Source: an uncultured Rickettsiales bacterium (GTDB lineage: Bacteria; Myxococcota_A; UBA796; UBA9615). Taken from it: 64,000 nt of DNA. Shown in pieces: positions 1-64,000 of this stretch. The number at the start of each line of letters is the position of its first letter. The stretch's first letter is position 1. The translations under genes were made by a program, and so were the position numbers. Below the pieces are notes generated by a model. It had not been told where the DNA came from. It made no database searches and saw only the letters and a program-made list of their open reading frames with translations. The stretch spans positions 7,120 to 71,119 of the forward strand of contig CAYQEG010000008.1 in the NCBI GenBank assembly GCA_964416435.1, in the 5' to 3' direction.

Positions 1-2229
1 AGCCATCGCCCGTTGACCCGCACCGGGGACCCGACGGTTCCGGCCCCGCCCGTCAGCTGGCCGCAAGCCTCCGCCCCGATCGCCCGGGCGACCGCACAGC
101 GCACCGCCGCGTCGGCCCCCGTCGCCACGACCCGAGCGCTGACGCGCCAGGCGCGCCCCGAGACCGCCGCCCGGTTCTCGACCCCGCCCGCGTCGAGCGC
201 GATCTTCGCGGCGTCGACCCCGACCGCGTCGCAGGCCGTCGCGTCCCGCCGATCCGCCCCGACTCCGCTGAGCCGGCTGCTCGAGTCCAGCCCGTCGGTC
301 GCCAGCTCCGCGCCGGTCAGCCGCGCGGCGGCGCGCGCGTCCGAGGCGGCTCGTCCCTGGAGCGCACCTGCGTCCACCTCCCCGGTCGCCCGCACGCTCG
401 GTCGCTCGGCCGTGCCGCCGACCGCGCCGACCGCGCGTCGTCGCTTCTCGGGCCCCGGCCCCCTCGAACTGCAGCTGCCCGACGCGCCCCCCAGCTTCGC
501 GACGCCCGTCGCCGAAGCGGCCGTCGAGCCGACCATCGCGCCGACGGCGGCGCCGCCCGCCCCGACCGCGCCCGTCTCCGTGGCCAGCCTCCCGGCGGCC
601 AGCGCACCCCTCGGGGCCGGCGCCTTCGCCGGGCTGACGTCGACCGCCCGCTCCGCCGCCACGCCGGCGTCCCGGCGGGTCTCTCCGGCCAGCCGCGCGC
701 TCCAGCGCTTCGAAGCCCCGGAGTCCACCGCGATCGTGGCCCGGGCGGAAGCCCGCCGGATCACAGGTCCGCCCGCCATGCGACTCGCCGCGCGCCGCGG
801 CCTCGCGTCGGAGCCCGGCGCCGGGTTCGCTCCGACCGCATCCCTGAGCGTCGCGGCCGGCCTCGGCCGCCAGGTCGGCGTACGGCAGGCCCGACGCGGC
901 GCCTTCGACGCGCCGCTCCCGTCGATGTCGCCCGAGTGGTTCGCCCCGACGGTCGAGGCGGCAGCGCAGCAAGCCGCGCCGGCGGTCGAGGCGCCCGCCG
1001 CACCGGCGACCGCGACCCCGGTCCCGCCCGTCACCTTCCCCGCCCCGTCGGCCCCGGTCGCGCGCACGATCGCGCGGGCGTTCGAGCCGTCGGACGGCCC
1101 CTCCGCCACGCCCGCGGCCCGACGTACCGCCACCGCCTCGCCGCTGAGCCGTGCCTTCGAGCGCGCCGGTCTGCCGAGCGCGAGCGCCCCGATCGCCCGC
1201 GCCGGTGGCGGCCTCCCGCAGCCGTCCGCGACGGTCGCGGTGAGCGCCCGAGCGCTCGCCCGAACGGCCTCCGCGAAGCGCTCCGTCGCGCGCGCCCGGC
1301 CGCTCACCGGTCGGTTCGACCCGGTGCTGCCGTCGATTCCGCCCCAGGCGGTCGCCCGCGCCGAGGTCCAGGCCACCCCGGAGGCCTTCGCGGCTCGGCC
1401 CGTCACCGACGACGCCCCCGCCGCTGCTCCTTCGGCCCTCCCGGGGTCGAGCGCGCTGCGCGCCGCGGCCGCCGGCCCGGCCGCTCGCTCGACCGCCACC
1501 GTCGCCACGTCGTCGGTCGCCCGGGCGCTCGCCCGCGCGTCCACGCCCGCGGCTCAGCCCGGTTGGGACCCGTGGACCGGCGCCCCCGTCGCGACGCCCG
1601 TCGCCGGGCTGCCGTGGGCCGGTGCCCCGACGGCCGCGACCGGGTCGTCGCCGTACGTCGGCGCTTCGCTGTCCCGGACGGCGTCCCACCCGCTGACCGG
1701 CGCCCCCTCGGCCGTCGCCCGCAGCGGTGGCTGGACGGGCGCGTCGACGGCCGACCCGGCCTACCGCTCGGTCCCCGGCGCTGCCCGGGCCGACGCCAGC
1801 TACTCCGCCTGGCAGGGCGCCCCCGCCGCCCGGCGGACCGGCTTCCGCCGCGCCGCTTCGATGGAGCTGGTCAGCTTCGCGGGCCTGCCTCCCGCGGTCG
1901 CGCAGCCCGACGTCGCTCCGGTGGCCGCCTGGGCCGCGCGGTCCGTCGACCCCGCCACGGGAGCGGTCATCACGACGCCGACCGGCCCCGCCGGCTCGAC
2001 GGCCACGCGCGCGGCCGCCCGCTCCGCCGACGGCCGGCCCCCCTCCGCCGCGGCCCGACGGTCGGCCAGCCTGCCGCTCCCGACGGCCAGCGCGCCCCTC
2101 GCTCGAGGCGCCGTCCGTAGCGTCGCCGGGTCGGCCCCCCGCGGCCTCGCCCGCGCGCTGCAGCGTGACGCCGAGACGCCTTCGCGGCTCGAGCCGCGAT
2201 CGCCGGTGGGGAGCTCCCCACGGCCCTGA
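1..2229 (+). CDS. Ala/Pro/Arg/Ser-rich low-complexity protein, 5'-partial (frame open to window start)
   Basis: ORF 13..2229 begins at a TTG and its frame stays open back to nt 1. The third-codon position is very GC-rich, consistent with coding. The translation is low-complexity with recurring S/A-P-x-x-R-A motifs. No recognisable domain. Confidence 0.4.
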   Translation, partial: SHRPLTRTGDPTVPAPPVSWPQASAPIARATAQRTAASAPVATTRALTRQARPETAARFSTPPASSAIFAASTPTASQAVASRRSAPTPLSRLLESSPSVASSAPVSRAAARASEAARPWSAPASTSPVARTLGRSAVPPTAPTARRRFSGPGPLELQLPDAPPSFATPVAEAAVEPTIAPTAAPPAPTAPVSVASLPAASAPLGAGAFAGLTSTARSAATPASRRVSPASRALQRFEAPESTAIVARAEARRITGPPAMRLAARRGLASEPGAGFAPTASLSVAAGLGRQVGVRQARRGAFDAPLPSMSPEWFAPTVEAAAQQAAPAVEAPAAPATATPVPPVTFPAPSAPVARTIARAFEPSDGPSATPAARRTATASPLSRAFERAGLPSASAPIARAGGGLPQPSATVAVSARALARTASAKRSVARARPLTGRFDPVLPSIPPQAVARAEVQATPEAFAARPVTDDAPAAAPSALPGSSALRAAAAGPAARSTATVATSSVARALARASTPAAQPGWDPWTGAPVATPVAGLPWAGAPTAATGSSPYVGASLSRTASHPLTGAPSAVARSGGWTGASTADPAYRSVPGAARADASYSAWQGAPAARRTGFRRAASMELVSFAGLPPAVAQPDVAPVAAWAARSVDPATGAVITTPTGPAGSTATRAAARSADGRPPSAAARRSASLPLPTASAPLARGAVRSVAGSAPRGLARALQRDAETPSRLEPRSPVGSSPRP

Positions 2230-2240
2230 TCCCGGCGCTG

Positions 2241-2885
2241 ATGCGCGACGTGGACGACGACGGCGCCGCCGCCATCCTGGGCCGGGCCGGTGAAGCCGCC
2301 GCCCGACGACTCGGAGCGCCCACGGCGACCGGCGCCCTTCCGGGCGTCGCTTCGACCGCCACGGTCGCCCGCCAGGCCAAGCGCCGACCGATGACGTCGA
2401 GCACGCTCGCGTCGCTCAAGGGGCTGCGCGCCGGCGACCCGGCGCCGGCCGACTTCTCGGCCTCCGCGTCCCCGGCGGACCAGCCGCTCGCGGACGGCTC
2501 CCGGCTCGTGCGCACGGCCGCCCGGCGACTCTCTGCGACCACCGAAGCGGTGCGCACCGCCGACGTCGCCCGGGCAGCCGAGACGCTCGCCCGCGCCCCG
2601 CAGTCCCAGGGTCCGAAGATCAGCCGCCGCGACGTGCGCGAGCTGGTCCGCAAGGAGGTCGCCGACCTGACGACGATCTCCGCCCCGGCGCCGGTCGTGC
2701 ACCGCTCCGACATCCAGCGGCAGGTCGCCGCCGCCGCCGCCGACGGCGTGGCCCGGGAGGCCAGCCCCTCGACCCAGGCCGGAGGTGCTGCGGCCGCCGC
2801 GCGCGACCTCCAGGACTTCATGAAGCGCATCGTGCGCCGCATGGAGAAGCTGGATCGGATCCGGTCGGAGCGCGAAGTCGGCTGA
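2241..2885 (+). CDS. hypothetical protein (214 aa)
   Basis: ATG ORF with high GC3 and non-repetitive C-terminal half (..DLQDFMKRIVRRMEKLDRIRSEREVG). No recognisable motif. Confidence 0.5.
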   Translation: MRDVDDDGAAAILGRAGEAAARRLGAPTATGALPGVASTATVARQAKRRPMTSSTLASLKGLRAGDPAPADFSASASPADQPLADGSRLVRTAARRLSATTEAVRTADVARAAETLARAPQSQGPKISRRDVRELVRKEVADLTTISAPAPVVHRSDIQRQVAAAAADGVAREASPSTQAGGAAAAARDLQDFMKRIVRRMEKLDRIRSEREVG

Positions 2886-2887
2886 CG

Positions 2888-2914
2888 CGCGAGGCCGCCC
2901 GAAGAGGCCTCGCG
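2888..2914. terminator. bidirectional terminator-like hairpin between convergent genes
   Basis: Perfect inverted repeat CGCGAGGCC-(9 nt loop)-GGCCTCGCG, immediately after the stop of 2241..2885 and before the stop of the convergent minus-strand gene at 2916. No T-run follows. Confidence 0.3.
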
Positions 2915-2915
2915 G

Positions 2916-5816
2916 CTACTGGCAGCGGCCCCCGGAGAGCCCGTAGAGCTTGCTCAGTTCGGGGGCCTTGGCCTGGAAGCCGAGGTCGTCGACGAACACC
3001 GTGATGGCGTAGCAGCCCGCGGCGCGGCCCTTGAACTTCGCGCCGATCGTGTACTTCTGGACCACGCCCTTGGACGGCAGCCCATCGCTGCCCTCGTAGA
3101 CGAACTGCAGCAGGCTGTCCCCCTTGACCGTCGCCGCGGACCAGCGGCCGGTGGCGCCTCCGTCAGCGCACTCGCCCTTGTCGCCCTTGGCCGGATCGAA
3201 CGTCGGGCGCATCGGCGCGTCACCGACCCGGGCGCGACCCTCGAGCTTGGCGCCCTCGGGGTTGGCGATCATCACGCAGATCTTGTGCTCGGTGCTGACC
3301 GAGGCCGCGACGGTGCCGGTCAGGCTGACCGCCACGACGAGCTTGCTCCCGGTGGGCGGCTGGACCTCGACGTAGACCCGGTCGCCGGACGCCTGGGCCT
3401 GCAGCGCCTCGACCACCGCCGGCTCGCGCATGAGGCTCGTCACGTGGCGGGTCAGGTCCGCGGTCACCCCGGCGTCGATCGGCAGCGTCGCGACGATGGC
3501 GCCGCGGCGGCTCTGCCGGAACCGGAGGGTCCAGGTGCCGTCGGTGCTGCTCCCGCCGGAGATCTCCAGGGGGTTGGCGAACGCGTTCCGACCGGTGTCG
3601 AACGTCGCCTGTTCCACCACCTTGCCCGAGTGCCAGCGCCAACTGCCGGCCGCCGGCGGGCTGGTCGTCCCCCCGCGATCGGGCGTCGGCTCCCCACCCG
3701 GCGCGAGGTTCTCGGGCTCCTCCTCCAGGGGCGTCGGGGCCACGATCCGCAGCGACTCCGAGCGGCGCAGGAAGCTCAGCTCGTCGTCGATGAACAGCTC
3801 CGCTCCCTGCGGCAGGATGATGATGTCCGCGTCGACGACCTCACCGGGGGCTCCCCACAGCCGGTCCCAGTTCCCGCCCTGACGCTGCACTGAGAAGGTG
3901 TACACCCCGTCGCCGCCCGAGCTGCGGTCGAGCCGCTGGCGCTTCAGCCCCTCCTCCGCGATGAGCCACACCTCGATCGGCTGGATGGTCGACTCGGCGT
4001 AGGCGTCCCTCTTCTGGAGCCGCAGGAGCGCCGCGGACTCCGACTCGGCGTCGGAGAACGGGACGCAGGCGATGCCCGGGTTCCAGCCCGCGCCGCAGCC
4101 GGTGAACGTGTAGGCGTAGGGCTCGCCCAGCGCGAGCACGTCGGCCCCCGGGCCGCCGTCCCCGCCCGACTGGGTGGGGTCAGCGTCCTGGCGCGCCTGG
4201 AGCATGTTGAGCACAGCCAACCCCGCCACCAGCGCGGCGAGGGCGGCGAGCAGGAGGCCGACCAGCACGAGGCCCCGGCGGTCGCTGGCGGGAGCCTCCT
4301 CGTCTTCCTCTTCCCCCTCCTCGGCCATCGCGCCCCAGTCGATTCCGGATCCGGTCCCCTCGGGCGCCGGCGCCGACGCCCGGGCCGGGGCCGGCATCGG
4401 CTCCTCGTCGTCGAACGTCTGGGCGAGCTCCTTCATGCGCGCCGACTGGGCCGACGTGCCGATCTGGGAGGGCGGCACGGGGCTCGGAGGCAGCAAGCAG
4501 GGCTCGCGCTCGACGGTGAACACCGGCTCCGCGATCGGTTCCCAGCGGTCGTTGGGGCGCAGCGACGGCGGGGCGATCGCCTGGAGCGACATGAGCGGCA
4601 CCGGCCGGCTCATCTTGTTCTGGGCGAACACCTGGAACAGCAGCGTGTCCTCTTCGATGCCCGGGTAGAGCACCAGCCCGACCTGGAACGGCACCTCGTC
4701 GAGGTCGTACCCGACCTCCCCGAGGAACAGCGCGATGCGGATGTTGTGCTCGACCGGGTCGTAGGTGTCCCCCTCGCTGAACCGGTGGGGGGAGACGATC
4801 CGGACGACCCCCAGGATCTTCTGCTCCCCGGTGGCGGGGAACGTGGCGGCCATGAAGCGCAGCGCGCCGACCAGGTCCTGGCGCTCCTTGTCGGGGTCTT
4901 CGCCCAGGTGGCCCAGGAACCGGACGCGCTTGATCGTGACGTGGTTGCCGGTCTTGGCGCCGAGCAGGACGCCGATCCGGTCCTGGTGCGTCTCGACGAC
5001 CGCGCTGGCCATACCTTCGAGGATGGAGGCGACCGGCCCCTCGGCGCGGTCCTGCCCCAACGTCAGCCAGTCCGGCGCCTCCTTGCGGACCATGCCGACC
5101 TGGTGCAGGACCGGCGTGTCGTCCTGGGCGTCGTCGTCGTCGCCGTCCCCTTCACCCTCCTCGACCCCCTCAGCCTCTACGACTTGAAACTTCCAGGGGA
5201 GCGCCGCCGTCACCTCCCTCCGGCTCTTGGCTCCGAAGAGGTGCAGCCCCGGGAGCAGCGGCGTACCCCCGCCCCGGTTGACGAAGTAGCCGACGGACGT
5301 GTCCGCAGTGCCCAGCTTGGGCGCGAGCACCAGGGCGAACTGGTAGGGCCGGTGGAAGTCGCGGTGGGTACGGAGGTCGTACCGGGACAGGAACACCGAC
5401 ATGTTGGGGTGGGTGTGGTACCAGCCCAGGAGCAGCAGCTCCTCTCCTGCTTCCTTGGAGAGGTTCTCCATCTGGTCGATGAGGTCGTCCCAGACGGAGT
5501 ACGTGAACTTGAAGTGCACCGGCGAGCTGTCTTCGTCGCGGGCGACCGCGATGTGGCTCACCTTGATGAGCGAGTTGTCCTCGCTGGTGGTGCCCAGGAG
5601 GATCCCGGCGACCTCCTTGTCGATCTGGATCGAGCGCTGGGACTCGAACTGGAGCCGGCGCGCGACCTCCCAATCGAGGTAGAGCGTGGGCATCTCCGCG
5701 TCGATGTTCTCTTCCGCGACAGCCCCGACATACAGCGTTTTCGCAGGCACGGCGAACCGGACCGACGAGTCGCCGGTCTCCTCTTCCATGAAGATCGGTT
5801 CATCCACCGAGGTCAT
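2916..5816 (-). CDS. membrane protein with N-terminal tandem MPN+/MPN- (JAMM metalloprotease) domains and large C-terminal extracytoplasmic Cys-containing domain
   Basis: Translation from MTSVDEPIFMEEE contains the JAMM motif E...HTHPNMSVFLSRYD (HxHx7Sx2D). A second MPN-like domain without HxH follows. Then one TM segment (GLVLVGLLLAALAALVAGLAVLNML) and about 500 aa of Cys-containing domain. The ORF-track N-terminal extension to 7838 is antisense to the FHA-SLT gene and was rejected. Start ATG at 5816. Confidence 0.8.
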   Translation of the reverse strand: MTSVDEPIFMEEETGDSSVRFAVPAKTLYVGAVAEENIDAEMPTLYLDWEVARRLQFESQRSIQIDKEVAGILLGTTSEDNSLIKVSHIAVARDEDSSPVHFKFTYSVWDDLIDQMENLSKEAGEELLLLGWYHTHPNMSVFLSRYDLRTHRDFHRPYQFALVLAPKLGTADTSVGYFVNRGGGTPLLPGLHLFGAKSRREVTAALPWKFQVVEAEGVEEGEGDGDDDDAQDDTPVLHQVGMVRKEAPDWLTLGQDRAEGPVASILEGMASAVVETHQDRIGVLLGAKTGNHVTIKRVRFLGHLGEDPDKERQDLVGALRFMAATFPATGEQKILGVVRIVSPHRFSEGDTYDPVEHNIRIALFLGEVGYDLDEVPFQVGLVLYPGIEEDTLLFQVFAQNKMSRPVPLMSLQAIAPPSLRPNDRWEPIAEPVFTVEREPCLLPPSPVPPSQIGTSAQSARMKELAQTFDDEEPMPAPARASAPAPEGTGSGIDWGAMAEEGEEEDEEAPASDRRGLVLVGLLLAALAALVAGLAVLNMLQARQDADPTQSGGDGGPGADVLALGEPYAYTFTGCGAGWNPGIACVPFSDAESESAALLRLQKRDAYAESTIQPIEVWLIAEEGLKRQRLDRSSGGDGVYTFSVQRQGGNWDRLWGAPGEVVDADIIILPQGAELFIDDELSFLRRSESLRIVAPTPLEEEPENLAPGGEPTPDRGGTTSPPAAGSWRWHSGKVVEQATFDTGRNAFANPLEISGGSSTDGTWTLRFRQSRRGAIVATLPIDAGVTADLTRHVTSLMREPAVVEALQAQASGDRVYVEVQPPTGSKLVVAVSLTGTVAASVSTEHKICVMIANPEGAKLEGRARVGDAPMRPTFDPAKGDKGECADGGATGRWSAATVKGDSLLQFVYEGSDGLPSKGVVQKYTIGAKFKGRAAGCYAITVFVDDLGFQAKAPELSKLYGLSGGRCQ

Positions 5817-5957
5817 GCGCGCCGCTCTGGGGTGGGCGTTCGGCCGAAATTGACAAGCAACACGGCCTCTTACAGACTTCCGATTGATATCACGGGGGGT
5901 CGGTGTGCCACAAGACGGGCGCCCCGCTGGCCCACCCCCCCGAAGAACGCTGGGACC
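5817..5957. promoter_or_regulatory. divergent intergenic promoter region (JAMM gene / FHA-SLT gene)
   Basis: 141-bp gap between divergently oriented starts at 5816 (-) and 5958 (+). Confidence 0.3.
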
Positions 5958-7676
5958 ATGCCAGACCGGATCCGCTTCACCCTCATCGAGGACGGCGAAG
6001 ACGTACGCCCGTACGACTTCGATACCCAGACCGTTCAGATCGGTGCGGATCCCGATCGCGGTGACAACCTCCTGATCCCGCTGCCGCCCCGGCTGCGCCA
6101 CGTGCGCGCCAAGATCCTCCGCCAGGCCGACTACGTCGAACTCGAGGTCAAGGGCGGCCCCATCTGGGTCCAGGGCTCCCGGCTGGAGGAGGGCGACGCC
6201 GTCGAGCTGAACGTCGGCGACCTGCTCGTCTTCGGCACCCGCAAGCCCCGCGGCGTCCGCCTCCGGTTCGAGTACGCCACCGAAGCCGCGATCGTGATCG
6301 ACGACGTGGCGGACTGGACCGCCTCCGCCGCCCCCAAGAAGAAGCGAGGTTCGGCGGCCGAGGACGACGCGTTCGCGTTCGAGGAGGAGGTCGACCCGAC
6401 CGCGGGGATGAACCCGTACCAGAAGGCCCTGTTCTGGTACCGGAAGCAGTACGCGAAGTTCGCCAAGTGGCGCAAGAAGGCGGCCCGGGTCAGCTACTGG
6501 GTCAGCACGATCGGGATCGTCTGGTCCAAGGTCGGCAAGGTCGTCACCCTGGTCGGCGGCGTGGCGATCCTCGGAGGCGGCTGGTTCATGGAGAGCAAGG
6601 ACCGCAAGGAGGCCGAAGAGGCGGAGGAGGTGGCCGTCACCGACGAAGCGGCCGCCGTCCGGGCGGAGCGGGAGGCGTTCCTCGCCCAGACCGAGATCCA
6701 GCGCCAGATGCGCGAGTGCAACTGCCCCGGCTCCCCGGGCGTCGACCAGGTCGAGCTCGACGGCGCTGAGGCGCTGCTGACGGCGTTCGCGTCGGACGAG
6801 ACGTTCGCCCCCCAGCGCCGCATCCCGATGCCCGGCGGCGAATCCCAGAGCCTCGCCGGCCTGGTCGGCGGCTACATCGTGACCGCCTCGCGCAGCAAGA
6901 CGACCATTCGCGCGACGCGCGACCGCATCTGCAGCTCCCTGGACGGTCGGCGCATGCAGACGGTCGACACCGAGCGCCAGAACCTCGGGCTCGACCCCGT
7001 GTACAGCTACCTGCCGTTCGTCGAGTCGAACTGGTGCAGCCTGTCGGTCGATATCTACGGTCGTCGGGGGATGATGCAGCTGACGCCCTCTTCGGCGCGT
7101 CGGGCGTTCGAGCTCGTCGACGGCATGACCCCGGACATCCCGAAGGTCGACGTCGAAGAGCACATGGCCTGGCTGGAGGAGAAGGGCGGCCGCTACGGCG
7201 GCCCCTACGGCCTGCTCGCCAAGTGCCCCCAGGGCGCCCGGGACGAGTACTCGCAGACCTTCTACGAGGGGGTGAAGCACCCCGACCACCCCGAGCGCAT
7301 CGACCCGGAGGACCCCCGGACCGACTGGCAGGCGTCGATGAAGGCGGGGCTGCTGCTGCTGCAAGAGATCGACGAGGGCTACCGGGAGCGCGGTTTCCGC
7401 CCCGTCGACAGCGTGCTGCTGACCCTCGCCGCCTACGACATGGGCCACGACGGGGTCGAGGCCTGGATCAAGGCGGCGGCCAAGGGCTACAAGATCGAGG
7501 ACCGCGCCGCGCTGTCCTACACCCACGTGTACGGCGGCGCGATCGCGGTCGCCGCCAAGGAGGACGACCCCGACCGGGCCGCGCGCATCCTCGAGGGCGC
7601 CAAGGCGCCGGCGAAGGCGATGGCCTTCTTCCTGGTCGCGCAGACCAACCCCGAAATGCTGGCTTGCGAGGACTGA
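5958..7676 (+). CDS. bitopic protein: N-terminal FHA-like domain, TM helix, C-terminal lytic transglycosylase (SLT) domain (paralog 1)
   Basis: MPDRIRFTLIEDGEDVRPYDFDTQTVQIGADPDRGDNLLI..VGDLLVFG..LRFEY has an FHA-like pattern. TM segment WVSTIGIVWSKVGKVVTLVGGVAILGGGWF. SLT motifs FVESNWCSL..GRRGMMQLT and AAYDMGHDGV. 60-70% identical to the next gene. Confidence 0.8.
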   Translation: MPDRIRFTLIEDGEDVRPYDFDTQTVQIGADPDRGDNLLIPLPPRLRHVRAKILRQADYVELEVKGGPIWVQGSRLEEGDAVELNVGDLLVFGTRKPRGVRLRFEYATEAAIVIDDVADWTASAAPKKKRGSAAEDDAFAFEEEVDPTAGMNPYQKALFWYRKQYAKFAKWRKKAARVSYWVSTIGIVWSKVGKVVTLVGGVAILGGGWFMESKDRKEAEEAEEVAVTDEAAAVRAEREAFLAQTEIQRQMRECNCPGSPGVDQVELDGAEALLTAFASDETFAPQRRIPMPGGESQSLAGLVGGYIVTASRSKTTIRATRDRICSSLDGRRMQTVDTERQNLGLDPVYSYLPFVESNWCSLSVDIYGRRGMMQLTPSSARRAFELVDGMTPDIPKVDVEEHMAWLEEKGGRYGGPYGLLAKCPQGARDEYSQTFYEGVKHPDHPERIDPEDPRTDWQASMKAGLLLLQEIDEGYRERGFRPVDSVLLTLAAYDMGHDGVEAWIKAAAKGYKIEDRAALSYTHVYGGAIAVAAKEDDPDRAARILEGAKAPAKAMAFFLVAQTNPEMLACED

Positions 7677-7683
7677 CGCGACC

Positions 7684-9393
7684 ATGCCCAGGCTGATCCG
7701 GTTCACGCTGATCGAAGACGAGCAGGACGTGCGTCCGTACGACTTCGACACGCAGACCGTGCAGATCGGCGCCGACCCCGATCGCGGCGACAACCTGCTG
7801 ATCGACCTGCCGCCCCGGCTCAAGCACGTGCGCGCCAAGGTCTTCCGCCAGGAGGACTACGTCGAGATGGAGGTCAAGGGCGGCCCCATCTGGGTGGGCG
7901 GCAGCAAGCTCGAGGACGGCGACGTCGTCGAGCTCAACGTCGGCGACCTGCTGATCTTCGGCACCAAGAAGCCTCGCGGCGTGCGCCTGCGGTTCGAGTA
8001 CGCCACCGAAGCGTCGATCTTCATCGACGACGTGGCCGACTGGAGCGCATCGGCGGCGCCCAAGAAGAAGCGCGGGAAGTCGGCCGAGGACGACCTCACC
8101 TTCGACGAGGAGAAGGACCCCACCGAGGGGATGAACCCCTACCAGAAGGGCGTCTACTTCTACCGTCAGCAGTACGCGAAGTTCGCGAAGTTCCGCAAGA
8201 AGGCGTCACAGCTCGGCTACTGGACCAGCCTCGCCGCGGTCCTGATGAGCAAGGCCCGGGGCATCCTGATGCTCGGGGCCGGCCTCGGCGCCCTCGGATT
8301 CGGCTGGTACAACGCCCACCTGGGGGCCGAGAAGGCCGGGGACGAGCAGGTCATCGCGGAGTCCCGCACCCAGCAGGCCATTCTCGCGCGGGACGAGGCG
8401 CTGCAGGCCCGGGCCGAGCTCGAGGGGCTGCAGGCGGAGTGCGGCTGCGGCCCGGGTGACGAAGGCGGCTCGGCGGTCGCCGCCACCGAGGCGCTCACCA
8501 CCTACTTCGACGACGACAACGGCAACTTCGCTCCCGAGCGCGCCGTCGCCATGCCCGACCGCCAGATGCGCAGCATGGGCGGGCTGGTGGGCCGCTACAT
8601 GACGGTCGCGAGCCGGAACAACCGGCTGATCAACACGACCATCGACCGGGTCTGCGGCGGCGACAAGGACCGCATGGAGGTGGTGCAGCGGGCGCTGGGC
8701 ACATACGACCTGCACGAGGTCTACAGCTTCATCCCGTTCGTCGAGTCCCAGTGGTGTGAGCTCGCCATCTCGTTCACCGGGCCGCGCGGGATGATGCAGT
8801 TCACCCGCGCCACGGCGAAGGAGGCGTTCGGGAAGATCGACCCGACCCAGGCCAACATCCCCAACTTCCCGTTCAAGTCCCACTACGACTGGATGCTTTC
8901 CAAGAGCGGCAAGTACGGCGGCTACTACTCCATGCTCGCCCAGTGCCCCGCCACGGTCCGCGCCGACTACGTCCGCACCTTCTACGACGGGCAGACCAAC
9001 CCCGACTATCCGCGCCGCACCGACCCCCGCGACCCCCGCACCGACTGGGAGTGGGCGTCCAAGGCGGCGTTCAGCTGGCTGGAGACGCTGGACAGCTACT
9101 ACAAGGGCAAGGGCTACGGGGAGACCGACTCGGCGATGCTCGCGATGGCCGCCTACAACCAGGGGCGTTCGATGGTCCAGCGCTGGATCGACAAGGCCGA
9201 GGAGGGCTACCCCGACCAGGCCGACAGCCTGACCTACACGCACATCTACGGCGGCGGCATGAAGCTGCTGATGGAAGAGAAGGACGCGGAACAGAAGCGC
9301 CGCATCAAGGAGGGGATGGAGTACCCCCTCAAGACGTTCGGCTACTACCTGGTGACCGCGCCGAAGCTGGACGCGAAGCGCTGCCGGGACTGA
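7684..9393 (+). CDS. FHA-like / TM / lytic transglycosylase (SLT) protein (paralog 2)
   Basis: MPRLIRFTLIEDEQDVRPYDFDTQTVQIGADPDRGDNLLI.. FHA-like N-terminus. TM WTSLAAVLMSKARGILMLGAGLGALGFGWY. SLT catalytic motifs FVESQWCELAISFTGPRGMMQFT and AAYNQGRSMV, YTHIYGG. Confidence 0.85.
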   Translation: MPRLIRFTLIEDEQDVRPYDFDTQTVQIGADPDRGDNLLIDLPPRLKHVRAKVFRQEDYVEMEVKGGPIWVGGSKLEDGDVVELNVGDLLIFGTKKPRGVRLRFEYATEASIFIDDVADWSASAAPKKKRGKSAEDDLTFDEEKDPTEGMNPYQKGVYFYRQQYAKFAKFRKKASQLGYWTSLAAVLMSKARGILMLGAGLGALGFGWYNAHLGAEKAGDEQVIAESRTQQAILARDEALQARAELEGLQAECGCGPGDEGGSAVAATEALTTYFDDDNGNFAPERAVAMPDRQMRSMGGLVGRYMTVASRNNRLINTTIDRVCGGDKDRMEVVQRALGTYDLHEVYSFIPFVESQWCELAISFTGPRGMMQFTRATAKEAFGKIDPTQANIPNFPFKSHYDWMLSKSGKYGGYYSMLAQCPATVRADYVRTFYDGQTNPDYPRRTDPRDPRTDWEWASKAAFSWLETLDSYYKGKGYGETDSAMLAMAAYNQGRSMVQRWIDKAEEGYPDQADSLTYTHIYGGGMKLLMEEKDAEQKRRIKEGMEYPLKTFGYYLVTAPKLDAKRCRD

Positions 9394-9413
9394 GCGCCCC
9401 GACGGGGCCGCGC

Positions 9414-10268
9414 TCAGCCTCCGTTGACGAACTGCAGGAACTCGTCCTCGCTGCAGTCGACCAGCTGAACGCCCATGCCCGAGTCGACGCCCTTGGACGC
9501 CTTGCGGGTCCATCGGACCTCCGCCTGCAGGGCGAACTCGCGGCCCGTGACCGGGTGCACGATGAACAGGGACAGCATGTCCCCCTTGGGGAGCGGCTTG
9601 GGGTGCGCGATGAACATGCCGCCGCGGCTGACGTTCTGCGTGTAGAAGTCGCGCAGCGAACCTTCGGTGCGCATGCGGACGCGAAAGCGTCCGAGCTTAC
9701 GGGGGCCACCTCGGCGGGTCAGCTTGACCATCTGCTCCTCGGGCAGATGCTCGCGGCGCTCGGGATCCGGCGGGGCGGGCAGCGTGCCGGTCGACAGCTG
9801 CTGCAGGTACATCGCCCACTTCGCCTTCAGCGTGGAGTCCATCAGGAAGAACCGCAGCCCCATGCCGGGCATGCCGCCGCAGAAGGCGGCCTCGCCGGGG
9901 GAGACGACGCGCTCGACGGTGCACAGCCCGCGCAGCACCGGTCCACCGGGGAGCACCGAGACGATCTGGATGAGCTCGCCCACCGGCACGTGGTCGGGCG
10001 ACTCCACGAAGATGCCCTCGACGCTGACGTCGACGGCCGTGCGGCGCCGGTCCCGTCCGGCCCATCGGAGCGTGACGTGCAGGTCCACCGGGTAGCGCTC
10101 GCAGGGCACCACGCCGTTCCCCGGGGCCACCTGGAGGTGGTACGGCTCGTCCCCCGACGCGCCGGATCGTCCCAGCTCCGGGGCGTCCTGCGCTGTCTCC
10201 TCGTTCGCGACCTCGGGGGTCGGCTCGGGGGCGGTGACCGGTTCGATCCGGGCAGCAGTCGCGTGCAT
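9414..10268 (-). CDS. tandem PilZ-domain protein (c-di-GMP receptor-like)
   Basis: Two PilZ signatures: ..RDRRRTAVDVSVEG.. and ..RFRVRMRTEG..QNVSRGGMFI.. (RxxxR ... D/NxSxxG). Confidence 0.7.
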   Translation of the reverse strand: MHATAARIEPVTAPEPTPEVANEETAQDAPELGRSGASGDEPYHLQVAPGNGVVPCERYPVDLHVTLRWAGRDRRRTAVDVSVEGIFVESPDHVPVGELIQIVSVLPGGPVLRGLCTVERVVSPGEAAFCGGMPGMGLRFFLMDSTLKAKWAMYLQQLSTGTLPAPPDPERREHLPEEQMVKLTRRGGPRKLGRFRVRMRTEGSLRDFYTQNVSRGGMFIAHPKPLPKGDMLSLFIVHPVTGREFALQAEVRWTRKASKGVDSGMGVQLVDCSEDEFLQFVNGG

Positions 10269-10419
10269 GGGGCATCTCCCGCGCGGGTACGGAACAACGA
10301 ACCCGCTCCAGGAGTCCTATCGGCGGCCGCTCACCCGACTTGACCCGGGAGCCGCAGATGTCTACACCCTGGGCCGTCCGGGGGCGCCCGCACGCACACG
10401 CGAGGGAACGAATTTGGCC

Positions 10420-11370
10420 ATGATCCAGGTGAGATCGCTGACCCGAAGGTACGGCTCGCTGGTCGCCGTCGGGGACGTCTCGTTCGAGGTCGCCGACGGC
10501 GAAGTGCTCGGCTTCCTCGGCCCCAACGGGGCGGGCAAGACCACGACGATGCGCATCCTGACCGGCTCGCTCGGCGCGACGACCGGCGAGGTGTTCGTCG
10601 CGGGGCACGACATGCGCACCGCGTCACGCCAGGCGCGAGGGGAGATCGGCTACCTGCCCGAGTCCCCTCCCCTGTACCGCCAGATGACGGTCCGCAGCTA
10701 CATCGACTTCGCCGCCCGCATCCGGGGCATCGGCGGTCGAGACCGCCGGGCCAAGGTCGACCGGGCCATCGAGCGCGCCGGGCTGACCGACGTCTCGGGT
10801 CGCCTCATCGACCACCTGAGCAAGGGCTTCCGGCAGCGGGTCGGCCTCGCCCAGGCGCTGGTCCACGAACCCAGGCTGCTGATCCTCGACGAGCCGACCT
10901 CGGGGCTGGACCCTGCCCAGGTCGCCGAGATCCGGGACCTCATCCACGAGCTCCGAGGCGACCACACGATCGTGCTGTCGACCCACATCCTGTCCGAGGT
11001 GCGAGCCACCTGCGACCGGGTGCTGATCATCAACAAGGGTCGACACATCGCCGGCCCCGCGACCGAAGACGAGCTGCGGGAGCAGCTGGGCGCGGCGCGC
11101 ACCATCCGGTTGGAGCTGGCCCGCGCCGACGACGGCACCGCCGACGCGCTGGCCGCGGTGACGGGCGTCGAGGCGGTCGAAGACGTGGGCGACGGCGCGT
11201 TCGACGTCACGACCGGCAGCGAGGACGCCCGCGAGGCGGTCAACGCGGCCGCGACGGCGTTCGGGCTGCTGGAGAGCCGCTCCCGCGGCGGACTGGAGGA
11301 GCTGTACCTCCGGGCCGTGAGCGAAGACCCGCCCGACGCCGACGGCGAGGACGAGGAGGCGGTCGCATGA
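10420..11370 (+). CDS. ABC transporter ATP-binding protein (GldA-like)
   Basis: MIQVRSLTRRYG.. Walker A GPNGAGKTT, signature LSKGFRQRVGLA, Walker B LLILDEPTSGLD. RBS GAGGGAA upstream. The ORF-track start at 10234 was rejected as an upstream extension. Confidence 0.85.
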   Translation: MIQVRSLTRRYGSLVAVGDVSFEVADGEVLGFLGPNGAGKTTTMRILTGSLGATTGEVFVAGHDMRTASRQARGEIGYLPESPPLYRQMTVRSYIDFAARIRGIGGRDRRAKVDRAIERAGLTDVSGRLIDHLSKGFRQRVGLAQALVHEPRLLILDEPTSGLDPAQVAEIRDLIHELRGDHTIVLSTHILSEVRATCDRVLIINKGRHIAGPATEDELREQLGAARTIRLELARADDGTADALAAVTGVEAVEDVGDGAFDVTTGSEDAREAVNAAATAFGLLESRSRGGLEELYLRAVSEDPPDADGEDEEAVA

Positions 11371-12125
11371 TGACCTGGCACATCGCCCGTCGGGAGCTCA
11401 TCGCCTACCTGACCTCCCCGTTCGCGTGGGTCGTGAGCGCCGCGTTCCTGTTCATGAACGGCTTCTTCTTCGCGATCTACGTCGGCTCGTACGCCGCCTA
11501 CTCGGCCGAGGCCGCCGCCTACGGGCAGGAGGTGTCGGTCGCGGTGGAGGTGGTGCAGGCCTTCGTCGGCACCTGCGGCCTGCTGCTGGTGCTCTTCGCC
11601 CCGCTGCTGACCATGCGCTCGCTCGCCACCGAGCAGCGGGACGGCTCGCTGGCGCTGCTCCTCAGCTCGCCGGTCAGCTCGTGGGAGATCGTGCTCGGCA
11701 AGCTCGCCGGGCTGGTCGGCTTCTGGCTGGCCCTGTTCGTCGTCGGCATGGGCTACGTCCCGCTGCTGCTCTCCTGGTACGGCGGCCTGCAGGCCGGTCC
11801 GCTCTTCTCGGCGACCCTCGGCATGGTGCTGCTGGCGACGTTCGCCTCGGCCGTCGGGCTGGCCGCCAGCTCGCTGAGCGGCAGCCAGATGATGGCCGCG
11901 GTCGTCTCCTGGGCGGTCCTGCTGTTCCTGTGGATCGTCGGCTTCCTGGCCGAGTTCGACGTCCCGATCATCAAGACGATCGGCGAGTGGCTCGGCATGG
12001 CCAGCCACTACGACGAGATGGCCAAGGGGCTCATCACGGTGACCGACCTGTCCGCCTTCGTGCTGCTCGGTTTCGTCTTCTTGTTCGTCGCGCATCAGCG
12101 CGTCGAGTCCCACCGGTGGAAGTAG
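11367..12125 (+). CDS. ABC-2 family permease (GldF-like)
   Basis: ATGA overlap with the ATPase gene. Six predicted hydrophobic segments. N-terminus MMTWHIARRELIAYLTSPFAWVV is typical of ABC-2/GldF permeases. Confidence 0.8.
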   Translation: MMTWHIARRELIAYLTSPFAWVVSAAFLFMNGFFFAIYVGSYAAYSAEAAAYGQEVSVAVEVVQAFVGTCGLLLVLFAPLLTMRSLATEQRDGSLALLLSSPVSSWEIVLGKLAGLVGFWLALFVVGMGYVPLLLSWYGGLQAGPLFSATLGMVLLATFASAVGLAASSLSGSQMMAAVVSWAVLLFLWIVGFLAEFDVPIIKTIGEWLGMASHYDEMAKGLITVTDLSAFVLLGFVFLFVAHQRVESHRWK

Positions 12126-12135
12126 GGGCCGGGCC

Positions 12136-13710
12136 ATGATCGCGACCGTCGTCGGACGAATCCTTGGCGCGCTGGGCCTGATGGCCGCGTGCCTCTATTT
12201 CCTGGTCGGCTACTTCCTGCCCGAGGTCTCGGGGGTCGCCTGGATCGGCGCCACCGCGGCGATCGGGATCGCCGCCTGGGTCTACCTGGACTGGGACGCC
12301 CTGGCCCGCTTCTTCGGCTCGCGGGGGGGCCGCGAGCAGATCATGTCCTGGGTCCTCGTGATCGTGGTCGCCGGCATCTGCATGCTCCTGATGAGCATCG
12401 CCGAGCGCACCGACAAGCGTTGGGACCTGACCGAGGGCCGGATCCACTCGTTGGACGAGCGCACGGTCGGGGTGCTCGGTGACGTCCCCGACGGCATCGA
12501 GGTCAGCGTGCAGGCCTTCTACGTCGCCTCGTTCGACCAGATGGAGGACCGCAAGCGGCGCGAATTCCAGCGCCTGCTGGAGGCCGCGGAGGCGACCGGC
12601 ACGTCCGTCGAGTTCGACCTCGTCGACCCGGAGTTGGACCCGCTGGTCGCGTCCCGGGCGGAGGTCAACAGCAACGGCACGGTGATCGTGACCGCCCGCC
12701 CATCGGCCGGCGGGGAGCCGCGCACTGAGCGGCTGTACAGCCCCGACGAGCAGGAGCTGACCAACGCGCTGGTCCGGGTGATGAGCGCCCGGCGCAGCAA
12801 GATCGTGTTCGTCAGCGGCCACGGCGAGCGGGAGCCGTCCACCCCGGGCGAGCGCGGGCTCAGCCAGCTGGCGCAGCACCTGCGCAGCCTCGGGTTCGAG
12901 ACCGGCACCTGGAACACGGCGACCGAGCCGGACCTGCCGGGGGACGCCGACGTGCTGATCGTCGCCGGCCCGACGCTCCCCCTGGAGAGCCGCGAGGCCG
13001 GCCAGATCCGGCAATGGGTGGAGGACGGCGGCGCCCTGGCGCTGCTCGCCGAGCCGCCGATGCCCGGTCAGGGCGACGGCCGCACGGGCCTGGAGGGGGC
13101 GCTCCTCAGCTGGGGGCTCAAGCTCCGGGACGACATCGTGCTCGACGAGCTCGGCGCGCGGATCACCAACGACCCGTCGGCTCCCATCGCCGACACGTTC
13201 GGATTCCACGAGACGACCCAGGGCTTCGACCTGCCGGTGATCTTCTCGGTCGCCCGCTCGATCGAGGAGGCCAACGCGCTGCCGGAGCAGGTGACGGTGT
13301 TCCACCTCGCCAAGACGGGCAGCCGCGCCTGGGGCGAGACGGACCTCGAGGCGGACGAGGTCTCGTTCGACGAGGACGAGGACGTCGAGGGGCCGCTGAC
13401 CCTGATCGCGGTCGCCGAGCTGCACCGGGAGAAGGGCGCCAGCGGGCGCGTGCTGGTGGCCGGCGACGTCGACTGGCTCACCGACGGGCTGGTCGTGACC
13501 CGGGGCAACCTGGACTTCGCGGCGCGGACCATCGGCTGGCTCGGCCAGGCCGACGACGTCATCCAGCTGCCCCCGCGCGAAGGCGGCGGCGAAGGGCTGG
13601 ACCTGTCGCCCCTGCAGATGCTGCTGACGGTGTTCATCAGCGTCTTCGCGGTGCCCGGCGCCGCGGCGGCGGCCGGGGTGATCGTCTGGATCTGGCGGCG
13701 CGGGCTCTGA
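12136..13710 (+). CDS. GldG-like ABC-transport auxiliary protein
   Basis: Follows the ATPase and permease. N-terminal and C-terminal TM helices flank a large soluble domain, the GldG-family architecture. Confidence 0.7.
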   Translation: MIATVVGRILGALGLMAACLYFLVGYFLPEVSGVAWIGATAAIGIAAWVYLDWDALARFFGSRGGREQIMSWVLVIVVAGICMLLMSIAERTDKRWDLTEGRIHSLDERTVGVLGDVPDGIEVSVQAFYVASFDQMEDRKRREFQRLLEAAEATGTSVEFDLVDPELDPLVASRAEVNSNGTVIVTARPSAGGEPRTERLYSPDEQELTNALVRVMSARRSKIVFVSGHGEREPSTPGERGLSQLAQHLRSLGFETGTWNTATEPDLPGDADVLIVAGPTLPLESREAGQIRQWVEDGGALALLAEPPMPGQGDGRTGLEGALLSWGLKLRDDIVLDELGARITNDPSAPIADTFGFHETTQGFDLPVIFSVARSIEEANALPEQVTVFHLAKTGSRAWGETDLEADEVSFDEDEDVEGPLTLIAVAELHREKGASGRVLVAGDVDWLTDGLVVTRGNLDFAARTIGWLGQADDVIQLPPREGGGEGLDLSPLQMLLTVFISVFAVPGAAAAAGVIVWIWRRGL

Positions 13711-13725
13711 GCACCGAGGGCGCGG

Positions 13726-13977
13726 TCAGCCGTTGCAGCGGGCGTCGACGTACCGGGACCAGGCGACCGACATCGGCGCGCGCTGGTCGCCCTGGATGCT
13801 CCACGCCATCGTGCAGCCGTCGGGGAACTCGAGCTCCTCCAGCTGCAGGGGGTCCAGGACCCCCGGCTCGCTGGTGAACGTCGGGTCGCCGTCCGCGCGG
13901 CTCGGCGTGAGCATCAGCGCGATGCAGAGGAACAGCCCGGTCAGGGCTCCGATGGTGGCGGCTTCGTACCTGGTCAT
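13726..13977 (-). CDS. small secreted protein (signal peptide, 2 Cys)
   Basis: Internal start MTRYEAATIGALTGLFLCIALMLTPSRA preceded by RBS AGGAGGG. The longer ORF-track N-terminus was rejected. Confidence 0.45.
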   Translation of the reverse strand: MTRYEAATIGALTGLFLCIALMLTPSRADGDPTFTSEPGVLDPLQLEELEFPDGCTMAWSIQGDQRAPMSVAWSRYVDARCNG

Positions 13978-14112
13978 GGCGTTACCCTCCTGACGAGGGA
14001 AGGGAGCAACGGCCGTGCCAGGATCCGCGATCGACGGACATCGCGGCTGTCGGGCGATCTCGAGGCGCTCGTCGGGGGGTGTCCGGACGTCCGCGGACAC
14101 GTCGTCGGACGG

Positions 14113-14808
14113 TCAGTCGGGGAGGAACTCCCAGTTGAACGCCACGTTCCCCGACTCGCCGGACTCGTCGTAGTAGTCCGTCACCTGCATCTTCAGGCAC
14201 CGCCCGTCGTGGGTCTCGACGACGTAGACGTGGCCGTAGGGGAACACCTCGTGGCCGCTGAAGCTGTACTCGAACCAGAAGGTGAGCGACGGGTTGTAGT
14301 CGATCTCCGCGAACGGGCCGGCCCCGTCGGGGTCGTCGAGCAGGTCGGGCACCCAGCCGTCATCGACGGTCGGCGTGCTGCCGCCGCAGCTGAGCACCCC
14401 GGTGTTGTCGGTGCCGTCGGCCTCGTCGAAGTCGCCGCAGCGGGCGGTGAAGTCGGCGAGGTCGGCCCACTCCTCGACCAGCCCCTCGACCGCGAGGATG
14501 GCCCCCCGGCCGACCGAGTCGGAGGACGCCGCGGTACCCGAGTTGGTGGCGATCACCCACTGGGAGATCGCCAGGTCCCAGCCCTCGTGCTGGGAGGGGT
14601 CGTCGGTGACGATCTCCTCTCCCGCGTCGTCCAGGAGCACCGCGTCCTCGTCGAAGGAGTAGAGCTTCCAGCTGCCCCGCTCCTGGCTGACCACGGTGAC
14701 CGCGCCGTCCACGACGCCGTCCCCCTTGCCGCACCCAGGCGTGGCCTGCAGTCCGAGCAGCGAGACGGCGACGACGGTGGCGGGCAGGAGGCTGCGGGCT
14801 CGGGTCAC
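14113..14808 (-). CDS. secreted lipoprotein, tentatively HmuY-like
   Basis: Signal plus lipobox-like LLGLQATPGCG. GWDLAISQWVIATNSG and a C-terminal ..CLKMQVTDYYDESG segment are reminiscent of the HmuY family. Weak assignment. Confidence 0.45.
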   Translation of the reverse strand: MTRARSLLPATVVAVSLLGLQATPGCGKGDGVVDGAVTVVSQERGSWKLYSFDEDAVLLDDAGEEIVTDDPSQHEGWDLAISQWVIATNSGTAASSDSVGRGAILAVEGLVEEWADLADFTARCGDFDEADGTDNTGVLSCGGSTPTVDDGWVPDLLDDPDGAGPFAEIDYNPSLTFWFEYSFSGHEVFPYGHVYVVETHDGRCLKMQVTDYYDESGESGNVAFNWEFLPD

Positions 14809-15650
14809 CGACGGGCCCGAGGCTTGGTGGGGGCGTCACCCCGGCGGTGGTCCGCTCCGTCGACCTGCACGAACTCGCACATCGAGCAGAGCCGGCTGTA
14901 GATCCGCTCCCCGATGCGCTCCACGAGCGACGGCATCTTGCTGCCGGCGGCGCCGGTCTTGCGGGAGTCGTAGCCGGGGTGATAGCCGCCGCCGTGGGAC
15001 GCCGCGGCGGTGTCGTGGGGGTCGAAGTTGGTGGTGCAGAGGGTGACCTTGCCGGCGTTGTAGCGGCGGCTCACCAGGTCATCGAGCACGGTCTCTTCCC
15101 ACTCGGTGCCCCGGCCCTTGCCGAGCTCGTCGATGACGAGCAGCTCGACGTCCACCAGGGGCATCATCAGGGCTGCGTCACCGCTGCCCGAGGAGAAGCT
15201 GCGCTTGAGGTCGGCGAGCAGGTTGCCGTAGTCGACGAAGCGGCAGCCGACCCCCTTGCGCAGCGTCAGCTCCCGGAAGATCGACACCGCGAGGTGCGTC
15301 TTGCCGGTGCCCACGGGGCCCCAGAACAGCAACCCCCGGTCGACCTTGGGGTAGCTCAGGGCGAACTCCTCGGCCCGGCGCTGGGCCATCTGCTGGGTCT
15401 TGGTGCGCGGCTTGAAGGAGCCGAGGGTGGCGCCCGCGAAGCGCTTGCCGATCTGCGCCTGGTTGAACATCTCGAGCCGCCGGCGGGCCTTGCGGCAGGG
15501 GCACGGGGCGAACACCTCGTACTCGCCGTCGAGGTGGTAGCGGCCTCCGGCGTCGTCACACTCGGGGCACCGCCAGTCCGGCGGATCGAACTCGGCCCGG
15601 CAGATGGCGCCGTCGGCGACGACGACGGGGGGCGGGGGGCGGAACGTCAC
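14805..15650 (-). CDS. DnaC/DnaI/IstB-like AAA+ helicase-loader ATPase with N-terminal zinc ribbon
   Basis: Walker A FWGPVGTGKTHLAVSIF, Walker B LLVIDELGKG. N-terminal CRAEF..CPEC..CPC zinc-binding region. GTG start at 15650 overlaps the upstream stop as GTGA, with GGAAGGA RBS. The ORF-track extension to 15851 was rejected. Confidence 0.7.
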   Translation of the reverse strand: MTFRPPPPVVVADGAICRAEFDPPDWRCPECDDAGGRYHLDGEYEVFAPCPCRKARRRLEMFNQAQIGKRFAGATLGSFKPRTKTQQMAQRRAEEFALSYPKVDRGLLFWGPVGTGKTHLAVSIFRELTLRKGVGCRFVDYGNLLADLKRSFSSGSGDAALMMPLVDVELLVIDELGKGRGTEWEETVLDDLVSRRYNAGKVTLCTTNFDPHDTAAASHGGGYHPGYDSRKTGAAGSKMPSLVERIGERIYSRLCSMCEFVQVDGADHRRGDAPTKPRARR

Positions 15651-16324
15651 GGGGCCAGTCCTTCCAGGCGATCGGGGTCGAGCACGGGGTCGTGCTCGCG
15701 CAGCCGCCGGCGCATCAGCTCGGCGACGGTCTGCTCCATCGCGTCGGGGTCCATCGCGTCGGCCGCCTCGCCCAGATCTGCGAGCACGGCGTCTCGCAGT
15801 GCGGACCGCTCGGCAACGGACAGCGCCCCGGCGCGATCGTCGTAGTAGCACCGGGAGGCCGCCAACAACAGGCAGAACGCCTCGTCTTCGTCGACCGACT
15901 CGGCCGCATCCTGCAGCGTCTGCCTCGCCCGCTCCAGGGCAGCGGCGCGGGCGCCCGTCGCCCCCTCCTGCGCGCCGAGCACGGAGGCGACGGCGAGGGC
16001 CAGCAGCCCCACCTCGGCCGGCGCCGGCTCGGTCGGCGACTCGCGGCTCCCCACCCCCCGCAGCCGCGCCCGCTCACCGGCCTTGGCGACGGCCGCCTTC
16101 ATCGACGACAGCGGCAGCCCCCGCGGCGGGTTCTTGCGCTTCTTGAGCTGCTCCCCCTTGCGCCGGAGCTCGGCGAGCACGGCGCCGAGGGGGTACCCGG
16201 CGTCGAACCACCGCTCGATCCAGTGCTGGTCCATGGGCGACAGGATGTGCCCCTCGTCCCGCAGATAGAGCACCAGCTCGGCGATCGCCGAGGCGTAGCG
16301 GTCGAGTCCGTCCAGCGCATCCAT
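15647..16324 (-). CDS. hypothetical protein translationally coupled to the DnaC/DnaI-like gene (possible loader partner)
   Basis: 225 aa. Its stop is fused to the downstream start as GTGA. High GC3. No clear motif. A DnaD/DnaB-like role is a guess from context only. Confidence 0.5.
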   Translation of the reverse strand: MDALDGLDRYASAIAELVLYLRDEGHILSPMDQHWIERWFDAGYPLGAVLAELRRKGEQLKKRKNPPRGLPLSSMKAAVAKAGERARLRGVGSRESPTEPAPAEVGLLALAVASVLGAQEGATGARAAALERARQTLQDAAESVDEDEAFCLLLAASRCYYDDRAGALSVAERSALRDAVLADLGEAADAMDPDAMEQTVAELMRRRLREHDPVLDPDRLEGLAP

Positions 16325-16449
16325 GGAGCCGCGGACCCTAGCAAGCCCGGACCACGAATTGCCCCCCCTTCGCCCCTCCGTTAGAGTCCCGCAATTGCGC
16401 GCCTCCGCGTTTCCGCGTCTTCGCGCCCCCTTCGTCTCCCGGAGACCGA

Positions 16450-17466
16450 ATGCTCCGCCTCCTGCTCCTGCTCCTCGCCTCCCTCCTCGCCTTCCCCGCG
16501 GCGGCCCTCGCCCAGGACGACGACGACTTCGAGGAGGACGAGGACTTCGAGGAAGAGCCGGGCGACGACCGGGACACGTACGAAGCCTTCAAGAAGGACA
16601 TCAAGGGTGAGTCGGCGGCCGAGGAGATCGACGCCTGGTACCGCTACCTGGACGCCTACCCCGACTCCCAGTTCCGGCTGGAGATCGAGGGCCGGATCGA
16701 AGCGCTGGAGGAGGCGGCCTTCGAGGAGCTGATGCGCGAGCGGAGCGACTCGGACGCGGACGACGGCCGGACCGACGCCAAGCGGGCCGAGATGGACGTG
16801 CTGGAGCCGGCCCTGATCGGCATGAGCGCCAACACGCGGCGGCGCTTCGAGTTCGGCCTGCTGTGGGGCTTCGCCGACTACATCAACTACGACCTGACGT
16901 TCGAGTGGGCGTTCGCCCGCAAGTTCAGCGTCTTCGGCGGCGTGCGGCACGAGGGCCGCGCCTTCGGCGGCACCTTCCAGGCCGGCGCCAAGTACGCCCT
17001 GGTCAAGGACGTGCGCACCGGCGTGGTGCTGACCGGGGCGGTGTCGGTCAAGGTCGGCTACAGCAGCCTGGATCGCCTCAGCTTCATCGTGGAGCCGTGG
17101 GTCGGCTTCGCGTGGCTACCGTCGGACCGGTTCCAGCTGCAGACGAGCCTGGCGATGGACATCCGCCTGGACCGGCTCCGCACGTGGGTCGTCTGGGACA
17201 TCATGGCCGTCGTGCGGCCCACCGACGTGGTCGGCATCTACATCGAGAGCAAGCAGAAGCACTCGCTGCAGGGCATCGACGGCCTCGGCACCCAGTACCT
17301 GGCCTTCTACCAGGCGGGCGCTGGCGTGAAGGTCAAGCCCGCCCCCCTCATCGAGCTGACCGTCGGCGCGAACGTGCCGTACTTCTGGCGGCTGTGGAAG
17401 GACTACCAGTACTTCGGCGTGCACGCCGACGTGGTCTTCCACTTCGCGAGCAAGCCGAAGCGGTAG
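16450..17466 (+). CDS. secreted protein with signal peptide and acidic N-terminal stretch
   Basis: MLRLLLLLLASLLAFPAAALAQ signal, then DDDDFEEDEDFEEEPGDD. Rest is rich in alternating aromatic/hydrophobic residues (possible beta-rich fold). Confidence 0.6.
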   Translation: MLRLLLLLLASLLAFPAAALAQDDDDFEEDEDFEEEPGDDRDTYEAFKKDIKGESAAEEIDAWYRYLDAYPDSQFRLEIEGRIEALEEAAFEELMRERSDSDADDGRTDAKRAEMDVLEPALIGMSANTRRRFEFGLLWGFADYINYDLTFEWAFARKFSVFGGVRHEGRAFGGTFQAGAKYALVKDVRTGVVLTGAVSVKVGYSSLDRLSFIVEPWVGFAWLPSDRFQLQTSLAMDIRLDRLRTWVVWDIMAVVRPTDVVGIYIESKQKHSLQGIDGLGTQYLAFYQAGAGVKVKPAPLIELTVGANVPYFWRLWKDYQYFGVHADVVFHFASKPKR

Positions 17467-17503
17467 GAAGCGGCGGCAACCCCGGGGCTCGGCCCCCGCG
17501 GCG

Positions 17504-18109
17504 CTACTCCATCTCGAAGGCCATGCCTCCGTCGTCGTAGTAGTACTTCCGGAACGAGTCGATCTCGTCGGGGTGGTTGTACGCCCAGCCGGCCGCGTCC
17601 GGGTTCAGGTAGTCGCCGATCTCGACCCGACGGTAGAAGTCGTCGGGGTTCTCGTGGATGTCCTGCCAGGAGAGCACGCCCAGGAGCATGTCGGCGATGT
17701 CCGCGAGGTGCACCTCGAGCGTGTAGGTGCTGTCGTTGACGTAGCAGACGAACCCGTCCTTGGGGCTGATGTTGGGGTGCCAGACGTCGGAGACCGCGTA
17801 GATCTCGGGCTTGACCACCGGGTACGCCTCGGACAGGTAGATGTCGAAGCTGACCGTGTCCTTGATCGGGAAGTGGGCCAGCGGGAAGCCCTTGAGCTGG
17901 AACTTGCCCGAGGGGCGGCCCAGCGTCGGCTTGGTGAAGGTGTAGCGGTACTTGTACGGCAGGGCCTCTTCGCCCCACGTGAAGTCGAGTGGCTCCACCG
18001 CCACCACGGACTGCTCCACCATGAAGTTCTGCAGGATGTCCCACTCCGTCTGGAGCCGGCCCATCACGAACTTCGCGTCGCCCGACGGCTTGGTCTTCCC
18101 TCCGGCCAT
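17504..18109 (-). CDS. UBC-fold E2-like ubiquitin-conjugating enzyme homolog
   Basis: N-terminal helix RLQTEWDILQ, then canonical E2 active site VWHPNISPKDGFVCY (HPN + catalytic Cys) in UBC-like spacing. Last gene of the baseplate-E1 operon. Confidence 0.8.
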   Translation of the reverse strand: MAGGKTKPSGDAKFVMGRLQTEWDILQNFMVEQSVVAVEPLDFTWGEEALPYKYRYTFTKPTLGRPSGKFQLKGFPLAHFPIKDTVSFDIYLSEAYPVVKPEIYAVSDVWHPNISPKDGFVCYVNDSTYTLEVHLADIADMLLGVLSWQDIHENPDDFYRRVEIGDYLNPDAAGWAYNHPDEIDSFRKYYYDDGGMAFEME

Positions 18110-18128
18110 GACCTGTCTCCTGGTCCCG

Positions 18129-18422
18129 CTAGGCGGGGATGTGCTCCATCACGAGGCGGATCTCGTCGCCCTCTTCCACCCCGGCGTCGCCGAGCGACTC
18201 GTTGGGCTGGAGGATGTAGTGCTTGCGACCGCCGCTGCGACGATCGGGCACGGAGATCTTGAACGAGCGGGGATTCCCCTGCTCGTCGGTCATGTTCATC
18301 TTCAGGTTGCGAGCCAGAAACGGCGCCAGCTTGCTCGCAGGCACGTCGCTGCTGATCTTGACCGTTCGATTCGTTCCGCCGGTGGGCTCCTTGAGCCGCA
18401 CCTTCACCACATTGTCGCTCAT
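18129..18422 (-). CDS. small beta-grasp (ubiquitin-like) protein lacking C-terminal Gly-Gly
   Basis: 97 aa. VKVRLKEPTGG..RTVKISSDV..ASKLAPFLARNL..SFKISV..EGDEIRLV fits a beta-grasp pattern. Ends ..MEHIPA. Sits between the membrane zinc-ribbon gene and the E2. Confidence 0.55.
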   Translation of the reverse strand: MSDNVVKVRLKEPTGGTNRTVKISSDVPASKLAPFLARNLKMNMTDEQGNPRSFKISVPDRRSGGRKHYILQPNESLGDAGVEEGDEIRLVMEHIPA

Positions 18423-18541
18423 CCTGATCCTCCGCCGCCGCCAGAGGCCCTCTTGTCCAGAGGGAAGCAGGCCGCGGGATCGCCCGATAGGGCGCTGATC
18501 CTATACCACACAGCCGGCTCGTCGGCCCCTGACCACCGCCG

Positions 18542-19216
18542 CTAGCGCCGTCCCATTCCCTTGAGATCACGCTCCCGAAGCTGCTGGTAGCAGCGCCGGC
18601 AGCGCCCATCGAGCAGGTGCACGTAGTCCTTGAGATAGACCGCGTGACACACCGAAGTGATGTTCAGCCGGTTGTGGCAGACCACGTACTGGTCGTGCTC
18701 TCGGTTGACGACCTGGTTGGTCAGCAGACAGACCAGGTCCTCCGGCTCCGTGGAGTAGTCGATGTCCTCCTCTTCGGACTCCTGCAGGTCCTCGTCCTCG
18801 TCGATGTCTTCCTGCTCGGTCTGCACGTAGTGCTTCAGGCTCAGCGCGCCGAGCAGGGCGCCGAACACGCCGCCCACCAGGCCCAGCGCGAGCGGCAGCA
18901 CGTCCAGCTTGAAGTCACCCTCCCCCGGCACCGTCACCATGCCGGTGACCGTAGCGAGCCCGAACATCACCGCGAACACGACCGTGCCGATCGCGAAGGT
19001 CAGGAACATCCCGCCCATCTGGCGGCCCAGCAGCATCCGCACCGACGCCGACGACAGCGCGCCGATCGCCAGCGGGGGCGCCAGCGCCAGCCCGATCCAG
19101 GGGGTCCCGTCCCGGTACTGCACCACGCCCCAGGCGATGGTGAACAGCACGAGCACGAACAACGTGGGCAGGACGTCGCCGATGCTGCCCATGCCCTCTT
19201 CGTCGGACTTAGCCAC
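18542..19216 (-). CDS. 4-TM membrane protein with acidic linker and C-terminal Cys/His zinc-ribbon-like domain
   Basis: Four hydrophobic helices. DEDEDLQESEEEDIDYS linker. C-terminal C..CHNR..CH..C..C cluster. Overlaps the E1 gene stop by 8 nt. Confidence 0.6.
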   Translation of the reverse strand: MAKSDEEGMGSIGDVLPTLFVLVLFTIAWGVVQYRDGTPWIGLALAPPLAIGALSSASVRMLLGRQMGGMFLTFAIGTVVFAVMFGLATVTGMVTVPGEGDFKLDVLPLALGLVGGVFGALLGALSLKHYVQTEQEDIDEDEDLQESEEEDIDYSTEPEDLVCLLTNQVVNREHDQYVVCHNRLNITSVCHAVYLKDYVHLLDGRCRRCYQQLRERDLKGMGRR

Positions 19217-20564
19217 CCATCACCTCTGCTTCATCGCCCGTCAGCTCGACCGCGACGCGCCCCTTGCCCCCGTACAGCAGGAAGATCTGCAGCTTCGGGA
19301 AGCCCAGTTCGCTCAACGGCCGGTCGATCAGCTTCTTGTCGAACACCCGCAGCGCCCGCTTGTAGTCGGGACGCGCTTCATTGTCGCAGTTGCGACAGGA
19401 GAGGTCCAAGTCGCGGGACCGCTGAGGCTTGAAGTACTCCTCGCGGTGGCCGCACTGGTGGCAGTACAGCTCCGTCACCAGGTCGTAGCCGATGCGCAGC
19501 GACACCTTGTTGACGTCGACCTCGAGCAGCTCGGCGCCTTTCTCGAGCAGCTGGCGCAGCGTGGTGCCGTCCGCCGTGAACTCCGGGACCTCCGCCACCT
19601 CGCCCCAGTGGTCGTGCCCCTCGCAGCCGTCGGTCCGGTTGCGGACCTGGGCCTCGAGGTAGGGCGAGCCGCCGCCGAAGTAGTACTGCACGCCGTGGGG
19701 CATCTCGAGCTGCGCGGGGGGCTCGTCCATGTGGACGTCGTGCAGCAGCTTGAGCGCCTCCTGGGCCATCATCGCGCCGCTCATCGCCGCCGCCAGCGGC
19801 GACGTCGGCTGACGCTGCATCTCGCGGATCGCCTCCGCGAGCGGAGCGCAGGACGGCGCGTACGGCAGGTGCTGCTGGTAGCGCATCGCCGCGTCCATCG
19901 TGCACTCGAAGCAGGCGCCCCCCGGCGGATCCCAGCAGGTCACGCGCCAGCTCAGCTCGCCGATGCCGGCGTCCAGCCAGGGCTTGCCCAGCGCCGCCGC
20001 GATCCGGTTGAAGCCGACCCGGGCGTCGATGCTGTCGACAACGCTGCAGAGCACGTCCATGCGCCGGAACACGCCCATGCCGATCTCGAACCGCACGTCC
20101 GCCGACATCGGACGCAGGTCCAGGTCGGGATCCATGTCCGCGAGCCGCTCCGCCGCCACCTCGACCTTCGCGCGGCCGATGTCCCGCGGGCGGAACAGGA
20201 CCGACTTGGCGAGGTTGCTGCGGTCGATGTCGTCGAAGTCGGCGAACCACAGGTGGCCCACGCCGAGCAGCGTCAGGTTCTTGAGCACCTCGTTGCCGAG
20301 GGCGCCCGCGCCGGCGCAGAAGACCCGCCCGTTGCGCACGATGTCCTCGCGGAAGTGCGCCATCAGCTTGTAGATCGCGAACCGGTCGGAGCTGTCGTAC
20401 TCCATGCGGCGACGCTGACGTTCGCCGAACGTCATGTCGGCGACGCCGTCCTCGTCCACCGACAGGTCGGCGAGGGGGTCGTCCTCGTCGGGGAGCTCGT
20501 TGCCGTCCTCGTCGTACGCGACGATGAAGACCTCGACCTCCTCTTCGTTCTCGGGCGTGCTCAC
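19209..20564 (-). CDS. E1-like (ThiF/MoeB/HesA family) adenylating enzyme with C-terminal zinc ribbon and Gly-Gly terminus
   Basis: Rossmann motif VFCAGAGALGNEVLKNL, then ..FADFDDIDRSNLAKS. CFEC and CHQC..CRNC Cys pairs. Final residues ..LTGDEAEVMGG. Confidence 0.85.
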   Translation of the reverse strand: MSTPENEEEVEVFIVAYDEDGNELPDEDDPLADLSVDEDGVADMTFGERQRRRMEYDSSDRFAIYKLMAHFREDIVRNGRVFCAGAGALGNEVLKNLTLLGVGHLWFADFDDIDRSNLAKSVLFRPRDIGRAKVEVAAERLADMDPDLDLRPMSADVRFEIGMGVFRRMDVLCSVVDSIDARVGFNRIAAALGKPWLDAGIGELSWRVTCWDPPGGACFECTMDAAMRYQQHLPYAPSCAPLAEAIREMQRQPTSPLAAAMSGAMMAQEALKLLHDVHMDEPPAQLEMPHGVQYYFGGGSPYLEAQVRNRTDGCEGHDHWGEVAEVPEFTADGTTLRQLLEKGAELLEVDVNKVSLRIGYDLVTELYCHQCGHREEYFKPQRSRDLDLSCRNCDNEARPDYKRALRVFDKKLIDRPLSELGFPKLQIFLLYGGKGRVAVELTGDEAEVMGG

Positions 20565-20573
20565 CGGTCTCTC

Positions 20574-21533
20574 CTACTCGGCGTCCAGCTCCTCGTAGTA
20601 GATGCCGCGGATGTTCTCACGGTCCTTGCCGGCGGCCTTGATGACGCCCTGGAGCGCCTTGCTCATCCAGTTGAGCCGCAGGTCGAACTTGTCCGACTTC
20701 GGGCGGTTCTCCTGGATCTTCTTGACCGCCTGCCAGCTGGTCTTGAAGTGCGGGAACAGCCCCTTGCGCACGCCCTCCTTGCGGAGCCCCACCAGGAAGC
20801 GCTGCTCGCGCTCCATCAGGCGGGTGAACATGTCGCAGAGCGCCTCCTCGCTGACGCCGGCGCTCAGCAGGTTCGCCTCGGTGCCGATCAGCGTCTGCAG
20901 GAACAGGTGCGCCCGCACGTCGGCGACCGGCTTCTGCTCGACCAGGTAGGCCTTCATCGTCAGCTCGATCGACGCGTCGACGTACTCGCTGAGCTGGCGG
21001 CGCAGGTTGCCCAGGTCCTCCGGCTCGGGACGACGGGCGAGCTGCACGTAGCGCAGGTCGACGCCGCCGGTGACCTTCTGGCCGTCGGCGACCCGGATCC
21101 GGCCGATCTCGACGCCCGCCCGGATCTCCTTGTCGTTGAAGGAGATCTCGAACGACTCGACCGTGCGGGTCTCCTGCCGTTCGGTGCTGTTGTAGGCCTG
21201 ACGCTTGCTGTCGGAGTCGTCGAACTCCTTGTACGTCAGGAAGATCATGTACTTGCCGGGGGTGTCCGGCACCGGCGCCGAGCGCGCCCCCTCGGGCACC
21301 ACCACGTCGTTGCCGTTGGGGTCGATGGCGTACCCCTCGGTCACCTCGATGCAGTCGCCCTGGGCCGTCTGCACGACGTCCGGCTTGAGCCCGAACACCA
21401 CCCCCGAGCCCGCGACGAACTGGTTGCTCAGCCGCCGCTTCCACAGGAAGTAGGACTGCTCGTCCCGCAGGTCGACGTCCGACAGGCACATCCCCTCGAA
21501 GGGGCGGAGCCGCTTGTTTTGAATCGCTTCCAT
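20574..21533 (-). CDS. hypothetical protein in baseplate operon (319 aa)
   Basis: Between the P2-I-like gene and the E1 gene with 9-16 nt gaps. No recognised motif. Possibly a wedge/fiber-attachment component by position. Confidence 0.5.
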   Translation of the reverse strand: MEAIQNKRLRPFEGMCLSDVDLRDEQSYFLWKRRLSNQFVAGSGVVFGLKPDVVQTAQGDCIEVTEGYAIDPNGNDVVVPEGARSAPVPDTPGKYMIFLTYKEFDDSDSKRQAYNSTERQETRTVESFEISFNDKEIRAGVEIGRIRVADGQKVTGGVDLRYVQLARRPEPEDLGNLRRQLSEYVDASIELTMKAYLVEQKPVADVRAHLFLQTLIGTEANLLSAGVSEEALCDMFTRLMEREQRFLVGLRKEGVRKGLFPHFKTSWQAVKKIQENRPKSDKFDLRLNWMSKALQGVIKAAGKDRENIRGIYYEELDAE

Positions 21534-21549
21534 CAGGTTCCCCGTTCGC

Positions 21550-22602
21550 TCAGGCCAGCAGCACGGCTCGGCCGAGCGCCGCGTTCGGGCTGAGCTGCGC
21601 CGGATCGCACAGCACCAGTCCGTTGTGAATCACTTCTTCGTCCTTGAAGCAGATCACGAAGTCCAGGTGGGCCGGACGCTCGTTCTGCGCGACGCGCGCT
21701 ACGCGCTCGAGCAGCTCGGCGAGCCGGTCCCGGTACCGGGAGACCAGGGCCTCCCGGTCGTCCAGGACGATCGTGAAGTACTCCTCCCGCGAGAAACGCG
21801 GAGAGGTCAGCAGGTGCTCCCCTGCGTGGGTCACGTACGGCAGCGATCCGAGGGCCTTCTCGTCCTCGTCGTCGATCTCGCCGTCCTCCGTCGGAGGCCG
21901 TGACAGCGCGCAGTTGCCCAGCTCCATCGGCTGGGGGCCACGCCGGAGCACGATGTGCGTGTCCAGCCCGGTCAGCGTCTTGATCATCTCCGAGAGGCCG
22001 CGGGTCGTGCCGCGCCACCGGAACAGCTCGGTCGCCCGGCGCAGGAAGATGCGTCGGCGGGTGACCGGGATGCGCTCGTCGAGCGTGAAGTCCAGCCACG
22101 ACGCGAGCCACGGCAGGAACTTCGGGTCCATCTTGACCGGGTCGACGATCGCCGACCGGTCGGCCACCGCCGAGTCGGTCCGGTGGGCGAGCGTCTGGAA
22201 CACCAGCAGGTAGCGCCGAAGGAACTCCGCCTGGCCGACGCCGGCGCCGCCCTCGCGCTGGATGCCGCGGCTGTACAGCTGCGGCAGGTACTGCCCGTAG
22301 CCGGACGTGGCGACCAGCAGGCTCACCCGGTCGCGGGCCTCCAGCTGGGCGTAGTGCACCGCCTGGCCTTCCCGCTCGAAGCGGACCTCCCCCGTCTCGG
22401 GGGCGAGCTTGAGGATCGTCGGCGCGGTCAGCCCGCGGGGCCGGATCTTGACCCCGATGACCCGCCCTTCGAGGAGCCGTCGGACCTCCGGCACGTACTC
22501 GACGTCGCACTGGTTGCCCAGCGCGTGACGCACGATCGCCACCCCGGCCTGCGCGGGCAGGCCTTCGCGGAGGATCCGCTCCAGGGTGGCGAGCTGCTGC
22601 AT
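21550..22602 (-). CDS. phage tail protein I-like (gp7-like baseplate wedge) protein, tentative
   Basis: Directly abuts the Baseplate_J gene (stop/start adjacent). Size and position match P2 gpI/Afp12-like genes. Assignment rests on synteny rather than strong motifs. Confidence 0.45.
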   Translation of the reverse strand: MQQLATLERILREGLPAQAGVAIVRHALGNQCDVEYVPEVRRLLEGRVIGVKIRPRGLTAPTILKLAPETGEVRFEREGQAVHYAQLEARDRVSLLVATSGYGQYLPQLYSRGIQREGGAGVGQAEFLRRYLLVFQTLAHRTDSAVADRSAIVDPVKMDPKFLPWLASWLDFTLDERIPVTRRRIFLRRATELFRWRGTTRGLSEMIKTLTGLDTHIVLRRGPQPMELGNCALSRPPTEDGEIDDEDEKALGSLPYVTHAGEHLLTSPRFSREEYFTIVLDDREALVSRYRDRLAELLERVARVAQNERPAHLDFVICFKDEEVIHNGLVLCDPAQLSPNAALGRAVLLA

Positions 22603-25600
22603 CTAGTCGCTGTCCAGGTCCACGGCGCACTCGGGCCGCTCGCGGGTTCCGGCGAGCACGAACAGCTGTCCGGGTCGACCGTGACGCGGGAGGTCTCGGA
22701 CGTAGCCGGCCGGTGCACCCGGAGGCGGCGCCCGCATCACGCGGCACTCTTCGACGTGCCGGATCTCCGGGATCTCCTTGAGGATGTGCTGCAGGTCCTG
22801 CGCCCGCGGCACCTCGCCGAAGGGCCAGCCGGCGCCGTCGACGCCGCCGGTGAACGGATCCAGGAACCGCGCGATCCAGGCCTCCGCCCGCTCACGCACG
22901 CCCGAGGGGTTCGTGCGCGGGATGAGCAGGCAGCGCATGTCGACCGTCACCGGCACGAGCTGCGCCATCTGCACCCGCACCTCGGTGTTGATCAGCGCCC
23001 GCTCCTGCACGTACTCCTGCACGACGCGGAGCAGGCCGATCTCCTCGGCGTCGGGGATCTCGCCCGTCTTCTGGTCGCGCTTGGGCAGCACCGTCAGCCG
23101 CACCACCCACGGGTCGTCGCCCGGGTCCTTGTAGGCGTGGCAGCGCGCCAGGGTGCCCGACGCCTCCTTGGCGATGACCTCGAAGTCCTCGGTGGTCACC
23201 GCGCGGGTGCGCCCGGTCAGGGCCTTGGGGGCCCGCTTGATCAGGTCGTCGATCGACTCGACGTCCCGCCCGCCGGTGGACGCGAACGGGTTGCTCACGC
23301 GGACCTGGGAGCCGTACGTCGGGCACACCGCGATGGTCGTCGCCGGCACGTTGCCGGCCGACCCGTCGGTGGTGAAGTAGTGACCCACGACCAGGTTGTG
23401 GGTGCCCGCCTTCGGGATCGCGCCGTGCACGCCGTCCCCGAACCGGACCACCCCGCGGACCGGGTCCACCGCGTAGACGCGGTCGTTGCGATCGGCGTCG
23501 CGCAGGTCGTCGTCCAGGCTGAACTCCCAGATCCTCTGGGAGTCACCCTCGCTGACGTCCACCTCGACGAACGACTCCTTGTGGAGGTCCTCCGGAAGCG
23601 ACGCCAGCAGGTCGGCCGACGGAACCACCGCCGGCTGGTGCAGCAGCTGCACCTCCTGGTTGGGGATGCCGTAGGCGCTGAACTTCTCCAGCTCGCGCCG
23701 CTGCAGGTTGCTCACCTCGGCCGCGTTGAGCAGGACGTGGGTCAGCCGCGGGTAGCGGATGGGTCCCCAGGTGCCGTCAGCCCGCTTGACCGCGTCCGGC
23801 AGCTTGCACCGCAGCCAGCGCACGTTGCCGCCGCGCCCCTCGCCTCGCGCCGGGATCACGACGCGCAGGAAGCCCGAGCCGCGGAAGTCGAACGTCGTCG
23901 GGAGCGACCGCAGCTGCAGCCAGCGCTCACCGTCCAGGTACTCCCAGGTCGCGTTGCGCTCCGCCCCCTTGAGCGGCTCACCGGTCATCCGGAAGTAGAT
24001 CGACACCTCCTCGCCCACCGGCAGCGGCCGGTCGACGCACAGGTAGATCGAGCGCCCGGAGCGGTTGGTCTCCACCGGAGCGATCCAGGGGAAGCGCGTC
24101 GCCTTCTTGGAGGTCAGCGAGCGGCTGACGAGCGGGCGGATCGAGGTGAACCGCGGGTTGTTGCGGTTCAGGTTGACCCCGAGGGCCTCGAAGTCGTGCA
24201 GGACGTGGCGGTACCAGTCCTCGCCCTCGACGACCTTCTTGCGGCGCTTGCCGCCGCCCCGGTGCTGGATCCGGATGCCGAAGATCTGGGGGTGGTAGTG
24301 CAGGTCGCGCTTCACGAAGATCCCGGTCGCGCCCGGGGTCTTCGGCTTCGCCCCCTTCTTGGTCTCCTCAGGCGGCGCCTCGCGCGTCTCACCGACGTTG
24401 ACCTCGACCTGGTCGGTCAGGTCGCAGTTCACCAGCACCAGCCGCAGCCAGTACGTCTCGGTGCCCTGGAGCGCCACCTGGGCGATCCCCTTGAACTGCT
24501 TGGCCGGCTGCAGGCTCATGCGCACCGTGAAGAACTGGTCCTCCTCGCTGAACGATGGCTGCATGTGGGAGAAGCAGAACTCGGTGAACGCCTTGCCCTC
24601 GTCGTCCTCGAGCTTGACGTCACGCCAGCGGGACTTGGCGCGGTACTGCAGCTTGAAGCTGTACCGGTCGAGGTCGTCCTCGAGTCCCCACTCGCCCGCG
24701 CGCGGGAACTTGTAGTTCTTGAAGAAGTAGCTGAACTCGACGCCGATGCGCTCGACCGTGTCCTCGAACACGTCGGCGCCCAGGTACAGCGCGTGGTTCT
24801 CCGCCGGGGCGATGCTGAACTCGCTGTTGGAGTACGGCTCGACCGGCGGGCTCTCCAGGCTGGTCCGCTCCAGCCGGTTGATGTCCGGCCCCTTGAGCAG
24901 GTCGACGCGGATCTGCCGCTCCAGCGACACCACCAGCTCGCCTTCGTCGGTCAGCGCGGCGATGTCGACGGCGCGGATGCGGGTCGTCTGGAAGCGGGCC
25001 GGGGTGGCGCAGTCGGCGGGCAGCGGCCCGTGGATCCAGGCGTCGAGGCCGCGGATCTGCAGGTTGCGCTCGGGCAGCTCGGCCCAGCGGCCGTCCTCTG
25101 TGAAGTAGAACCACTGCTGGCCCGGCACGTAGGTCGGCGCGACGCGCAGCGACAGGCGCGGGAAGCGGATGATGAACGCTTCCTTGCGGCCGGGGCGGAT
25201 CGGCTCGCTGAACCGGAACTCCATGGTGTTCGGCCCGGTGGCCGAGACCAGCAGCTCCATCGGGTGGCTGTCGCCGCGGCGGGGGCGGAAGCGGCCCTTG
25301 GGGTGCTCGCGGATCAGCTCCAGGTAGTACTTCTCGAACTCCAGCGCGCCGCGGACCCAGTACTTCGCCAGGTTGCGGCCGCCGTCGGTGACCAGCTCGG
25401 TCTCCTTGTCGTCCCAGTCGGCGATGGGGGCCTGCGGCTCCAGGCCCGCCGCGAGCAGGTTGCGGCTGTCCGGCCAGGCGACCCACTCGTCTCCCACCCG
25501 GTGCTCCCAGCGGAAGAACTTCTGCAGGTCGAACAGCTTCCCCTGCTCGTTCCCCTTGAGCTCCACGTGCAGCGTCACCTGGTCGTCGGTGTGCAGCCGC

Positions 25601-26226
25601 TCGATCAGGTTGTGACCCAGGTACAGGAACTGGTCGTAGATGTTGGCGGACAGGTTGTTCCGGTCGGGATCCGGCTCCAGCAGCGGCACGCCGGCCGTCT
25701 CCCCCGCCGCCTCGCCCAGCTCGTAGACCGGGGGATGCTCGGGGTCGTCGTCGATGATCCGCTCGATCGCCAGGACCTCGCGGTTGTCCTCGGACTCGCC
25801 CTCGATCTTCAGGCCGATGATCCGCTCCAGGCGGGGCCCGCAGACCGTCAGGTCACGCACGGTGATGAAGCGGACCTCGTCGACGTCCTCGGTCTGCTGG
25901 GTCGCCACCTCGGTCAGCTTGGGCACCCGCACCGGTCCCGAGGAGTCGTTGATCTTCTGGAACGAGACCAACGTCGAGCTGGGCAGGGCCGAGCCCTGGC
26001 GCTCGCCGATGAAGTTGAGGAAGTGGATGTAGGTCGCGTCGGGGACGCGGTTGAGCCGGTAGATGACCATCTCGGTCATCCACGCGAACAGCTGGACCAG
26101 GGTGATGCCCGGGTCTGAGTCGTTGAAGTTGGTCCACTCGGGGCAGTAGACCGGGATCAGCTGCTTGGCGCGTTCGACGATCTCGGCGTAGCTGAGGTCG
26201 TCCAGGTTGGGCGCATCAATCGGCAC
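22603..26226 (-). CDS. Baseplate_J (P2 gpJ / T4 gp6-like) baseplate wedge protein, extended 1207 aa
   Basis: N-terminal signature ..YAEIVERAKQLIPVYCPEWTNFNDSDPGITLVQLFAWMTEMVIYRLNRVPD is characteristic of the Baseplate_J family in P2-like phages, Afp and PVC-type contractile systems. Overlaps the gp25 gene by 11 nt. Confidence 0.85.
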   Translation of the reverse strand: MPIDAPNLDDLSYAEIVERAKQLIPVYCPEWTNFNDSDPGITLVQLFAWMTEMVIYRLNRVPDATYIHFLNFIGERQGSALPSSTLVSFQKINDSSGPVRVPKLTEVATQQTEDVDEVRFITVRDLTVCGPRLERIIGLKIEGESEDNREVLAIERIIDDDPEHPPVYELGEAAGETAGVPLLEPDPDRNNLSANIYDQFLYLGHNLIERLHTDDQVTLHVELKGNEQGKLFDLQKFFRWEHRVGDEWVAWPDSRNLLAAGLEPQAPIADWDDKETELVTDGGRNLAKYWVRGALEFEKYYLELIREHPKGRFRPRRGDSHPMELLVSATGPNTMEFRFSEPIRPGRKEAFIIRFPRLSLRVAPTYVPGQQWFYFTEDGRWAELPERNLQIRGLDAWIHGPLPADCATPARFQTTRIRAVDIAALTDEGELVVSLERQIRVDLLKGPDINRLERTSLESPPVEPYSNSEFSIAPAENHALYLGADVFEDTVERIGVEFSYFFKNYKFPRAGEWGLEDDLDRYSFKLQYRAKSRWRDVKLEDDEGKAFTEFCFSHMQPSFSEEDQFFTVRMSLQPAKQFKGIAQVALQGTETYWLRLVLVNCDLTDQVEVNVGETREAPPEETKKGAKPKTPGATGIFVKRDLHYHPQIFGIRIQHRGGGKRRKKVVEGEDWYRHVLHDFEALGVNLNRNNPRFTSIRPLVSRSLTSKKATRFPWIAPVETNRSGRSIYLCVDRPLPVGEEVSIYFRMTGEPLKGAERNATWEYLDGERWLQLRSLPTTFDFRGSGFLRVVIPARGEGRGGNVRWLRCKLPDAVKRADGTWGPIRYPRLTHVLLNAAEVSNLQRRELEKFSAYGIPNQEVQLLHQPAVVPSADLLASLPEDLHKESFVEVDVSEGDSQRIWEFSLDDDLRDADRNDRVYAVDPVRGVVRFGDGVHGAIPKAGTHNLVVGHYFTTDGSAGNVPATTIAVCPTYGSQVRVSNPFASTGGRDVESIDDLIKRAPKALTGRTRAVTTEDFEVIAKEASGTLARCHAYKDPGDDPWVVRLTVLPKRDQKTGEIPDAEEIGLLRVVQEYVQERALINTEVRVQMAQLVPVTVDMRCLLIPRTNPSGVRERAEAWIARFLDPFTGGVDGAGWPFGEVPRAQDLQHILKEIPEIRHVEECRVMRAPPPGAPAGYVRDLPRHGRPGQLFVLAGTRERPECAVDLDSD

Positions 26227-26623
26227 CGATGAACTCCTGCAGCTGGACCAGGTGGACCAGGTTCTGGTGGTTGTTCGACTTGCGGACCGTGTAGCCGATG
26301 TGGAGGCGAATCTGGTTCGGGTTGTCCCGATCCGGCCTGGCGACCACTTCGTCGACGTCGATCCGCGGCTCCCACTTGGCCAGCGCCGCCCGAACCATCG
26401 ATTCGGACTGGTGACGCGTGCCGGCGGAGTTGGTGGAGAAGATCAGGTCCTGCAACGGACAGCCGAACTCGGGGAGCATCTGCCGCTCGCCCGGCTGGGT
26501 GTTGAGGATGATGTGGATGCACTCCGCGATGTTCCGCTCGTACTCGGACAGGTAGACACCACCCCCGTCGTCACGCGGACGAACAGGAAACGACCACCCT
26601 CGGCCGAGGTACTCGCGACTCAC
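26216..26623 (-). CDS. GPW/gp25-like baseplate wedge protein
   Basis: MSREYLGRGWSFPVRP..SEYERNIAECIHIILNTQPGERQMLPEFGCPLQDLIF is the gp25/GPW family signature. Confidence 0.85.
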   Translation of the reverse strand: MSREYLGRGWSFPVRPRDDGGGVYLSEYERNIAECIHIILNTQPGERQMLPEFGCPLQDLIFSTNSAGTRHQSESMVRAALAKWEPRIDVDEVVARPDRDNPNQIRLHIGYTVRKSNNHQNLVHLVQLQEFIGAD

Positions 26624-26889
26624 AGACCCCCTCCATTCGAGGCCCTATTTGGCCCCTCGCCCGTCCAGGACTCGGGGTGATTCAGCGGATGCAACCGATG
26701 GAGCGGATGGGGGTCCGTCCAGGACCCCCAGGTGCTGTTCCGGCGTCGCCGGTCGAGCGCCCCTCCGTCCTCCCCCGCGCACGGGGATGGGGATTCTCCG
26801 TCATGCGGCCATCGGGTGCAAGCCGACCGAAGCGACCGCTGAGTGGCACAGGGCGTGCAAGCCCCGCAGGCACAGGTCAGGGAGCCCCG
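26624..26889. promoter_or_regulatory. divergent promoter region between baseplate-Ubl operon and hemerythrin-like gene
   Basis: 266-bp gap between the first gene of the minus-strand operon (gp25) and the plus-strand hemerythrin-like gene. Confidence 0.3.
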
Positions 26890-27312
26890 ATGCACATCAA
26901 CTCGACCAGTCCCCCGAGCGAAGAGCGCTCCGCCCGAGAGCGGATCGCAGCCGACCACCGCGAGGTGCTGGGCTTGCTCAAGCAGCTGGAGACCCACACC
27001 CAGCCGTCCGGGATTCGGGAGATCGCCTACGAGTTGACCACCCTGCTCGACCGCCACTTCAAGGACGAAGAAGGCGTGTACGGCGTATTCGCCCAGATCG
27101 AAGAGGCCCGGCCGGACCTGCAGGGGCAGGTCTCCCGCCTGCGGGATCAACACCGGGCGATCGAGGAGTTGATCGGCACCATCCGCTTCGACGACGACGC
27201 CCACGCGCTCAGCGATCGGGACCGCGTCGTGCAGATGATCCGTGAACACGAGGCGGCTGAGACCGAGCTGCTCACCGAGGCCATCTACGAAGACCTGGGC
27301 GTCGGCGACTGA
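26890..27312 (+). CDS. hemerythrin-like (HHE cation-binding) domain protein
   Basis: MHINSTSPP.. preceded by RBS GGGAG. Four H/E-containing helices (DHREVLGLL, LDRHFKDEE, LRDQHRAIEEL, REHEAAETELL) typical of the hemerythrin HHE domain. The ORF-track start at 26677 was rejected. Confidence 0.6.
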   Translation: MHINSTSPPSEERSARERIAADHREVLGLLKQLETHTQPSGIREIAYELTTLLDRHFKDEEGVYGVFAQIEEARPDLQGQVSRLRDQHRAIEELIGTIRFDDDAHALSDRDRVVQMIREHEAAETELLTEAIYEDLGVGD

Positions 27313-27388
27313 CCCAGCGAGGCTGTGTGAAATCGCACAGTCCGTGCCGGATCCCACACGAACGAACAGACCAGGACCGGAGGAGTTT

Positions 27389-29278
27389 GTGGAGCAAGCC
27401 ATCCACTCGCAGAAGACCAACCCGAGCGCGCCGGTGAAGCAGGTGCGGCAGCAGATCGTCGAGGTCGTCAGCGACTCCGGCGAGGGCGCTCAGACGGCTG
27501 GCCAGCTGTTCGGGAGCGTGTGCGCCAAGAGCGGCGCGGGCGTCTGGACCGTCGAGATCATCCCCGCCGAGATCGAGCCCCCGGCCCGGTCCCGCGCCGG
27601 GGCCAGCGGGATCCGCATCCGGTTCGGCACCGAAGAGATCACCAACATGGGTGACACCGCCGACCTGGTCGTCGCGTTCAACGAGCAGGTGCTCTACAGC
27701 CGGATCGATCAGGGCGCCCTGCGCGAGGGCACGATCCTGGTGCTCGACCGGGTCTGGGCGTCGCACGCGGACGAGCAGATTCGCAGCGCCTACGCCGCCG
27801 CGGTCGAAGACTTCCGGTCCCGGGGGTACGACATCCGCGAGCTGCCCCTCGAGGAGGAGGTGCTCAAGCACGTCGACAACCCGCGTCGCGGCAAGAACAC
27901 CTGGGTCGTCGGCATGATGGCCGCCTGGTACTCGATGGACATCCAGCCGTTCCTCGACGAGGTGCAGCTGCTGTTCGAGCGCAAGCGCAAGGGGCCCAAG
28001 GTCGTCGAGTCCAACCACCGGCTGCTGCGCGCCGGCTACCAGTGGGGGCTGGACAACCTGCCGGACCGGATGAGCGTGCCGCTCGTCCCCAGCGAGCAGG
28101 CCAAGGTCGTCATGAACGGCAACACCGCGGTCGCCCTGGGCTGCATGGCCGCCGGGATCGAGCTCTGCTCGATGTACCCCATCACCCCGGCCACCTCGGC
28201 GTCGCACTACCTGGCCTCGGTCTTCGACAAGGCGGGCGGGTTCGTGCACCAGGCGGAAGACGAGATCGCGGCGGTCGGCTTCGCCATCGGCGCGTCGTAC
28301 GCCGGCAAGACGGCGGTCACGATCACGTCGGGCCCCGGCATGGCGCTGAAGACCGAGCTCATCGGCCTGGCGGTCATGGCGGAGATTCCGCTCGTCATCG
28401 TGGACGTCCAGCGCGGCGGACCGAGCACCGGCCTGCCGACGAAGGTCGAGCAGGGAGACCTGCTGCACGCCCTGTGGGGGCACCCGGGCGACGCGCCGAA
28501 GGTGGTCATGGCTCCCTCGACCATCGGGGAGTGCTTCCACTTCATGGTCACCGCGCGGAAGCTCGCCGAGACCTTCCGCACCCCGGTCATCGTGCTGACG
28601 GACGCCAACCTGGCGACCGGCCAGGCGCCCTTCCCCTACCCCGAGCTCTCCGAGGACTGGCTCAGCCCGCCGGTCGACCAGTCGCCCTGGGTGGTCGGCA
28701 CGCGACCGTACGAGTGGGACGCCGAGACCGGACTGTCGCCGCGCCCGATCCCCGGACAGCGGGGAGGCGAGTACGTGCTCACGGGCCTGGCTCACGACCA
28801 GGAGAGCCACATCGCCTACGAGTCGGCGATCAACCAGCACAGCAGCGAGATGCGCAGCCGCAAGATGGCGGCGCTCCGCTCGACGCTGCGCCCGCCTGAG
28901 GTGTTCGGCGACGCTGAAGGAGACCTCCTGGTGGTCGGCTGGGGGAGCACCCGCGGCGCCATCGAGGAGGCGGTCGAGACCTGCCGGGCCGAGGGCCTCG
29001 CGGTGTCGTCCACCCACCTGCGGTTCATCGCTCCGATGGAGCCGGGGCTGACCGAGATCTTCGCCGGCTTCGAGAACGTGATGACGGTCGAGATCAACTA
29101 CAGCGACGAGGGCAACAGCTTCATCGACGAGGAGGGGCGCAGACGGTCCCAGCTCGCGGTGGTGTTGCGCTCGGCAACCCTCAAGGACGTCGACAGCTGG
29201 TCCCGGGTCCCCGGCGCGCCGCTGCCCCCGATGATCATCGCCGAGGCCATCCGCGCCCGGCTGGGCGAGGTGAAGTGA
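27389..29278 (+). CDS. korA: 2-oxoacid:ferredoxin oxidoreductase alpha subunit (fused gamma-alpha, KorA-like)
   Basis: GTG start with GGAGGAG RBS. N-terminal gamma-like VVSDSGEGAQTAGQLFG, then a TPP/transketolase-like alpha domain (GPGMALKTELIG..GGPSTGLPTKVEQGDL). Confidence 0.8.
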   Translation: MEQAIHSQKTNPSAPVKQVRQQIVEVVSDSGEGAQTAGQLFGSVCAKSGAGVWTVEIIPAEIEPPARSRAGASGIRIRFGTEEITNMGDTADLVVAFNEQVLYSRIDQGALREGTILVLDRVWASHADEQIRSAYAAAVEDFRSRGYDIRELPLEEEVLKHVDNPRRGKNTWVVGMMAAWYSMDIQPFLDEVQLLFERKRKGPKVVESNHRLLRAGYQWGLDNLPDRMSVPLVPSEQAKVVMNGNTAVALGCMAAGIELCSMYPITPATSASHYLASVFDKAGGFVHQAEDEIAAVGFAIGASYAGKTAVTITSGPGMALKTELIGLAVMAEIPLVIVDVQRGGPSTGLPTKVEQGDLLHALWGHPGDAPKVVMAPSTIGECFHFMVTARKLAETFRTPVIVLTDANLATGQAPFPYPELSEDWLSPPVDQSPWVVGTRPYEWDAETGLSPRPIPGQRGGEYVLTGLAHDQESHIAYESAINQHSSEMRSRKMAALRSTLRPPEVFGDAEGDLLVVGWGSTRGAIEEAVETCRAEGLAVSSTHLRFIAPMEPGLTEIFAGFENVMTVEINYSDEGNSFIDEEGRRRSQLAVVLRSATLKDVDSWSRVPGAPLPPMIIAEAIRARLGEVK

Positions 29279-30231
29279 TGTACGGAGTCAAGACCGACTG
29301 GTTCGACGCCCCTCCCGGCTGCCACTACGAGCTCGAGGACTACGAGGGGGCCACGGCCCGCTGGTGCCCGGGCTGCGGCGACCACGCGGTGCTCACCGCC
29401 ATCCAGCGCCTCTGCCGCGACGAGCAGCTGCCGCCCGAGAAGACCGTGATGGTGTCCGGAATCGGCTGCAGCAGCCGCTTCCCGCACTACATGAAGACGT
29501 TCGGGTTCCACGGCCTGCACGGCCGCGCGCTGCCCCTGGCCGAGGGGATCGTGTCCCGCCGGCCGGACCTGCACGTCTTCGTGTCCACCGGGGACGGCGA
29601 CTGCTGCTCCATCGGCGCAGGGCACTGGATCCACTCGATCCGATACAACATGAACATGACCGTGATGTTGTTCGACAACAACGTCTACGGCCTGACCAAG
29701 AACCAGACGTCGCCGACGTCGACGCGAGGCCAGGCGACCAACACGCACCCGCGCGGCGCGTGGCTCGATCCCATCAACCCGATCCAGACCACGCTCGGGG
29801 TGACGAACTGCTCGTTCGTCGCGCAGACCATCGACTGGAACCCGGCCCACCTGATGGCGACGCTCCAGGCGGCCCACCGCCACAAGGGCATGTCGTTCGT
29901 CCGCATCCTGCAGCGGTGCCCGCACTACACCGACGGGATCTTCGACTTCGCTCGGAACGACCCGAGCAACCTGCTGTTCATGGCCCACGCCGACGGCATC
30001 GACCTGGAGGGTCCCGCGGGCAAGTTGTTCACCAACCGCGTCGAGCACGACCCCGCCGACATCCACAAGGCACGCGAGTACGCCTCGGGCGAGCACGGCC
30101 TGCCGATCGGCCTCTTCTATCGGAACCCGAACGCGCAGCGATACGACGAGTTCTGCACCGAGGGGCTCGCCACCCCGCGGGCGGACAAGGTCGCCGCGCT
30201 CCGCTCGGTACTCGACAGCTACCGGATCTGA
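29275..30231 (+). CDS. korB: 2-oxoacid:ferredoxin oxidoreductase beta subunit (TPP-binding, KorB-like)
   Basis: ATGA overlap with the alpha subunit. Zn/Cys motif WCPGCGDH. TPP-binding GDGD..IG..H..IRYNMN. Confidence 0.85.
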   Translation: MMYGVKTDWFDAPPGCHYELEDYEGATARWCPGCGDHAVLTAIQRLCRDEQLPPEKTVMVSGIGCSSRFPHYMKTFGFHGLHGRALPLAEGIVSRRPDLHVFVSTGDGDCCSIGAGHWIHSIRYNMNMTVMLFDNNVYGLTKNQTSPTSTRGQATNTHPRGAWLDPINPIQTTLGVTNCSFVAQTIDWNPAHLMATLQAAHRHKGMSFVRILQRCPHYTDGIFDFARNDPSNLLFMAHADGIDLEGPAGKLFTNRVEHDPADIHKAREYASGEHGLPIGLFYRNPNAQRYDEFCTEGLATPRADKVAALRSVLDSYRI

Positions 30232-30232
30232 C

Positions 30233-33200
30233 ATGCCCGACCCCGCGTCCACCGTCAGCACGCTGGTGCTCGGCGGCGCCGAAGCCCTCAGCCGCCTGGA
30301 AGAGGCCGTGTGCGGGCTGCCGCCCGTCGCGAGCCCGGCTCGGGCCGAAGGGCTCGCCGCCGCTGGCGCGCACGCGTCCAGCCTGGGCCGCACCCCCTGC
30401 GTCCTGCCGATCCCGACCGAGATCAACGCCACCTGCGTACACCACGCGCTGTCCGACACGCAGCCTCCCCGGGGCACCGCCTGCGCGTTCGCGCCGGGCG
30501 ACGGCCAGGAGGCCCTCGACCTGGCGATCGCCGCGCGGCTGGTCTCCGGGGTCATGGGCCGCCCCGTGCTCTGCCTGCACGGCGCCTACAGCCGGGAGAC
30601 GGCTCGCCTGACGCTGCCCCTGCCGGTCGGCTGGAGCGAGCGCCCCGAAGACGACGACGCCGAGCCGCTGGCTGCCGCCGCGGCCGAGACGGTCGCGGCC
30701 GCCACCGGCCGTTCTGTGACCACGGTGCGCCGCGCGGGGCCCGAAGGGGCTCCGTTCGCGATCGTCGGTGCGGGCGTCGCGGGCCGCGCCGCCGAGCGCC
30801 TCGCCGCCGCCATCCGCGACGCCGGTCAGCCGTGCTCCAGCGTCTCGGTGACGCTGGTCCGTCCGGCCCCCATCGACGCGCTGGGGGAAGCCCTCGCGGG
30901 GGCGAAGCACTCCGTCCTCCTCATCGACTTCGACGACGGCGACCTCCTGCAGCTCGCGGCCCTGCGCGAAGCGGCCCCCGACGCCGCCTCCACCTCCGTC
31001 ACGGTGCCGGCGACGGCGCCCGTCGTCGGGCTGCTCGCCGCCGTCGGCGCGCACCTCCCCTTCGCCCCGCCGGTGGTCAAGGCCGAACCCGCGGAGACGA
31101 CCTTCCAGGTGACCGTCGTGCCCCACAGCGACTGGGCCATCGACGTGGCCCGCGGGATCGCCGGCCGCCTCATGCCACCCGGCCACTCGGTGGCGGTCTC
31201 GTCCCGCGGCCCTGGCGGCGGCGGCGCTGTGCTCATCGGGCCGGCCCACCAGTCGACCCGTCGGGTGCTCGTCGCAGCGGACGCCCGCAACCTCACCGGA
31301 GCGGTCGTCGACACCCTGCAAGACGACGACGTCGTCGTCGTGCACGGGCGGGGAGACGGTGACATCGACCGCATCGACGCCGCCGCCCGGAGCAAGCTCT
31401 CCGCTCGCGGCATCGCCGTCCGGATCGTGTACGCCGAGCCCGACGAGGGCGCGGCCTGGAGCGCCGGCCGGCTGATCGACGCCGCCGCCGCGGCCGCCGC
31501 GGACGCGGACCACGACGCCCTCCAGGAGGTCGCTGCGGCGGCCCTGGCCGGCGAAGACGAGACCCCCGAAGTGGACTTCCGATCCGCTCCGGGCGGCCCC
31601 GCCGGACCGACGACCGAGCCGGCCCTGGAGCACTCGCCGGGCTGGCTCCGCCAGTTCCACCTCGGCCGCGCGGGCCGCCGCCCTCCCGGCCCGCCGCTCG
31701 CGCCCGCGGCCGTCGGCGCCCTGGCCCGATCCGAGGCCCGGCGCTGGCCAGCCGTGCTGACCCGGGACGACGGCGTCCTGGCCGTCGGCACGCTCGCTGA
31801 CGCCGTCGCCTCGGCGCTCCCCCGAGCGGACGTACACCAGCTCGCTCGGGTGGAGCACCAGCTCCGCGCGCAGTTGAAGGAGAACGACGCCACCGTCGCC
31901 AACCTGCGCGAGCTGGCCGGCCAGGCGGCGCCCGCGGCCTGGCTCGAGGGCGACGGGCTGGAGGCCATCCCGGCCGACGCCCGCGCCGTCTGCCTGCATG
32001 ACGCGGTCGCCTTGGAGCTGGCCATCGAGGTTCTCCAGGAGCGCGCCGCCGAGGCCCGAGCACGCCTGGACGACCGCCTCGGCGCCCTCCGCGAGCGGCT
32101 GGCCGACCTGCTGGACCTCGACCGGATGCGCTCGAGCGCCGGGCGATCCGCCGACGCGCTCGGGAGCGCCCTGGGCGGCATGCCCCTCGTCGACCCCAGC
32201 AAGCTCGCCGCGACGCTCCCCGAACCGGAGCCGTCGAGCCTGCTCCCGGAGCTGCGCCGGCGACGCCTGGAGGGCGTGGCGGAGGTGCTGGACGCCTTCT
32301 CGCCGTCCGCGTCGCTGCCCCCGTCGACCCTGGTCGTGCCCCGCGACTCCGGGGTGGAGCTCCCCCCCACGCCCGGACACCTCGTCACCCACGAGATGCC
32401 GCTACAGGCCGCCCTCGGCCTGTTCGACGGCTTCGCCAACGTGCTCGCGGACGTCGTGCGGGCCGCCCGGACCGCCGAGCTCGAGCTCGACGACGCCTGG
32501 CGCGCCGACGTGCACGGCCCCGCGCTGGAAGATCTCGACTGGGAGGGGTTCACCCCGGACGAGCTCGCCGCCCTCCCCCAGATCGTCGTCGCCGTACCGG
32601 CGTCGCACGTCCGGGGGACCGGCGCGGCCGCCCTGCAGGGGGTGCTGCGCTCGGGTCGCCCGATCCGCGTGCTCGTGGTCGACGACGGCCTGGACTCGCC
32701 CGACGAGTACCACGCGCGCCCCGCCTGGCAGGCGATCGCGCACCGCGAGGCGTTCGTGGTCGGCGGCTCGGCCGCCCGGCCCGACCGCTGGGTCGAAGGG
32801 GTCTCCCGAGCCGCCGGCTCGGTCCGCCCCGCCCTGCTCGAGTTCTGGCTGCCCGACCCCGGTCCGAGCGACTGGCGGGAGCTGAGGGCCGCCGCTGCGG
32901 TGGCCGGTCGCACCTGCCCGGACCTCGTCTACGATCCCGACGGTGGCGCCGACCAGGCCGACCGCCTGGACGCCAGCGGCAACGCAGCCCCGGGTCAGGC
33001 CTGGCCGTCCTTCGAGGTCGCGGTCGCCGAGGGCGACCCCATCCAGGTCCCGCTGACCCACGCCGACGCGCTGTCGCTCGACCCGCGCTGGCGCGACTCC
33101 TTCCGCCTGCTCGATCCCGAGGACGAGGCGGCCGACCAGCTGCCCATCGACGCCTGGATCGACCAGCTCGATCCGTCCTCCCCGCAGCCCTGGCTGCCCT

Positions 33201-33871
33201 ACCTGTCGGTGGTCCACGCCGGCGCGATCCGCCGCGCAGTGCCGACCCGCGAGCTGGCCATGGCCTGCGCCGACCGGCTGCGCGGCTGGCACGCCGTGCA
33301 GGAGGCGGCGGGCTTCGACAACGCCTGGGCCCACCGGGCCGCCGAGGCCGCCTTCGAGCAGGCCAACGTGGCCGCCGCGACCGAGATCGCCGCGCTCCGG
33401 GCGGAGCACGTCTCGGAGCTGGAGCAGGTGCGCGCCACCGCCGCCCGGGAGGCCCTGTCCCGGGTCGCCCAGGCCCTGCTCGACGCCGGCTCGGGAGCGC
33501 TCGTGATCGGGGGTGGCGGCGCCGCACCCGAACCGATCGACGCCCCCGACAACGGCGCCCCGGAGCCGATCGCGGCCGTCGCCCCCCCCGCCGAGGAGCC
33601 GGAGGAGGACGACGCCCCGATCGTCGAGGAGGCCTACATCGACACCGTGCTGTGCACCACCTGCAACGAGTGCACGAACATGAACGGCCGGATGTTCAAG
33701 TACGACGGGAACAAGCAGGCGTTCATCGCGGACATCGAGGCGGGCACGTTCGCCGAGCTGGTGAAGGCGGCCGAGCTCTGCCCCGCCGCCTGCATCCACC
33801 CGGGGCCACCCCGCTCCGGCGACGGGACCGTGACGGACGACCTCGTCGCCCGCGCGGCCGCGTTCAACTAG
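30233..33871 (+). CDS. giant (1212 aa) Ala-rich protein with C-terminal 4Fe-4S ferredoxin-like domain, possibly PFOR-related
   Basis: Starts 2 nt after korB. C-terminus CTTCNECTNMNG..AELCPAACIHPG is a ferredoxin-type Cys cluster. Remainder has no confident domain match. Confidence 0.55.
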   Translation: MPDPASTVSTLVLGGAEALSRLEEAVCGLPPVASPARAEGLAAAGAHASSLGRTPCVLPIPTEINATCVHHALSDTQPPRGTACAFAPGDGQEALDLAIAARLVSGVMGRPVLCLHGAYSRETARLTLPLPVGWSERPEDDDAEPLAAAAAETVAAATGRSVTTVRRAGPEGAPFAIVGAGVAGRAAERLAAAIRDAGQPCSSVSVTLVRPAPIDALGEALAGAKHSVLLIDFDDGDLLQLAALREAAPDAASTSVTVPATAPVVGLLAAVGAHLPFAPPVVKAEPAETTFQVTVVPHSDWAIDVARGIAGRLMPPGHSVAVSSRGPGGGGAVLIGPAHQSTRRVLVAADARNLTGAVVDTLQDDDVVVVHGRGDGDIDRIDAAARSKLSARGIAVRIVYAEPDEGAAWSAGRLIDAAAAAAADADHDALQEVAAAALAGEDETPEVDFRSAPGGPAGPTTEPALEHSPGWLRQFHLGRAGRRPPGPPLAPAAVGALARSEARRWPAVLTRDDGVLAVGTLADAVASALPRADVHQLARVEHQLRAQLKENDATVANLRELAGQAAPAAWLEGDGLEAIPADARAVCLHDAVALELAIEVLQERAAEARARLDDRLGALRERLADLLDLDRMRSSAGRSADALGSALGGMPLVDPSKLAATLPEPEPSSLLPELRRRRLEGVAEVLDAFSPSASLPPSTLVVPRDSGVELPPTPGHLVTHEMPLQAALGLFDGFANVLADVVRAARTAELELDDAWRADVHGPALEDLDWEGFTPDELAALPQIVVAVPASHVRGTGAAALQGVLRSGRPIRVLVVDDGLDSPDEYHARPAWQAIAHREAFVVGGSAARPDRWVEGVSRAAGSVRPALLEFWLPDPGPSDWRELRAAAAVAGRTCPDLVYDPDGGADQADRLDASGNAAPGQAWPSFEVAVAEGDPIQVPLTHADALSLDPRWRDSFRLLDPEDEAADQLPIDAWIDQLDPSSPQPWLPYLSVVHAGAIRRAVPTRELAMACADRLRGWHAVQEAAGFDNAWAHRAAEAAFEQANVAAATEIAALRAEHVSELEQVRATAAREALSRVAQALLDAGSGALVIGGGGAAPEPIDAPDNGAPEPIAAVAPPAEEPEEDDAPIVEEAYIDTVLCTTCNECTNMNGRMFKYDGNKQAFIADIEAGTFAELVKAAELCPAACIHPGPPRSGDGTVTDDLVARAAAFN

Positions 33872-33880
33872 GAGCGCAGC

Positions 33881-34735
33881 GTGGAAGCGGTCGCGACTGC
33901 GGTCGGCATCATGACGGGCCTCGGCCTGTTCTTCGCCACCGTGCTCGCGGTCGCCTACCGGTTCTTGAGGGTGGAGGAGGACCCCCGCCTCGAGCAGGTC
34001 ACCGACATGCTGCCCGGCACCAACTGCGGCGCCTGCGGTGAGCCGGGCTGCGGAGCGTTCGCCAAGGCGCTGATCCTGAGCAAGGTCGGCCCCGCCGAGT
34101 GCACGGTCTCCAGCGCCGCCGACCGGACGGACATCGCCGAGGTGCTCGGCGTCGACGTCGGGGAGGCCGTCACCCGGGTCGCGAGGCTCAAGTGCGCGGG
34201 CGCCGAAGGGCTGGTCGGGAAGCTGGCCTCCTACCAGGGGCGGGGCTCCTGCCGAGCAGCGGCGGTCGTGGACGGAGGCGGTCGCGCCTGCCCCTGGGGC
34301 TGCCTGGGGCTCGGGGACTGCGAGGAGTCCTGCGACTTCGACGCGATCGCGATGGGCGCCGACGGGCTGCCCCACGTCTCGATCTCCGCCTGCGTCGCCT
34401 GCAACGACTGCGTCGACGTCTGTCCGCTGGACCTGTTCGTGCTCGCCCCGCTGGAGCACAAGCTGTTCGTCCAGTGCAACTCCCCCCTGGCCGGGGACGA
34501 GGCCCGCGCGCTCTGCGCCGTCGCGTGTGACGCCTGCGGCCGGTGCGCCGCCGACGCCCCCGCGCAGACCGTGACCATGCAGGGCGGGCTGCCGGTCATC
34601 GACTTCAGCACCGACTTCGAGCCCGGCCCCGAAGCCACCTTCCGTTGTCCCACCAGCGCCATCGTCTGGCTGGAGGGAGCCCAGTTCGAGGCGCCCGAGG
34701 AGGACTGGGAGTTCGAGGGCCGCCGCCGTGCCTGA
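33881..34735 (+). CDS. rnfB: Rnf electron transport complex subunit B
   Basis: N-terminal TM helix, GTNCGACGEPGCGAFA cluster motif, then two 4Fe-4S ferredoxin motifs (CVACNDCVDVCP, CDACGRC). Confidence 0.8.
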   Translation: MEAVATAVGIMTGLGLFFATVLAVAYRFLRVEEDPRLEQVTDMLPGTNCGACGEPGCGAFAKALILSKVGPAECTVSSAADRTDIAEVLGVDVGEAVTRVARLKCAGAEGLVGKLASYQGRGSCRAAAVVDGGGRACPWGCLGLGDCEESCDFDAIAMGADGLPHVSISACVACNDCVDVCPLDLFVLAPLEHKLFVQCNSPLAGDEARALCAVACDACGRCAADAPAQTVTMQGGLPVIDFSTDFEPGPEATFRCPTSAIVWLEGAQFEAPEEDWEFEGRRRA

Positions 34736-37700
34736 TGGAGACCGCCATGCATAAGTGGTTCGAGCTGCTACGTGGCGGCCCCAACGCGCCCGACCCCGAG
34801 CACCCCGGGACCGAGGCGGAGCGGTCGACGTCGGCCGCGATCCGCCAACTGGAGCGGCGAGCCGGCGTCGACGTGGTCGAGCAGGGCGCCGCCTCGGAGC
34901 GCCTCTCCATCGCCCTCGGCCGCACCCTCGCGGGCGACCGGGCCGCCGCCGTCGTCGCCCCCGGGGCGCTGCCCGAGCTGCACGGCGCCCTGCGCGCCGC
35001 CACCGAGCGCCTCGCGCCGGTGCTCGTACACGCGGTGCGCACCGCCGGCACCAGCTGGGGCTCCGGCCCCGACGCGGTGCTCGGCACCGGCGGCTTCGTC
35101 GCCGCCTCCCGGTCCGCCGCGCACGCGGTCAACCTGACCCTGTTCGCCCGCGCCCTCGCCGAGCGGGCGCTGGTGCCGGCCGTGCTCCTGCACGAGCAGA
35201 TGCCCAAGCCCGAGCCGGTCGTCGAGCCGGCCGACGCGACGCTCCGCGAGCTCCTCGGAGCCGCCGACGGCGACCTCGCCAGCCCGACCGAAGCCCAGCG
35301 GGCGCTGTTCGGCGCCGACCGTCGCCGGCTCGTCCGGTGGTTCGACCCGGACCACCCGGCCGCCGTCGGTGGCGGACGGGACGGCGTCGCCGCGGCGGCC
35401 GCCGAGCTGGGACGACACCTGTTCGTGGCCGACTCCGTCGACGAGATCGCGGCGCAGGTCGCGGCCGAGCAGCTGAAGCTGACCGGACGATCCATCGCCG
35501 CCCTGGACACCTGGGGCCTCGACGGCGCCGACGTCGTGGTCGTCGGGTGGGGCGAGCCCGCCGCGATCAGCGAGATGGTGGCCGAACGACTGCGAGGCGA
35601 ACGCGGACCGAAGGTCGGCGTGATCTCGCTGACCTTCCTGCGCCCGTTCCCGGCCGCCGAGCTCGCTCGGCTGCTCGCCGGCAAGCGCGCGATCGCTGTC
35701 CTCGAACCCACCGCAGACCCCCTGGCGGGGCTGCCTCCGCTGGCCCGGGACGTCGCGGCTGCCGCGCCGGCCGTCGCCGACCGGTTGATGCCGGTCTCCT
35801 GCTCCCTGGCGACCCACGCCAAGCAGGTCGCCGCGATGATGCGCGTGCTCATGGGCAAGACTCGGCCCCCGCGCCTCGCCCTGGACGTCCCCGCCCCCGC
35901 GGCGCAGACCGGCTTCCCCCGCCGCGACGCGCTGCTCGGCGGCCTGCGGGCGCAGTACGACCGGCTCGACGCCGAGCTGCTGCCCGCGCCCGAGACCCCG
36001 GCCCTGGCCCTGCCGAGCCAGGTGCCCCCGGTCCTCGCCCGGATCGCCGGAGACCGCCGCGCCCCGGACAGCCTGCCCCGCTTCTGGGGTGAGGTCGTGC
36101 AGCCGACCCTCGGCGGCAGCCCGCCATCGCCCGACCCCGTCGCCGCCGCAGGCGTGGTGCCGGCCGGAGCGACCGCGCTCCAGCCCGGTCCCGACCACGC
36201 CGACGCCCCGCTCCCCGCGCTCGACTCCGCCGCCTGCACCGCCTGCGGCGACTGCTGGACGGCGTGCCCTCAGGGGGCGATCGGCGCGGTGCTCCCCGGC
36301 GCCCAGGCCCTGCTCACCGAGGCCAGCCACCTCGCCGGCACGGCCGGCAAGCCGGCCGACTCGCTGCGCCGGGCGTACAAGCACGCCGCGGGGCGGATGA
36401 TCTCCCTCTCCGGCGACGGCGCCGTCGACGCCGACGTCCTCGAGCGGACCTGGGCCTGGCTCAGCGGCAAGGTGTCGATCCCCGACGACGACTACGACGC
36501 CTGGAAGGACGCCTGGAGCGCGACCGCCGCGCAGGTCACCGCGCTCGCCCCGGCCGTCGCGACGGCGGTGCCCGGCGAAGCGACCGAGCTGCTGCTCTGG
36601 TCGGTCGACGCGGCGGCGTGCGACGGCTGCGGCGCCTGCGTGAGCAGCTGCGATGAAGAGGCCCTCACCGCTCCCGAGCGCACCCCCGACCTCGTGGCCG
36701 CCGCGAGCGCTCGGCGCGCCGCCTGGGACGCGCTGCCCGACACCCCCGGCGAGGCGCTCAGCCGCGCCAGCGACGGGATCGGCTCGATGGCCGCGACCCT
36801 GTTGGCCCGCGGCCCCGCCGACGCCCAGCTCCCCGGTGACCCGGCCGGCGCGCCCGCCGGCGTGCGGCTCGGCCTGCGACTGCTGACCGCGGTGACCGAG
36901 GCCCACGGCCAGCGCAGGCTCGCCGAGCGGCTCGGACAGCTGGGCGCCGCCGGCGCGGCGGTCGAGGACCGCATCCGGACGGTCGTCACCAACAGCGTGG
37001 TCGGCGCCGACGCCGCCAAGCTGGCCGAGGCGGTCGCCCGCTCCGGCCAGGTGCGCGTCCCCCTGGGCGAGCTCGTCGGCCACCTCGAAGAGCTCGACGT
37101 ACCGCTCGCGCTGGACCGCAAGGACCTGCTCTCCGCCGCGCGCACGTCCACCGCCGTCTCGAACGCCGTCGAGCGGCTGAAGACCGGCGCCGACGGCCTG
37201 GGCCGCGCCCGCTTCGCGGTGCTCGCGACCCGCTCGGGGCCGGCCGCCCCGCTGCTGCGCCACCCCCTGCACCCCTGGTTCGCCCCCGCCGCGGTCGTCG
37301 ACGAGTCGGACGCCGCGGCCACCGCCCTGGGGCTCGCCCGGGCGCTCACGGCGGAGCACACCGCCCTGGTGCGGCTCGCCCGTCGGGCCGAGCTGCTCGC
37401 CCGGCCCCCGTCGGACCTCCCGGCCCGGCTGGACGCGATCGCTCGCCTGGGCTGGTCGGACCTGGAGCCGGCCGACCGGGCGGACTGCCCCCCGCTGCTG
37501 CTCATCGCCACCCGCGACGGCCACCTGCCAGCCCTGCTGGACCTGCAGGCGAGCGACCTGCCGATCGTCGTCGTGGTGCTCGACCACGAAGCCGGCGGCC
37601 CCGGCTCGGCGGTGGTGCTGGAGGCGCTGACCCGCACCGGCGCGTCGGTGGTCTCCGCCTCCGTGGGCGACCCGGATCACCTCGCTGCGTCGCTGACCGC

Positions 37701-38076
37701 CGCGCTGAGCCTCGGCGCCCCCGCCGTCCTGCACGTGCATGCCCCGGACGCGGAGCCGTCGGAGCTGCGCGACGCGGCCCGGGCGGCGGTGGAGGCGGGC
37801 GAGCACGTGCTCCTCCGCTACACCCCGGACGACGGGCTCGACCTGTCCGGCAACCCCGACCCGGCGACCGCGCTGCGGGGTCCGCTCGTCGATCGGCTCC
37901 AGGACCGGCTCGTCGCCGACGCCGCGGCCGAGCAGGCCGCCGCCGTGCAGGCGAAGGAGGCCGAGCACGCCGCCGCCCTCGCGGACGCCGCCGCCGGCGC
38001 CCGCGCCGAGCACGTGCGGGTGCTCACCGATCGCCTGATGGAGTTGGCCGGCTACGGCGCGGCGGGAGGCGGCTGA
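34735..38076 (+). CDS. giant (1113 aa) PFOR-like / ferredoxin-domain protein inserted between rnfB and rnfC
   Basis: ATGA overlap with rnfB. Region ..VISLTFLRPFPAAELARLLAGKRAIAVLE resembles PFOR domain II. CTACGDCWTACP and CDGCGACVSSC ferredoxin-like motifs. Ala-rich. High GC3. Confidence 0.55.
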   Translation: METAMHKWFELLRGGPNAPDPEHPGTEAERSTSAAIRQLERRAGVDVVEQGAASERLSIALGRTLAGDRAAAVVAPGALPELHGALRAATERLAPVLVHAVRTAGTSWGSGPDAVLGTGGFVAASRSAAHAVNLTLFARALAERALVPAVLLHEQMPKPEPVVEPADATLRELLGAADGDLASPTEAQRALFGADRRRLVRWFDPDHPAAVGGGRDGVAAAAAELGRHLFVADSVDEIAAQVAAEQLKLTGRSIAALDTWGLDGADVVVVGWGEPAAISEMVAERLRGERGPKVGVISLTFLRPFPAAELARLLAGKRAIAVLEPTADPLAGLPPLARDVAAAAPAVADRLMPVSCSLATHAKQVAAMMRVLMGKTRPPRLALDVPAPAAQTGFPRRDALLGGLRAQYDRLDAELLPAPETPALALPSQVPPVLARIAGDRRAPDSLPRFWGEVVQPTLGGSPPSPDPVAAAGVVPAGATALQPGPDHADAPLPALDSAACTACGDCWTACPQGAIGAVLPGAQALLTEASHLAGTAGKPADSLRRAYKHAAGRMISLSGDGAVDADVLERTWAWLSGKVSIPDDDYDAWKDAWSATAAQVTALAPAVATAVPGEATELLLWSVDAAACDGCGACVSSCDEEALTAPERTPDLVAAASARRAAWDALPDTPGEALSRASDGIGSMAATLLARGPADAQLPGDPAGAPAGVRLGLRLLTAVTEAHGQRRLAERLGQLGAAGAAVEDRIRTVVTNSVVGADAAKLAEAVARSGQVRVPLGELVGHLEELDVPLALDRKDLLSAARTSTAVSNAVERLKTGADGLGRARFAVLATRSGPAAPLLRHPLHPWFAPAAVVDESDAAATALGLARALTAEHTALVRLARRAELLARPPSDLPARLDAIARLGWSDLEPADRADCPPLLLIATRDGHLPALLDLQASDLPIVVVVLDHEAGGPGSAVVLEALTRTGASVVSASVGDPDHLAASLTAALSLGAPAVLHVHAPDAEPSELRDAARAAVEAGEHVLLRYTPDDGLDLSGNPDPATALRGPLVDRLQDRLVADAAAEQAAAVQAKEAEHAAALADAAAGARAEHVRVLTDRLMELAGYGAAGGG

Positions 38077-39435
38077 GTGCTGAACCTGCTCCGACGCGGC
38101 CGGACCTTCCGGCACGGCATCCACCCGCCCGAGCACAAGGAGCGGACGGACGCGCTCGCGATCGAGCAGGCCCCCTTCGTGGACGAGTACGTGCTGCCGC
38201 TGTCGCAGCACATCGGCGCCCCCAGCAAGGCGGTCGTGGCCGTCGGCGACGCGGTCGAGCGGGGCCAGAAGCTGGCCGACCCCGGCGGGTTCGTGTCGGT
38301 CGCCCTGCACGCCCCGGTCGCCGGCAAGGTGACCGCGATCGAGCTGCGGCTGCACCCCAACGGGCGCATGGTCCCGTCGATCGTGCTCCAGCGGGACCCC
38401 TGGTCGAGCCAGCAGCTCGCCGGCGAGCCCGTCGACCCGGCGAGCCTCGACGTCAAGGAGGCGCTGTCCCACATCCAGAACGCCGGCATGGTCGGCCTGG
38501 GCGGCGCCGCGTTCCCCAGCCACGTCAAGCTGGCGGTGCCCGAGGGGAAGCGGATCGACGACGTGGTCATCAACGGCTGCGAGTGCGAGCCGTACCTGAC
38601 GTGCGACCACCGGGTCATGGTCGAGCAGGCCGACGCGGTGGTGCGGGGCACGGAGATCCTGCGGCACCTCCTGGGCGGCCAGCGCTCCTGGATCGGCGTC
38701 GAGCTCAACAAGCCCGACGCGATCGCCGCGCTCGAGGCGGCGGCGAGCCCTCCGGTGGAGGTCGTCGGGCTCGAGGTCAAGTACCCCCAGGGCGCCGAGA
38801 AGATGCTGATGTACGCCATCTTCGGGCAGGAGGTGCCCGCCGGCGGGCTGCCCCTGGACCTGGGGATGCTGACCAACAACGTCGGCACCACCGCCGCCAT
38901 CGCGGACCTCTTCGACCGCGGCCTCCCCCTCATCGAGCGCGTCGTGACGGTCACCGGGGTCGGCGTCGACCGCCCGCGCAACCTCAAGGTGCCGATCGGC
39001 ACCCCGGTGCGGACCATCCTGGAGCACTGCGGGCTGAGCCCCCGGGCCGACCGCGTGATCCTGGGGGGCCCGATGATGGGCGCCCCCCAGAAGAGCCTGG
39101 ACGTGCCGGTGCTCAAGGGCACCTCGGGCCTGCTCTGCCTGGACGGCGCGCCGGAGCCGGCCGAGTTCCCGTGCATCCGCTGCGGCCGCTGCGTCGAGGC
39201 TTGCCCCATGTTCCTGAACCCGGCCCGGCTGGCCCGCCTGGTCCGGGCCGAGCGCCCCGGCGAGGCGGCCGACATCCACCTGATGAGCTGCTTCGAGTGC
39301 GCCTCGTGCAGCTATGTCTGCCCCTCCGGCATCCCGCTGGTCCAGTGGATGCGGGTCGGCAAGCAGACCCTGCGCGCCGAGCAGGCGAAGGCCCGCGCCG
39401 AGGCGGCGAAGGCCGAAGCGGAGGCCGGATCGTGA
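38077..39435 (+). CDS. rnfC: Rnf complex subunit C
   Basis: GTG start right after the upstream stop, with GGGAGGCGG RBS. GGAAFPSHVK, a CIRCGRCVEACP / CFECASCSYVCP 4Fe-4S pair. Confidence 0.85.
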   Translation: MLNLLRRGRTFRHGIHPPEHKERTDALAIEQAPFVDEYVLPLSQHIGAPSKAVVAVGDAVERGQKLADPGGFVSVALHAPVAGKVTAIELRLHPNGRMVPSIVLQRDPWSSQQLAGEPVDPASLDVKEALSHIQNAGMVGLGGAAFPSHVKLAVPEGKRIDDVVINGCECEPYLTCDHRVMVEQADAVVRGTEILRHLLGGQRSWIGVELNKPDAIAALEAAASPPVEVVGLEVKYPQGAEKMLMYAIFGQEVPAGGLPLDLGMLTNNVGTTAAIADLFDRGLPLIERVVTVTGVGVDRPRNLKVPIGTPVRTILEHCGLSPRADRVILGGPMMGAPQKSLDVPVLKGTSGLLCLDGAPEPAEFPCIRCGRCVEACPMFLNPARLARLVRAERPGEAADIHLMSCFECASCSYVCPSGIPLVQWMRVGKQTLRAEQAKARAEAAKAEAEAGS

Positions 39436-40448
39436 GCGACCGCCCCGCCGGCCTGGTGATCTCGAGCTCGCCGTACGTCAAGGACGCGACGACGACGCCC
39501 ACGATCATGCGGGACGTCACGCTGGCGGCCTGCGTCGTGCTGGCCGCGGCGACCTGGCACTTCGGGGTCGGCTCGCTGCTCGTGGCGGGCGCCTGCGTGC
39601 TCGGCGCCGTCGTCACCGAGTGGGCGTTCACCCGCGACAAGGCCCCCTCCCCCATCCGGGACTGGTCCGCCGCGCTGACCGGGCTGCTGCTCGGGCTGAC
39701 GCTGCCTCCGGCGATGCCCCTGTGGATGGCGTTCCTGGGCGGGGTGGCGGGCATCGGCCTCGGCAAGCTGATCTGGGGCGGGCTGGGGCAGAACCTGTTC
39801 AACCCGGCGCTCGTCGGGCGAGCGTTCCTGCAGGCGGCGTTCCCGACGTCGATCACCACCTGGAGCGTCACCGCGGCCGAGGCCGGCTCCCACACCCAGA
39901 TCCCGAACACCGTCTTCGCGGCCCCCCTGATGCACGTCGAGCTGGACGCGATGAGCGGGGCGACGCCGCTGGGGCTGGCGAAGTTCCAGGACCAGTCGAC
40001 CGAGGTGATGGACCTGCTGACCGGGGTCTCGGCCGGGTCGCTGGGCGAGACCAACGCGATCGTCCTGATCCTGTGCGGCGTCTTCCTGTGGTGGCGGCGC
40101 GCGTTCGACTGGCGGCTGCCGGTCTCCACGCTGGCGACGGTGGCGGTGCTGGCGGCGGCGCTCCACGCGTTCCGGCCCGACGACTGCCCGGGGGCCGCCT
40201 TCTACCTGCTGTCCGGCGGCCTGATGCTGGGCGCGATCTTCATGGTGACGGACCCGGTGACCACGCCGACGACGAAGAAGGGGGCCTGGCTCTTCGGCAT
40301 CGGCGTCGGCTTCCTCGTCGTCCTCATCCGCGCCTACGGGGGCCTCCCCGAGGGGGTGATGTACGCGATCCTGCTGATGAACGCGGTCACCCCCCACATC
40401 GAGAAGTACACGCAGCCCCGACCGTTCGGAGGTTCCCGTGGCGGCTGA
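39432..40448 (+). CDS. rnfD: Rnf complex subunit D (NqrB-like membrane subunit)
   Basis: GTGA overlap with rnfC. Multiple TM helices. Conserved ..GATPLG.. and FMVTDPVTTP motifs. Confidence 0.85.
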   Translation: MSDRPAGLVISSSPYVKDATTTPTIMRDVTLAACVVLAAATWHFGVGSLLVAGACVLGAVVTEWAFTRDKAPSPIRDWSAALTGLLLGLTLPPAMPLWMAFLGGVAGIGLGKLIWGGLGQNLFNPALVGRAFLQAAFPTSITTWSVTAAEAGSHTQIPNTVFAAPLMHVELDAMSGATPLGLAKFQDQSTEVMDLLTGVSAGSLGETNAIVLILCGVFLWWRRAFDWRLPVSTLATVAVLAAALHAFRPDDCPGAAFYLLSGGLMLGAIFMVTDPVTTPTTKKGAWLFGIGVGFLVVLIRAYGGLPEGVMYAILLMNAVTPHIEKYTQPRPFGGSRGG

Positions 40449-41055
40449 AGTCAGCAGCTTCAAGATGCTCCTGACGCTGGGCCTCGCCGGGATGATCTCC
40501 GGGGGGGTGCTCGTGGGGATCTACGAGGCGACGGCGCCCCGCATCGAGCGGAACCGGGCCGAGGCGCTGGAGCGCGCGATCTACGAAGTGCTGCCCGGCG
40601 CGGTCTCCAAGGAGGCGTGGGTGGCCGACGGGGACGGCCTGAAGCGGCCCGAGGTCGAGCCCAAGCCGGGCGCCGACGCGGTGTACGCGGGGTACGACGC
40701 CGACGGCAACCGCCTCGGCTTCGCCATCCCCGCCGCCGGCGCCGGGTTCCAGGACACGATCGCGCTGATCTACGGGATCGACCCGGCGCGGCGCAGGATC
40801 GTCGGCATGCGGGTGCTGGAGAGCCGCGAGACGCCGGGCCTGGGGGACAAGATCATCAAGGACGACCACTTCGTGGCCGAGTTCGACGACCTCGCGGTCG
40901 ACCCGGAGATCGTCGCGCTGCCCAAGGGCACGACCACCGGCGAGCACGAGATCGACGCGATCTCGGGCGCGACGATCAGCAGCGTCGCGATCTGCAACAT
41001 CCTCAACGAGAGCAACTCGCGCTGGCTGGGCAGGTTGCCCACCGGGGAGCAGTAA
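40438..41055 (+). CDS. rnfG: Rnf complex subunit G (FMN-binding)
   Basis: N-terminal TM anchor, then FMN-binding region ..ISGATISS... Confidence 0.8.
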   Translation: MAAEVSSFKMLLTLGLAGMISGGVLVGIYEATAPRIERNRAEALERAIYEVLPGAVSKEAWVADGDGLKRPEVEPKPGADAVYAGYDADGNRLGFAIPAAGAGFQDTIALIYGIDPARRRIVGMRVLESRETPGLGDKIIKDDHFVAEFDDLAVDPEIVALPKGTTTGEHEIDAISGATISSVAICNILNESNSRWLGRLPTGEQ

Positions 41056-41056
41056 G

Positions 41057-41686
41057 TTGGCGACGCAGGCCGAAGCCTACGACGAGCTGGTCAAGGGACT
41101 CTGGAAGGAGAACCCGGTCTTCGTGCAGCTGCTGGGGCTCTGCCCGGCGCTCGCGGTCACCAACTCGGCGATCAACGCCATCGCGATGAGCGCGGCGACG
41201 ACGTTCGTGCTCGTCGGCAGCTCGATCCTGGTCAGCTCCGTCCGCAACCTGATCCCGAAGCAGGTCCGCATCACGACGTTCATCATCGTCATCGCGACCT
41301 TCGTGACGGTGGCCGACTTCACGCTGATGGCGCTGCTCCCGGACGTGCACAAGGAGCTCGGGGCGTTCATCGCGCTGATCGTCGCCAACTGCCTGATCCT
41401 CGGCCGCCAGGAAGCGTTCGCGTCGCGCAACACGGTGGGCAAGGCGTTCGCCGACGCGGCGGGCATGTCGATCGGCTTCTCGGTCGCCCTCATCATGCTG
41501 GGCTCGATCCGCGAGATCCTCGGCAGCGGCAGCCTCCTGGGCGTCTCCCTGTTCGGCCCGAACTTCGAGCCCTGGGTGATCATGATCCTGCCGCCGGGCG
41601 GCTTCCTGACCCTCGGCCTGCTGCTCGCCCTGTTCGCCTGGTGGGGCAAGCGCAAGCGGCGCGCGGAAGCCGGGGGGGCGGCCTGA
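41057..41686 (+). CDS. rnfE: Rnf complex subunit E
   Basis: ..GLWKENPVFVQLLGLCPALAVTNSAINA.. is the hallmark RnfE/NqrD N-terminus. TTG start per ORF track. Confidence 0.85.
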   Translation: MATQAEAYDELVKGLWKENPVFVQLLGLCPALAVTNSAINAIAMSAATTFVLVGSSILVSSVRNLIPKQVRITTFIIVIATFVTVADFTLMALLPDVHKELGAFIALIVANCLILGRQEAFASRNTVGKAFADAAGMSIGFSVALIMLGSIREILGSGSLLGVSLFGPNFEPWVIMILPPGGFLTLGLLLALFAWWGKRKRRAEAGGAA

Positions 41687-42276
41687 TGTTCGACTTCGGA
41701 GACCTCGTCTGGATCTTCGTCGCCGCCGCGGTGGTGAACAACTTCACGCTCGCGTGGTTCCTGGGCCTGTGCCCGTTCCTGGGCGTCAGCGGCCGGCTCG
41801 ACACGGCGCTGCGGATGGGGCTGGCCAACATCTTCGTGATGCTCGTGACCGCGGTCTGCGCGTGGTTCCTGAACACGTTCGTGCTGGTCCACGCGCCGTA
41901 CCTGCGGCTGATCGCGTTCATCGTGGTCATCGCGTCGACCGTGCAGTTCGTGGAGATGGCGATCAAGAAGCTCTCGCCCGCGCTGTTCGAGGCGCTGGGC
42001 ATCTTCCTGCCGCTGATCACGACCAACTGCGCGATCCTCGGCCTGGCGCTGTTCCAGACCAACCGCGGCTACGGGTTCGTCGAGTCGATGTCGTTCGCCC
42101 TGGGCGCCGGGGTCGGCCTGACGCTGGCGCTGGTGCTGATGGCCGGCGTGCGGCAGGAGAATGACCTGCGCGACATTCCGGACGTGCTCCAGGGCGCTGC
42201 GATGAGCTTCCTGATCGCCGGCATCCTCAGCATGGCGTTCATGGGCTTCGCGGGCCTGTTCAGCGGAACGGCGTAG
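41686..42276 (+). CDS. rnfA: Rnf complex subunit A
   Basis: Internal ATG (MFDFGDLVWIFVAAAVVNNFTLAWFLGLCPFLGVS) overlapping the rnfE stop (TGATG), RnfA/NqrE signature. The ORF-track N-terminal extension was rejected. Confidence 0.85.
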   Translation: MFDFGDLVWIFVAAAVVNNFTLAWFLGLCPFLGVSGRLDTALRMGLANIFVMLVTAVCAWFLNTFVLVHAPYLRLIAFIVVIASTVQFVEMAIKKLSPALFEALGIFLPLITTNCAILGLALFQTNRGYGFVESMSFALGAGVGLTLALVLMAGVRQENDLRDIPDVLQGAAMSFLIAGILSMAFMGFAGLFSGTA

Positions 42277-42283
42277 CCGGCCG

Positions 42284-42466
42284 ATGACGCACCTGCTCGC
42301 GATCGTAGGCCTCGGGCTGGCGTGCGCCGGCTGGTACCTGGTGCAGCGCTGGACGGGCGCGCTGGACACCTACAACGGCAACGACGAGGCCGCCGGCTGC
42401 GGGACCTGCACGGTCGACGACTGCGGACAGCGCCCAGACCCCCTCGATCCGTCCCCAAACCTCTGA
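42284..42466 (+). CDS. small membrane protein with Cys-rich tail (60 aa)
   Basis: TM helix LLAIVGLGLACAGWYLV, then GCGTCTVDDC. High GC3. 8 nt downstream of rnfA. Confidence 0.45.
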   Translation: MTHLLAIVGLGLACAGWYLVQRWTGALDTYNGNDEAAGCGTCTVDDCGQRPDPLDPSPNL

Positions 42467-42476
42467 TCCACTAGGG

Positions 42477-42503
42477 GAAACCCCCAATCACCGGGGTTTC
42501 TTT
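42477..42503 (+). terminator. rho-independent terminator-like hairpin after rnf operon
   Basis: GAAACCCC-(8 nt loop)-GGGGTTTC perfect inverted repeat followed by TTTG. Confidence 0.4.
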
Positions 42504-42563
42504 GACCCGATCCGCGACCCGTCCCATGATCACAAGGAGGGATAGAGGAGGGGCGCGATTGGA

Positions 42564-42806
42564 GTGCGCCCGATGGTTCGTACCGCTGTGCTGGGCTTGA
42601 TGATCTCGCTCCTCCCGGTCTTCGCCGGGTTGGCCTGGCCGGAACCGGCCGACGCGCTGGACCTCGCCGCCTCCGACGCCACCCAGGACTGGAACGCCCC
42701 CGCCTACGACGGCCTCTGGATCACCCTGTCCCGGGCCGAAGACCCCAACGTCTCGATCAACGACCTGCTCGTCGCCGCCGATCGGCCCCTGCGCTACGCC
42801 CGATGA
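42564..42806 (+). CDS. small secreted protein (80 aa)
   Basis: AGGAGGG..GAGGAGGGG RBS upstream. Signal-like AVLGLMISLLPVFAGLAWP. Confidence 0.35.
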   Translation: MRPMVRTAVLGLMISLLPVFAGLAWPEPADALDLAASDATQDWNAPAYDGLWITLSRAEDPNVSINDLLVAADRPLRYAR

Positions 42807-43111
42807 AGCTCGGCACCACCGGCTGGCTCATCGGCTTCCTCGGGCTGGCGCTCCTGGGGGCGACCCCTCTCGCCTTCGAGATCGCCATGGCGGAGCCGGA
42901 CTGCGCCCCGGTGGAGCAGCGGATCCTGCCGACGGAGACCGATCGCGCCGCGCGGCTGTCCGACGCGATCCTCCGCAGCTCCGTCGACGCCGACTGCGAG
43001 CTCGCGCGCCGCGGCATGAGCCGCGCCGACTACATCGAGTTGATGGACGACATCGCGGCGGATCGGCGGCTCGCGACCGCCTACGCGGCCGCTCGCCGCG
43101 TCTCTCGCTGA
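42803..43111 (+). CDS. small secreted protein (102 aa, 2 Cys)
   Basis: ATGA overlap with the previous small gene. Signal peptide MKLGTTGWLIGFLGLALLGATPLAFE. Confidence 0.4.
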   Translation: MKLGTTGWLIGFLGLALLGATPLAFEIAMAEPDCAPVEQRILPTETDRAARLSDAILRSSVDADCELARRGMSRADYIELMDDIAADRRLATAYAAARRVSR

Positions 43112-43302
43112 CTGTGCCGCCCAGGCTTTCTGACCACGCCTCCTCCGTCCCGCGGCCCGATCCCAGCGTCGCTCGTCGGTCACATGGACTCGACATGCTC
43201 CGCTCCTCGCTCCTTGACCTCGGACCGCGGGCCTGTCGGATCCGTGGTCACACAACCTGGGCGGCACAGTGAGATCGGAGGCGCCGGGCGGCCCCTCGGC
43301 GA

Positions 43303-44571
43303 TCACTCCGCCGGCTGGTGGTACCCATCGGCGACGGCTCGCAGCTCCTCGGCTGGCTTGACCAGCGCGCCGCCGCCGTCGGAGTGGCAGCGCTCGCACG
43401 CGTACTCGAGGGTCAGGAACGGGCTCATGAACTCGTCGCCGTCGTCCTCGTAGAACTGCGCGGCGTCGGGATCGGTGTTGATCGCGAACAGGTGGGTCGC
43501 GACGTCCCCTTCCAGGCCTTCGCTGACCGCGGACTTGCTCGCCGGCGGCATGTGGCACTCCACGCACGAGAAGCCGGCCATGGCGACCGTGTCCATGTTG
43601 GCCGCCTCCACGAAGTGGCAGCTCTCGCAGTCGCTGATGATTCCGCGATCGGGGTTCCAGGTGGGGTCGGTGTAGACCGCGCTGGCGTGGGGGTCGTGGC
43701 AGTCGACGCAGTCCAGGGCCCGGTGCTTGCTGTTGGCCAGCTCGTTCCATTGCTGGGCGTTGTGGCCGAACCCGCCCGACGCCGGGATGCGTGCCTCGGG
43801 GCCGTGTCCGTGACAGGCCCCGCACGCCTCCGAGTCGCGGTCGATCCGCATGGGCACCTCCAGCGGGTTGTCCGGGTGGCCGCCGGCCGCGCCGTGGCAC
43901 TCCTCGCAGGTCACGCCGGGCTCGCTCCAGGTGCCGACCACGCCGGGCAGGTCGTCCTGGTGCCCGTCGATGCTCCAGCCGGTGGAGTGGCAGGGACCGC
44001 AGTCCATCTCGAACGTGCCGGCCGCGCTGCCCTCTTCGTAGTTCACCCACGAGCCGTCCTCGACGTTGAACTGGGTCGCGGTGTACGGCGGTGCGGCGCC
44101 GCTGGTGACGACGTAGCCGTTGTTGTCCATGAAGCGAACGCGCCAGCCCCAGCCGCCGATCAGGTAGCTGATGTCCGACCACGCGTAGCCGTCGGGCGGT
44201 GCGGACGGGTAGTCCCCCTCGAACTCCGGCGGGGGGAGGGGCGCGACGCCGCCGGTCGGCACCATCACGTAGGGGTGACCCGACCGAATCATCTTGTTGT
44301 ACTGCTCTTCGTGGCAGGCGCCGCAGGTGTCCGAGCCGATGAAGCCGGGGATCGTGAAGTCCTCCCCGTCCTGTCCGTCCTGGCCGTCATCGCCGTCCGC
44401 CCCGTCCGCCCCGTCGACGCCGTCCGAGCCGTCGAGCCCGGCGGGTCCCCGGGCCCCGGTCTCACCCACCGGCCCCTGCGGACCCTCGGGACCGGTGCAG
44501 CCCGCGAGCAGCAGCGCGGCGAGCAACGGGACCAGCGTGGTGAGCGGCACAGCGAGGTGGGGTGGGCGCAT
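43303..44571 (-). CDS. octaheme c-type cytochrome lipoprotein with N-terminal collagen-like (GXY)15 repeat
   Basis: Start MRPPHLAV.. with GAGGAG RBS. Lipobox LLAGCTG. GPEGPQGPVGETGARGPAGLDGSDG..DGQDGED repeat. 8 CXXCH. Confidence 0.85.
   Translation of the reverse strand: MRPPHLAVPLTTLVPLLAALLLAGCTGPEGPQGPVGETGARGPAGLDGSDGVDGADGADGDDGQDGQDGEDFTIPGFIGSDTCGACHEEQYNKMIRSGHPYVMVPTGGVAPLPPPEFEGDYPSAPPDGYAWSDISYLIGGWGWRVRFMDNNGYVVTSGAAPPYTATQFNVEDGSWVNYEEGSAAGTFEMDCGPCHSTGWSIDGHQDDLPGVVGTWSEPGVTCEECHGAAGGHPDNPLEVPMRIDRDSEACGACHGHGPEARIPASGGFGHNAQQWNELANSKHRALDCVDCHDPHASAVYTDPTWNPDRGIISDCESCHFVEAANMDTVAMAGFSCVECHMPPASKSAVSEGLEGDVATHLFAINTDPDAAQFYEDDGDEFMSPFLTLEYACERCHSDGGGALVKPAEELRAVADGYHQPAE
44359..44493 (-). 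repeat. collagen-like GXY x15 coding repeat inside cytochrome gene
   Basis: The DNA shows a GCCGTC/GTCCTG periodicity encoding G-X-Y triplets. Confidence 0.7.
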
Positions 44572-44600
44572 CGACAGCTCCTCGGTGGGCGGGCGCCGGC

Positions 44601-45410
44601 TCAAGGAGCCGACGCGTGGCACGTAGCGCCGCAGGTTACCGGCACGTCACCCGCACCGTCGCCGGCCTCGTGGCACAGCAGACAGGGCGCCTCGCCGGTC
44701 GGGTCGACGGCGACCGGGTGTTCGACCCGCCAGTCGGCGGCGTGAGGATAGGCCGGGTGACAGGAGCCGCACGAGGGCGCCCAGGCGCCGCCGCCGGACC
44801 CGTCGCCATGGCAGGTGCCGCAGCCGGCGTCGGCGTACGCCTCGCCGTGCACGTCCCCGGCCGACCAACCGTCGGCGTGGGGGTAGTCGGCGTGGCAGTC
44901 GCCGCAGCCGGGGGTGGTGGCGTCCTCACCCTGCGGCTCGGTCAGGTGGCAGCCCAGGCAGGCGTCGAGCGTGTCGCGGTCGGCGAGGAACGCGGCGTGG
45001 GTGACGCCCACCCTCCAGCCCGCGGGGTGGGGCCAGGAGGCGTGGCAGGAGTCGCACGCGACCCCCGAGTCCCCGCCCGCCAGGTCGTCCCCATGGCAGG
45101 AAGCGCAGGTCGAGCGCACCTCCAGGTCGTGCCACAGGGGTCCGTGGCCATCCAGGAAGTCCGTCGCGTGGGGATAGTCGGTGTGGCAGGCCTGGCAGCC
45201 GGCCGCGCCGGACTCGGAGGTGCTCGACGGGTCGTGGCAGGCGACGCAGACCTCGGCGTCGTCTCCGAGGTAGAGCTGGCCGTGCTGCCCGGCCTCCCCG
45301 AAGCCGTCTTCGTGGGGGAACAGCTCGTTTTCGATGGGGCCGTCGGGCTCCACCGCGGGCACGGAGCAGGCGGTCAGCGACAGCGCCGCGAACAGGGTCA
45401 GGAGACGCAT
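44601..45410 (-). CDS. multiheme c-type cytochrome lipoprotein (about 9-10 hemes)
   Basis: Signal + Cys, LSLTACS. 9 CXXCH plus one CX3CH in 269 aa. Confidence 0.85.
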   Translation of the reverse strand: MRLLTLFAALSLTACSVPAVEPDGPIENELFPHEDGFGEAGQHGQLYLGDDAEVCVACHDPSSTSESGAAGCQACHTDYPHATDFLDGHGPLWHDLEVRSTCASCHGDDLAGGDSGVACDSCHASWPHPAGWRVGVTHAAFLADRDTLDACLGCHLTEPQGEDATTPGCGDCHADYPHADGWSAGDVHGEAYADAGCGTCHGDGSGGGAWAPSCGSCHPAYPHAADWRVEHPVAVDPTGEAPCLLCHEAGDGAGDVPVTCGATCHASAP

Positions 45411-47521
45411 CAGTCAGCCTCCCCGTACAGGTAGTCGAACACCGCGGACAGCGTGACGTAGGTGGTGCGGAGCGTCGGCTCCCCCGCCGGGCCGATGAAG
45501 TGCGAGCCGACCGCCTCGTACTCGATGTCCGCCCAGCGGTGGCAGGTCAGACAGGCGTTCGGCGGCACGTCGTCCAGGGCCAGCTGCGATGCGCCGGCGG
45601 CGTCGAACGCGGCGAGCGAGTCGGCCGGGTCCTGGATCGTGAGCACGTGCGACGGCAGCCGGCCGCCGCCGGTGACCTCGCTGCGCCCGCTCCGGGACGC
45701 GGTGGCGGGCATGTGGCAGCCGGTGCACCGCCCCGACGCGTAGGAGCCGGCGGGGTCGTAGCCGGAGTGCCGCGTGTGTTCGGCGGCCGCCGCCTCGTCC
45801 GCGAAGTGGAGCGAGGTGTGGCAACCCAGGCACAGGGAGTTGTCGTCGGGGTCGGCGTTGAGCTGGTACGGCAGGTCGCCCGACGGCCCATGGTTGAGGT
45901 GGCACTCGGTGCAATGGAGCGCGTACAGCCCGCTGCCGCCGTGGGGGGAGGCGCGCAGGTCGTCCGCCTGCTGGTTGGGGCCGGCCGCCGCCCCGCCGGG
46001 CCAGGTCTCGGGGGCCGAGTCCAGCCACGTCGCCAGCGCTCCCCCGGCGCGCCAGGCGCCGTCGTCCTCGGAGTACGGGAACGCGACGGCGGTCTCGAGA
46101 TCCTCCGACGCGGTCGCGAGGCCTGCGCTGTGGCAGGCGGCGCAGACGTCGAGCGCCCGCTCCGGATCGAGGCGACCGGGGTGCACGATCCGCTCGACGC
46201 CGCCGTCCTCGTCGTCGCCGGCGGCGACATGCTCGGAGCCCGGACCGTGGCAGGCCTCGCAGCCGACGCCCCGCTCCAGCGCGACGCCGTCGCCGCCGAG
46301 CGCGGTCGAGGTCACGACGCCGCCGTGCTCGTCCAGCTCGAAGCCGAGCGCGTGGCAGCCGACGCAGGCGGCCGCCTCGGAGCGCTCGGGGGCAGGGCCG
46401 TGGGTGTCGTCGTGGTCCAGGAAGCCGCCGAACTCGTCGAACCAGGCCTCCGGCTCGAACGGCGCGAGGCCCGGCTCGAAGGCGGGGCTGGCGAGGTCAC
46501 CCGCCCCTTCGGGACGCCAGAGCACCGGCGCCGGCGCCGGCCCACCCGGGTGGTCGAGGATCGGCACCACGCCGGTAGCGCCGTACCAGCCGAGCACGTC
46601 GTAGACCTCGAAGCCGTCCGCGCCGAACAGCCAGGCGCGGGTGCCGTCGCCGGAGGCCGCCAGCCGCGCCGAGACCGAGGACAGGGCCAGCGGCAGGGTC
46701 ACCTCCACCCCGACCAGCAGGTCGGCGGCCAGGGCCGACGGGGGTGTCGCGGACCAGGTGGCTGCGTGCTTCGAGCTCGCCCAGGCCGCGTGCTCGTGCC
46801 CGTGACACTCGAGGCAGGCGTCCGAGCCGGCCCAGGTGGCCGCGTCGCTCGGCGCGCCCGAGAGGGTCAGCTGCAGGAGCGTGGTCGCCCCCTCCTCGAA
46901 GCTGAGCGCGGCCGACCAGGCTGCCCCCGGGGCGTCGTCGCCGGGCACGATCGCGACCTGCAGGTCGCCCGTCGGCAGCTCGCCGAGCTCGACGGTGCCG
47001 TCGTCCCGGGTGATCGCCTCGGCGACCCCGTCGCCGACCGTCACGGTCGCCCCCGCCAGGGGGCGGCCCGCCGCGGTGCTCGCTTCGACGCGGAGCGCAG
47101 GGGTGCCCGTCGCCGCTTCCCGCAGCGCCAGCTCCAGCTCGGAGGACTCCCCCGCCACCACGTCCACCGCCTCGACGATCACGGTCTCGAAGCCGACGGC
47201 GGCCACGGTCAAGCGATAGGCGCCCGCGGGCAGCGCGGCGAAGGCGGCCAGGCCGCCGTCGTCGCTCGTCGCCTCGGCCCCGAGCGGGCCGACGGTGGCG
47301 AACGCGCCGGCCAGCGGCGCCTCCTCGGCGTCGAGCACCTCGACGAGGAGAGCGCCATGGGTCGGGGCGACGTCCGGATCGGGCTCGTCCGGCTCATCCG
47401 CCGTGGGACAGCCGACGAGGATCACGGCGCCGGCGAGGGCCAGCGCGCAGGTCCGCCAGGAGCGGGGGAGAGCGCGACAGGATCGATGGGCCAGGTCCAC
47501 GGGCGCTTCCGTCACCGTCAC
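45410..47521 (-). CDS. multiheme c-type cytochrome with N-terminal Ig/carboxypeptidase-regulatory-like beta domains
   Basis: Lipoprotein-like LALAGAVILVGCP. About 200 aa of beta-rich A/V/G/T region. 8 CXXCH. Stop overlaps the downstream start (TGATG). Confidence 0.8.
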   Translation of the reverse strand: MTVTEAPVDLAHRSCRALPRSWRTCALALAGAVILVGCPTADEPDEPDPDVAPTHGALLVEVLDAEEAPLAGAFATVGPLGAEATSDDGGLAAFAALPAGAYRLTVAAVGFETVIVEAVDVVAGESSELELALREAATGTPALRVEASTAAGRPLAGATVTVGDGVAEAITRDDGTVELGELPTGDLQVAIVPGDDAPGAAWSAALSFEEGATTLLQLTLSGAPSDAATWAGSDACLECHGHEHAAWASSKHAATWSATPPSALAADLLVGVEVTLPLALSSVSARLAASGDGTRAWLFGADGFEVYDVLGWYGATGVVPILDHPGGPAPAPVLWRPEGAGDLASPAFEPGLAPFEPEAWFDEFGGFLDHDDTHGPAPERSEAAACVGCHALGFELDEHGGVVTSTALGGDGVALERGVGCEACHGPGSEHVAAGDDEDGGVERIVHPGRLDPERALDVCAACHSAGLATASEDLETAVAFPYSEDDGAWRAGGALATWLDSAPETWPGGAAAGPNQQADDLRASPHGGSGLYALHCTECHLNHGPSGDLPYQLNADPDDNSLCLGCHTSLHFADEAAAAEHTRHSGYDPAGSYASGRCTGCHMPATASRSGRSEVTGGGRLPSHVLTIQDPADSLAAFDAAGASQLALDDVPPNACLTCHRWADIEYEAVGSHFIGPAGEPTLRTTYVTLSAVFDYLYGEAD

Positions 47522-48516
47522 TTCCTCCTTCGCCGCTTCTCCGTGTCATCCGGAGTGTGACACGTTCCGCACAGCGCGTTTCCGCGGAGGGGTTTGCGCA
47601 TGTAGTCCGGCTCGAAGGTCCACGGCATGGGATCGGTATCCAGGGTCGCCGCTCTGCCTTGCAAGATCGGCTCCATCACCGACCACAACCAGGGGTCATC
47701 GAAGAGCGGCGTACCAGCCCACTCGGCCCGGTCCATCGCGGTCCGCTTGCTACCCGGCGGGTGGGGGTCGTGGCAGGTCCCGCAGAACACCTGGCCTTCG
47801 GGCGTCAGCGGCAACCCGCCGGCGTCGGCCCGGGCTCGCATGTCGTCGTCGAGGATCTGCAGGTGCTCGGCGCTCCCGGTGTGCCGGGTGTCCTCGTGGC
47901 AGCCGTAGCAGATCTGTACCCGGTCGACCTTGAGACGCTCCAGGTCGGGCTCGCCGTCCACGAGGTCGTGACAGAACTCGCAGATCGCGGTCGTGTCCCG
48001 CTTCTCTTCCATCGCGAGGTGTGGGTTGAAGCGCACCTCTTCAGCCGCCCCGTGACAGTTTTCGCACAGGTCGCCGAGGCTGGCGTAGGGACCGCCGCGG
48101 AAGAACCGGGGGTTCGCGGGATCCTGGCCGCCACCCGAGCACGCGGGCTCGTCGTGGCAGGTCAGGCAGGCCAGCTGACCGTCCGGCAGCGGGAACCCCG
48201 GGGGCACCCGGGCGAGGTCGCGCGGCACATCGGGCGCGGTCGCCCCCCGCCGATGCGCGTCGATGTCGACCTCGTGAGGGGCGCTGTCGTGGCACGAGCG
48301 GCAGGTGTCGTTGGCGGTGCCGGCGGCCCACGGGATGACCTCGGAGGTCGCGCCCGGCGAGGCCTCGGCGTGACAGGAGACGCATCGGTCCACCGCGAAG
48401 TGCGGATTGAGGCGGACCTCCCCCTGCTCGGGGGTGTCCGTCACGCCGGGCGACTGGGCCAGGGCGACGCCCGCGCACAGCATCGCGGCGAGGGCTCCGA
48501 GCGCGCGGCCGGTCAC
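47518..48516 (-). CDS. octaheme c-type cytochrome (paralog family A)
   Basis: GTG start overlapping the upstream stop (GTGA). Signal VTGRALGALAAMLCAGVALAQS. 8 CXXCH. Paralogous to 51495..52487 and 56724..57680 (shared ..TCH.EPAC..GGPY..C..CH block). The ORF-track extension to 49014 was rejected. Confidence 0.8.
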   Translation of the reverse strand: MTGRALGALAAMLCAGVALAQSPGVTDTPEQGEVRLNPHFAVDRCVSCHAEASPGATSEVIPWAAGTANDTCRSCHDSAPHEVDIDAHRRGATAPDVPRDLARVPPGFPLPDGQLACLTCHDEPACSGGGQDPANPRFFRGGPYASLGDLCENCHGAAEEVRFNPHLAMEEKRDTTAICEFCHDLVDGEPDLERLKVDRVQICYGCHEDTRHTGSAEHLQILDDDMRARADAGGLPLTPEGQVFCGTCHDPHPPGSKRTAMDRAEWAGTPLFDDPWLWSVMEPILQGRAATLDTDPMPWTFEPDYMRKPLRGNALCGTCHTPDDTEKRRRRK

Positions 48517-48821
48517 GGCGCCACCCCGTTGTCGCCGTGGCAGCGGGCGCATGTCTCGTACTCGCCATCCTCCGCCTCTTCGCGGATCGCCTCCAGGTCG
48601 AGGTCCGGCTCCAACGTGCAGTTGACCTGGTGGGTCGACTCCAGCGAGTGGCATTGCGTGCAGGCGTCGTTCCCCCAGCCCGCCTCGTGCTCCGACCGGG
48701 TCAGCTCCGCGCCACCGGGCCCGGCCAGCACGTCGTCGACCCCCGCGCAGGGATCGATGGCACAGCCGGGCATCGCCAGGACGACGATCACGCCGCAGAC
48801 GGCGATCGCGCGGCCTACCAT
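48513..48821 (-). CDS. small diheme c-type cytochrome lipoprotein (paralog family B)
   Basis: GGGAGG RBS. MVGRAIAVCGVIVVLAMPGC signal. CTQCH and CARCH. Paralog of 51193..51498. Confidence 0.7.
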   Translation of the reverse strand: MVGRAIAVCGVIVVLAMPGCAIDPCAGVDDVLAGPGGAELTRSEHEAGWGNDACTQCHSLESTHQVNCTLEPDLDLEAIREEAEDGEYETCARCHGDNGVAP

Positions 48822-49444
48822 CCTTGCCTCCCAGCCGGATCCGTGTGGCATTGGCGACAGGTGTCGCCCTGGTGGCAGTCCTCGCAGGAGACCGGGTCGG
48901 TGCGCGCGGCCATGCCGTGCAGGCTGAGCCAGTTCCCGTCATGCACGCCCGAGCCGAGGTCGTCCCGCCGGCTGTGACACCCGGCACACATCCAGCCGGT
49001 GTGGCATCCCGCACAGTGCTCCGGCTGGAGCACCGCCTCCCGCGCGTGGTCTCGCTTCCAGGCGAAGTGGTGACTGTCCGGGGGCGGCAGGTTCTCCGTC
49101 TCGTGGCAGGTTCGACACGGGCTCGGAGCCCCCAGCGGGTTGTCCTGCTGGTGGCACGTGTGACAGATCTCCTGCGTCGGGAGCAGCACGGAGTTCGCCG
49201 GATCGGTGAACGTCGGCCGGATCTCCCCTCCCGGAACCTCCGGCTCCTTCGTCGCGCCGATCGTGTGGCAGGGCAAGCAGATCCACCCCACTTCGTCCAT
49301 CACCGGCATGTGCACCCGGTGATCGAAGCGGTCGAAGATCTCGGGCAGTCGGTACTCGGGCTGCTCCGTCGTCAGCCGGCGCTGGGCCGAAGCGCAGGAG
49401 AGGAGGACCAGGGCGCCCACGAGCGTCCAACGGAGGCGGCTCAT
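48815..49444 (-). CDS. heptaheme c3-like cytochrome (paralog family C)
   Basis: Strong RBS GGAGGAAGGGAG before ATG MSRLRWTLVGALVLLSCASA. 7 CXXCH. C-terminal block ..GNWLSLHGMAARTDPVSCEDCH.. shared with 56014..56652. Confidence 0.8.
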   Translation of the reverse strand: MSRLRWTLVGALVLLSCASAQRRLTTEQPEYRLPEIFDRFDHRVHMPVMDEVGWICLPCHTIGATKEPEVPGGEIRPTFTDPANSVLLPTQEICHTCHQQDNPLGAPSPCRTCHETENLPPPDSHHFAWKRDHAREAVLQPEHCAGCHTGWMCAGCHSRRDDLGSGVHDGNWLSLHGMAARTDPVSCEDCHQGDTCRQCHTDPAGRQGW

Positions 49445-49939
49445 GCTCCCTTCCTCCACGCGACGACGTGCACCACCAGCCGGGCGTTGACCCGGAGGTC
49501 GTGTTGCAGCAGCGCGCTGCTGCGGTACTCGGCGCCGACCGCGATCTCGATCTGCCTCGCGGGCCGGATCGCCGCCTCGCCGAGCAGCCAGCCGGCGAGA
49601 CGCCAGGGTCTGCTGAGCTTGCGGTAGGGCACCACCTGGCCGACCAGGCGCAATCCGATGACGCGGTGGGGCACCCAGCCGAGCCGGCCGCCCACGGCGT
49701 GGAAGGTCCCGCCGTACGACGACGATCATGAAATCCCCCGGAATCCCTCATCGAGTGTGACCGTGATCATGTTGCGGGCCAGAATCGGGCGGGCCGCGCC
49801 CGAAGCTGACCTGGGTCATCGGCATCGCCGGGTCAGTCGTCACCGGTTCGGGCATGATCTCCGGCAGACGATGCTCCCATTTGGGACGATCGTCGTCGGG
49901 ACACCCCGCCGGCTCTTCGAGGGCCGGCACGGAGACCGA
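49445..49939. promoter_or_regulatory. divergent promoter region between two cytochrome operons
   Basis: About 495 bp between divergent starts at 49444 (-) and 49940 (+). Confidence 0.3.
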
Positions 49940-51196
49940 GTGAAGGTGCGCCAGGTTCTCCTCGCCGTCGCGGTCGGCCTGGTCGCGGCGATCGCGCAGC
50001 CGTCGCCGGCGTACGCCGATACGTTCCTCTATGGCCGCTCCACGACCAGCATCCAGCTCCGCGAGGACCTGGACGGGGTGGTCCGGGCGCCCCTGTACGA
50101 GACCTTCCACGGCGGCCTGAGCTACGACCTGGGCGCCGATCTGCAGCTCTCCAGCCTGGCCCTCGTCAAGCTGGGGACGGTGCTCGGGCACCCCGGCGGC
50201 ACGGTCGACCTGTACCTGCTCAACGTCGGCCTGCACCGCTACCGCGGGCGGCTTCGCCTGGTCGGCGGACGGCAGCTGCTGCGCACCGCCCGCGGGGTCC
50301 GGATCGTCGACGGCGTCTCCTTCCGGCTGCACCCGGCGGCGGCGATCTGGATCGACGCCGCGGCCGGCTGGCTGCGCGACATGGAGCTCGACGACTTCTC
50401 GGGCGGCTCGATGCTCTTGCAGGGCGGCGCCGGCCTGTCGCTGCTCCGCGGCACGCTGCTCGGCGCGCACGTCGGCTTCCGCGCCGGGCCGACGACCACG
50501 CCCCGGCTCGACGCCCGGCTGTCGGCCGAGGCGGTGCTCCCCGCCCCCTGGGCCCCCAAGCCGTGGATCGACGCGTCCTTCCGGCTGGACGCCGGCGGGC
50601 TGCGCAACGTCCGCGGCGGCGTCGTGCTCACGCCGATCCACCTCGTCGAGCTCGAGGTCCGCGGCCGGGTCGACCAGGTCGTCGACCACGACGGCACGCT
50701 GGCCCGCCGGATCCTCGCCGACCTGACCGACTCGCCGGTCGCCAGCCTGCAGGGGATCGCCACGCTCAAGGTGCGGGGCGGGTTCAGCGCGACCGCCAGC
50801 TACCAGGCGTCGCACTACCGGGTCGGGGCCGACCTGCCGAACCACGGCCACGGCGCGGACGTCGATGTCCGGCTGCACCGCAGCGGCTTCGGCGTCAGCG
50901 GCGGGTACGTGTTCCGCAGCTCCTACGGGGGGCTCTATCACTCCCTGGGCCTGGACGCGTACCTCCAACCGCACCGCGCGGTTCGGCTGGAGGCAGTCGC
51001 GCGCGCGATCCCGTTCCGCAAGGTGATCGGCCCCTGGGGGCTCGCTCAGTGGTACATGGCGCAGGTGTCGGTACATCCCAACGAGCACCTGCAGATCGTC
51101 GTCGGGGGGGAGTACCGCGCCGGAGCCACGCTCCAGCACGACCTCCGCCTCAACGCGTCGGTGACCCTCGTGGGCCGCCTGAGGAAGCGCGGATGA
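49940..51196 (+). CDS. secreted beta-rich protein, candidate outer-membrane porin-like component (paralog family D)
   Basis: GTG start with GGAG RBS. Signal VKVRQVLLAVAVGLVAAIAQPSPAYA. Alternating hydrophobic/Gly/Arg pattern. Paralog of the partial gene at 63174. Confidence 0.6.
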   Translation: MKVRQVLLAVAVGLVAAIAQPSPAYADTFLYGRSTTSIQLREDLDGVVRAPLYETFHGGLSYDLGADLQLSSLALVKLGTVLGHPGGTVDLYLLNVGLHRYRGRLRLVGGRQLLRTARGVRIVDGVSFRLHPAAAIWIDAAAGWLRDMELDDFSGGSMLLQGGAGLSLLRGTLLGAHVGFRAGPTTTPRLDARLSAEAVLPAPWAPKPWIDASFRLDAGGLRNVRGGVVLTPIHLVELEVRGRVDQVVDHDGTLARRILADLTDSPVASLQGIATLKVRGGFSATASYQASHYRVGADLPNHGHGADVDVRLHRSGFGVSGGYVFRSSYGGLYHSLGLDAYLQPHRAVRLEAVARAIPFRKVIGPWGLAQWYMAQVSVHPNEHLQIVVGGEYRAGATLQHDLRLNASVTLVGRLRKRG

Positions 51197-51498
51197 GGGC
51201 GCTCACCATCGCCGCCCTCCTGGCCCTGGCTTGCACCCTCGCGGCGTGCAGCTCCGATCCCTGCGCCGGACGCGGGGACATGATGGAGAGCCCCGGCGCG
51301 CTGGAGGTCACCGAGGACGAGCACCCCGCCGGGTGGGGCAGCGATCAGTGTCTGCAGTGCCACTCCCTGGAGACCACCCACCGGGTCCGCTGCAGCTCCT
51401 TCGAAGACCTCGACATCGCCGCCGTCCGCGAGCAGGCGGCGCCGGGGAACGACGCCTGCGGCGATTGCCACGGGACCAACGGTCTGGAGGGCGCGTGA
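51193..51498 (+). CDS. small diheme c-type cytochrome lipoprotein (paralog family B)
   Basis: ATGA overlap with the upstream gene. MRALTIAALLALACTLAACSS. CLQCH, CGDCH. Confidence 0.7.
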   Translation: MRALTIAALLALACTLAACSSDPCAGRGDMMESPGALEVTEDEHPAGWGSDQCLQCHSLETTHRVRCSSFEDLDIAAVREQAAPGNDACGDCHGTNGLEGA

Positions 51499-52487
51499 TC
51501 GTTCGACCGACCGGCGTCCTGCTCATCGCGTGCGGCCTGGCGATCGCGATCGCCCTGGCGTCCCCCACGCGGGGCGCCGCCCAGGACGACGCCGCCGAAG
51601 AGGTCCACGGCGCCACCGAGGGGGTGGACAACCCCCACGGGCGCGCCGACGCCTGCTCCTCGTGTCACGAAGCGACCGACGCCGCCGACGTCACCACCCC
51701 GGCCTCCCTGGAGGCCGCCGTCTGCCGCGACTGCCACCCCCGCGACCGCATGTACCTCGGCTGCCTCGAAGAGAAGGCCCACCCCATCGGCCAGGAGCTG
51801 AAGACGGCGACGGTCCCGGCGGACTGGCCGCTGCTCGACGGGACGATCACGTGCGCCACGTGCCACGCCGAGCCGGCGTGCGACAGCGACCGCAACCCCG
51901 AGCCGCCGTACCACCGCGACGGCCCCTACCTCGTCGAGTTCTCGCTCTGCTGGCAATGCCACGAGGCCGACACCGTCGAGCGCAGCAATCCCCACCGCCC
52001 CGACGAGTGGCGCAAGGCGGACCGGAGCTGCACCGCGTGCCACAGCGGGTTGCCCGACCCGGGCGTGCCCCCGGCCCAGTCGCGGCTCCGCGGCCCCGAG
52101 GCGGAGGTCTGCGCGACCTGCCACCCGGTGCCGCTGCACCTGGGATCGGCGGCCCACCTCGGCAAGCAGGTGGAGGACTTCGACCCGACCTTCGCGGCCG
52201 GCCTGATCGCGCTGGACGAGGAGGGCCGGATCTGGTGCTGGACCTGCCACGAGGTGCACGGCGACGGCGATCGCATCCCGCCGGACCTGCCGCCCCCGCC
52301 GGTGGCCGAGCAGCGCGAGCTGCGGAGCGGCTACCGGAGCCTCCCGGGCCCCGACGTGCTGGGGGAGCTGCGCCAGGACCGGGTGCTCGACCCACCCGAG
52401 CCCGGCCCGGACTACCAGCCCCTGCTCGCCCTGCCCGCGGACGACGGTTCCCTGTGTCGCGCCTGCCACGGGGAGGGACCCCGATGA
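51495..52487 (+). CDS. octaheme c-type cytochrome (paralog family A)
   Basis: GTGA overlap. VIVRPTGVLLIACGLAIAIALA signal. 8 CXXCH. Confidence 0.8.
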   Translation: MIVRPTGVLLIACGLAIAIALASPTRGAAQDDAAEEVHGATEGVDNPHGRADACSSCHEATDAADVTTPASLEAAVCRDCHPRDRMYLGCLEEKAHPIGQELKTATVPADWPLLDGTITCATCHAEPACDSDRNPEPPYHRDGPYLVEFSLCWQCHEADTVERSNPHRPDEWRKADRSCTACHSGLPDPGVPPAQSRLRGPEAEVCATCHPVPLHLGSAAHLGKQVEDFDPTFAAGLIALDEEGRIWCWTCHEVHGDGDRIPPDLPPPPVAEQRELRSGYRSLPGPDVLGELRQDRVLDPPEPGPDYQPLLALPADDGSLCRACHGEGPR

Positions 52488-55018
52488 CGCGCGCGGCCCG
52501 CCTCGCCGTCGTCGCCCTCGGGCTGGCCCTCGCCGGCTGCCCCTGGGGCCCGGAGCCGCTCCCCGAGCTCCGGGACGGCGCCCCCACGGTGGACGCGGCC
52601 CGCCTCACCCGCGTCAACCTGGACACCGTCTTCGCCAGTGACCTGGTCGCGCTGCCCGGGGGGCGCTTCGCGGTGCTCGACGGCAAGCAGCTGCGGCTCC
52701 ACGTCGGGGCCGAGGAGGGGGCCCTCGAGCAGATCGACGGCGACCCGGCGTGGGGCGCGCCCCTGAGGATCGCGAAGTCCGCCGACGGCTGGCTGCTGCT
52801 CGACGCCGGCGACCGGGAGCGCCTCTCCGCCTTGACCTGGGTCGGCCAGGACTGGACGACCGCAGAGCTGCTCGGCCCGGACCCCGACGGAGCGTTGGAC
52901 CCGCCGCTCAGCCCCACCTGCGGCCTGGACCTGGGGGACCAGGTGGTCATCGGTGATCGGTTCGGCCGGATCGTTTGGGTCAACCGGGCCGACGGCTCGG
53001 TCACCCGGATCGTCGCGCTCGATCGCGACGACGAGCCGATGGGCTCGATCACCGACATCATCGCGCTCCCCGGCGGCGGCTGGGCGGCGGTCGACAGCCT
53101 CGGCCCCTACGTGCACCTGCTCGACGCCGAGGGACGCCCGACGGGCCGCTTCGGACGGTACGGGCTGTGGGCCGGCACGATGAAGAAGCCGAAGTCGATC
53201 GCGCTGTACGGTGACGACATCTTCGTGGTCGCCGACTCGGCCCTCGGGGTGGTCCAGCTGTTCACGGCCGAAGGGGAGTTCGTCGGGCTCGTCGCGGTCG
53301 ACGGAGAGCCGCTCCGGCTGGGGCACCCCCTCGCGGTGCGCCGCGCGCCGGACCAGCCCCACCTGTACTACGCGCTCGACGCCGATGGAGGCAGCGTCGT
53401 GCGTTTCTGGCTTCCCCGCGAGACGGTCGACGCGGCGGTCGACCTGCTCGGCACCCGCTACCTGCGGATGCCGCTGGTGGACGCCGAGCGCGACACCGTC
53501 GGAGTCGGCGGACACAACTGCAAGCAGTGCCACGACGGGTTCCTGTCCAGCGTCTGGAGTGGCTGGGACCTGGGTCGTGAGTCGCACCCGGTCGACATCG
53601 CCCCGGAGAAGGCGGTGCCGCCCTTCTTCCCGCTGCGCGACGGCGAGATCACCTGCGACACCTGCCACAGCCCCCACGGCACGGTCGGCCTCGACGCCGC
53701 GATCCGCTTGGAGCACGGCGACGACGCGCTGGAACTCGAACGGGCCCACCCGGCGGACACCTTCACGCGCATCTCCGCGGAGAACTCCGATATCTGCATC
53801 GCCTGCCACTCGGACAACGCCCACCAGGCCCAGGTGGAGCGAGCCGGTGGCGGCGACGGGAGCGCTCACCCGACGGGCCGGGAGCTGCTCGCCGCGCTCG
53901 ACACCGTGGTCGGCGAGGCGACGTCGGGGGACACCGCCACGGATTGCCTGTCCTGCCACACCCCCCACGGGGGCACGACGGAGCCGCTGCTCCGGTCACT
54001 GGACGACGGTGCGCTGTGCGCTTCGTGCCACGAGCGGCAGGCCCGCACGCGGACCAACCACCCCCTCGGCCAGCGCCCCGGCGACGACGTCCCGCGGCCG
54101 GACCGGCACGCCAAGTTGACCCTCGCCCGGGGCGGCGGCGTGCTCTGCCGCACCTGCCACCAGCTCGTCGGCGGCACGGGCGACGCGCTGCTGCGTGAGC
54201 CGGCGAACGGCACGATGCTGTGCCTCGCCTGCCACGACGACCGCAAGGGCGTGCCGACGTCGCGTCACGGTCGGGTCCGCGGGGCTCAGGGCATCCCCTG
54301 CCTGGGCTGCCACGACGTGCATGGAGGCCACGCGGACCAGGAGATGCTGCGCACCCGGAAGCACGCCAGCGACGGAGATCCCGACGGCTGCCTGGGCTGC
54401 CACGGTCCCGACGGCCGGAATCGCTCCCGGACCGCCCGCCCGGGCGAACGAGGTCACGCGGTGCCCGTGAGCGCCGCGGGCATGGATCCGGTCGAGGACT
54501 GCGGGACCTGCCACGACGCCCACCTCGCCGACATCCCCAAGGTGGACGCGTGTGGCGACTGCCACGCCGACCAGCAGGTCGAGCAGGACCGCGGGGGCCA
54601 CGGTCGCGCGGTGTGCGTCGACTGCCACCCGGCCCACGAGGACGCCCCGCGCGCGCGCAACATCAAGGCGAACCCGATCTCCCAGCGCTGCCTCGGCTGC
54701 CACGCGACGATCGTTGACGCCGGCCCCGAGACCCCTCGGGTCTCGTCCTACGAGCATCCCGCCCCGGTGTTCGCGCCGGACGGCGAGCGCTGGAAGCCGC
54801 TGGGCAAGCTGCCGCTGTTCGCTCCCGACGGCTCGTTGGTCCCCCCGGGGACCAACGGCGACCTGACCTGCGCGACCTGCCACCGGGTGCACGGCCCGGA
54901 TCCGGACGAGGCGCTGACGGGCCTTCGGCGACCGGAGTGGCGGGAGCCCTGCACCGCCTGCCACGGGGCCGAGGCGATGCCCTTCTACCTCTACTTCCAC
55001 GAGCCGGACCGACGATGA
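52484..55018 (+). CDS. NHL-repeat beta-propeller fused to multiheme (about 15 CXXCH) c-type cytochrome (paralog family E)
   Basis: ATGA overlap. Lipoprotein signal LGLALAGCP. NHL-like repeats (..IVWVNRADGSV.., ..IFVVADSALGVVQLF..) in the N-terminal 330 aa, then dense CXXCH. Confidence 0.8.
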   Translation: MTRAARLAVVALGLALAGCPWGPEPLPELRDGAPTVDAARLTRVNLDTVFASDLVALPGGRFAVLDGKQLRLHVGAEEGALEQIDGDPAWGAPLRIAKSADGWLLLDAGDRERLSALTWVGQDWTTAELLGPDPDGALDPPLSPTCGLDLGDQVVIGDRFGRIVWVNRADGSVTRIVALDRDDEPMGSITDIIALPGGGWAAVDSLGPYVHLLDAEGRPTGRFGRYGLWAGTMKKPKSIALYGDDIFVVADSALGVVQLFTAEGEFVGLVAVDGEPLRLGHPLAVRRAPDQPHLYYALDADGGSVVRFWLPRETVDAAVDLLGTRYLRMPLVDAERDTVGVGGHNCKQCHDGFLSSVWSGWDLGRESHPVDIAPEKAVPPFFPLRDGEITCDTCHSPHGTVGLDAAIRLEHGDDALELERAHPADTFTRISAENSDICIACHSDNAHQAQVERAGGGDGSAHPTGRELLAALDTVVGEATSGDTATDCLSCHTPHGGTTEPLLRSLDDGALCASCHERQARTRTNHPLGQRPGDDVPRPDRHAKLTLARGGGVLCRTCHQLVGGTGDALLREPANGTMLCLACHDDRKGVPTSRHGRVRGAQGIPCLGCHDVHGGHADQEMLRTRKHASDGDPDGCLGCHGPDGRNRSRTARPGERGHAVPVSAAGMDPVEDCGTCHDAHLADIPKVDACGDCHADQQVEQDRGGHGRAVCVDCHPAHEDAPRARNIKANPISQRCLGCHATIVDAGPETPRVSSYEHPAPVFAPDGERWKPLGKLPLFAPDGSLVPPGTNGDLTCATCHRVHGPDPDEALTGLRRPEWREPCTACHGAEAMPFYLYFHEPDRR

Positions 55019-55128
55019 AGACGTTCCGAATCGCCCTGTTCGCCTTCCTGGTCGGCTTCCTGCTGGTCGCGATCGGCCTGTCCCAGACGATGTTCCTCTG
55101 GAACGCCTGGCACCACGGGGGGTTCTGA
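55015..55128 (+). CDS. small hydrophobic membrane peptide (37 aa)
   Basis: ATGA overlap with the upstream gene. MKTFRIALFAFLVGFLLVAIGLSQTMFLWNAWHHGGF. The downstream GTG start lies 2 nt after its stop. Confidence 0.35.
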   Translation: MKTFRIALFAFLVGFLLVAIGLSQTMFLWNAWHHGGF

Positions 55129-55129
55129 C

Positions 55130-56017
55130 GTGCGGCGACTGTTCCGCTGGCTCCTGGAGCAGGCGAGGGAGACCTGGACCTACCTGCTGGAGCGCCCCGC
55201 CCGACTCGGGGTCGTGTTGATCGCGCTGGCCCTGGGCAGCCTCGCGGGCATGCCGGTCGGCCAGGAGGTGTTCCGCTACACGTGGTCGGACGCCCGCTTC
55301 TGCGACGACTGCCACACCCACGACTACGCCAACGAGGCGTGGTCCCGGTCGGTGCACGCCAAGCTCACGACCTGCCACGACTGCCACCGGGTCCCGATCC
55401 GTCACTACCCGAAGAACCTGTGGGTCACCGTCGTCCGCAAGCCCAGGAGCCAGGACGACATCCACCGCCCCGACGTCGCCACGGTCATCTGCGAGCAATG
55501 CCACGCCGAGTCCGGGGCGGACGAACCGTTGACGGGGCCGCTGCCGAGCGAGCTTCGAGGGCAGGTCGTCAAGATCGACCACAGCCCCCTGCACAAGGTC
55601 CACCTCGAGGCGGACAGCCGCGAGCCGGGGAGCTACCGCGGAGGCGGGCACGGCGACGAGCCCCCGGAGGGTGGAGCCCACGGCGAGGAGCCCGGCGAAG
55701 CCGAAGCCCCCGGGGGAGAGCACGGCGAGGAGCCCGAAGGGTCGGGCCACGCCCCCGACGAGCAGGGGGGCGGGCACGGCGCGGGACACGGCGACGGCCA
55801 CTTCACGGGCCCGATCACCTGCATGGACTGCCACGGCTCGGACGACAACCGCGCCCACCAGTTCCAGGCGAGCCGAGCGAACTGCCTGGAGTGCCACCCC
55901 GATCAGGCGCTCGTGGGGGAGCGGATGCAGGTCCTGTCGTGCCGTGAGTGCCACTTCGCCGGCTTCCTGAGCCGAGATGCCCACGCTGGTCCTCCTCTCG
56001 CCGGGGGGCACCCTTGA
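55130..56017 (+). CDS. NapC/NirT/NrfH-like membrane-anchored multiheme cytochrome (6 CXXCH) with His/Glu/Gly-rich linker
   Basis: N-terminal TM helix GVVLIALALGSLAG, then CDDCH, CHDCH, CEQCH, CMDCH, CLECH, CRECH. Confidence 0.7.
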   Translation: MRRLFRWLLEQARETWTYLLERPARLGVVLIALALGSLAGMPVGQEVFRYTWSDARFCDDCHTHDYANEAWSRSVHAKLTTCHDCHRVPIRHYPKNLWVTVVRKPRSQDDIHRPDVATVICEQCHAESGADEPLTGPLPSELRGQVVKIDHSPLHKVHLEADSREPGSYRGGGHGDEPPEGGAHGEEPGEAEAPGGEHGEEPEGSGHAPDEQGGGHGAGHGDGHFTGPITCMDCHGSDDNRAHQFQASRANCLECHPDQALVGERMQVLSCRECHFAGFLSRDAHAGPPLAGGHP

Positions 56018-56652
56018 GACTCCGCCTCCCCCGGGCGCTCCCGGCGCTGCTCCTCGTGCTCGCCGTCGCTGGTGGCTGCGCCGCCCTGCAGCGCCAGCCG
56101 GCCACGGTGGACGACGACACCCGCCTGAACCGGATCTTCTCGCGGTTCGAGCACGCCCGGCACGACGCCGCCCTGGAGGTCGCCGGCTGGCAATGCAGCG
56201 ACTGTCACTACGTCGGCGCGGTGATCGAGGGGGAGCCGGACGAGACGCTGGAGGTCGAGCTCGACCGGGTGCTCCTCCGGCCTCCCGCCAGGACCTGCCA
56301 CTCCTGTCACGAGCGCTCGGAGGCGACCCAGCTCGCCACCGCGACCCGGTGCCGCCTCTGCCACGAGGAGGGCGACCTGCCGCTCCCCGAGACCCACACC
56401 GCCAGCTGGGTCATCCAGCATCAGCGCGACGCCATGCTCGAGCCGGAGAGCTGCTACGACTGCCACGAAGGGCACCGCTGCGTCCAGTGCCACGTCTACC
56501 GGGACCAGGTCTCCCACGACACCCACGACGGCGCCTGGCTCAGCGTGCACGGCATCGCCGCGCGCACCGACCCGGTCTCCTGCGACCGCTGCCACGAGGG
56601 CCAGTCCTGCCAGGACTGCCACTCCAGCTCGCTGGGGCGCGACGGCTGGTAG
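56014..56652 (+). CDS. heptaheme c3-like cytochrome lipoprotein (paralog family C)
   Basis: Putative TTG start overlapping the upstream TGA. Lipobox LLLVLAVAGGCAA. 7 CXXCH. C-terminal block shared with 48815..49444. Confidence 0.7.
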   Translation: MRLRLPRALPALLLVLAVAGGCAALQRQPATVDDDTRLNRIFSRFEHARHDAALEVAGWQCSDCHYVGAVIEGEPDETLEVELDRVLLRPPARTCHSCHERSEATQLATATRCRLCHEEGDLPLPETHTASWVIQHQRDAMLEPESCYDCHEGHRCVQCHVYRDQVSHDTHDGAWLSVHGIAARTDPVSCDRCHEGQSCQDCHSSSLGRDGW

Positions 56653-56723
56653 AGAACCCCCGAACCTGACCGTCGCCACGGTCCCTCGGGGAGCACGGCA
56701 CGAATCTGGCACACCTCGGCCCT

Positions 56724-57680
56724 GTGCGGCCTTTTCCCTCCGCCAGACCTTCCCCGGCGCTCGCCAGAGCTGCGGTTCTCGCGACGGGAATCCTCCTCGT
56801 CGCTGTCAATCGCCCCGTAGACGCGTCCGCCGACGGAGCAGGTGCTGCAGCCGAGCAGCAGCGTGAGAACCCCCACGACCGTCCGGACGGATGTGCGCTG
56901 TGCCACATGCCCTCCGAGTACGCCGACGAGCCGGTCGGAGCCCCGCTTCCGACGGCCGAGAGCTGCGGCGACTGCCACGAAGAGGCGGACATGCACCCCA
57001 CCCATGTTCCGGTGGTGATCGCGACGGTGCCGGACGACTTCCCGCTCGAAGACGGCCTGATCACCTGCTCGACCTGCCACGCAGAACCGGCCTGCAACGG
57101 CAACCGGAGCCGGGTCGCCCCCTGGCGACGCGGTGGACCGTACCCCCACGCCATGTCGTTCTGCTGGCGCTGCCACCCGGCCGAGGAGTACGGCCGCAAC
57201 GATCCCCACCACCCCGCAGAGCGGCGGGCCGACGACGACCCCACGTGCGCCTACTGCCATACGACGCTGCCGGAGTCCGGCGCGCCGATCGCCGAAGCGC
57301 GCCTGCGCACCGACTCGGTCAAGGTCTGCGACACCTGCCACCTCGGTGACGTGCACTACGGCACCGCCACTCACGCCGGGGTGGCGATCGAGGAGGCCGA
57401 CCGCGCCTCCCTCGACCCGAAGATCGAGCTGGACGAGGGCAGCGTCGTGCGGTGCTGGAGCTGCCACGAGGTCCACGGCGACGGCGAAAGACCGCGACCG
57501 GCGGCGACCGACGACGACCGCCCCTCGACCACCGCCCTCCTGCCCGGCCCCGACGCCCTGTGGGTCGACGAGGCGCCCCCGGCCCGGATCCGCCCGACCG
57601 ATCCCGCCCACCCCTCGCTGCTCGTGCTGCCCGCCGATGACGGACAGCTCTGCCGCGCCTGCCACGGAGTCGGCCCGTGA
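56724..57680 (+). CDS. octaheme c-type cytochrome (paralog family A)
   Basis: 8 CXXCH. Shares the ..CSTCHAEPACNGN..GGPYPHAMSFCWRCH block with the other family-A paralogs. Confidence 0.8.
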   Translation: MRPFPSARPSPALARAAVLATGILLVAVNRPVDASADGAGAAAEQQRENPHDRPDGCALCHMPSEYADEPVGAPLPTAESCGDCHEEADMHPTHVPVVIATVPDDFPLEDGLITCSTCHAEPACNGNRSRVAPWRRGGPYPHAMSFCWRCHPAEEYGRNDPHHPAERRADDDPTCAYCHTTLPESGAPIAEARLRTDSVKVCDTCHLGDVHYGTATHAGVAIEEADRASLDPKIELDEGSVVRCWSCHEVHGDGERPRPAATDDDRPSTTALLPGPDALWVDEAPPARIRPTDPAHPSLLVLPADDGQLCRACHGVGP

Positions 57681-60600
57681 GAGAACTCCACCCGCCCCCC
57701 CGCCTCCTCCCCGGGGCGCTGCTGCTGACGCTGGTGTTGTCGCTGCTCGCGGCGACGGCGCTCGGCCAGGAGGCCGTGGCGGATCCCGCTCCGGAGCCCG
57801 ACGCGCCCCTCCCCGAGGCCCTCGCTCCGGCGGACGCCGAAGACTGCCTCGCCTGTCACCGCTTCCGCGGCCTCGCCCGGCTCGACCATGAGACCGGCGA
57901 GCTGCGCCTGTTCTTCTGCAGCGACCGTCACTACGCCCGCCAGGAGGGGCCTCACTCCCGCCTCGCCTGCACCGACTGCCACGAGCGCGAGCCCCTGAGC
58001 GCCGTGCCCCACGAGGATCCGGAGCCGGTCGACTGCTCTCGGAGCTGCCACCTGGCCGGGCCCGGGGGGCTGGAGCTGGAGTTCAGCCACGAGGCGATCG
58101 CCGAGAAGATCGAGCGCAGCGTGCACGCCAGCGAGGCGCTGGCCGACCTGGTGGCCGACGACTCCCCGCTGCGTGAGGGACAGTCCGCCTGCCTCTTCTG
58201 CCACGACGAGCCGGTGTTCCGGGAGGCTGGCGCGGCGGATCCCGCGCACCGCGGCGAGATCATCACGGCGCGCTGCGACAGCTGCCACACCGAAGAGCTG
58301 CCGGTCGACGTCGAGTACTTCCTACGCCACACGGCGGGCCGGCTGCAGAGCGCCCGACCCATCGAGCGGACCGCGGAGGTCTGCGCCGCGTGCCACAGCG
58401 ACCACGCCCTGTCCGACAAGATGGAGCTGCACGACGCCGTCACGAGCTACTTCCACAGCTTCCACGGCAAGGCGAGCCTGCTCGGCAACGCTCTCACCGC
58501 CACCTGCGTCGACTGCCACCGGACCGAGGAGGGCGATGTCCACCTGATGCTCTCGGCCGAGGACCCGGAGTCCCGGACCCACGAGGCCAACCTCGAGACC
58601 ACCTGCCGCACCGCGAACTGCCATCCCAACGCGGTGCCCCAGCTGTCCGCCGCCGGCGTACACCTGTCGATCGATCCGGACGCGCGCACGCCCGAGTTCT
58701 ACGTCATGGCCGCCTTCGTGGTGCTCACGGTCGGCGTGATGACGATCTACTTCCTGCTCGTGCTGCTCGAGCTGCTCAACGCGGCGCTCCGCCCCCACAG
58801 CGAAGAGCACAAGCGCAGGGTCGCCGTCGCCGAAGCCCTGATGCGCACCAAGGAGGGGGGCAGGCGGCTGCTGCGGCTGACGGTCCACCAGCGCTGGCAG
58901 CACTGGGCCCTCGTCCTCAACTTCTTCGTCCTGGTGCTCAGCGGGATGCCGCTGAAGTTCGCGACGAAGCCCGGCATGGCGGCGATCGCCACCCTCTTCG
59001 GCGGCATCGACGGAGCCCGCCTCGCTCACCGCGTGGCGGGTGTGCTCCTGATCCTCGCGTTCCTGTACCACGTGGGCTACGTCGCCTGGCACGCGAAGCG
59101 GGACTGGGCGCGGCGCCGCGAGGAGCAGCCGGAGCGGCCCGCCCGCAAGCGGCTGTTCGACCTCGTCATGGAGTCACCGATGATGGTGACGCCCCGGGAC
59201 CTGGTGCACTTCGGGCAGCTGTTCCTGTACCTGGTAGGGCTGCGCCGGGACCGCCCGATGCACGGCCGCTACCACTTCAGCCAGAAGTTCGAGTACTGGG
59301 CGGTCTTCTGGGGCATGGCGATCATCGGCACGAGCGGGGCGATGCTGTGGGCCTCGGGCTGGGTGACGCAGGTGACCGGCGGACGCTCGCTCAACTTCGC
59401 GTTCATCGTGCACTCCGACGAGGCGTTCCTGGCGCTGATCTACATCTCCGTCGTGCACTTCTTCGCGGTGATCTTCTCGCCGTCGGTGTTCCCCCTCAAC
59501 CTGGGCTCGCTGACCGGCGTGATGCCGCCGGAGGAGCTCGCCGAGCAGCACACCGGTCACCTGCTCACGGTCGCCGAGGAGCTCGGCCTCGACGTCGAGC
59601 GCGCAGCTCCCCACAACGGCACCAGCCTCGGGCTCAACCTCATGCGGCGGGGCTACGCCCTGCTGCTCGCGCTCTTCGTCGCGACGCTGGGGTTCTTCTC
59701 GCTGCGCATGCTGGTCGAGGAGCTGGTCGCCGGACACTCGGTCGTCGAGGTCGAGGAGATCCCGCTGCGGCTCGACGAACGCTCCCTCGCCGCCGCGGAG
59801 GGGGATCACGAGCAGCGCTCCCTGCGGACCGAGCAGTACGCGCGGGGACCGATGTCGCACTACCACGTCATCCCGACCTGGTTCCGACCCGACCCGGGCA
59901 ACGGCTGCTCGTCGTCGGGCTGCCACCAGGCGCTGCCCCACGGCGAACGCAAGGAGGACCGCGCGTTCCTGAACATGCACAGCACGTTCGTGGACTGCCT
60001 GGTCTGCCACCTGGACGAGCCGATGGGGATCGACGACCTGTCCTGGGTCGCGCTGGAGGACCGGGCCGGACGCCCGGCGCCGGCCGTGCTGCGGCTCGCC
60101 GAGGTGCTGCGTCGGCCCTTCCCCGAGGATTCCACCCGCCAGCCCGACGCCGCCGCCGAGCTGCTCGCCCTGACGACGGAGGCCGTCGCCGACACCCTGG
60201 GTGACGACGAGCTGGAACGTTGGCGGCTCGAGCTGGAGACGGCGCGGATCGGCGGTCCTCGCTACCTGCACGTCTACGGAGAGATGCAGCGCTGGATCGG
60301 GCTGCACGGCCACGGCGAGTACGGCGCGAAGGTCGGCCTTCCGGGCCGCGTCTGGACCCCGGACGCCGAGCAGGCCGCCGCCGCGGACGCCCTCGCCGAC
60401 GGCATCGACGACGAGGCGGAGCGCCAGCTTCAGGTCGACATCGTGCACCGCGGGGTGGTCCGACCCGAGGTCCGGTGCACCCGCTGCCACACCGAGAACC
60501 CCACGGTCGTCGACTTCGAGACGCTCGGCTACGCCCAGGAGCGGGCCCACGAGCTGCAGACCCAGGCGGTGGCCCGCCAGTCCGAGGCGATCGAGCAGGG

Positions 60601-60709
60601 CGAGGTCTTCTACCTGCCGTCGGTGCTCGACGGCACCCCGGGCCGGTACGACTCGCCGCTCTGGCAGCACCCCGAGGACGAACTCCCCCCGGAGGACTCC
60701 ACTCCGTGA
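57677..60709 (+). CDS. CbcL-like fusion: periplasmic multiheme c domain + diheme cytochrome b (HydC/FdnI-like, 4-5 TM) membrane domain + C-terminal c-heme domain
   Basis: GTGA overlap. Signal. About 8 CXXCH/CX3-4CH N-terminally. Central TM block with conserved His (..LTVHQRWQHWALVLNFFVLVLSGMPLKF.., ..RLAHRVAGVLLILAFLYHVGY..) typical of Ni/Fe-hydrogenase or formate dehydrogenase b-type subunits. C-terminal CLVCH, CTRCH. Confidence 0.75.
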   Translation: MRELHPPPRLLPGALLLTLVLSLLAATALGQEAVADPAPEPDAPLPEALAPADAEDCLACHRFRGLARLDHETGELRLFFCSDRHYARQEGPHSRLACTDCHEREPLSAVPHEDPEPVDCSRSCHLAGPGGLELEFSHEAIAEKIERSVHASEALADLVADDSPLREGQSACLFCHDEPVFREAGAADPAHRGEIITARCDSCHTEELPVDVEYFLRHTAGRLQSARPIERTAEVCAACHSDHALSDKMELHDAVTSYFHSFHGKASLLGNALTATCVDCHRTEEGDVHLMLSAEDPESRTHEANLETTCRTANCHPNAVPQLSAAGVHLSIDPDARTPEFYVMAAFVVLTVGVMTIYFLLVLLELLNAALRPHSEEHKRRVAVAEALMRTKEGGRRLLRLTVHQRWQHWALVLNFFVLVLSGMPLKFATKPGMAAIATLFGGIDGARLAHRVAGVLLILAFLYHVGYVAWHAKRDWARRREEQPERPARKRLFDLVMESPMMVTPRDLVHFGQLFLYLVGLRRDRPMHGRYHFSQKFEYWAVFWGMAIIGTSGAMLWASGWVTQVTGGRSLNFAFIVHSDEAFLALIYISVVHFFAVIFSPSVFPLNLGSLTGVMPPEELAEQHTGHLLTVAEELGLDVERAAPHNGTSLGLNLMRRGYALLLALFVATLGFFSLRMLVEELVAGHSVVEVEEIPLRLDERSLAAAEGDHEQRSLRTEQYARGPMSHYHVIPTWFRPDPGNGCSSSGCHQALPHGERKEDRAFLNMHSTFVDCLVCHLDEPMGIDDLSWVALEDRAGRPAPAVLRLAEVLRRPFPEDSTRQPDAAAELLALTTEAVADTLGDDELERWRLELETARIGGPRYLHVYGEMQRWIGLHGHGEYGAKVGLPGRVWTPDAEQAAAADALADGIDDEAERQLQVDIVHRGVVRPEVRCTRCHTENPTVVDFETLGYAQERAHELQTQAVARQSEAIEQGEVFYLPSVLDGTPGRYDSPLWQHPEDELPPEDSTP

Positions 60710-63174
60710 GACGGCTCGGCTGGATCGCGGCGCTCGGCCTGGCGGCGATGATGCTGCCGGCGTCGGGCGTGCGTGGCGACGCCGGGCAGATGCTCGTGGC
60801 GCACGACGTGCGCACGTTCGAGGTGACCGACGGGGCGCCGCTGGTGCTGCCGACGTCGGTGGCGGTCACCGACTCGGGCACGGTCTGGGTCGCCGACGGC
60901 GTCAACGACCGGGTCGTCGGGTTCACCCCCGACGGGGCCGTCGCGGAGGTCGTCGACAGCATCGATGGCCGCCCCCTCTCCTCCCCCGGGGCCGTGGAGA
61001 CCCGCGGCGAGGACCTGTGGGTCGCGGACACCGGGGGACGCCGGATCGCCGTGCGCGGGGCCGACGGCGCCGAGCGCTCGATCGAAGTCGCCCCACCGTG
61101 GGGCGAGACGCTCGACGTGACGGACCTGGCGGTCTCGTCGGACGGGCGATGGCTGTGGCTGGTCGACAACGACCACCACCGGGTCATCCGGGGGGATCTC
61201 GACGACGGCACGTGGGCCGCGCTCGGCCGCCTCGGGGCGGGTACGGGGCGCCTGCGCTACCCGTTCACCCTCGCGCTCGCAGACGACGGCGACGTCTACG
61301 TCGGGGACGCGCTCAACGGCCGGCTGAGCGTCTTTACGGCCGCCGGCCGGGCCGGCCGCCCGATCGGCGGCTACGGCGTCTCGGCGGGCCAGCTGTACCG
61401 GCCCAAGGGGATCGCGGCCCAGGACGGGCTGCTCTGGGTGGCCGACGGCACCCTGGGCGTGATCCAGGCGTTCGACCGCGCCGGACCGCTCGTGGACGTG
61501 CTGCGGGAGCCCGACGGGGAGCTGCTGCGCCTCGCCAACCCGGCCGGACTGGACGTGGTCGGCGACCGCATCTTCGTGGTCGAGATGGACGAGGGGCGCG
61601 TCCGCGAGCTCCGGTTCGAGGCCGCCCCCGGGCTGCCCAGGACGCAATCGCGCCCGGGACGCGCCGCGCGGGGCCGGGAGTGCACGGTCTGCCACCTGGA
61701 GCTCGTCCCGGAGCTCGAGCGCGGTGATGAGCGGGCGTTGATCCCGCCGCCGCCGAACCACGAGCAGCAGCCGTGGGTCAGCCGGCCCGAGAACTGCCAG
61801 TCCTGCCACGACGGCACGATCATGGACTCCAGGAAGCGGGTCTGGGCGATGCCCGGTCACCCGAGGGACCAGGAGCCCGAAGAGCCGATGGTCGTGCCCG
61901 ACCAGCTCCCGCTGACGGACGGCATGGTGACCTGCCGGACCTGCCACTCGGCCCACACCCTGGCCGGCTCGGGCAAGGCCCACCGCGACGCCCTCCTGCT
62001 GCGCGTCGACGACCGCCCGTCGGAGCTCTGCGTCGCGTGCCACGGCGAGCCCTTCGAGGACCAGCCCCCGGGCACGAGCCACCCGACCGGAGAGCTCGAG
62101 ACCGCCGACGGAGGGCTGAGCCGCGTCGAGTGCCTGGACTGCCACGGCGCCCACGGCACCACCGACGAGGAGCGGCTGGTCGAGGACGAGCGGGGGGACG
62201 CCTGCCTGGATTGCCACGAGGAGATGCGGACCCGGGCCCCCGGGGAGCACTCTCGAGGCAAGAAGGTCCAGGAGCCCGCCGCGGACCGCACCCTGGCGAA
62301 GCGCGGGCTGCTCCTCCCCGAGGGTCGGGTCGCCTGCCTCAGCTGCCACAAGGCCCACGGCGAAGTGGACGCCGCGGCGCTCTGCGTCACCTGCCACGGC
62401 GGTCACCAGGCCGGCTCCGGGCGCGTCCACAGCTCCGCCAGCTGCCTGGACTGCCACGCGGTGCACGTCGTTCGGCGGGACCGCGTCGTGCAGCGCAAGC
62501 CGTCGCCCGGGGACCCCACCGGCTGCCTCGCCTGCCACGGCCCCGGCACCAAGGCCGAGCCCGACCTCGCCCGCCCCGGGACCGAGGGGCACCCGCTGCT
62601 GGACCAGCCCGGCGGACGGGAGCAGACCGATCCGCCGCTGACCGGCTGCCCCTCCTGCCACGACCCCCATGGCCACTCCGCCGGCGACGCGTCGCTGTGC
62701 GAGCGGTGCCACGACGAGCGGGAGGCCGAGATGGACCGGGGCGGCCACGGCGACGCCACCTGCATCGAGTGCCACCCGGCCCACAACGAGCCGGTCCTCG
62801 CCCACATCGGCGATGAGGTCAACCTGGCCTCCCGGCGGTGCCTCGCCTGTCACGCCGAGGGCTCGGAGGTGGAGCACGACACGCCCCAGGTGGACGCCTA
62901 CCAGCACCCGTCGATGGTGTTCCTGCCCGACGGCACGTCGTGGACGCCCGAGGGCGCGCTGCCGCTGTATGGCTCCGACGGCCGGGAGCTGCCCGCCGGG
63001 CGCAACGGCGACCTGGTGTGCAGCAGCTGCCACCTGACCCACGGCCCGTCGGCCCAGCGGGAAGCGACGGCCCGTCGCCGCGCCGGCTGGGAGGGCGAGT
63101 GCACGCCGTGCCACGGCCCGACGGCGCTGTCCCTCTACCTGTACTTCCACAAGCCCGATCGGCGGGAGGAGTGA
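60706..63174 (+). CDS. NHL-repeat beta-propeller fused to about 16-heme c-type cytochrome (paralog family E)
   Basis: GTGA overlap. Signal VRRLGWIAALGLAAMMLPASG. NHL-like repeats (TVWVADGVNDRVVGF, LWVADTGGRRIAV, VYVGDALNGRLSVF, LWVADGTLGVIQAF). 16 CXXCH. Confidence 0.8.
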   Translation: MRRLGWIAALGLAAMMLPASGVRGDAGQMLVAHDVRTFEVTDGAPLVLPTSVAVTDSGTVWVADGVNDRVVGFTPDGAVAEVVDSIDGRPLSSPGAVETRGEDLWVADTGGRRIAVRGADGAERSIEVAPPWGETLDVTDLAVSSDGRWLWLVDNDHHRVIRGDLDDGTWAALGRLGAGTGRLRYPFTLALADDGDVYVGDALNGRLSVFTAAGRAGRPIGGYGVSAGQLYRPKGIAAQDGLLWVADGTLGVIQAFDRAGPLVDVLREPDGELLRLANPAGLDVVGDRIFVVEMDEGRVRELRFEAAPGLPRTQSRPGRAARGRECTVCHLELVPELERGDERALIPPPPNHEQQPWVSRPENCQSCHDGTIMDSRKRVWAMPGHPRDQEPEEPMVVPDQLPLTDGMVTCRTCHSAHTLAGSGKAHRDALLLRVDDRPSELCVACHGEPFEDQPPGTSHPTGELETADGGLSRVECLDCHGAHGTTDEERLVEDERGDACLDCHEEMRTRAPGEHSRGKKVQEPAADRTLAKRGLLLPEGRVACLSCHKAHGEVDAAALCVTCHGGHQAGSGRVHSSASCLDCHAVHVVRRDRVVQRKPSPGDPTGCLACHGPGTKAEPDLARPGTEGHPLLDQPGGREQTDPPLTGCPSCHDPHGHSAGDASLCERCHDEREAEMDRGGHGDATCIECHPAHNEPVLAHIGDEVNLASRRCLACHAEGSEVEHDTPQVDAYQHPSMVFLPDGTSWTPEGALPLYGSDGRELPAGRNGDLVCSSCHLTHGPSAQREATARRRAGWEGECTPCHGPTALSLYLYFHKPDRREE

Positions 63175-64000
63175 TGCGGCTGCACCTCGTCGCCGTCGTG
63201 ATCCTCGTCGCGGGGCTGCTCGCTCCGACGCCCGCCGTGGCCGACCCGGTCGTCGAGCTCGGCTCGGTGACGAGCATCCAGCTCCGCCAGGACCTGGACC
63301 GCGTGCTTCGCCTGCCGCTGTACGAGGATGTCAGCGCGCGGGTCACGGCCGATCTGCCGGGGACCTGGAGGCTGAGGGCGTCCGCGCTGCTGCGCCTGGA
63401 CACCGTGATCCGCGCTCCCGGAGGCGACGTCGACCTGTACCTGGGGTCGATCCAGCTGCGCCGCGCCCGTCGCGCCGTCCGCTTCGAGATCGGTCGCCAC
63501 CTGCTGCGCACCCCGGCCGGCCTCCGGATGGCCGACGGCGTGAGCGTGACCGCGAGGCCCGCCCGGGCGGTGCGGGTGCAGGGCGCCGCGGCGTGGCTGC
63601 GCGACTGGGAGTTCGACGACTTCGGGTACGGCGGCGAGGTGCTCGTGCAGGGCGGCGTGACGGTCGAGCCGATCCGGGGCCTCTTCGCGTCCGGGCTGCT
63701 CGCGATGCGGGTCGGGCCACAGACGTCCCTCCGCATGGATGCGCAGTTCACCGCCGACGCGGTCCTCCCCGCCCGCTGGGCGCCGCACCCCTGGATCGAC
63801 GGCTCCTTCCGTGTCGACTCGGGCGCGCTGCGCCGCCTGCGCGGCGGCCTGGAGCTGACGCCGAGCGCGCGCACCCGCCTGGAGGTGTTCGGCAGCGTGG
63901 TGAACGTGGCCGATCCCGACGGCACGATGGCCCAGCGCATCCTCCAGCAGATGACCTCGGCGCCGACCGGGTCGGGCGGCCTGCGCGGCTCGATGCGCTT
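63174..64000 (+). CDS. porin-like secreted beta-rich protein, 3'-partial (paralog family D)
   Basis: TGATG overlap. Signal MRLHLVAVVILVAGLLAPTPAVA. Collinear similarity to 49940..51196 (TSIQLRQDLD..PLYE.., GGDVDLYL, AAWLRDWEFDDF). Frame open to window end. Confidence 0.55.
   Translation, partial: MRLHLVAVVILVAGLLAPTPAVADPVVELGSVTSIQLRQDLDRVLRLPLYEDVSARVTADLPGTWRLRASALLRLDTVIRAPGGDVDLYLGSIQLRRARRAVRFEIGRHLLRTPAGLRMADGVSVTARPARAVRVQGAAAWLRDWEFDDFGYGGEVLVQGGVTVEPIRGLFASGLLAMRVGPQTSLRMDAQFTADAVLPARWAPHPWIDGSFRVDSGALRRLRGGLELTPSARTRLEVFGSVVNVADPDGTMAQRILQQMTSAPTGSGGLRGSMR

Follow-up and report, generated by a model that had tools for sequence, protein, structure and literature searches.

The cytochrome-rich end of the window, by which we mean the whole 64,000-nucleotide stretch of DNA analysed here, probably encodes a previously undescribed, non-Mtr porin–cytochrome system that would carry electrons between the quinone pool and the exterior of a Gram-negative cell, and that is present as anciently diverged sets of genes. 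This reading is based on sequence comparisons and structure models, and its core is a predicted outer-membrane barrel (family D) that adjoins a 7-heme cytochrome (family C) and a diheme lipoprotein (family B) in every locus with readable flanks, usually together with an 8-heme cytochrome (family A). Porin–cytochrome conduits support mineral respiration, metal corrosion, the feeding of electrodes and electron exchange with partner cells. To our knowledge, the known conduits fall into a small number of unrelated types, and these are what standard searches target; the present cluster most likely defines another type, with its own barrel and cytochrome families. The D-C-B system would escape surveys that rely on models of Mtr, Pcc or Cyc2, and, with or without A, its three or four small genes form a compact core that lends itself to testing. 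If the system is confirmed, electroactivity would reach lineages that are not counted as electroactive, including the relatives found within Bdellovibrionota.

Extent and gene content of the cluster

Gene models built from GC3 and start codons placed 14 c-type cytochrome genes at 43303-63174 (Table 1), 12 of them with 6-16 hemes and two coding for dihemes. Together they hold 112 CXXCH, two CX3CH and two CX4CH motifs, which bears out the count of more than 100 CXXCH motifs in a first-pass annotation of the same DNA. This density is far above chance, since all six frames of positions 1-43302 contain a single CXXCH. Also encoded in 43303-64000 are two barrels and a conserved 37-aa membrane peptide, and a further barrel gene survives there as a remnant. 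One further C gene and one further B gene lie just past the window end, so that the whole cluster spans about 22 kb, ends at about 65.4 kb (window-equivalent) and comprises 16 heme-protein genes; the earlier figure of at least 15 multiheme genes is too high for the window, which holds 14. The five run boundaries given in that annotation (43303, 49444, 49940, 55018 and 55130) agree with gene starts and ends. Its two plus-strand runs are one, as the 111-bp "gap" between them codes for the conserved 37-aa peptide. In locus L014, the place of this peptide is taken by an analogous ORF of 44 aa. OFOR and rnfCDGEA genes adjoin the cluster (27389-42276). Promoter and terminator, Rfam and tRNA scans returned no matches.

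Table 1. Features of the cytochrome cluster in window coordinates.
Feature	Position	Strand	Description	Basis or nearest relative
g1 (X1)	43303..44571	-	Lipoprotein, 8 CXXCH, 16 collagen-like G-X-Y triplets right behind the lipidated Cys	Lipobox LAGC
g2 (X2)	44601..45410	-	Very acidic lipoprotein, 9 CXXCH and 1 CX3CH	Orthologs beside X3 in L007, L014, L015
g3 (X3)	45410..47521	-	Lipoprotein, two CarboxypepD_reg (Ig-like) domains and 8 hemes	Pfam PF13620, 65 bits
g4	47518..48516	-	Family A, 8-heme periplasmic cytochrome, signal peptide, no lipobox	73% identity to L007 A
g5	48513..48821	-	Family B, diheme lipoprotein, ~100 aa	
g6	48815..49444	-	Family C, 7-heme c7/c3-like cytochrome with lipobox	78% identity to L007 C
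D remnant	49444..49773	-	Last ~105 codons of a family D gene, in-frame stop inside	tblastn
Breakpoint	49774..49939	.	Rearrangement breakpoint and divergent intergenic region 5' of g7	No homology to D or NrfCD genes
g7	49940..51196	+	Family D, predicted 22-strand plugless outer-membrane beta-barrel	AlphaFold
g8	51193..51498	+	Family B, diheme lipoprotein	
g9	51495..52487	+	Family A, 8-heme periplasmic cytochrome	79% identity to L002 ortholog
g10	52484..55018	+	Family E lipoprotein; N-terminal region homologous to g15 NHL propeller, then 15 hemes	
Peptide	55015..55128	+	37-aa single-pass membrane peptide MKTFRIALFAFLVGFLLVAIGLSQTMFLWNAWHHGGF	Public annotations; conserved in L002, L004
g11 (N)	55130..56017	+	6-heme cytochrome, one TM-helix anchor, NapC/NirT-like N-terminal half, then His/Gly/Glu-rich linker	
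g12	56014..56652	+	Family C, 7-heme lipoprotein	86% identity to L002 ortholog
g13	56724..57680	+	Family A, 8-heme, 318-aa model including signal peptide and heme 1	Alignment to g9 begins at the N-terminus
g14 (L)	57677..60709	+	8-heme periplasmic domain, FdnI-fold diheme cytochrome b membrane domain (extra helices), C-terminal triheme domain	
g15	60706..63174	+	Family E, NHL propeller and 16 hemes, signal peptide, no lipobox	Pfam NHL
g16	63174..64000	+	Family D barrel, cut by window end; full gene 416 aa, then C and B off-window	

Protein families and their history

BLASTP comparisons showed that the five families proposed in the first-pass annotation are all true paralogs: A (g4, g9 and g13; 32-42% identity, E 1e-24 to 1e-67), B (g5 and g8; 46-54%, E 1e-27), C (g6 and g12; 42%, E 1e-54), D (g7 and g16; 49%, E 1e-76) and E (g10 and g15; 33% over 857 aa, E 1e-98). 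As many residues outside the heme motifs are invariant in the family alignments, the similarity is not CXXCH-driven noise, a caveat attached to the original proposal. The families do not describe the whole cluster, since g1, g2, g3, g11 and g14 belong to none of them. Identity between paralogs (32-54%) is lower than that to orthologs in other lineages (65-86%), and at the DNA level paralogs are only 66-68% identical. These values exclude a recent tandem duplication and indicate that the duplications are ancient, older than the lineage splits. Gene order differs among the three sets (C-B-A-X3-X2-X1, D-B-A-E and D-C-B). Barrel-plus-cytochrome sets recur, as the idea of duplicated modules had implied, but they are not copies of one unit; the same recurrence fits the earlier notion of parallel conduits, with a conserved core of D+C+B(+A) and not D+A+E.

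The AlphaFold model of g7 (pLDDT 82) predicts 22 strands that start at residue 29, right behind the signal peptide, with the whole mature chain within the barrel. Its best structural matches are the 22-strand barrels of TonB-dependent receptors, with about 350 residues superposed at 5-11% sequence identity; neither a Plug or TonB_dep_Rec Pfam match nor a TonB box was found in D. The family is absent from Pfam and NCBIfam, and its profile retrieved 79 matches from 1.84 billion representatives. The 20 of these 79 that were inspected were unnamed or Bdellovibrionota "hypothetical protein" entries, and none came from Geobacter. By these searches, family D is very rare and unnamed. Unannotated proteins of 346-393 aa beside g14 homologs in Planctomycetota and Myxococcota were considered as distant D barrels and rejected, as they gave no D-HMM match and match the C-terminal domain of g14.

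In the loci examined, C directly follows D in 13 places: at the remnant in the window, at g16, twice in L004, in L007, L014, the P0153 locus, L016 and L017, and in the five new metagenome loci that were retrieved with C and cover the upstream side. The g7 and L002 sets have B-A behind D, and in L015 a C-B-A operon and D point away from each other. The D-C-B link persists at D identities of 25-29%. It is also found in Bdellovibrionota of 46-49% GC, in which cytochrome-c maturation genes come next.

One module of the cluster has lost its barrel. The remnant in front of g6 is 65% identical to residues 310-414 of the D protein of L007, a related MAG (tblastn); it carries the SSYGGxFH motif immediately behind the stop and retains the native 4-nt overlap with g6. 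In L007, NrfCD-type genes precede the corresponding module, and these are absent here; the interval 49774..49939 was homologous neither to D nor to the NrfCD genes located ahead of D in L007, and it yielded no consensus promoter. In addition, g13 carries a 29-bp indel in one sample. Because one module is without its barrel and NrfCD-type genes, and g13 is disrupted in one sample, parts of the cluster may be decaying.

Among the soluble and lipid-anchored cytochromes, family A has a signal peptide without a lipobox, and lipoboxes are present in B, C, g10 and X1-X3; family C lacks the lipobox in more distant loci. Family B is marked by an invariant lipobox Cys and by HxAGWG and CHGxNG motifs. 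Public gene calls give g13 as 257 aa, compared with 318 aa in our model. We dropped the assignment of A, by analogy with MtrA and OmaB, as the cytochrome inserted in the barrel: far relatives retain C and replace A with 9-10-heme proteins, so that C is the better candidate for the barrel insert. A PDB sequence search with g9 and g14 gave no match, and the profiles of A, C and B retrieved weak heme-motif matches only from PDB; the match of the A profile to the PDB MtrA chain reached 27 bits over only about 85 residues.

Family E had been read as an NHL propeller joined to a multiheme domain, and the Pfam NHL match of g15 (PF01436; 52 bits, E 4.7e-14, cutoff 20) agrees with this; g10 is homologous to g15 along its full length and itself scores below the Pfam NHL threshold. 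Only 13 homologs of g10 were found. Over 902 aa, g15 is 33% identical to a Planctomycetota protein encoded beside a g14 homolog, and the pair of E and g14-type genes occurs in both Planctomycetota and Myxococcota. No family-D gene lies within the +/-10 kb flanks of these loci, which favours a role for E as periplasmic partner of inner-membrane complexes over one as a Pcc-type outer-surface cytochrome. We considered an OmcB-like surface role for E, but that E stays paired with inner-membrane modules even in other phyla argues against it. The E heme domain also resembles a cytochrome encoded with the NrfCD-type genes of L007.

Two candidate inner-membrane quinol oxidases, g14 and g11, had been missed in the first-pass annotation. 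The membrane domain of g14 matches Pfam Ni_hydr_CYTB (PF01292; 40 bits, cutoff 30.1) and, by Foldseek, FdnI (1kqf_C; TM-score 0.75, probability 1.00). Five histidines in its TM helices (H409, H451, H465, H579 and H594) and eight heme motifs are invariant in the alignment; the heme domains of the model are low-confidence. It is closest to unnamed proteins encoded in MAGs of Planctomycetota and Myxococcota, and its triheme C-terminal domain is a separate 350-390-aa protein in other phyla. The N-terminal half of g11 matches Pfam Cytochrom_NNT (PF03264; 24.5 bits against a cutoff of 24.1), and g11 reaches 28.8 bits against a cutoff of 134 on the NrfH model TIGR03153. Its TM helix covers residues 26-44, and it has six hemes where the tetraheme NapC/NirT domain has four.

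The minus-strand run also encodes X1-X3, three acidic cytochromes that are lipoproteins and carry collagen-like or Ig-like domains. The collagen-like segment of X1 scored 36 bits in Pfam (cutoff 27.2), the L007 ortholog of X1 is 67% identical, and the same plan, a collagen stalk straight after the lipid anchor, recurs in five related loci. X3 is conserved in L007, L014, L015 and the P0153 locus. To judge from its sequence, X1 is the first hint found of collagen-stalked multiheme cytochromes, which could extend beyond a capsule or S-layer.

Proposed electron route and alternative readings

In the porin–cytochrome system that we favour, g11 and g14 would oxidise quinol, and E, A and C would relay the electrons across the periplasm. 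Electrons would then cross the outer membrane through C in the lumen of D, with B possibly as a cap, although the identity of the cytochrome inside the barrel is a guess. X1-X3, whose collagen-like and Ig-like domains make them look like surface proteins, may act at the surface as stand-off reductases of acceptors that are insoluble or of high molecular weight (Fe/Mn oxides, humics or partner cells, for instance), and the adjoining OFOR and Rnf could supply reducing power to the chain. Outward, respiratory electron flow is favoured. A bolder version, possible but doubtful, would make D-C-B a structurally new conduit class: a plugless barrel filled by the 7-heme C and capped by the diheme B, with no MtrA-like decaheme, where trimeric collagen-stalked lipoprotein cytochromes hold the terminal hemes ~10-15 nm off the surface. 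On that version, the system would mark an unrecognised electroactive lineage, thinly spread from a high-GC uncultured group to the Bdellovibrionota.

Electrons might also run inward, from extracellular donors (Fe(II) minerals, cathodes or syntrophic partners) to the quinone pool, with reverse Rnf providing ferredoxin for OFOR-dependent CO2 fixation. Rnf and 2-oxoacid:ferredoxin oxidoreductase can work in both directions and serve in reductive carbon fixation, and the genes of both adjoin the cluster. Moreover, porin–cytochrome systems of the same build run inward in Fe(II) oxidisers and electrotrophs (PMC5566968; 10.1101/2022.05.06.490989). Sequence does not fix the direction of flow. The window holds no Cyc2, cbb3 oxidase, RuBisCO or reverse-TCA marker, and proteins of the CbcL and NapC types are known chiefly as quinol oxidases of metal reducers; inward flow seems unlikely. 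It seems to us quite improbable that the cytochromes form a periplasmic network that respires or detoxifies, for instance, sulfur, selenium, nitrogen or metal oxyanions, in which the NHL-multihemes would be enzymes and D would be a substrate channel or a dedicated pore for the export or assembly of lipoprotein cytochromes and no electron conduit. The occurrence of the E and g14-type pair in other phyla with no D gene in the +/-10 kb flanks does speak for such a network, and for this reason part of the cluster may serve periplasmic chemistry. The likeness of the E heme domain to the cytochrome of the L007 NrfCD-type genes points the same way, a plugless 22-strand barrel could let solutes through, and the Ext clusters of Geobacter have been connected with the reduction of oxyanions (PMC6148476). 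However, D always stands beside C and B in the loci examined and has no periplasmic or plug domain typical of transporters or lipoprotein exporters; an open 22-strand pore would harm the cell, and the collagen-like and Ig-like lipoproteins resemble surface proteins.

That the cluster is an artefact, made of CXXCH-rich frames of a high-GC genome, of an assembly chimera or of a decaying, silent gene graveyard, can be regarded as refuted for practical purposes. High GC does yield many spurious ORFs, and both the truncated barrel gene and the sample-specific indel in g13 would suit such an origin. Against it stand the 112 CXXCH motifs compared with one in six frames of the other 43 kb, a GC3 of at least 0.9 and overlapping stop and start codons throughout the cluster genes, a signal peptide or lipobox on every heme protein, and the orthologs of 57-86% identity in other lineages, where synteny is conserved. 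In addition, five more contigs, which come from different samples, carry the same locus at 99.6-100% identity.

Comparison with known systems

A close parallel is the Geobacter-type Pcc, in which barrels have 18-22 predicted strands and partner cytochromes 5-14 hemes (PMC4245776). The g7 model, with 22 predicted strands, lies within the first range, and A, with 8 hemes and one or two genes from D, lies within the second. Like OmbB-OmaB-OmcB, the cluster combines a small porin-like barrel, an 8-heme periplasmic cytochrome and lipoprotein multihemes in one operon; the D-(B)-A-E order in the window mirrors ombB-omaB-omcB, and tandem paralogous clusters occur in Geobacter as well (PMC4245776; PMC4589669). 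Unlike Pcc, it adds the invariant 7-heme C and the diheme lipoprotein B and has no internal OrfR/OrfS-type regulator. The comparison with Pcc is one of descriptions, that family being defined by BLAST E<0.01 to OmaB, OmbB or OmcB. Geobacter ExtABCD, likewise compared by description, has one barrel, one periplasmic and two lipoprotein cytochromes (PMC6148476), which is the part list of D+A+C+B, but its heme numbers are 12/5/12 against 8/7/2 here and ExtB has 18 predicted strands against 22.

The cluster differs from MtrCAB, MtoAB and PioAB. Barrels of the MtrB/PioB family have 26-28 strands against 22 in D, the A proteins have 8 hemes, are not decahemes and score 23-29 bits against a cutoff of 192 on the MtrA/DmsE model (TIGR03508), and scores on the OmcA/MtrC model (TIGR03507) are 15-36 bits against 209. 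A paper on the magnetotactic Bdellovibrionota FG-1 describes an MtrAB-like operon only, not the D-C-B system. PCC3/PCC4 and Uet of iron oxidisers and Tenderiales resemble the present cluster in that they were defined by bioinformatics and combine a barrel and multihemes with a redox protein of the inner membrane. PCC3, however, is characterised by 21-27-heme periplasmic and 10-63-heme extracellular proteins and by a ~300-aa 5-TM protein with WX3HX13H motifs, none of which is present here, and the membrane proteins of the present cluster are NapC-like (g11) and FdnI-like (g14). The 28-strand barrel, PPIase, cupredoxin, triheme c7 proteins and undecaheme of Uet were not found here either; NHL-repeat proteins, which accompany Uet, provide the sole shared domain. 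Similarly, TonB-dependent receptors (FhuA and relatives) share the 22-strand barrel with D but differ in their plug domain and TonB box.

At the inner membrane, g11 resembles the ImcH/CymA-type NapC/NirT quinol dehydrogenases in its single TM anchor and NapC/NirT-like heme domain, and differs from them in its six hemes, His-rich linker and 37-aa partner peptide. Compared by description with Geobacter CbcL, g14 likewise joins a multiheme c domain in the periplasm to about six TM helices and two b-heme sites (PMC9129911), including the FdnI/HydC-type diheme b domain of CbcL-type proteins, with eight instead of nine N-terminal hemes and with an extra C-terminal TM helix and triheme domain. The g14 protein would represent a second architecture for CbcL-like quinol oxidases.

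Gene families of the cytochrome cluster

As the window has a GC content of ~72%, raw ORF lists were unreliable, and genes were therefore called from the GC at third codon positions together with start codons and signal sequences. Fourteen c-type cytochrome genes were found at 43303-63174, with 112 CXXCH, two CX3CH and two CX4CH motifs; the remaining 43.3 kb of the window hold one CXXCH in all six frames. The cluster genes, numbered g1-g16 in coordinate order, are mostly adjacent or share a stop/start overlap of a few bases, and the cluster also contains two cysteine-free genes (g7 and g16, of which g16 is truncated at the end of the window), one fragment of a gene and an ORF of 37 codons. At 99.6-100% identity, this sequence is also carried by five other contigs from public metagenomes, in which the cluster runs 1.4 kb beyond the window end: the complete g16 encodes 416 aa, and behind it come a further gene of the 7-heme type and one of the diheme type, after which a Crp-family regulator lies on the opposite strand. 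In total the cluster spans ~22 kb and has 16 genes for heme proteins, which together provide roughly 125 heme sites.

BLASTP comparison bore out the five families that the first-pass annotation had proposed: the 8-heme family A (g4, g9 and g13; identity 32-42%, E 1e-24 to 1e-67), the diheme lipoproteins of family B (g5 and g8; 46-54%), the 7-heme family C (g6 and g12; 42%, E 1e-54), the predicted barrels of family D (g7 and g16; 49%, E 1e-76) and the NHL-propeller multiheme family E (g10 and g15; 33% across 857 residues, E 1e-98). Five genes in the window (g1, g2, g3, g11 and g14) are singletons. The paralogy is not noise driven by CXXCH motifs, as numerous positions away from the heme motifs are invariant in alignments that include relatives from other contigs. 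The window paralogs share 65-86% identity with orthologs in another lineage but only 32-54% with each other, and DNA identity between paralogs is 66-68%; judged from these values, the family duplications are old. Variation was observed around g13, which is split by a 29-bp insertion in one sample's assembly (L008 2122-2924); the related contig L002 is without a g13 paralog and without a second E.

Coordinates of features in and around the cytochrome cluster
Feature	Position	Strand	Description
GC-rich left end	1-2229		first 2 kb GC 81%; long open frames on both strands
JAB/MPN, E2-like and ThiF/E1-like set	2916-7856, 17504-18109, 19209-20564	minus	adjoins baseplate genes of the injection system
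Left-hand context	14113-15650; 26890-27312	minus; plus	HmuY-like heme-binding protein, IstB/IS21-like ATPase, hemerythrin-domain protein
Contractile injection system (CIS), left	17504-26479	minus	gp25, Baseplate_J (1207 aa), P2_I
Ferredoxin and Rnf genes	27389-42276		directly upstream of the cluster
Giant Fe-S ORFs	30233-38076	plus	1212 and 1113 aa
g1	43303-44571	minus	lipoprotein cytochrome
D remnant	49444-49773	minus	last ~105 codons only; internal in-frame stop; native g6 overlap kept
37-aa single-helix peptide	55015-55128	plus	between E and g11; C-terminal FLWxAxHHGG[F/L]
g11	55130-56017	plus	NapC/NirT-like cytochrome
g13	56724-57680	plus	public calls start at an internal ATG (257 aa), losing signal peptide and heme 1
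CIS, right	L008 10694-18418; window-equivalent about 65450-73170	minus	VgrG/GPD, LysM-tube protein, gp19 tube proteins, sheath proteins

A conserved barrel-cytochrome core and its surface candidates

Both the partner sets across related loci and a reverse search from C revealed an invariant core of D and C, nearly always with B; A is usual, and the lipoprotein cytochromes X3 and X2 (here g3 and g2) are frequent. The same partner genes lie beside every D gene with readable flanks. In L007, from a GTDB MAG, an NrfC-like gene, an NrfD-like gene and the gene of an anchored 13-heme cytochrome precede, in this order, D-C-B-A-X3-X2-X1; L014 reads X3-X2-D-C-B-A-E, L015 reads X3-X2-C-B-A with D divergent, and another distant locus reads X3-X2like-D-C-B. 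The D alignment is shallow. In two Bdellovibrionota loci (GC 46-49%) D can just be detected (D profile E about 1e-7), and the order there is decaheme-D-C(-B) with ResB/CcsA maturation genes behind; C scores 123-127 bits against the C profile, B of L016 scores 39 bits, and the cytochrome upstream of D is only weakly A-like. Searching metagenome contigs with C yielded six new loci, in which D is directly 5' of C in all five with upstream sequence and B is 3' of C in all five with downstream sequence, with A next in three.

The minus-strand run of the window corresponds gene for gene to the L007 D-C-B-A-X3-X2-X1 set (61-78% identity). Its D is represented by a remnant 65% identical to the C-terminus of L007 D: the set, now C-B-A-X3-X2-X1, has lost its barrel. 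The NrfCD-type genes that lie 5' of D in L007 are absent from the window.

The products of g1, g2 and g3 are extremely acidic lipoproteins (acidic versus basic residues 68 versus 16 in g1 and 41 versus 5 in g2), whereas the D barrel has a net basic charge and is rich in invariant arginines (43303-49444 versus 49940-51196). This opposition may reflect complementary charges or an adaptation to saline conditions. Two CarboxypepD_reg Ig-like domains were identified in g3. In g1, 16 collagen G-X-Y triplets directly follow the lipidated cysteine, and multiheme lipoproteins with 15-36 such triplets straight after a lipidated cysteine are encoded in L007 (9177-10454), L002 (4139-6859), L015 (9210-11615) and the Myxococcota contig L013 (7715-9916). 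The pairing of "collagen-like" with "multiheme cytochrome" was not found in the literature searched. As in collagen-like surface proteins of bacteria, such a stalk would be expected to trimerise, which would place the heme domain some 10-15 nm off the membrane.

Inner-membrane cytochromes and the role of family E

The 1010-aa product of g14 consists of a signal peptide, an eight-heme domain, ~six helices and a C-terminal domain with three heme sites. The helices match Pfam Ni_hydr_CYTB (40 bits), with sub-threshold FdnI matches. In the AlphaFold model the membrane part is confident (pLDDT 80-93) and the heme domains, lacking cofactors, are poorly modelled; the only PDB structure to match the model significantly is that of FdnI from E. 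coli formate dehydrogenase-N (target-based TM-score 0.75, probability 1.00). None of 27 family members compared departs from five helix histidines or from the eight N-terminal heme motifs. The family exceeds 239 members, many in MAGs of Planctomycetota and Myxococcota, and their sole label is "cytochrome b/b6 domain-containing". In these phyla, fused (~950-1010 aa) and split forms stand side by side in one locus (L012 12979-16042, L013 4642-7474), the split form being a ~600-aa bc-cytochrome and a separate 346-393-aa anchored diheme protein matching the g14 C-terminal domain, and thus g14 is a fusion. Its plan of helices, b-heme sites and periplasmic multiheme domain is shared with Geobacter CbcL, which combines six helices and two b hemes with a periplasmic domain of nine hemes (PMC9129911), whereas g14 has eight N-terminal hemes.

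The second membrane cytochrome, g11, is a six-heme protein with a single helix at the N-terminus; the N-terminal half of the protein is barely above the NapC/NirT Pfam cutoff. Residues ~195-250 form a His/Gly/Glu-rich low-complexity linker with GGxHGEEP-like repeats between two triheme halves, which could bind metal or serve as a flexible tether. The preceding 37-aa peptide, kept in L002 and L004 and with an analogous 44-aa ORF in L014, is probably a small subunit of g11.

Family E was considered as a surface cytochrome, and three observations argue instead for a long periplasmic wire docking on inner-membrane complexes. E genes adjoin membrane modules in two layouts, E-37aa-g11 and g14-E; the pairing of a g14-type gene with E recurs in Planctomycetota (33% identity across 902 residues) and, in pieces, in Myxococcota, with no family-D gene in the fetched ±10 kb flanks; and the E heme domain resembles the anchored cytochrome of the L007 NrfCD-type set.

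Genomic setting, electron route and known systems

Directly upstream of the cluster, genes for 2-oxoacid:ferredoxin oxidoreductase (OFOR) and for two Fe-S proteins of very large size lie with rnfC-D-G-E-A. Judged by this adjacency, an anaerobic metabolism built on ferredoxin may supply the cytochrome chain or draw on it. The giant Fe-S ORFs, flanked by the OFOR beta-subunit gene and rnfC, carry ferredoxin-type and PFOR_II domains and have an unusually high GC (0.76-0.79). CIS genes flank the respiratory block on both sides. The ~40 kb between them, with OFOR, Rnf and the cytochromes, seem either to have been inserted into a single CIS locus or to have split it. The 1646-aa JAB/MPN deubiquitinase-domain protein, together with the UQ_con and ThiF proteins, looks like bacterial ubiquitin-like conjugation tied to a tail-like machine. 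No Pfam match was found in the GC-rich left end.

Drawing on observed folds, domain content, targeting signals and gene linkage, the most likely route would lead from menaquinol to g14, and to g11 with its 37-aa peptide, cross the periplasm by way of E, A and C, continue through D, whose lumen C would occupy while B sits at a mouth, and end outside the cell at X1-X3. Partners, outer-membrane topology, direction and substrates are putative. The same system may operate with inward electron flow; outward flow is favoured, since proteins of the CbcL and NapC types are known above all for oxidising quinol in metal reducers.

The cluster does not belong to Mtr, as the barrel family, the MtrA/DmsE model and the MtrC/OmcA model all fail, and the parts that define PCC3, PCC4 and Uet are absent. 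It agrees with Geobacter-type Pcc in size-type features, and on sequence the indirect evidence is negative (79 distant D matches, names checked in 20 of the 79). In its predicted working principle, the cluster is like MtrCAB, Geobacter Pcc and ExtABCD: a porin-cytochrome complex.

Follow-up and report, generated by a model that had tools for sequence, protein, structure and literature searches.

Two paralogous genes, here called A and B, encode exported proteins in which a six-bladed NHL propeller, N-terminal and about 300 aa long, is fused to a cytochrome c domain with 15 (A) or 16 (B) haems. Both lie in the 64,000-nucleotide stretch of DNA that was analysed (the window), where each occupies one of two paralogous modules within an island of 21 kb and roughly 120 haems. 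The island has three paralogous modules in total, and its features are as follows.

43303..49695, minus strand: divergent third module, paralogous to the other two and without an NHL fusion (gene calls, Pfam, haem counts, lipoboxes and paralogy); barrel remnant u84, u209, u102, u332, u701 (CarboxypepD_reg and 8 haems), u269 (9 haems) and u422 (collagen repeats and 8 haems)
49940..51196, plus strand: g418, predicted 22-strand outer-membrane beta-barrel of module 1 (AlphaFold2, Foldseek)
51193..51498, plus strand: g101, dihaem lipoprotein (two CxxCH motifs and a lipobox; 46% identity to its paralogue u102; synteny conserved)
51495..52487, plus strand: g330, 8-haem Sec-exported cytochrome, translationally coupled to A
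52484..55018, plus strand: gene A, 844-aa lipoprotein (Cys19) with an NHL propeller at aa ~30-330, a linker and an apparently bis-His 15-haem domain at aa 346-844 (translation, motif count, AlphaFold2/Foldseek)
55015..55128, plus strand: g37, hydrophobic peptide of 37 aa encoded between A and the NapC-like gene (a called gene on the source contig)
55130..56017, plus strand: g295, membrane-anchored NapC/NirT/NrfH-like 6-haem cytochrome, candidate quinol dehydrogenase of module 1
56014..56652, plus strand: g212, 7-haem lipoprotein of module 1 (paralogues u209, 42%, and g211, 46%)
56724..57680, plus strand: g318/g257, 7-8-haem cytochrome of module 2 (g330 paralogue, 44% identity)
57677..60709, plus strand: g1010, inner-membrane triple fusion of an N-terminal 6-haem part, an FdnI/HydC-type cytochrome b and a C-terminal 2-haem part
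60706..63174, plus strand: gene B, 822-aa Sec-exported protein with an NHL propeller at aa ~30-315 fused to a 16-haem cytochrome c domain (translation, motif count, Pfam NHL)
From 63174, leaving the window: g416, g418 paralogue (46% identical), a predicted 22-strand barrel

Both fusion genes translate over their full length, A without an internal stop and B from a GTG start, and their third-position GC content (GC3 0.93 and 0.95) is of the coding type. A GGAGG-like site precedes each start codon, and each start overlaps the stop codon of the gene upstream, that of the 8-haem gene g330 for A and that of the 1010-aa gene g1010 for B, so that B too is translationally coupled. An earlier note on this DNA had placed both genes at exactly these coordinates, and the export signals and haem counts that it gave them are borne out by translation and motif counts, its propellers by the searches and the model described below. 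It had also called the two genes paralogs, and BLASTP aligns them over their full length at 33% identity (E 3e-96). The CxxCH motifs begin at aa 346 in A and aa 326 in B. They account for all Cys residues of B and for 30 of the 32 in A, the other two being Cys146 and the lipobox Cys19. The N-terminus of A is MTRAARLAVVALGLALAG-C, and Cys19 is invariant across the A family, in which no member has Lys at position +2; the signal of B is of Sec type without a lipobox, as in all of its 16-haem relatives. Full-length homologues are 40-68% identical to A and 39-50% identical to B, the relatives of B numbering at least 250.

The propeller is recognized by both sequence and structure. B passes Pfam NHL (PF01436) in three stretches (52.1 bits against a cut-off of 20) and matches the solved NHL domain of TRIM71 at 2e-19 among PDB sequences. 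A alone has no Pfam NHL match, and an A-family profile retrieves the solved NHL domains of Thin, TRIM3 and TRIM71 from the same sequences at 2e-29 to 1e-24. Structure prediction, the check that the earlier note had proposed, gives an N-terminal propeller, the opposite of the outcome that the note would have taken as refutation: residues ~30-330 of the AlphaFold2 model of A have a pLDDT of ~95 and form 25 strands, which fits six blades, and the top Foldseek matches are the six-bladed NHL domains of TRIM3 (7qrw), Thin (6d69), TRIM2 (7qrv) and Brat (1q7f), at E ~1e-15 and target TM-scores of 0.74-0.79. The six-bladed fold of B would follow from its homology to A and to solved NHL domains. Both propellers are strongly acidic, with a net charge of -18. 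Across 58 A- and B-type sequences the retained residues are the structural Gly, Asp, Pro and Gln positions of the NHL motif, and no candidate metal or catalytic site is conserved among them. The model continues through a linker of low confidence and apparent flexibility (residues 338-342 below pLDDT 50) into a haem domain that is itself modelled at low confidence (pLDDT 50-80).

Multiple CxxCH motifs, an export signal and distal His residues, the marks of a multihaem cytochrome c, are present in both A and B, and the haems are packed at one per 32-34 aa. There are 15 conserved non-motif His residues for the 15 haems of the A family and 14 for the 16 haems of the B family, and no conserved Met was found in the haem domains of either; this ligand pattern suggests low-spin bis-His coordination throughout. 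The haem domain is related to MtrA (6r2q_A, 3.7e-13, profile against PDB sequences). Scores against the DmsE/MtrA decahaem family TIGR03508 (85.5 bits for A and 63.3 for B) lie well below its cut-off of 192.2, and the two proteins are not members of that family, to which they appear to be related in segments.

Each NHL-bearing module has one NHL-cytochrome, accompanied by a predicted outer-membrane barrel of 22 strands, an 8-haem cytochrome of the periplasm, small lipoprotein cytochromes and an inner-membrane quinol dehydrogenase of its own, for which the candidates are a NapC/NrfH-like protein beside A and a CbcL-like cytochrome b/c fusion beside B. The barrel g418 has no match in Pfam or NCBIfam, and its AlphaFold2 model (pLDDT 84) shows a signal peptide and 22 long antiparallel strands that Foldseek matches to the FimD usher barrel, MOMP and OprD/Occ. 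The 8-haem g330 has a second paralogue in u332 (33%). The NapC-like g295 scores 24.5 bits with Pfam Cytochrom_NNT (cut-off 24.1) and 1e-06 with NCBIfam NrfH. For g1010, the matches are Pfam Ni_hydr_CYTB (40 bits, cut-off 30.1) and, below its cut-off, the NCBIfam formate dehydrogenase gamma subunit (1.5e-13); it has eight CxxCH motifs, its transmembrane segments fall between aa 341 and 651, and other phyla encode its three parts in three successive genes. By architecture, with a dihaem FdnI/HydC-type cytochrome b fused to multihaem c domains, g1010 is CbcL-like and a candidate for the quinol dehydrogenase of module 2.

Eighty comparison loci were ranked by tblastn with full-length A, and because of this query the set favors loci that hold a propeller. 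There are 35 fused units and 38 units in which an NHL gene lies directly upstream of a gene for at least eight haems, distributed over 76 of 82 loci, and a propeller gene is also present in 20 of the 23 loci that only the haem domain retrieved. The B-type protein occurs split at about aa 450 as well, into a protein with the NHL propeller and four haems and a multihaem cytochrome of ~400 aa, and other lineages have this propeller as an exported protein in its own right, with its gene immediately upstream of that for the cytochrome. The order is strictly NHL then cytochrome in split and fused forms alike, and it recurs in loci of Sideroxydans, Thiobacillus, Nitrospirota and Desulfobacterota. NHL similarity is generic, in that giant multi-NHL proteins also score high, so that the orthology of split and fused propellers rests mainly on synteny. 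As judged from these loci, the propeller appears to be an obligate companion in this large cytochrome family, fused or directly upstream, and the pairing seems to be a widespread block of respiratory electron conduits.

The neighbors of these units in other phyla usually include an inner-membrane redox module, although its type varies. A g330-type gene is always directly upstream of A-type genes in related loci, and a NapC-like gene, found by phmmer with aa 1-135 of g295 (N-terminal homologue), is directly downstream of the A-type gene in 15 (L002-L012, L016, L018, L026 and L037); in L028 and L029 this position is taken by a diverged 6-haem gene with a single transmembrane segment. A g1010-like gene directly precedes the B-type gene in Myxococcota-like loci; the loci with this arrangement are L017, L019, L023, L024, L027 and L089, a further copy lies upstream in L078 (Phycisphaerae), and in L019 and L024 the g1010-B pair fills the operon slot held elsewhere by A and its NapC-like partner. 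L078 and the split-form loci have a cytochrome b gene within about 1-2.5 kb of the B-type gene. In Gammaproteobacteria a NapH-like FeS/7-haem membrane protein is encoded upstream, and in RAS2, a cultured strain of Phycisphaerae, two NHL-cytochrome genes flank the gene for a NapC/NirT-type protein. No barrel gene was found within 10 kb of an NHL-cytochrome gene in Phycisphaerae loci, RAS2 included.

Separate NHL proteins in electron-transfer clusters are already known, and the covalent fusion is a new variant, for which no biochemical or structural characterization was found in the open-access literature or PDB entries searched. The stand-alone examples are UetH/UetI beside the undecahaem UetJ in 'Ca. 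Tenderia electrophaga', the 6-NHL proteins of the Occ cluster in 'Ca. Dechloromonas occultata', DFE_0451/DFE_0463 of Desulfovibrio ferrophilus, and, in Geobacter, GSU2505 beside omcS and Gmet_0556. In these clusters, as in A and B, six-bladed NHL propellers are linked genetically with large multihaem cytochromes, and the adjacency of an NHL gene to a large multihaem gene, kept in the same order by the 38 split units, here takes the form of one polypeptide, whereas the Uet, Occ and D. ferrophilus propellers are separate. The order NHL, 11-haem cytochrome, ResB, CcsA in the Sideroxydans locus L067 resembles the published Uet gene order. However, the 15-16-haem domains of A and B are closer to 18-24-haem cytochromes than to the 11-haem type; B aligns only weakly with the Uet-like 11-haem protein of L067, in short segments at 6e-07 (BLASTP), and no PPIase or cupredoxin, which together with trihaem c7 proteins make up UetA-G, was seen in the island.

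The gene set of a porin-cytochrome conduit is present in the island, with the predicted barrels g418 and g416, the Sec-exported 8-haem g330 and the lipoproteins A, g212 and g101. The same combination of barrel, periplasmic multihaem and lipoprotein cytochromes makes up MtrCAB of Shewanella, OmaB-OmbB-OmcB of Geobacter and PCC3/PCC4 of iron oxidizers, and the haem spacing of A and B matches that of MtrA-type wires, to which the haem domain is similar in sequence. To our knowledge, no cytochrome of the Mtr and Geobacter Pcc systems carries a propeller domain, and we know of no NHL-cytochrome partner of CbcL. The published PCC3 (He et al. 2017, PMC5566968) includes a porin of very large size together with an FRD-like 5-helix membrane protein. 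In CbcL of Geobacter sulfurreducens (GSU0274), a periplasmic domain with nine bis-His haems is joined to a membrane domain of the dihaem cytochrome b type (PMC9129911); g1010 likewise joins an FdnI/HydC-type cytochrome b to multihaem domains, but has an extra C-terminal haem-binding part and eight CxxCH motifs rather than nine, so that the likeness is one of architecture. The two dehydrogenase types in the two modules parallel the two alternative quinol oxidases of Geobacter, ImcH and CbcL, which serve different potentials (PMC5322298).

Alongside the architecture, haem count, ligand pattern, fold, paralogy, synteny and split/fused relation observed here, the reading that we favor, and to which we give an even chance, is that A and B are exported electron-transfer proteins whose haem domain relays electrons between an inner-membrane dehydrogenase and an outer-membrane conduit while the propeller docks on a protein. 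Each would consist of a non-catalytic six-bladed propeller, a short linker and a densely packed, essentially all bis-His wire of MtrA-like density. The wire would carry electrons across the periplasm, linking the quinol dehydrogenase to the barrel and its associated 8-haem and lipoprotein cytochromes; the direction would depend on the organism, with an extracellular substrate as the presumed source or destination, and the propeller would dock or position the wire on the protein partner. The inner-membrane proteins are candidate partners, read from gene adjacency, which is no proof of contact. We infer a periplasmic location since both fusions adjoin quinol dehydrogenase genes, B and most relatives lack a lipid anchor and the Phycisphaerae loci have no barrel gene within 10 kb; against it, A is a lipoprotein, as are the surface cytochromes MtrC and OmcB.

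That last point is shared by a rather unlikely alternative, in which the protein is a surface-exposed terminal reductase or oxidase, presumably exported through the barrel or a secretion system, and the propeller, by binding Fe/Mn oxide, some other solid or a polymer, puts the wire in contact with its substrate. In its conserved lipobox, with Lys absent from position +2, A resembles the surface lipoprotein cytochromes of Shewanella and Geobacter; both modules also encode outer-membrane barrels, and the acidic propellers are compatible with binding positively charged oxides, a property that does not discriminate. Adhesion or mineral binding has been speculated for stand-alone NHL proteins of Geoalkalibacter (PMC12016550) and for Gmet_0556 (cited in bioRxiv 10.1101/2022.05.06.490989). 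But B has a plain Sec signal and no lipid anchor, and so have the large majority of the listed relatives with 16 or 20 haems; the neighbor conserved across phyla is an inner-membrane redox protein and not a barrel, which Phycisphaerae loci lack within 10 kb of the gene, and the typical surface-type domains sit on other cytochromes of the island, whose CarboxypepD_reg or collagen-repeat lipoproteins would be better candidates for surface exposure than A or B. The earlier note had regarded the propeller as a binding platform for a mineral surface, polymer or protein; partner binding is supported indirectly, by the lack of a conserved metal or catalytic site and by the split/fused relation, and nothing tested supports a mineral or a polymer.

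It is also unlikely that the propeller acts without a third partner, as an intramolecular (in split forms, dedicated) scaffold or assembly factor that nucleates folding of the wire, shields its N-terminal haem end or limits self-association. The strict gene order would fit such a role, as would the two large cytochrome genes of Thiobacillus, Sulfuricella and related loci, each preceded by an NHL gene specific to it (in Sideroxydans L067 this holds for the 11-haem gene alone). GSU2505 has been suggested to be necessary for OmcS assembly or expression (PMC9070056), and the D. ferrophilus NHL proteins have been proposed as stabilizers of a cytochrome complex (PMC5815863). However, the linker of A looks flexible rather than like an integrated interface, a mere folding helper need not remain covalently attached in hundreds of lineages, and the idea is compatible with docking, hence not an exclusive alternative. 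Very improbable is a catalytic or small-molecule-binding propeller, comparable to lactonases or PAL, with the wire feeding or draining electrons at its site. There is weak Pfam/NCBIfam similarity to SGL/gluconolactonase, virginiamycin B lyase and ScyF-type propellers, and an enzyme with such parts exists, the hydrazine synthase alpha subunit, in which an N-terminal six-bladed propeller precedes c-type haem domains in one polypeptide (PMC12758564). That subunit has two haems, one of them catalytic, as against 15-16 apparently bis-His haems in A and B; hydrazine synthase is absent from the PDB sequence matches and the conserved His count fits bis-His ligation, so that membership of its family was rejected and the resemblance is one of architecture only. 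Moreover, outside the structural motifs of NHL no conserved His, Cys, Asp or Glu cluster is common to the A and B families, structure comparison ranks non-enzymatic TRIM/Brat-type domains first, and the haem ligand pattern suggests low-spin bis-His ligation throughout.

NHL propeller genes recur in clusters implicated in extracellular electron transfer, as in cathode oxidation, iron corrosion and Mn(III)/Fe(III) reduction, where their role has so far been guessed to be complex stabilization, adhesion, OmcS assembly or mineral binding. The N-to-C order of the fusion is the order of the split gene pair, which argues for physical association of propeller and cytochrome as the simplest reading, and the fusion offers a tractable single-polypeptide target for structural work. 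The two complete paralogous conduits of the island, which belongs to an uncultured and probably myxobacterial lineage, differ mainly in their inner-membrane entry module, NapC-like or CbcL-like, a difference reminiscent of the potential-dependent branching between ImcH and CbcL in Geobacter. More tentatively, we propose that an NHL propeller and a long multihaem wire may be a universal two-part block, fused or split, of an unrecognized periplasm-spanning conduit. Such a conduit would also include a small 3-haem protein and a quinol dehydrogenase of the cytochrome b, NapC or NapH type, and would be conserved in at least six phyla, namely Myxococcota, Planctomycetota, Nitrospirota, Desulfobacterota, Beta-/Gammaproteobacteria and Deferribacteres. 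The fused A and B would then be a 'Rosetta stone', in that the stand-alone NHL proteins of Uet, Occ, D. ferrophilus and Geobacter would be physical subunits capping or docking the neighboring cytochrome. If this is true, the conserved five-component module would add a widespread conduit type to the list of Mtr, Pcc, Cyc2 and Uet used in metagenome annotation.

Genes A (52484-55018) and B (60706-63174), the two intervals singled out by the earlier note, are both intact in translation, A encoding 844 aa and B, which starts with GTG, 822 aa. The G+C content at third codon positions is 0.93 in A and 0.95 in B (about 72% for the window as a whole), a GGAGG-like site lies upstream of both starts, and in each case the start overlaps the stop codon of the preceding gene, which indicates translational coupling. 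The predicted 15 and 16 haems are present as CxxCH motifs (15 in A, 16 in B); all 32 cysteines of B fall within such motifs, as do 30 of 32 in A, the remaining two being the lipobox Cys19 and Cys146. The note had allowed for either a lipoprotein or a secretory signal, and each occurs once: A carries the lipobox LALAG-C19, which is invariant among members of its family, and B has a Sec-type signal lacking a lipobox, as do all of its 16-haem relatives. The two proteins are indeed paralogues, with 33% identity over their full length (E 3e-96). The nearest genomes with homologues are MAGs that their submitters labelled Myxococcota or Deltaproteobacteria, and with its G+C content of about 72% the window probably derives from a myxobacterium. 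The G+C content at the start of the window is higher (0.81 in the first 2 kb and 0.75 in the following 2 kb) than in much of the remainder (about 0.70), and this stretch (1-4000) overlaps a 1647-aa ORF (2916-7856, minus strand).

The N-terminal regions of both proteins are predicted to be propellers, as had been proposed. B matches Pfam NHL at 52 bits (cut-off 20) as well as solved NHL domains, including those of TRIM71 (2e-19), the Pizza6 designs and PknD. A alone has no match in a Pfam NHL search, and its propeller had to be recognised through a family profile and a modelled structure. The profile of the 13-member A family matches the Thin, TRIM3 and TRIM71 NHL domains of known structure (2e-29 to 1e-24), and an AlphaFold2 model of A, built from a 58-sequence alignment, has 25 beta strands in residues ~30-330 with pLDDT of about 95. 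Foldseek comparison of this model returns the six-bladed NHL domains of TRIM3, Thin, TRIM2 and Brat at the top (E ~1e-15; target TM-score 0.74-0.79).

The C-terminal domain is as dense as the note had described, with one haem per 32-34 aa. Conserved histidines outside the motifs number 15 in the A family (against 15 haems) and 14 in the B family (against 16 haems), and no methionine is conserved in the haem domains of either family; this sequence pattern would fit electron-transfer haems with bis-His ligation rather than a catalytic site. Segments of the domain resemble MtrA (PDB 6r2q chain A, 3.7e-13) and the DmsE decahaem model, the latter with a score far under the model's cut-off. The AlphaFold2 pLDDT of the A haem domain is only 50-80, and its geometry was therefore not used.

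A and B lie in a cytochrome island that runs from about 43.3 kb to past the end of the window and contains at least 16 cytochrome genes with about 120 haem motifs. BLASTP comparisons among the products reveal three paralogous modules:

Module 1 (plus strand), in order:
g418, a predicted barrel gene
a dihaem lipoprotein gene
g330, an 8-haem Sec-exported cytochrome
52484-55018, plus, gene A
55015-55128, plus, a 37-aa hydrophobic peptide
55130-56017, plus, a NapC/NrfH-like 6-haem membrane cytochrome
a 7-haem lipoprotein gene
Module 2 (plus strand), in order:
a 7-8-haem cytochrome paralogous to that of module 1
57677-60709, plus, g1010, encoding a 1010-aa protein
60706-63174, plus, gene B
g416, a predicted barrel gene
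past the window end, a 7-haem lipoprotein and a 109-aa protein
Third module (minus strand, divergent): no NHL fusion; among its genes are lipoprotein cytochromes bearing either CarboxypepD_reg or collagen repeats

The g418 product has no family match in Pfam or NCBIfam, and its model (pLDDT 84) consists of a signal peptide and 22 long antiparallel strands that match outer-membrane barrels in Foldseek; g416 is 46% identical to it. An 84-aa ORF (49441-49695, minus strand) matches just the C-terminal ~69 residues of these barrels (43-52% identity) and, judged by sequence, looks like what remains of a third barrel gene after module duplication or rearrangement. The g1010 product fuses three parts, a 6-haem segment at the N terminus, an FdnI/HydC-type cytochrome b and a 2-haem segment at the C terminus, each of which has its own gene, one after the other, in Nitrospirota, Desulfobacterota and Gallionellaceae loci. 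Its architecture is CbcL-like, CbcL of Geobacter combining a dihaem b membrane domain with a periplasmic nine-haem bis-His domain (PMC9129911).

Several further genes of the island were noted. The micro-ORF between A and the NapC-like gene, MKTFRIALFAFLVGFLLVAIGLSQTMFLWNAWHHGGF, is a called gene on the source contig, and its product may be a small membrane subunit. The NapC/NrfH-like cytochrome has a Gly/His/Glu/Pro-rich low-complexity insert (…GGGHGDEPPEGGAHGEEPGEAEAPGGEHGEEPEGSGHAPDEQGGGHGAGHGDGH…, ~aa 160-215) separating its haem-motif groups. Two lipoproteins of the third module (43303-47515, minus strand), u701 with a CarboxypepD_reg domain and 8 haems and u422 with collagen-like GXY repeats and 8 haems, are possible surface components; u701-like genes head a conserved operon in related Myxococcota loci. 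A divergent Crp-family gene (HTH_Crp_2; L082 7745-8416, minus strand), directly after module 2 and past the window end, is a candidate regulator of the island. Upstream of the island on the plus strand (27239-29278 and 38077-41055) are 2-oxoacid:ferredoxin oxidoreductase-like, RnfC-like and FMN_bind (RnfG-like) genes, whose sequences suggest ferredoxin-linked energy metabolism beside the conduit genes. Elsewhere in the window, a 1279-aa protein with a Baseplate_J-like domain (22603-26442, minus strand) may be part of a contractile injection system or prophage tail module, and an HmuY-like haem-binding protein is encoded at 14113-14835 (minus strand).

The fusion is widespread. Relatives in a word-indexed search number 13 for the A type and at least 250 for the B type, and an exhaustive search with B yielded 600 cluster representatives at E <= 1e-30, with the propeller plus multihaem architecture in 88 of the 150 best matches. 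Haem counts among those 88 are 4, 8, 12-16, 20, 22 and 24 (20 in 31 proteins, 15 in 27 and 16 in 14). The 20-24-haem forms with named sources belong to Planctomycetota, both Phycisphaerae and others, and the cultured strains RAS1 and RAS2 are among the sources. Source names of the B-type relatives are automatic and inconsistent (cytochrome c3 family, PknD, streptogramin lyase, YvrE, YncE), no NCBIfam equivalog matches A or B, and there is no solved structure of a propeller-multihaem fusion among the PDB sequence and Foldseek matches. Two motifs from the C-terminal haem domain served to retrieve genome loci, and the best 80 of 163 were taken by a ranking on full-length A that is biased towards loci also holding a propeller; neither Geobacter nor Anaeromyxobacter, where the note proposed to look for the same fusion, is among these 80.

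Gene order is conserved in these loci. The Myxococcota-type operon runs CarboxypepD_reg-cytochrome, 9-haem lipoprotein, (barrel), 7-haem lipoprotein, dihaem lipoprotein, 8-haem cytochrome, A-type fusion and NapC-like cytochrome. A g1010-like gene lies directly upstream of B-type fusions, a pairing also found in Phycisphaerae (L078), and in two loci (L019 and L024) g1010 plus B occupies the operon position held elsewhere by A plus the NapC-like gene. In strain RAS2 a NapC/NirT-type protein is flanked by two NHL-cytochromes, with no barrel gene within 10 kb. The gammaproteobacterial arrangement is a 12-haem fusion with a NapH-like FeS/7-haem membrane protein and a 3-haem protein encoded upstream of it. 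A separate-gene form is found in Nitrospirota, Desulfobacterota, Gallionellaceae/Sideroxydans, Sulfuricella and Thiobacillus, generally in the order 6-7-haem cytochrome, cytochrome b, 3-haem membrane protein, NHL propeller and 18-24-haem cytochrome, the first three being counterparts of the three parts of g1010. The B type also occurs split at ~residue 450, into an NHL plus 4-haem protein and a ~400-aa multihaem cytochrome. The 82 loci contain 35 fused units and another 38 in which a gene for at least 8 haems directly follows an NHL gene, and 20 of the 23 loci matched through the haem part only contain a propeller gene. NHL similarity is generic, and the correspondence of split and fused forms thus rests on synteny.

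Two separate-gene loci have additional features. In Thiobacillus (L032 9332-16799) a 24-haem and an 11-haem cytochrome each have their own upstream NHL propeller gene, and the Sideroxydans order (L067 9713-17894; 22-haem cytochrome, NHL, 11-haem cytochrome, ResB, CcsA) resembles that published for Uet. Assignment of such clusters to PCC3 of iron oxidisers, in which a very large porin is accompanied by an FRD-like 5-helix membrane protein (He et al. 2017, PMC5566968), is not supported: an NHL propeller lies between two cytochromes and the membrane protein is FdnI-type.

What the propeller does can be weighed from this context. The fusions carry export signals and share modules with barrels and lipoprotein cytochromes; A and B both adjoin an inner-membrane redox gene, and stop/start overlaps couple g330 to A and g1010 to B. 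The propeller-to-cytochrome order is constant, fused or split, and it is the inner-membrane partner that varies (NapC-like, cytochrome b or NapH-like). We consider it an even proposition that the NHL-cytochrome would form a periplasmic link between a quinol dehydrogenase and an outer-membrane conduit, with the propeller as its docking module. The suggestion of a binding platform stands in part: partner binding is plausible, and mineral binding is not favoured by the context. A surface-exposed terminal cytochrome whose propeller binds mineral or polymer is an unlikely arrangement in our estimation, and the net propeller charge, -18 in both A and B, does not distinguish mineral binding from protein binding.

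A propeller serving purely as scaffold or assembly factor appears less probable still; stand-alone NHL propellers of the D. ferrophilus clusters DFE_0448-0451 and DFE_0461-0465 have been proposed as complex stabilisers (PMC5815863; PMC9769857). A propeller with a catalytic or ligand-binding function, like those of lactonases, PAL or HZS, is very improbable: the residues conserved across both families are the Gly, Asp, Pro and Gln of the NHL motif, family conservation gives no potential metal-ligand cluster common to A and B, and sequence comparison shows no relation to HZS. The two modules, with their different entry enzymes, recall by analogy the potential-dependent ImcH/CbcL branching of Geobacter (PMC5322298).

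Propellers and cytochromes have been associated before. In the Uet cluster of Tenderia the NHL propellers UetH/I adjoin the undecahaem UetJ (bioRxiv 10.1101/2022.05.06.490989), and the cluster also occurs in Gallionella (PMC10734462); stand-alone NHL propellers are likewise found in the Occ cluster (bioRxiv 10.1101/695007), beside omcS in Geobacter (PMC9070056) and in an electron-transfer cluster of Geoalkalibacter (PMC12016550). In the Tenderia preprint one accession appears both as pentahaem and as NHL protein, and it may represent a small fusion. Our literature search found no paper describing or analysing large NHL-multihaem fusions, and we found no curated family for them. Since stand-alone propellers have already been noted in several electron-transfer clusters, the fusion is a new form of a known propeller-cytochrome association and not a new type of system; what it chiefly offers is evidence for a physical pairing of the two.

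Follow-up and report, generated by a model that had tools for sequence, protein, structure and literature searches.

A CbcL-like cytochrome b/c fusion carrying a C-terminal triheme module, a candidate quinol:cytochrome c oxidoreductase in a multiheme cytochrome locus

Few routes are known by which electrons leave the quinone pool for acceptors outside the cell, and CbcL-type proteins provide one of them. CbcL of Geobacter sulfurreducens (GSU0274) is an inner-membrane bc-type menaquinol oxidase on which the reduction of acceptors at about -0.1 V or lower depends; it is inactive at higher potentials (PMC9129911; PMC6295460; bioRxiv 10.1101/2022.08.31.506072). CbcL proper carries nine CxxCH motifs in a periplasmic domain of ~250 residues and stops ~8 residues past its sixth transmembrane (TM) helix (619 aa, TM6 589–611). 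According to PMC6295460, members of the CbcL clade (Desulfuromonadales) are 57.6–100% identical to one another, while proteins of the MtoC/MtrH branch (Gallionella, Dechloromonas, Rhodoferax) have nine CxxCH motifs, end after TM6 and are encoded beside mtoAB or mtrAB. In the rows covered of Table S2 of that survey, hemes are placed exclusively before the TM region.

The window analysed here, a 64,000-nucleotide stretch of contig CAYQEG010000008.1 from an uncultured Rickettsiales bacterium (GTDB lineage Myxococcota_A), contains an uninterrupted forward-strand ORF of 1010 aa (57677–60709). A sequence-only reading had described its product as a CbcL-like fusion of a periplasmic multiheme c domain, a HydC/FdnI-type diheme b domain and a further C-terminal c-heme segment. 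The ORF is real: its open frame is exact, its motifs are conserved, and ORFs of 1010 aa with nearly the same sequence recur in three metagenome samples that were assembled separately, and in JGI and NCBI records. Stop and start codons overlap as GTGA on both sides: the TGA of the upstream cytochrome gene with the GTG start of the ORF, and the TGA of the ORF with the GTG start of the downstream gene. Each of the three parts was recovered, the first as a signal-like segment with eight conserved heme motifs and the last as three heme motifs after the final TM helix; the b domain is treated below. The protein is predicted to be an inner-membrane cytochrome with 13 hemes (2 b + 11 c), and the positions of its parts and neighbours are given in Table 1.

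Table 1. Positions of the parts of the CbcL-like fusion and of neighbouring genes within the window
Feature	Residues	Position	Strand	Remarks
Gene D, NapC/NirT/NrfH-type cytochrome		55130..56017	+	One TM helix, six hemes
Gene F, 8-heme periplasmic cytochrome		56724..57680	+	Upstream, translationally coupled to the fusion
GTG start and Sec-type signal peptide	1–30	57677..57766	+	Hydrophobic 10–28, then ALG-QE
Periplasmic N-terminal octaheme c domain	31–338	57767..58690	+	Motifs and conservation
First TM helix	339–371	58691..58789	+	Periplasm to cytoplasm; hydropathy 2.67; pLDDT >90
FdnI/HydC-type four-helix diheme b domain	398–600	58868..59476	+	Pfam, TIGRFAM, FdnI alignment, Foldseek
Predicted b-heme ligand	H409	58901–58903	+
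Predicted b-heme ligand	H451	59027–59029	+
Additional invariant His, b domain	H465	59069–59071	+
Predicted b-heme ligand	H579	59411–59413	+
Predicted b-heme ligand	H594	59456–59458	+
Cytoplasmic linker	601–647	59477..59617	+	First gene of split homologs stops here
Sixth TM helix	648–684	59618..59728	+	Corresponds to CbcL TM6
Periplasmic C-terminal triheme domain	685–1010 + stop	59729..60709	+
Gene H, NHL beta-propeller + 16-heme cytochrome		60706..63174	+	Downstream, GTG overlaps TGA of the fusion
Gene I, putative outer-membrane beta-barrel		63174..64000	+	Cut by window end

The N-terminal heme c motifs lie within residues 57–316 (CxxCH at 57, 98, 172, 200, 236 and 277, CX3CH at 120 and CX4CH at 310); all eight are invariant or nearly so, and the domain has nine conserved candidate distal His. 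Sequence and predicted model both place six TM helices in the chain (339–371, 403–427, 443–483, 534–558, 570–599 and 648–684), with K/R-rich loops, read straight from the sequence, on the predicted cytoplasmic side. In this topology, a Sec signal peptide would export the octaheme domain, helix 1 would bring the chain back to the cytoplasm, helices 2–5 would form an FdnI-type bundle, and helix 6 would re-export the chain, so that a second, triheme domain would lie in the periplasm. Across 84–94 homologs that are merely 40–58% identical to the fusion, all eleven c-heme motifs are conserved together with the b-heme His, an invariance far beyond chance.

Turning to the relationship with CbcL, BLASTP aligned the fusion with the G. 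sulfurreducens protein at 27% identity over 686 columns (E 9e-53), covering residues 7–605 of CbcL, and hhalign gave a probability of 100% (E 8e-65, 551 columns). The CbcL sequence was retrieved by a search with a CbcL-clade protein of Desulfuromonas thiophila, reconstructed by joining the halves of a gene that is split in that assembly; heme positions and length of the retrieved protein agree with the GSU0274 entry in Table S2 of PMC6295460. The D. thiophila protein itself matched the fusion with an E of 8e-51, and identity to the CbcL clade is 27–28%. Fusion and CbcL share the order of parts (signal peptide, N-terminal multiheme c domain, six TM helices, FdnI/HydC-type diheme b bundle) and the motifs PLKF, EKF[DE][YF]xAVFWGM, IVHSDEA[FL]LA and VHFF. 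The first TM helix aligns with CbcL TM1, and eight of the nine CbcL hemes have positional counterparts: the N-terminal motifs align with CbcL hemes 1–3 and 5–9 in a profile–profile comparison, heme 4 is missing from the fusion, in which two motifs have the wider forms CX3CH and CX4CH. However, a 326-residue triheme domain follows TM6 in the fusion, the host lineage is another, and the conserved partner of the family is an NHL multiheme cytochrome. The resemblance proposed in the sequence-only reading extends over all of CbcL, but the C-terminal c-heme segment is no part of CbcL. Judged by sequence, the fusion is a true but distant homolog and not an ortholog, since its identity to the CbcL clade falls well short of that found within the clade.

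At a wider level, the fusion has the features by which PMC6295460 delimits CbcL/MtrH/MtoC proteins: an exported N-terminal multiheme c domain, six TM helices after it, a HydC/FdnI-like b domain with ligand His, and similarity to the GSU0274 template (survey cut-off, BLAST E < 0.01). It departs from the trait of having all hemes before the TM region and an end soon after TM6. We consider it likely that the protein is one of these quinol/quinone:cytochrome c oxidoreductases, with a membrane-anchored triheme subunit fused to it. It shares its architecture class with the MtoC/MtrH branch, and, by the Table S2 entries, the spacing of its first four heme motifs (41, 22, 52) is nearly identical to that of MtoC-type proteins (40, 23, 53), as against 23, 25, 23 in CbcL. 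In gene layout only, the pairing of a membrane b cytochrome with an adjacent anchored multiheme c subunit recalls G. sulfurreducens CbcBA and other two-subunit bc cytochromes; in the fusion family, however, the b subunit has its own octaheme domain, and the extra subunit is a triheme protein of no recognised family.

The b domain passes the Pfam PF01292 cut-off (40.0 bits against 30.1), and the sole significant Foldseek match in the PDB was FdnI, the gamma subunit (cytochrome b556) of E. coli formate dehydrogenase-N (1kqf chain C; E 6.6e-5, target TM-score 0.75, rmsd 3.8 Å). H409, H451, H579 and H594 align with FdnI H18, H57, H155 and H169 and with the CbcL ligands, and are invariant in 94 homologs; together with H465, five TM His are kept across the homologs. 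Because all four ligand positions of FdnI are occupied and invariant, the HydC/FdnI-type assignment that the sequence-only reading had staked on them stands. On the alignment and the predicted model, these His would ligate two hemes, H409/H594 near the cytoplasmic face and H451/H579 near the periplasmic face. Beyond the four-helix fold and its ligands, FdnI differs: it is 16% identical, lacks c-heme domains and extra helices, docks an Fe-S subunit and reduces menaquinone, whereas quinol oxidation is proposed for the fusion.

The triheme domain carries the motifs C744x4C749H750, C774xxC777H778 and C934xxC937H938, which are invariant, along with H728, H730, H755, M767 and H768, in 84 of 84 full-length homologs; H924 is kept in 83 of these and H877 in 79. 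Its core is modelled with pLDDT >90. A Foldseek search of the domain model against the PDB returned no match (best E 1.2), and no Pfam family reached threshold over the ~330 aa, relaxed searches giving sub-threshold c7/c3-type matches near the first two motifs. Across 78 related loci, 38 copies of the module share one ORF with the core and 51 are encoded by an ORF of their own next to it, both forms being present in 12 loci; stand-alone proteins of 345–390 aa make up most representative clusters of the module. A split example, L047, shows a stop/start overlap between the genes and an N-terminal anchor on the second, and it is this anchor of the separate triheme subunit that the sixth TM helix of the fusion represents. 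As the module is fused in some copies and separate in others, we regard the protein as a fused two-subunit complex; its C-terminal c-heme segment is a membrane-anchored triheme subunit in its own right, which here happens to be joined to the core. Because the module stands alone in so many relatives, the working unit is a complex of two parts. The 12 loci with both forms raise the possibility that fusion and splitting tune the complex for different acceptors. Our guess is that the triheme subunit either bridges the gap from the outer b heme or gives the NHL cytochrome a docking point or exit wire. No description of the module or of its split and fused forms was found in the literature searched, coverage of which was incomplete.

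Only cytochromes and putative barrels are encoded near the fusion, and the window as a whole holds at least twelve multiheme cytochrome genes. The most conserved neighbour of the family is the NHL multiheme cytochrome: of the 62 loci that have enough sequence, 47 have an H-like gene within 5 kb downstream and 43 have it within 1 kb. In ~23 of the 78 related loci, the gene immediately upstream is F-like. The product of gene I, seen at its full length of 416 aa in L001 (7886–9136), is 46% identical to that of gene A (49961–51196) and has a beta-amphipathic periodicity of z = 5.5. On this periodicity heuristic, both are putative outer-membrane barrels; neither has a Pfam or NCBIfam match, and neither was found in the other 78 loci. 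Gene D (PF03264, 24.3 bits against a cut-off of 24.1; NrfH E 1e-6, below the NrfH cut-off) encodes a candidate second quinol dehydrogenase in a paralogous upstream module. The presence of CymA/NrfH-type and CbcL-type cytochromes in two paralogous modules is reminiscent of Geobacter, where ImcH and CbcL divide the labour, and the pair might act as a potential-dependent switch. Also encoded in the window are Rnf and 2-oxoacid:ferredoxin oxidoreductase, as is typical for anaerobic heterotrophs.

Taken as an enzyme, the fusion most likely performs quinol:cytochrome c electron transfer from the quinone pool to periplasmic cytochromes. Its direction, potential range and extracellular role are what we infer; with an identity to CbcL of just 27%, potential range, quinone type and direction are not transferable from that protein. 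By analogy with FdnI and published work on CbcL, the b domain would oxidise menaquinol, probably close to its cytoplasmic-side heme, and electrons would traverse the membrane via the two b hemes to the periplasmic c-hemes. From there, the next carriers would be the co-transcribed 8-heme cytochrome and the NHL-propeller 16-heme cytochrome, possibly with onward passage through the putative outer-membrane barrel. Were the quinol site on the cytoplasmic side, this step would consume membrane potential and not build it, which would suit low-potential acceptors.

Other explanations touch on the identity of the protein. The occurrence of the triheme module as its own ORF in 51 related copies could suggest that the fusion is an assembly or frameshift artefact joining two neighbouring genes, but the 38 fused copies, each one unbroken ORF, come from 36 independent genomes, the near-identical ORFs come from three samples assembled apart, 12 loci hold fused and split copies side by side, third-position GC is 0.94 over the full ORF, and codon-position GC is uniform across the junction. 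An artefact is effectively refuted, and we give it negligible probability. An ordinary cytochrome b (gamma) subunit of a formate dehydrogenase or hydrogenase is suggested by JGI homolog names ("cytochrome b subunit of formate dehydrogenase", "thiosulfate reductase cytochrome b subunit") and by matches to PF01292 and the formate dehydrogenase gamma model TIGR01583 (E 1.5e-13). The latter score, 51 bits, is far under the equivalog cut-off of 115.85; of the 1010 residues, just ~200 form the b domain, and eleven c-heme sites are covalently linked to it; and CbcL (pairwise BLASTP, E as above) is a much stronger match than FdnI (E 0.033 in a phmmer search over PDB sequences). In addition, no FdnGH- or HyaAB-type catalytic genes, or genes for Fe-S, molybdo- or Ni-Fe subunits, were found in the operon (49.6–64 kb). 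A gamma subunit is rejected on the sub-cut-off score, the c-heme sites and the missing FdnGH neighbours, and is most improbable.

Two further readings concern direction and partner. The protein could run in reverse, as a quinone reductase taking electrons from outside the cell, for example from Fe(II) oxidation, as has been proposed for the MtoC branch; over its first four hemes, its spacing is closer to MtoC-type proteins than to CbcL, and CbcL/MtrH/MtoC proteins occur in both Fe(III) reducers and Fe(II) oxidisers, with no sequence feature to tell the two apart (PMC6295460). The Rnf and ferredoxin oxidoreductase genes speak against this, as do the second half of the heme spacing, which follows the CbcL pattern, and the operon, in which no Cyc2 or MtoA/MtoB-type genes were recognised; none of these points is decisive, and we judge reversal unlikely. 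Propeller-heme enzymes are known in other systems, and the NHL cytochrome could accordingly be catalytic, with the fusion as the quinol-dehydrogenase anchor of a periplasmic enzyme acting on a soluble substrate, without extracellular transfer. The standing of the NHL cytochrome as most conserved neighbour and the absence of the putative barrel genes from the other loci would agree with such an arrangement. However, both NHL cytochromes fall short of the curated cut-offs of every catalytic family; their best matches, also sub-cut-off, are to generic electron-wire families (DmsE/MtrA-type decahemes), NHL proteins recur in extracellular electron transfer clusters (bioRxiv 10.1101/2022.05.06.490989; PMC9769857), and the wealth of multiheme cytochrome genes in the window points the same way. 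We hold a soluble-substrate enzyme to be quite improbable and retain quinol oxidation with electron export to periplasmic cytochromes as the preferred reading.

Relatives of the fusion were found in 214 species-level genomes, mainly from Phycisphaerae, other Planctomycetota and Myxococcota-like MAGs, with some from Verrucomicrobiota; all are uncultured and metagenome-derived, and anaerobic respiration in these lineages is poorly understood. The closest named relatives, ~50% identical, are MAGs labelled Myxococcota, Deltaproteobacteria or "proteobacterium". To the CbcL core, the family adds a second, separable periplasmic heme module and a conserved NHL-cytochrome partner, and core and triheme module offer a natural two-subunit system for dissecting how b hemes hand electrons on to periplasmic hemes. 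Tentatively, we propose that the triheme module may be an undescribed cytochrome subunit with its own fold which, with the CbcL-like core and the NHL cytochrome, might form a distinct and widespread inner-membrane electron-export complex. If true, uncultured Phycisphaerae, other Planctomycetota and Myxococcota-like bacteria could rely on this complex as the main point at which quinol oxidation feeds extracellular or periplasmic electron transfer. Source annotations name family members as formate dehydrogenase or thiosulfate reductase subunits or as cytochrome b/b6 domain-containing proteins, so that name-based surveys miss or misread them. FeGenie-style "CbcL" calls in Phycisphaerae and Myxococcota MAGs are present in the literature.

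Gene G, the CbcL-like gene, is one ORF of 1010 aa, and a third-position GC of 0.94 along its entire length indicates that the frame is coding throughout, in a window with a GC content of approximately 66–81% per 2-kb block. Three separately assembled samples contain near-identical ORFs of 1010 aa. A GTGA holds both the start of G and the stop of cytochrome gene F just upstream, and an overlap of the same GTGA type joins the stop of G to the GTG with which the next gene, H, begins; F, G and H thus appear translationally coupled. A hydrophobic, signal-like N-terminus precedes eight heme-c motifs, six hydrophobic helices and three further heme-c motifs (see table), so that all parts described in the sequence-only reading, an N-terminal multiheme c domain, a transmembrane b domain and C-terminal c hemes, are present. 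Loops rich in K/R come after helices 1, 3 and 5; by the positive-inside rule, both c-heme domains would then face the periplasm, the compartment needed for covalent heme attachment.

The b domain scores 40.0 bits against Pfam PF01292 (Ni_hydr_CYTB), above the gathering score of 30.1, and G matches the NCBIfam formate dehydrogenase gamma model at E 1.5e-13, far under its equivalog cut-off. The top PDB-sequence match is FdnI (1kqf_C), whose H18, H57, H155 and H169 align with H409, H451, H579 and H594 of G. For an AlphaFold2 model built from 94 homologs (mean pLDDT 84, pTM 0.79), FdnI was likewise the sole PDB structure that Foldseek matched significantly (E 6.6e-5; rmsd 3.8 Å; TM-score 0.75 on FdnI). 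The HydC/FdnI-type diheme b domain proposed earlier is borne out by the family score, the fold match and the four aligned ligands, whose loss would contradict it and which are invariant in 94/94 aligned sequences. A fifth transmembrane histidine, H465 (window 59069–59071), is likewise invariant in 94/94 homologs; it lies in the same helix as the outer-heme ligand H451, 14 residues below it and level with the cytoplasmic-side heme. BLASTP aligns H465 with CbcL H417, which falls outside the columns conserved at ≥90% in the CbcL clade; the position is therefore only partly conserved there, in contrast to its invariance among homologs of G.

CbcL of Geobacter sulfurreducens comprises a periplasmic nine-heme domain (residues 30–279) followed by six transmembrane helices bearing a HydC/FdnI-type diheme b domain (PMC9129911; PMC6295460). 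Table S2 of PMC6295460 gives this protein (GSU0274) as 619 aa with TM6 at 589–611, and CbcL hence ends directly after TM6; the CbcL sequence that we retrieved (P0298) is 619 aa long, with nine CxxCH positions that agree with Table S2 within one residue. BLASTP aligned residues 9–671 of G with CbcL 7–605 (27% identity over 686 columns, E 9e-53), profile–profile comparison of the two families with hhalign returned a probability of 100% (E 8e-65, 551 columns), and a CbcL-clade protein of Desulfuromonas thiophila matched at E 8e-51. In the hhalign alignment, hemes 1–3 of G correspond to CbcL hemes 1–3 and hemes 4–8 to CbcL hemes 5–9, with CbcL heme 4 opposite a gap. By motif positions alone, the spacing of the first four heme motifs resembles that of MtoC-type entries and that of the remainder resembles CbcL. 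On the strength of these alignments, G belongs to the CbcL/MtrH/MtoC family as a true but remote member and is no CbcL ortholog; the CbcL-like architecture claimed for it is upheld by a significant match to true CbcL, and its reading as a CbcL-like b/c fusion holds overall. The D. thiophila CbcL ortholog was called as two genes at locus L080 (434 + 179 aa), with a frameshift-like junction, and an intact 614-aa version, 98% identical, is present in other records (P0273).

Turning to the C-terminal segment, 239 proteins among the 5.8 billion searched proved to be relatives of G, and approximately 100 of these are full length (937–1060 aa, 43–59% identical); a subset of approximately 620 aa ends after the fifth helix. 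The N-terminal motifs are conserved 8/8 among homologs, and across 84 full-length sequences the C-terminal motifs (3/3) and H728, H730, H755, M767 and H768 are invariant, with H924 retained in 83/84 and H877 in 79/84. This retention of motifs, histidines and methionine identifies the segment, noted previously as a further c-heme region, as a real conserved domain with three invariant motifs. Related loci (78) were classified by whether the b domain and this module share one uninterrupted ORF. The module is fused in 38 copies (36 loci) and forms a separate ORF immediately 3' in 51 copies, and 12 loci hold fused and split copies in tandem (L013, L014, L016, L017, L019, L020, L024, L028, L031, L032, L033 and L036), labelled mostly as Phycisphaerae or other Planctomycetota, with L036 labelled Myxococcota. 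Such tandems suggest two functionally distinct paralogs. At the split locus L047, the first gene stops after the fifth helix and a 372-aa second gene, with an N-terminal TM anchor and three heme motifs, overlaps that stop and is followed by an NHL cytochrome gene. The fused and the split form each represent an established lineage and are not the product of sequencing errors. Scanning residues 641–1010 against 1.84 billion representative proteins recovered 291 relatives at E ≤0.001 (72 at ≤1e-30), mostly stand-alone proteins of 345–390 aa. As the module is a separate ORF in many relatives and mostly stand-alone in the scan, G is, judged from sequence, the fusion of a two-subunit complex.

Relatives of G are encoded in 214 genomes (one per GTDB species). 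The best 80 of these are all MAGs or uncultured-organism assemblies; the closest among them (~50% identity) are labelled Myxococcota, Deltaproteobacteria or 'proteobacterium', and the remainder mostly Phycisphaerae, Tepidisphaerales and other Planctomycetota, plus a small number of Verrucomicrobiota. Earlier surveys that used FeGenie had picked out 'CbcL' homologs among MAGs of Phycisphaerae and Myxococcota, and a 2018 survey (PMC6295460) describes homologs in 15 phyla that are 416–1034 aa long and, in the table rows consulted, carry their hemes N-terminal to the TM region. Within the part of the literature covered, we found no paper describing the triheme module at the C-terminus, its occurrence in fused and split form, or the pairing with an NHL cytochrome.

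The operon contains cytochromes and two unknown proteins, and nothing else, apparently arranged as two paralogous modules, A-B-C-D-E and F-G-H-I-J-K (window 49961–64000, onward in L001 7886–10118); J, K and most of I are known from L001, which runs past the window end. D and G are mutually unrelated candidate quinol dehydrogenases, one per module. Proteins A and I (~410 aa) have signal peptides, lack Cys and show strong beta-type amphipathic periodicity (z = 5.5–5.9); they match nothing in Pfam or NCBIfam, have no counterparts in the other 78 loci, and may be outer-membrane barrels of porin–cytochrome conduits. An H-like NHL cytochrome lies ≤5 kb downstream in 47/62 loci with enough sequence (≤1 kb in 43/62), and an F-like gene lies directly upstream of G relatives in approximately 23 of the 78 related loci. 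In other bacteria, gene clusters for extracellular electron transfer repeatedly include NHL-repeat proteins (bioRxiv 10.1101/2022.05.06.490989; PMC9769857).

The analysis shows the order of the domains, the logic of the topology, the set of ligands, the homology of G to both CbcL and FdnI, its two-subunit nature and its conserved partner; the mechanism itself is a proposal. Quinol would be oxidised at the b domain of G, with electrons passing via the two b hemes across the membrane to the periplasmic c hemes and thence to F and H. The quinone site of FdnI is close to the cytoplasmic heme. The same argument has been made for CbcL (bioRxiv 10.1101/2022.08.31.506072), and by analogy the quinol site of G may be cytoplasmic; if so, the quinol step would dissipate membrane potential, not build it, which fits low-potential acceptors. 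Electrons could also flow through G in the reverse direction, as already proposed for MtoC (PMC6295460).

Elsewhere in the window, a ferredoxin/Rnf stretch (27239–42276, +) that includes an Rnf operon immediately precedes the cytochrome region, and a divergently oriented cluster (43303–49747, −) holds five further multiheme cytochrome genes. Contractile injection system genes occur on both flanks, and an HmuY-like gene is also present.

Features of the window and of protein G (window positions unless stated)
Feature	Position	Strand	Description
HmuY-like	14113–14835	−	heme-binding protein gene
Baseplate J-like	22603–26442	−	contractile injection system, 1280 aa
Oxidoreductase	27239–29278	+	2-oxoacid:ferredoxin oxidoreductase
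Very large ORF	30224–33871	+	one 4Fe-4S ferredoxin-type domain
RnfB-like	33872	+	Fe-S protein
Very large ORF	34705–38076	+	PFOR-like and Fe-S domains
RnfC	38077	+	
RnfG-like	40381	+	FMN-binding
Rnf-Nqr	41018; 41623	+	two membrane subunits
Cytochrome	43303–44646	−	multiheme, collagen-like triple-helix repeat
Cytochrome	45410–47545	−	multiheme, carboxypeptidase-regulatory-like domains
Overlapping frames	47518–49747	−	gene boundaries approximate
A	49961–51196	+	putative barrel; paralog I (46% identity, E 1e-116)
B		+	8-heme cytochrome; paralog F (41%, E 1e-65)
C		+	NHL cytochrome, 15 hemes; paralog H (33%, E 3e-95)
D	55130–56017	+	NapC/NirT-type cytochrome, one TM helix, six hemes
E		+	7-heme cytochrome; paralog J (42%, E 3e-52)
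F		+	8-heme cytochrome
G	57677–60709	+	CbcL-type; GTG 57677, TGA 60707–60709
G, N-terminal motifs	residues 57–316		six CxxCH, CX3CH at 120, CX4CH at 310
G, helices	residues 339–371, 403–427, 443–483, 534–558, 570–599, 648–684		hydrophobic
G, C-terminal motifs	residues 744, 774, 934		CX4CH, CxxCH, CxxCH; past last helix
H		+	NHL cytochrome, 16 hemes
I	63174–64000; L001 7886–9136	+	putative barrel, cut by window end
J	past window end (L001)	+	7-heme cytochrome
K	past window end (L001)	+	diheme cytochrome
Injection system genes	L001 10981–15421		sheath, tube, gp19, VgrG-like; just past window end
D. thiophila CbcL ortholog	L080 3697–5540		two gene calls
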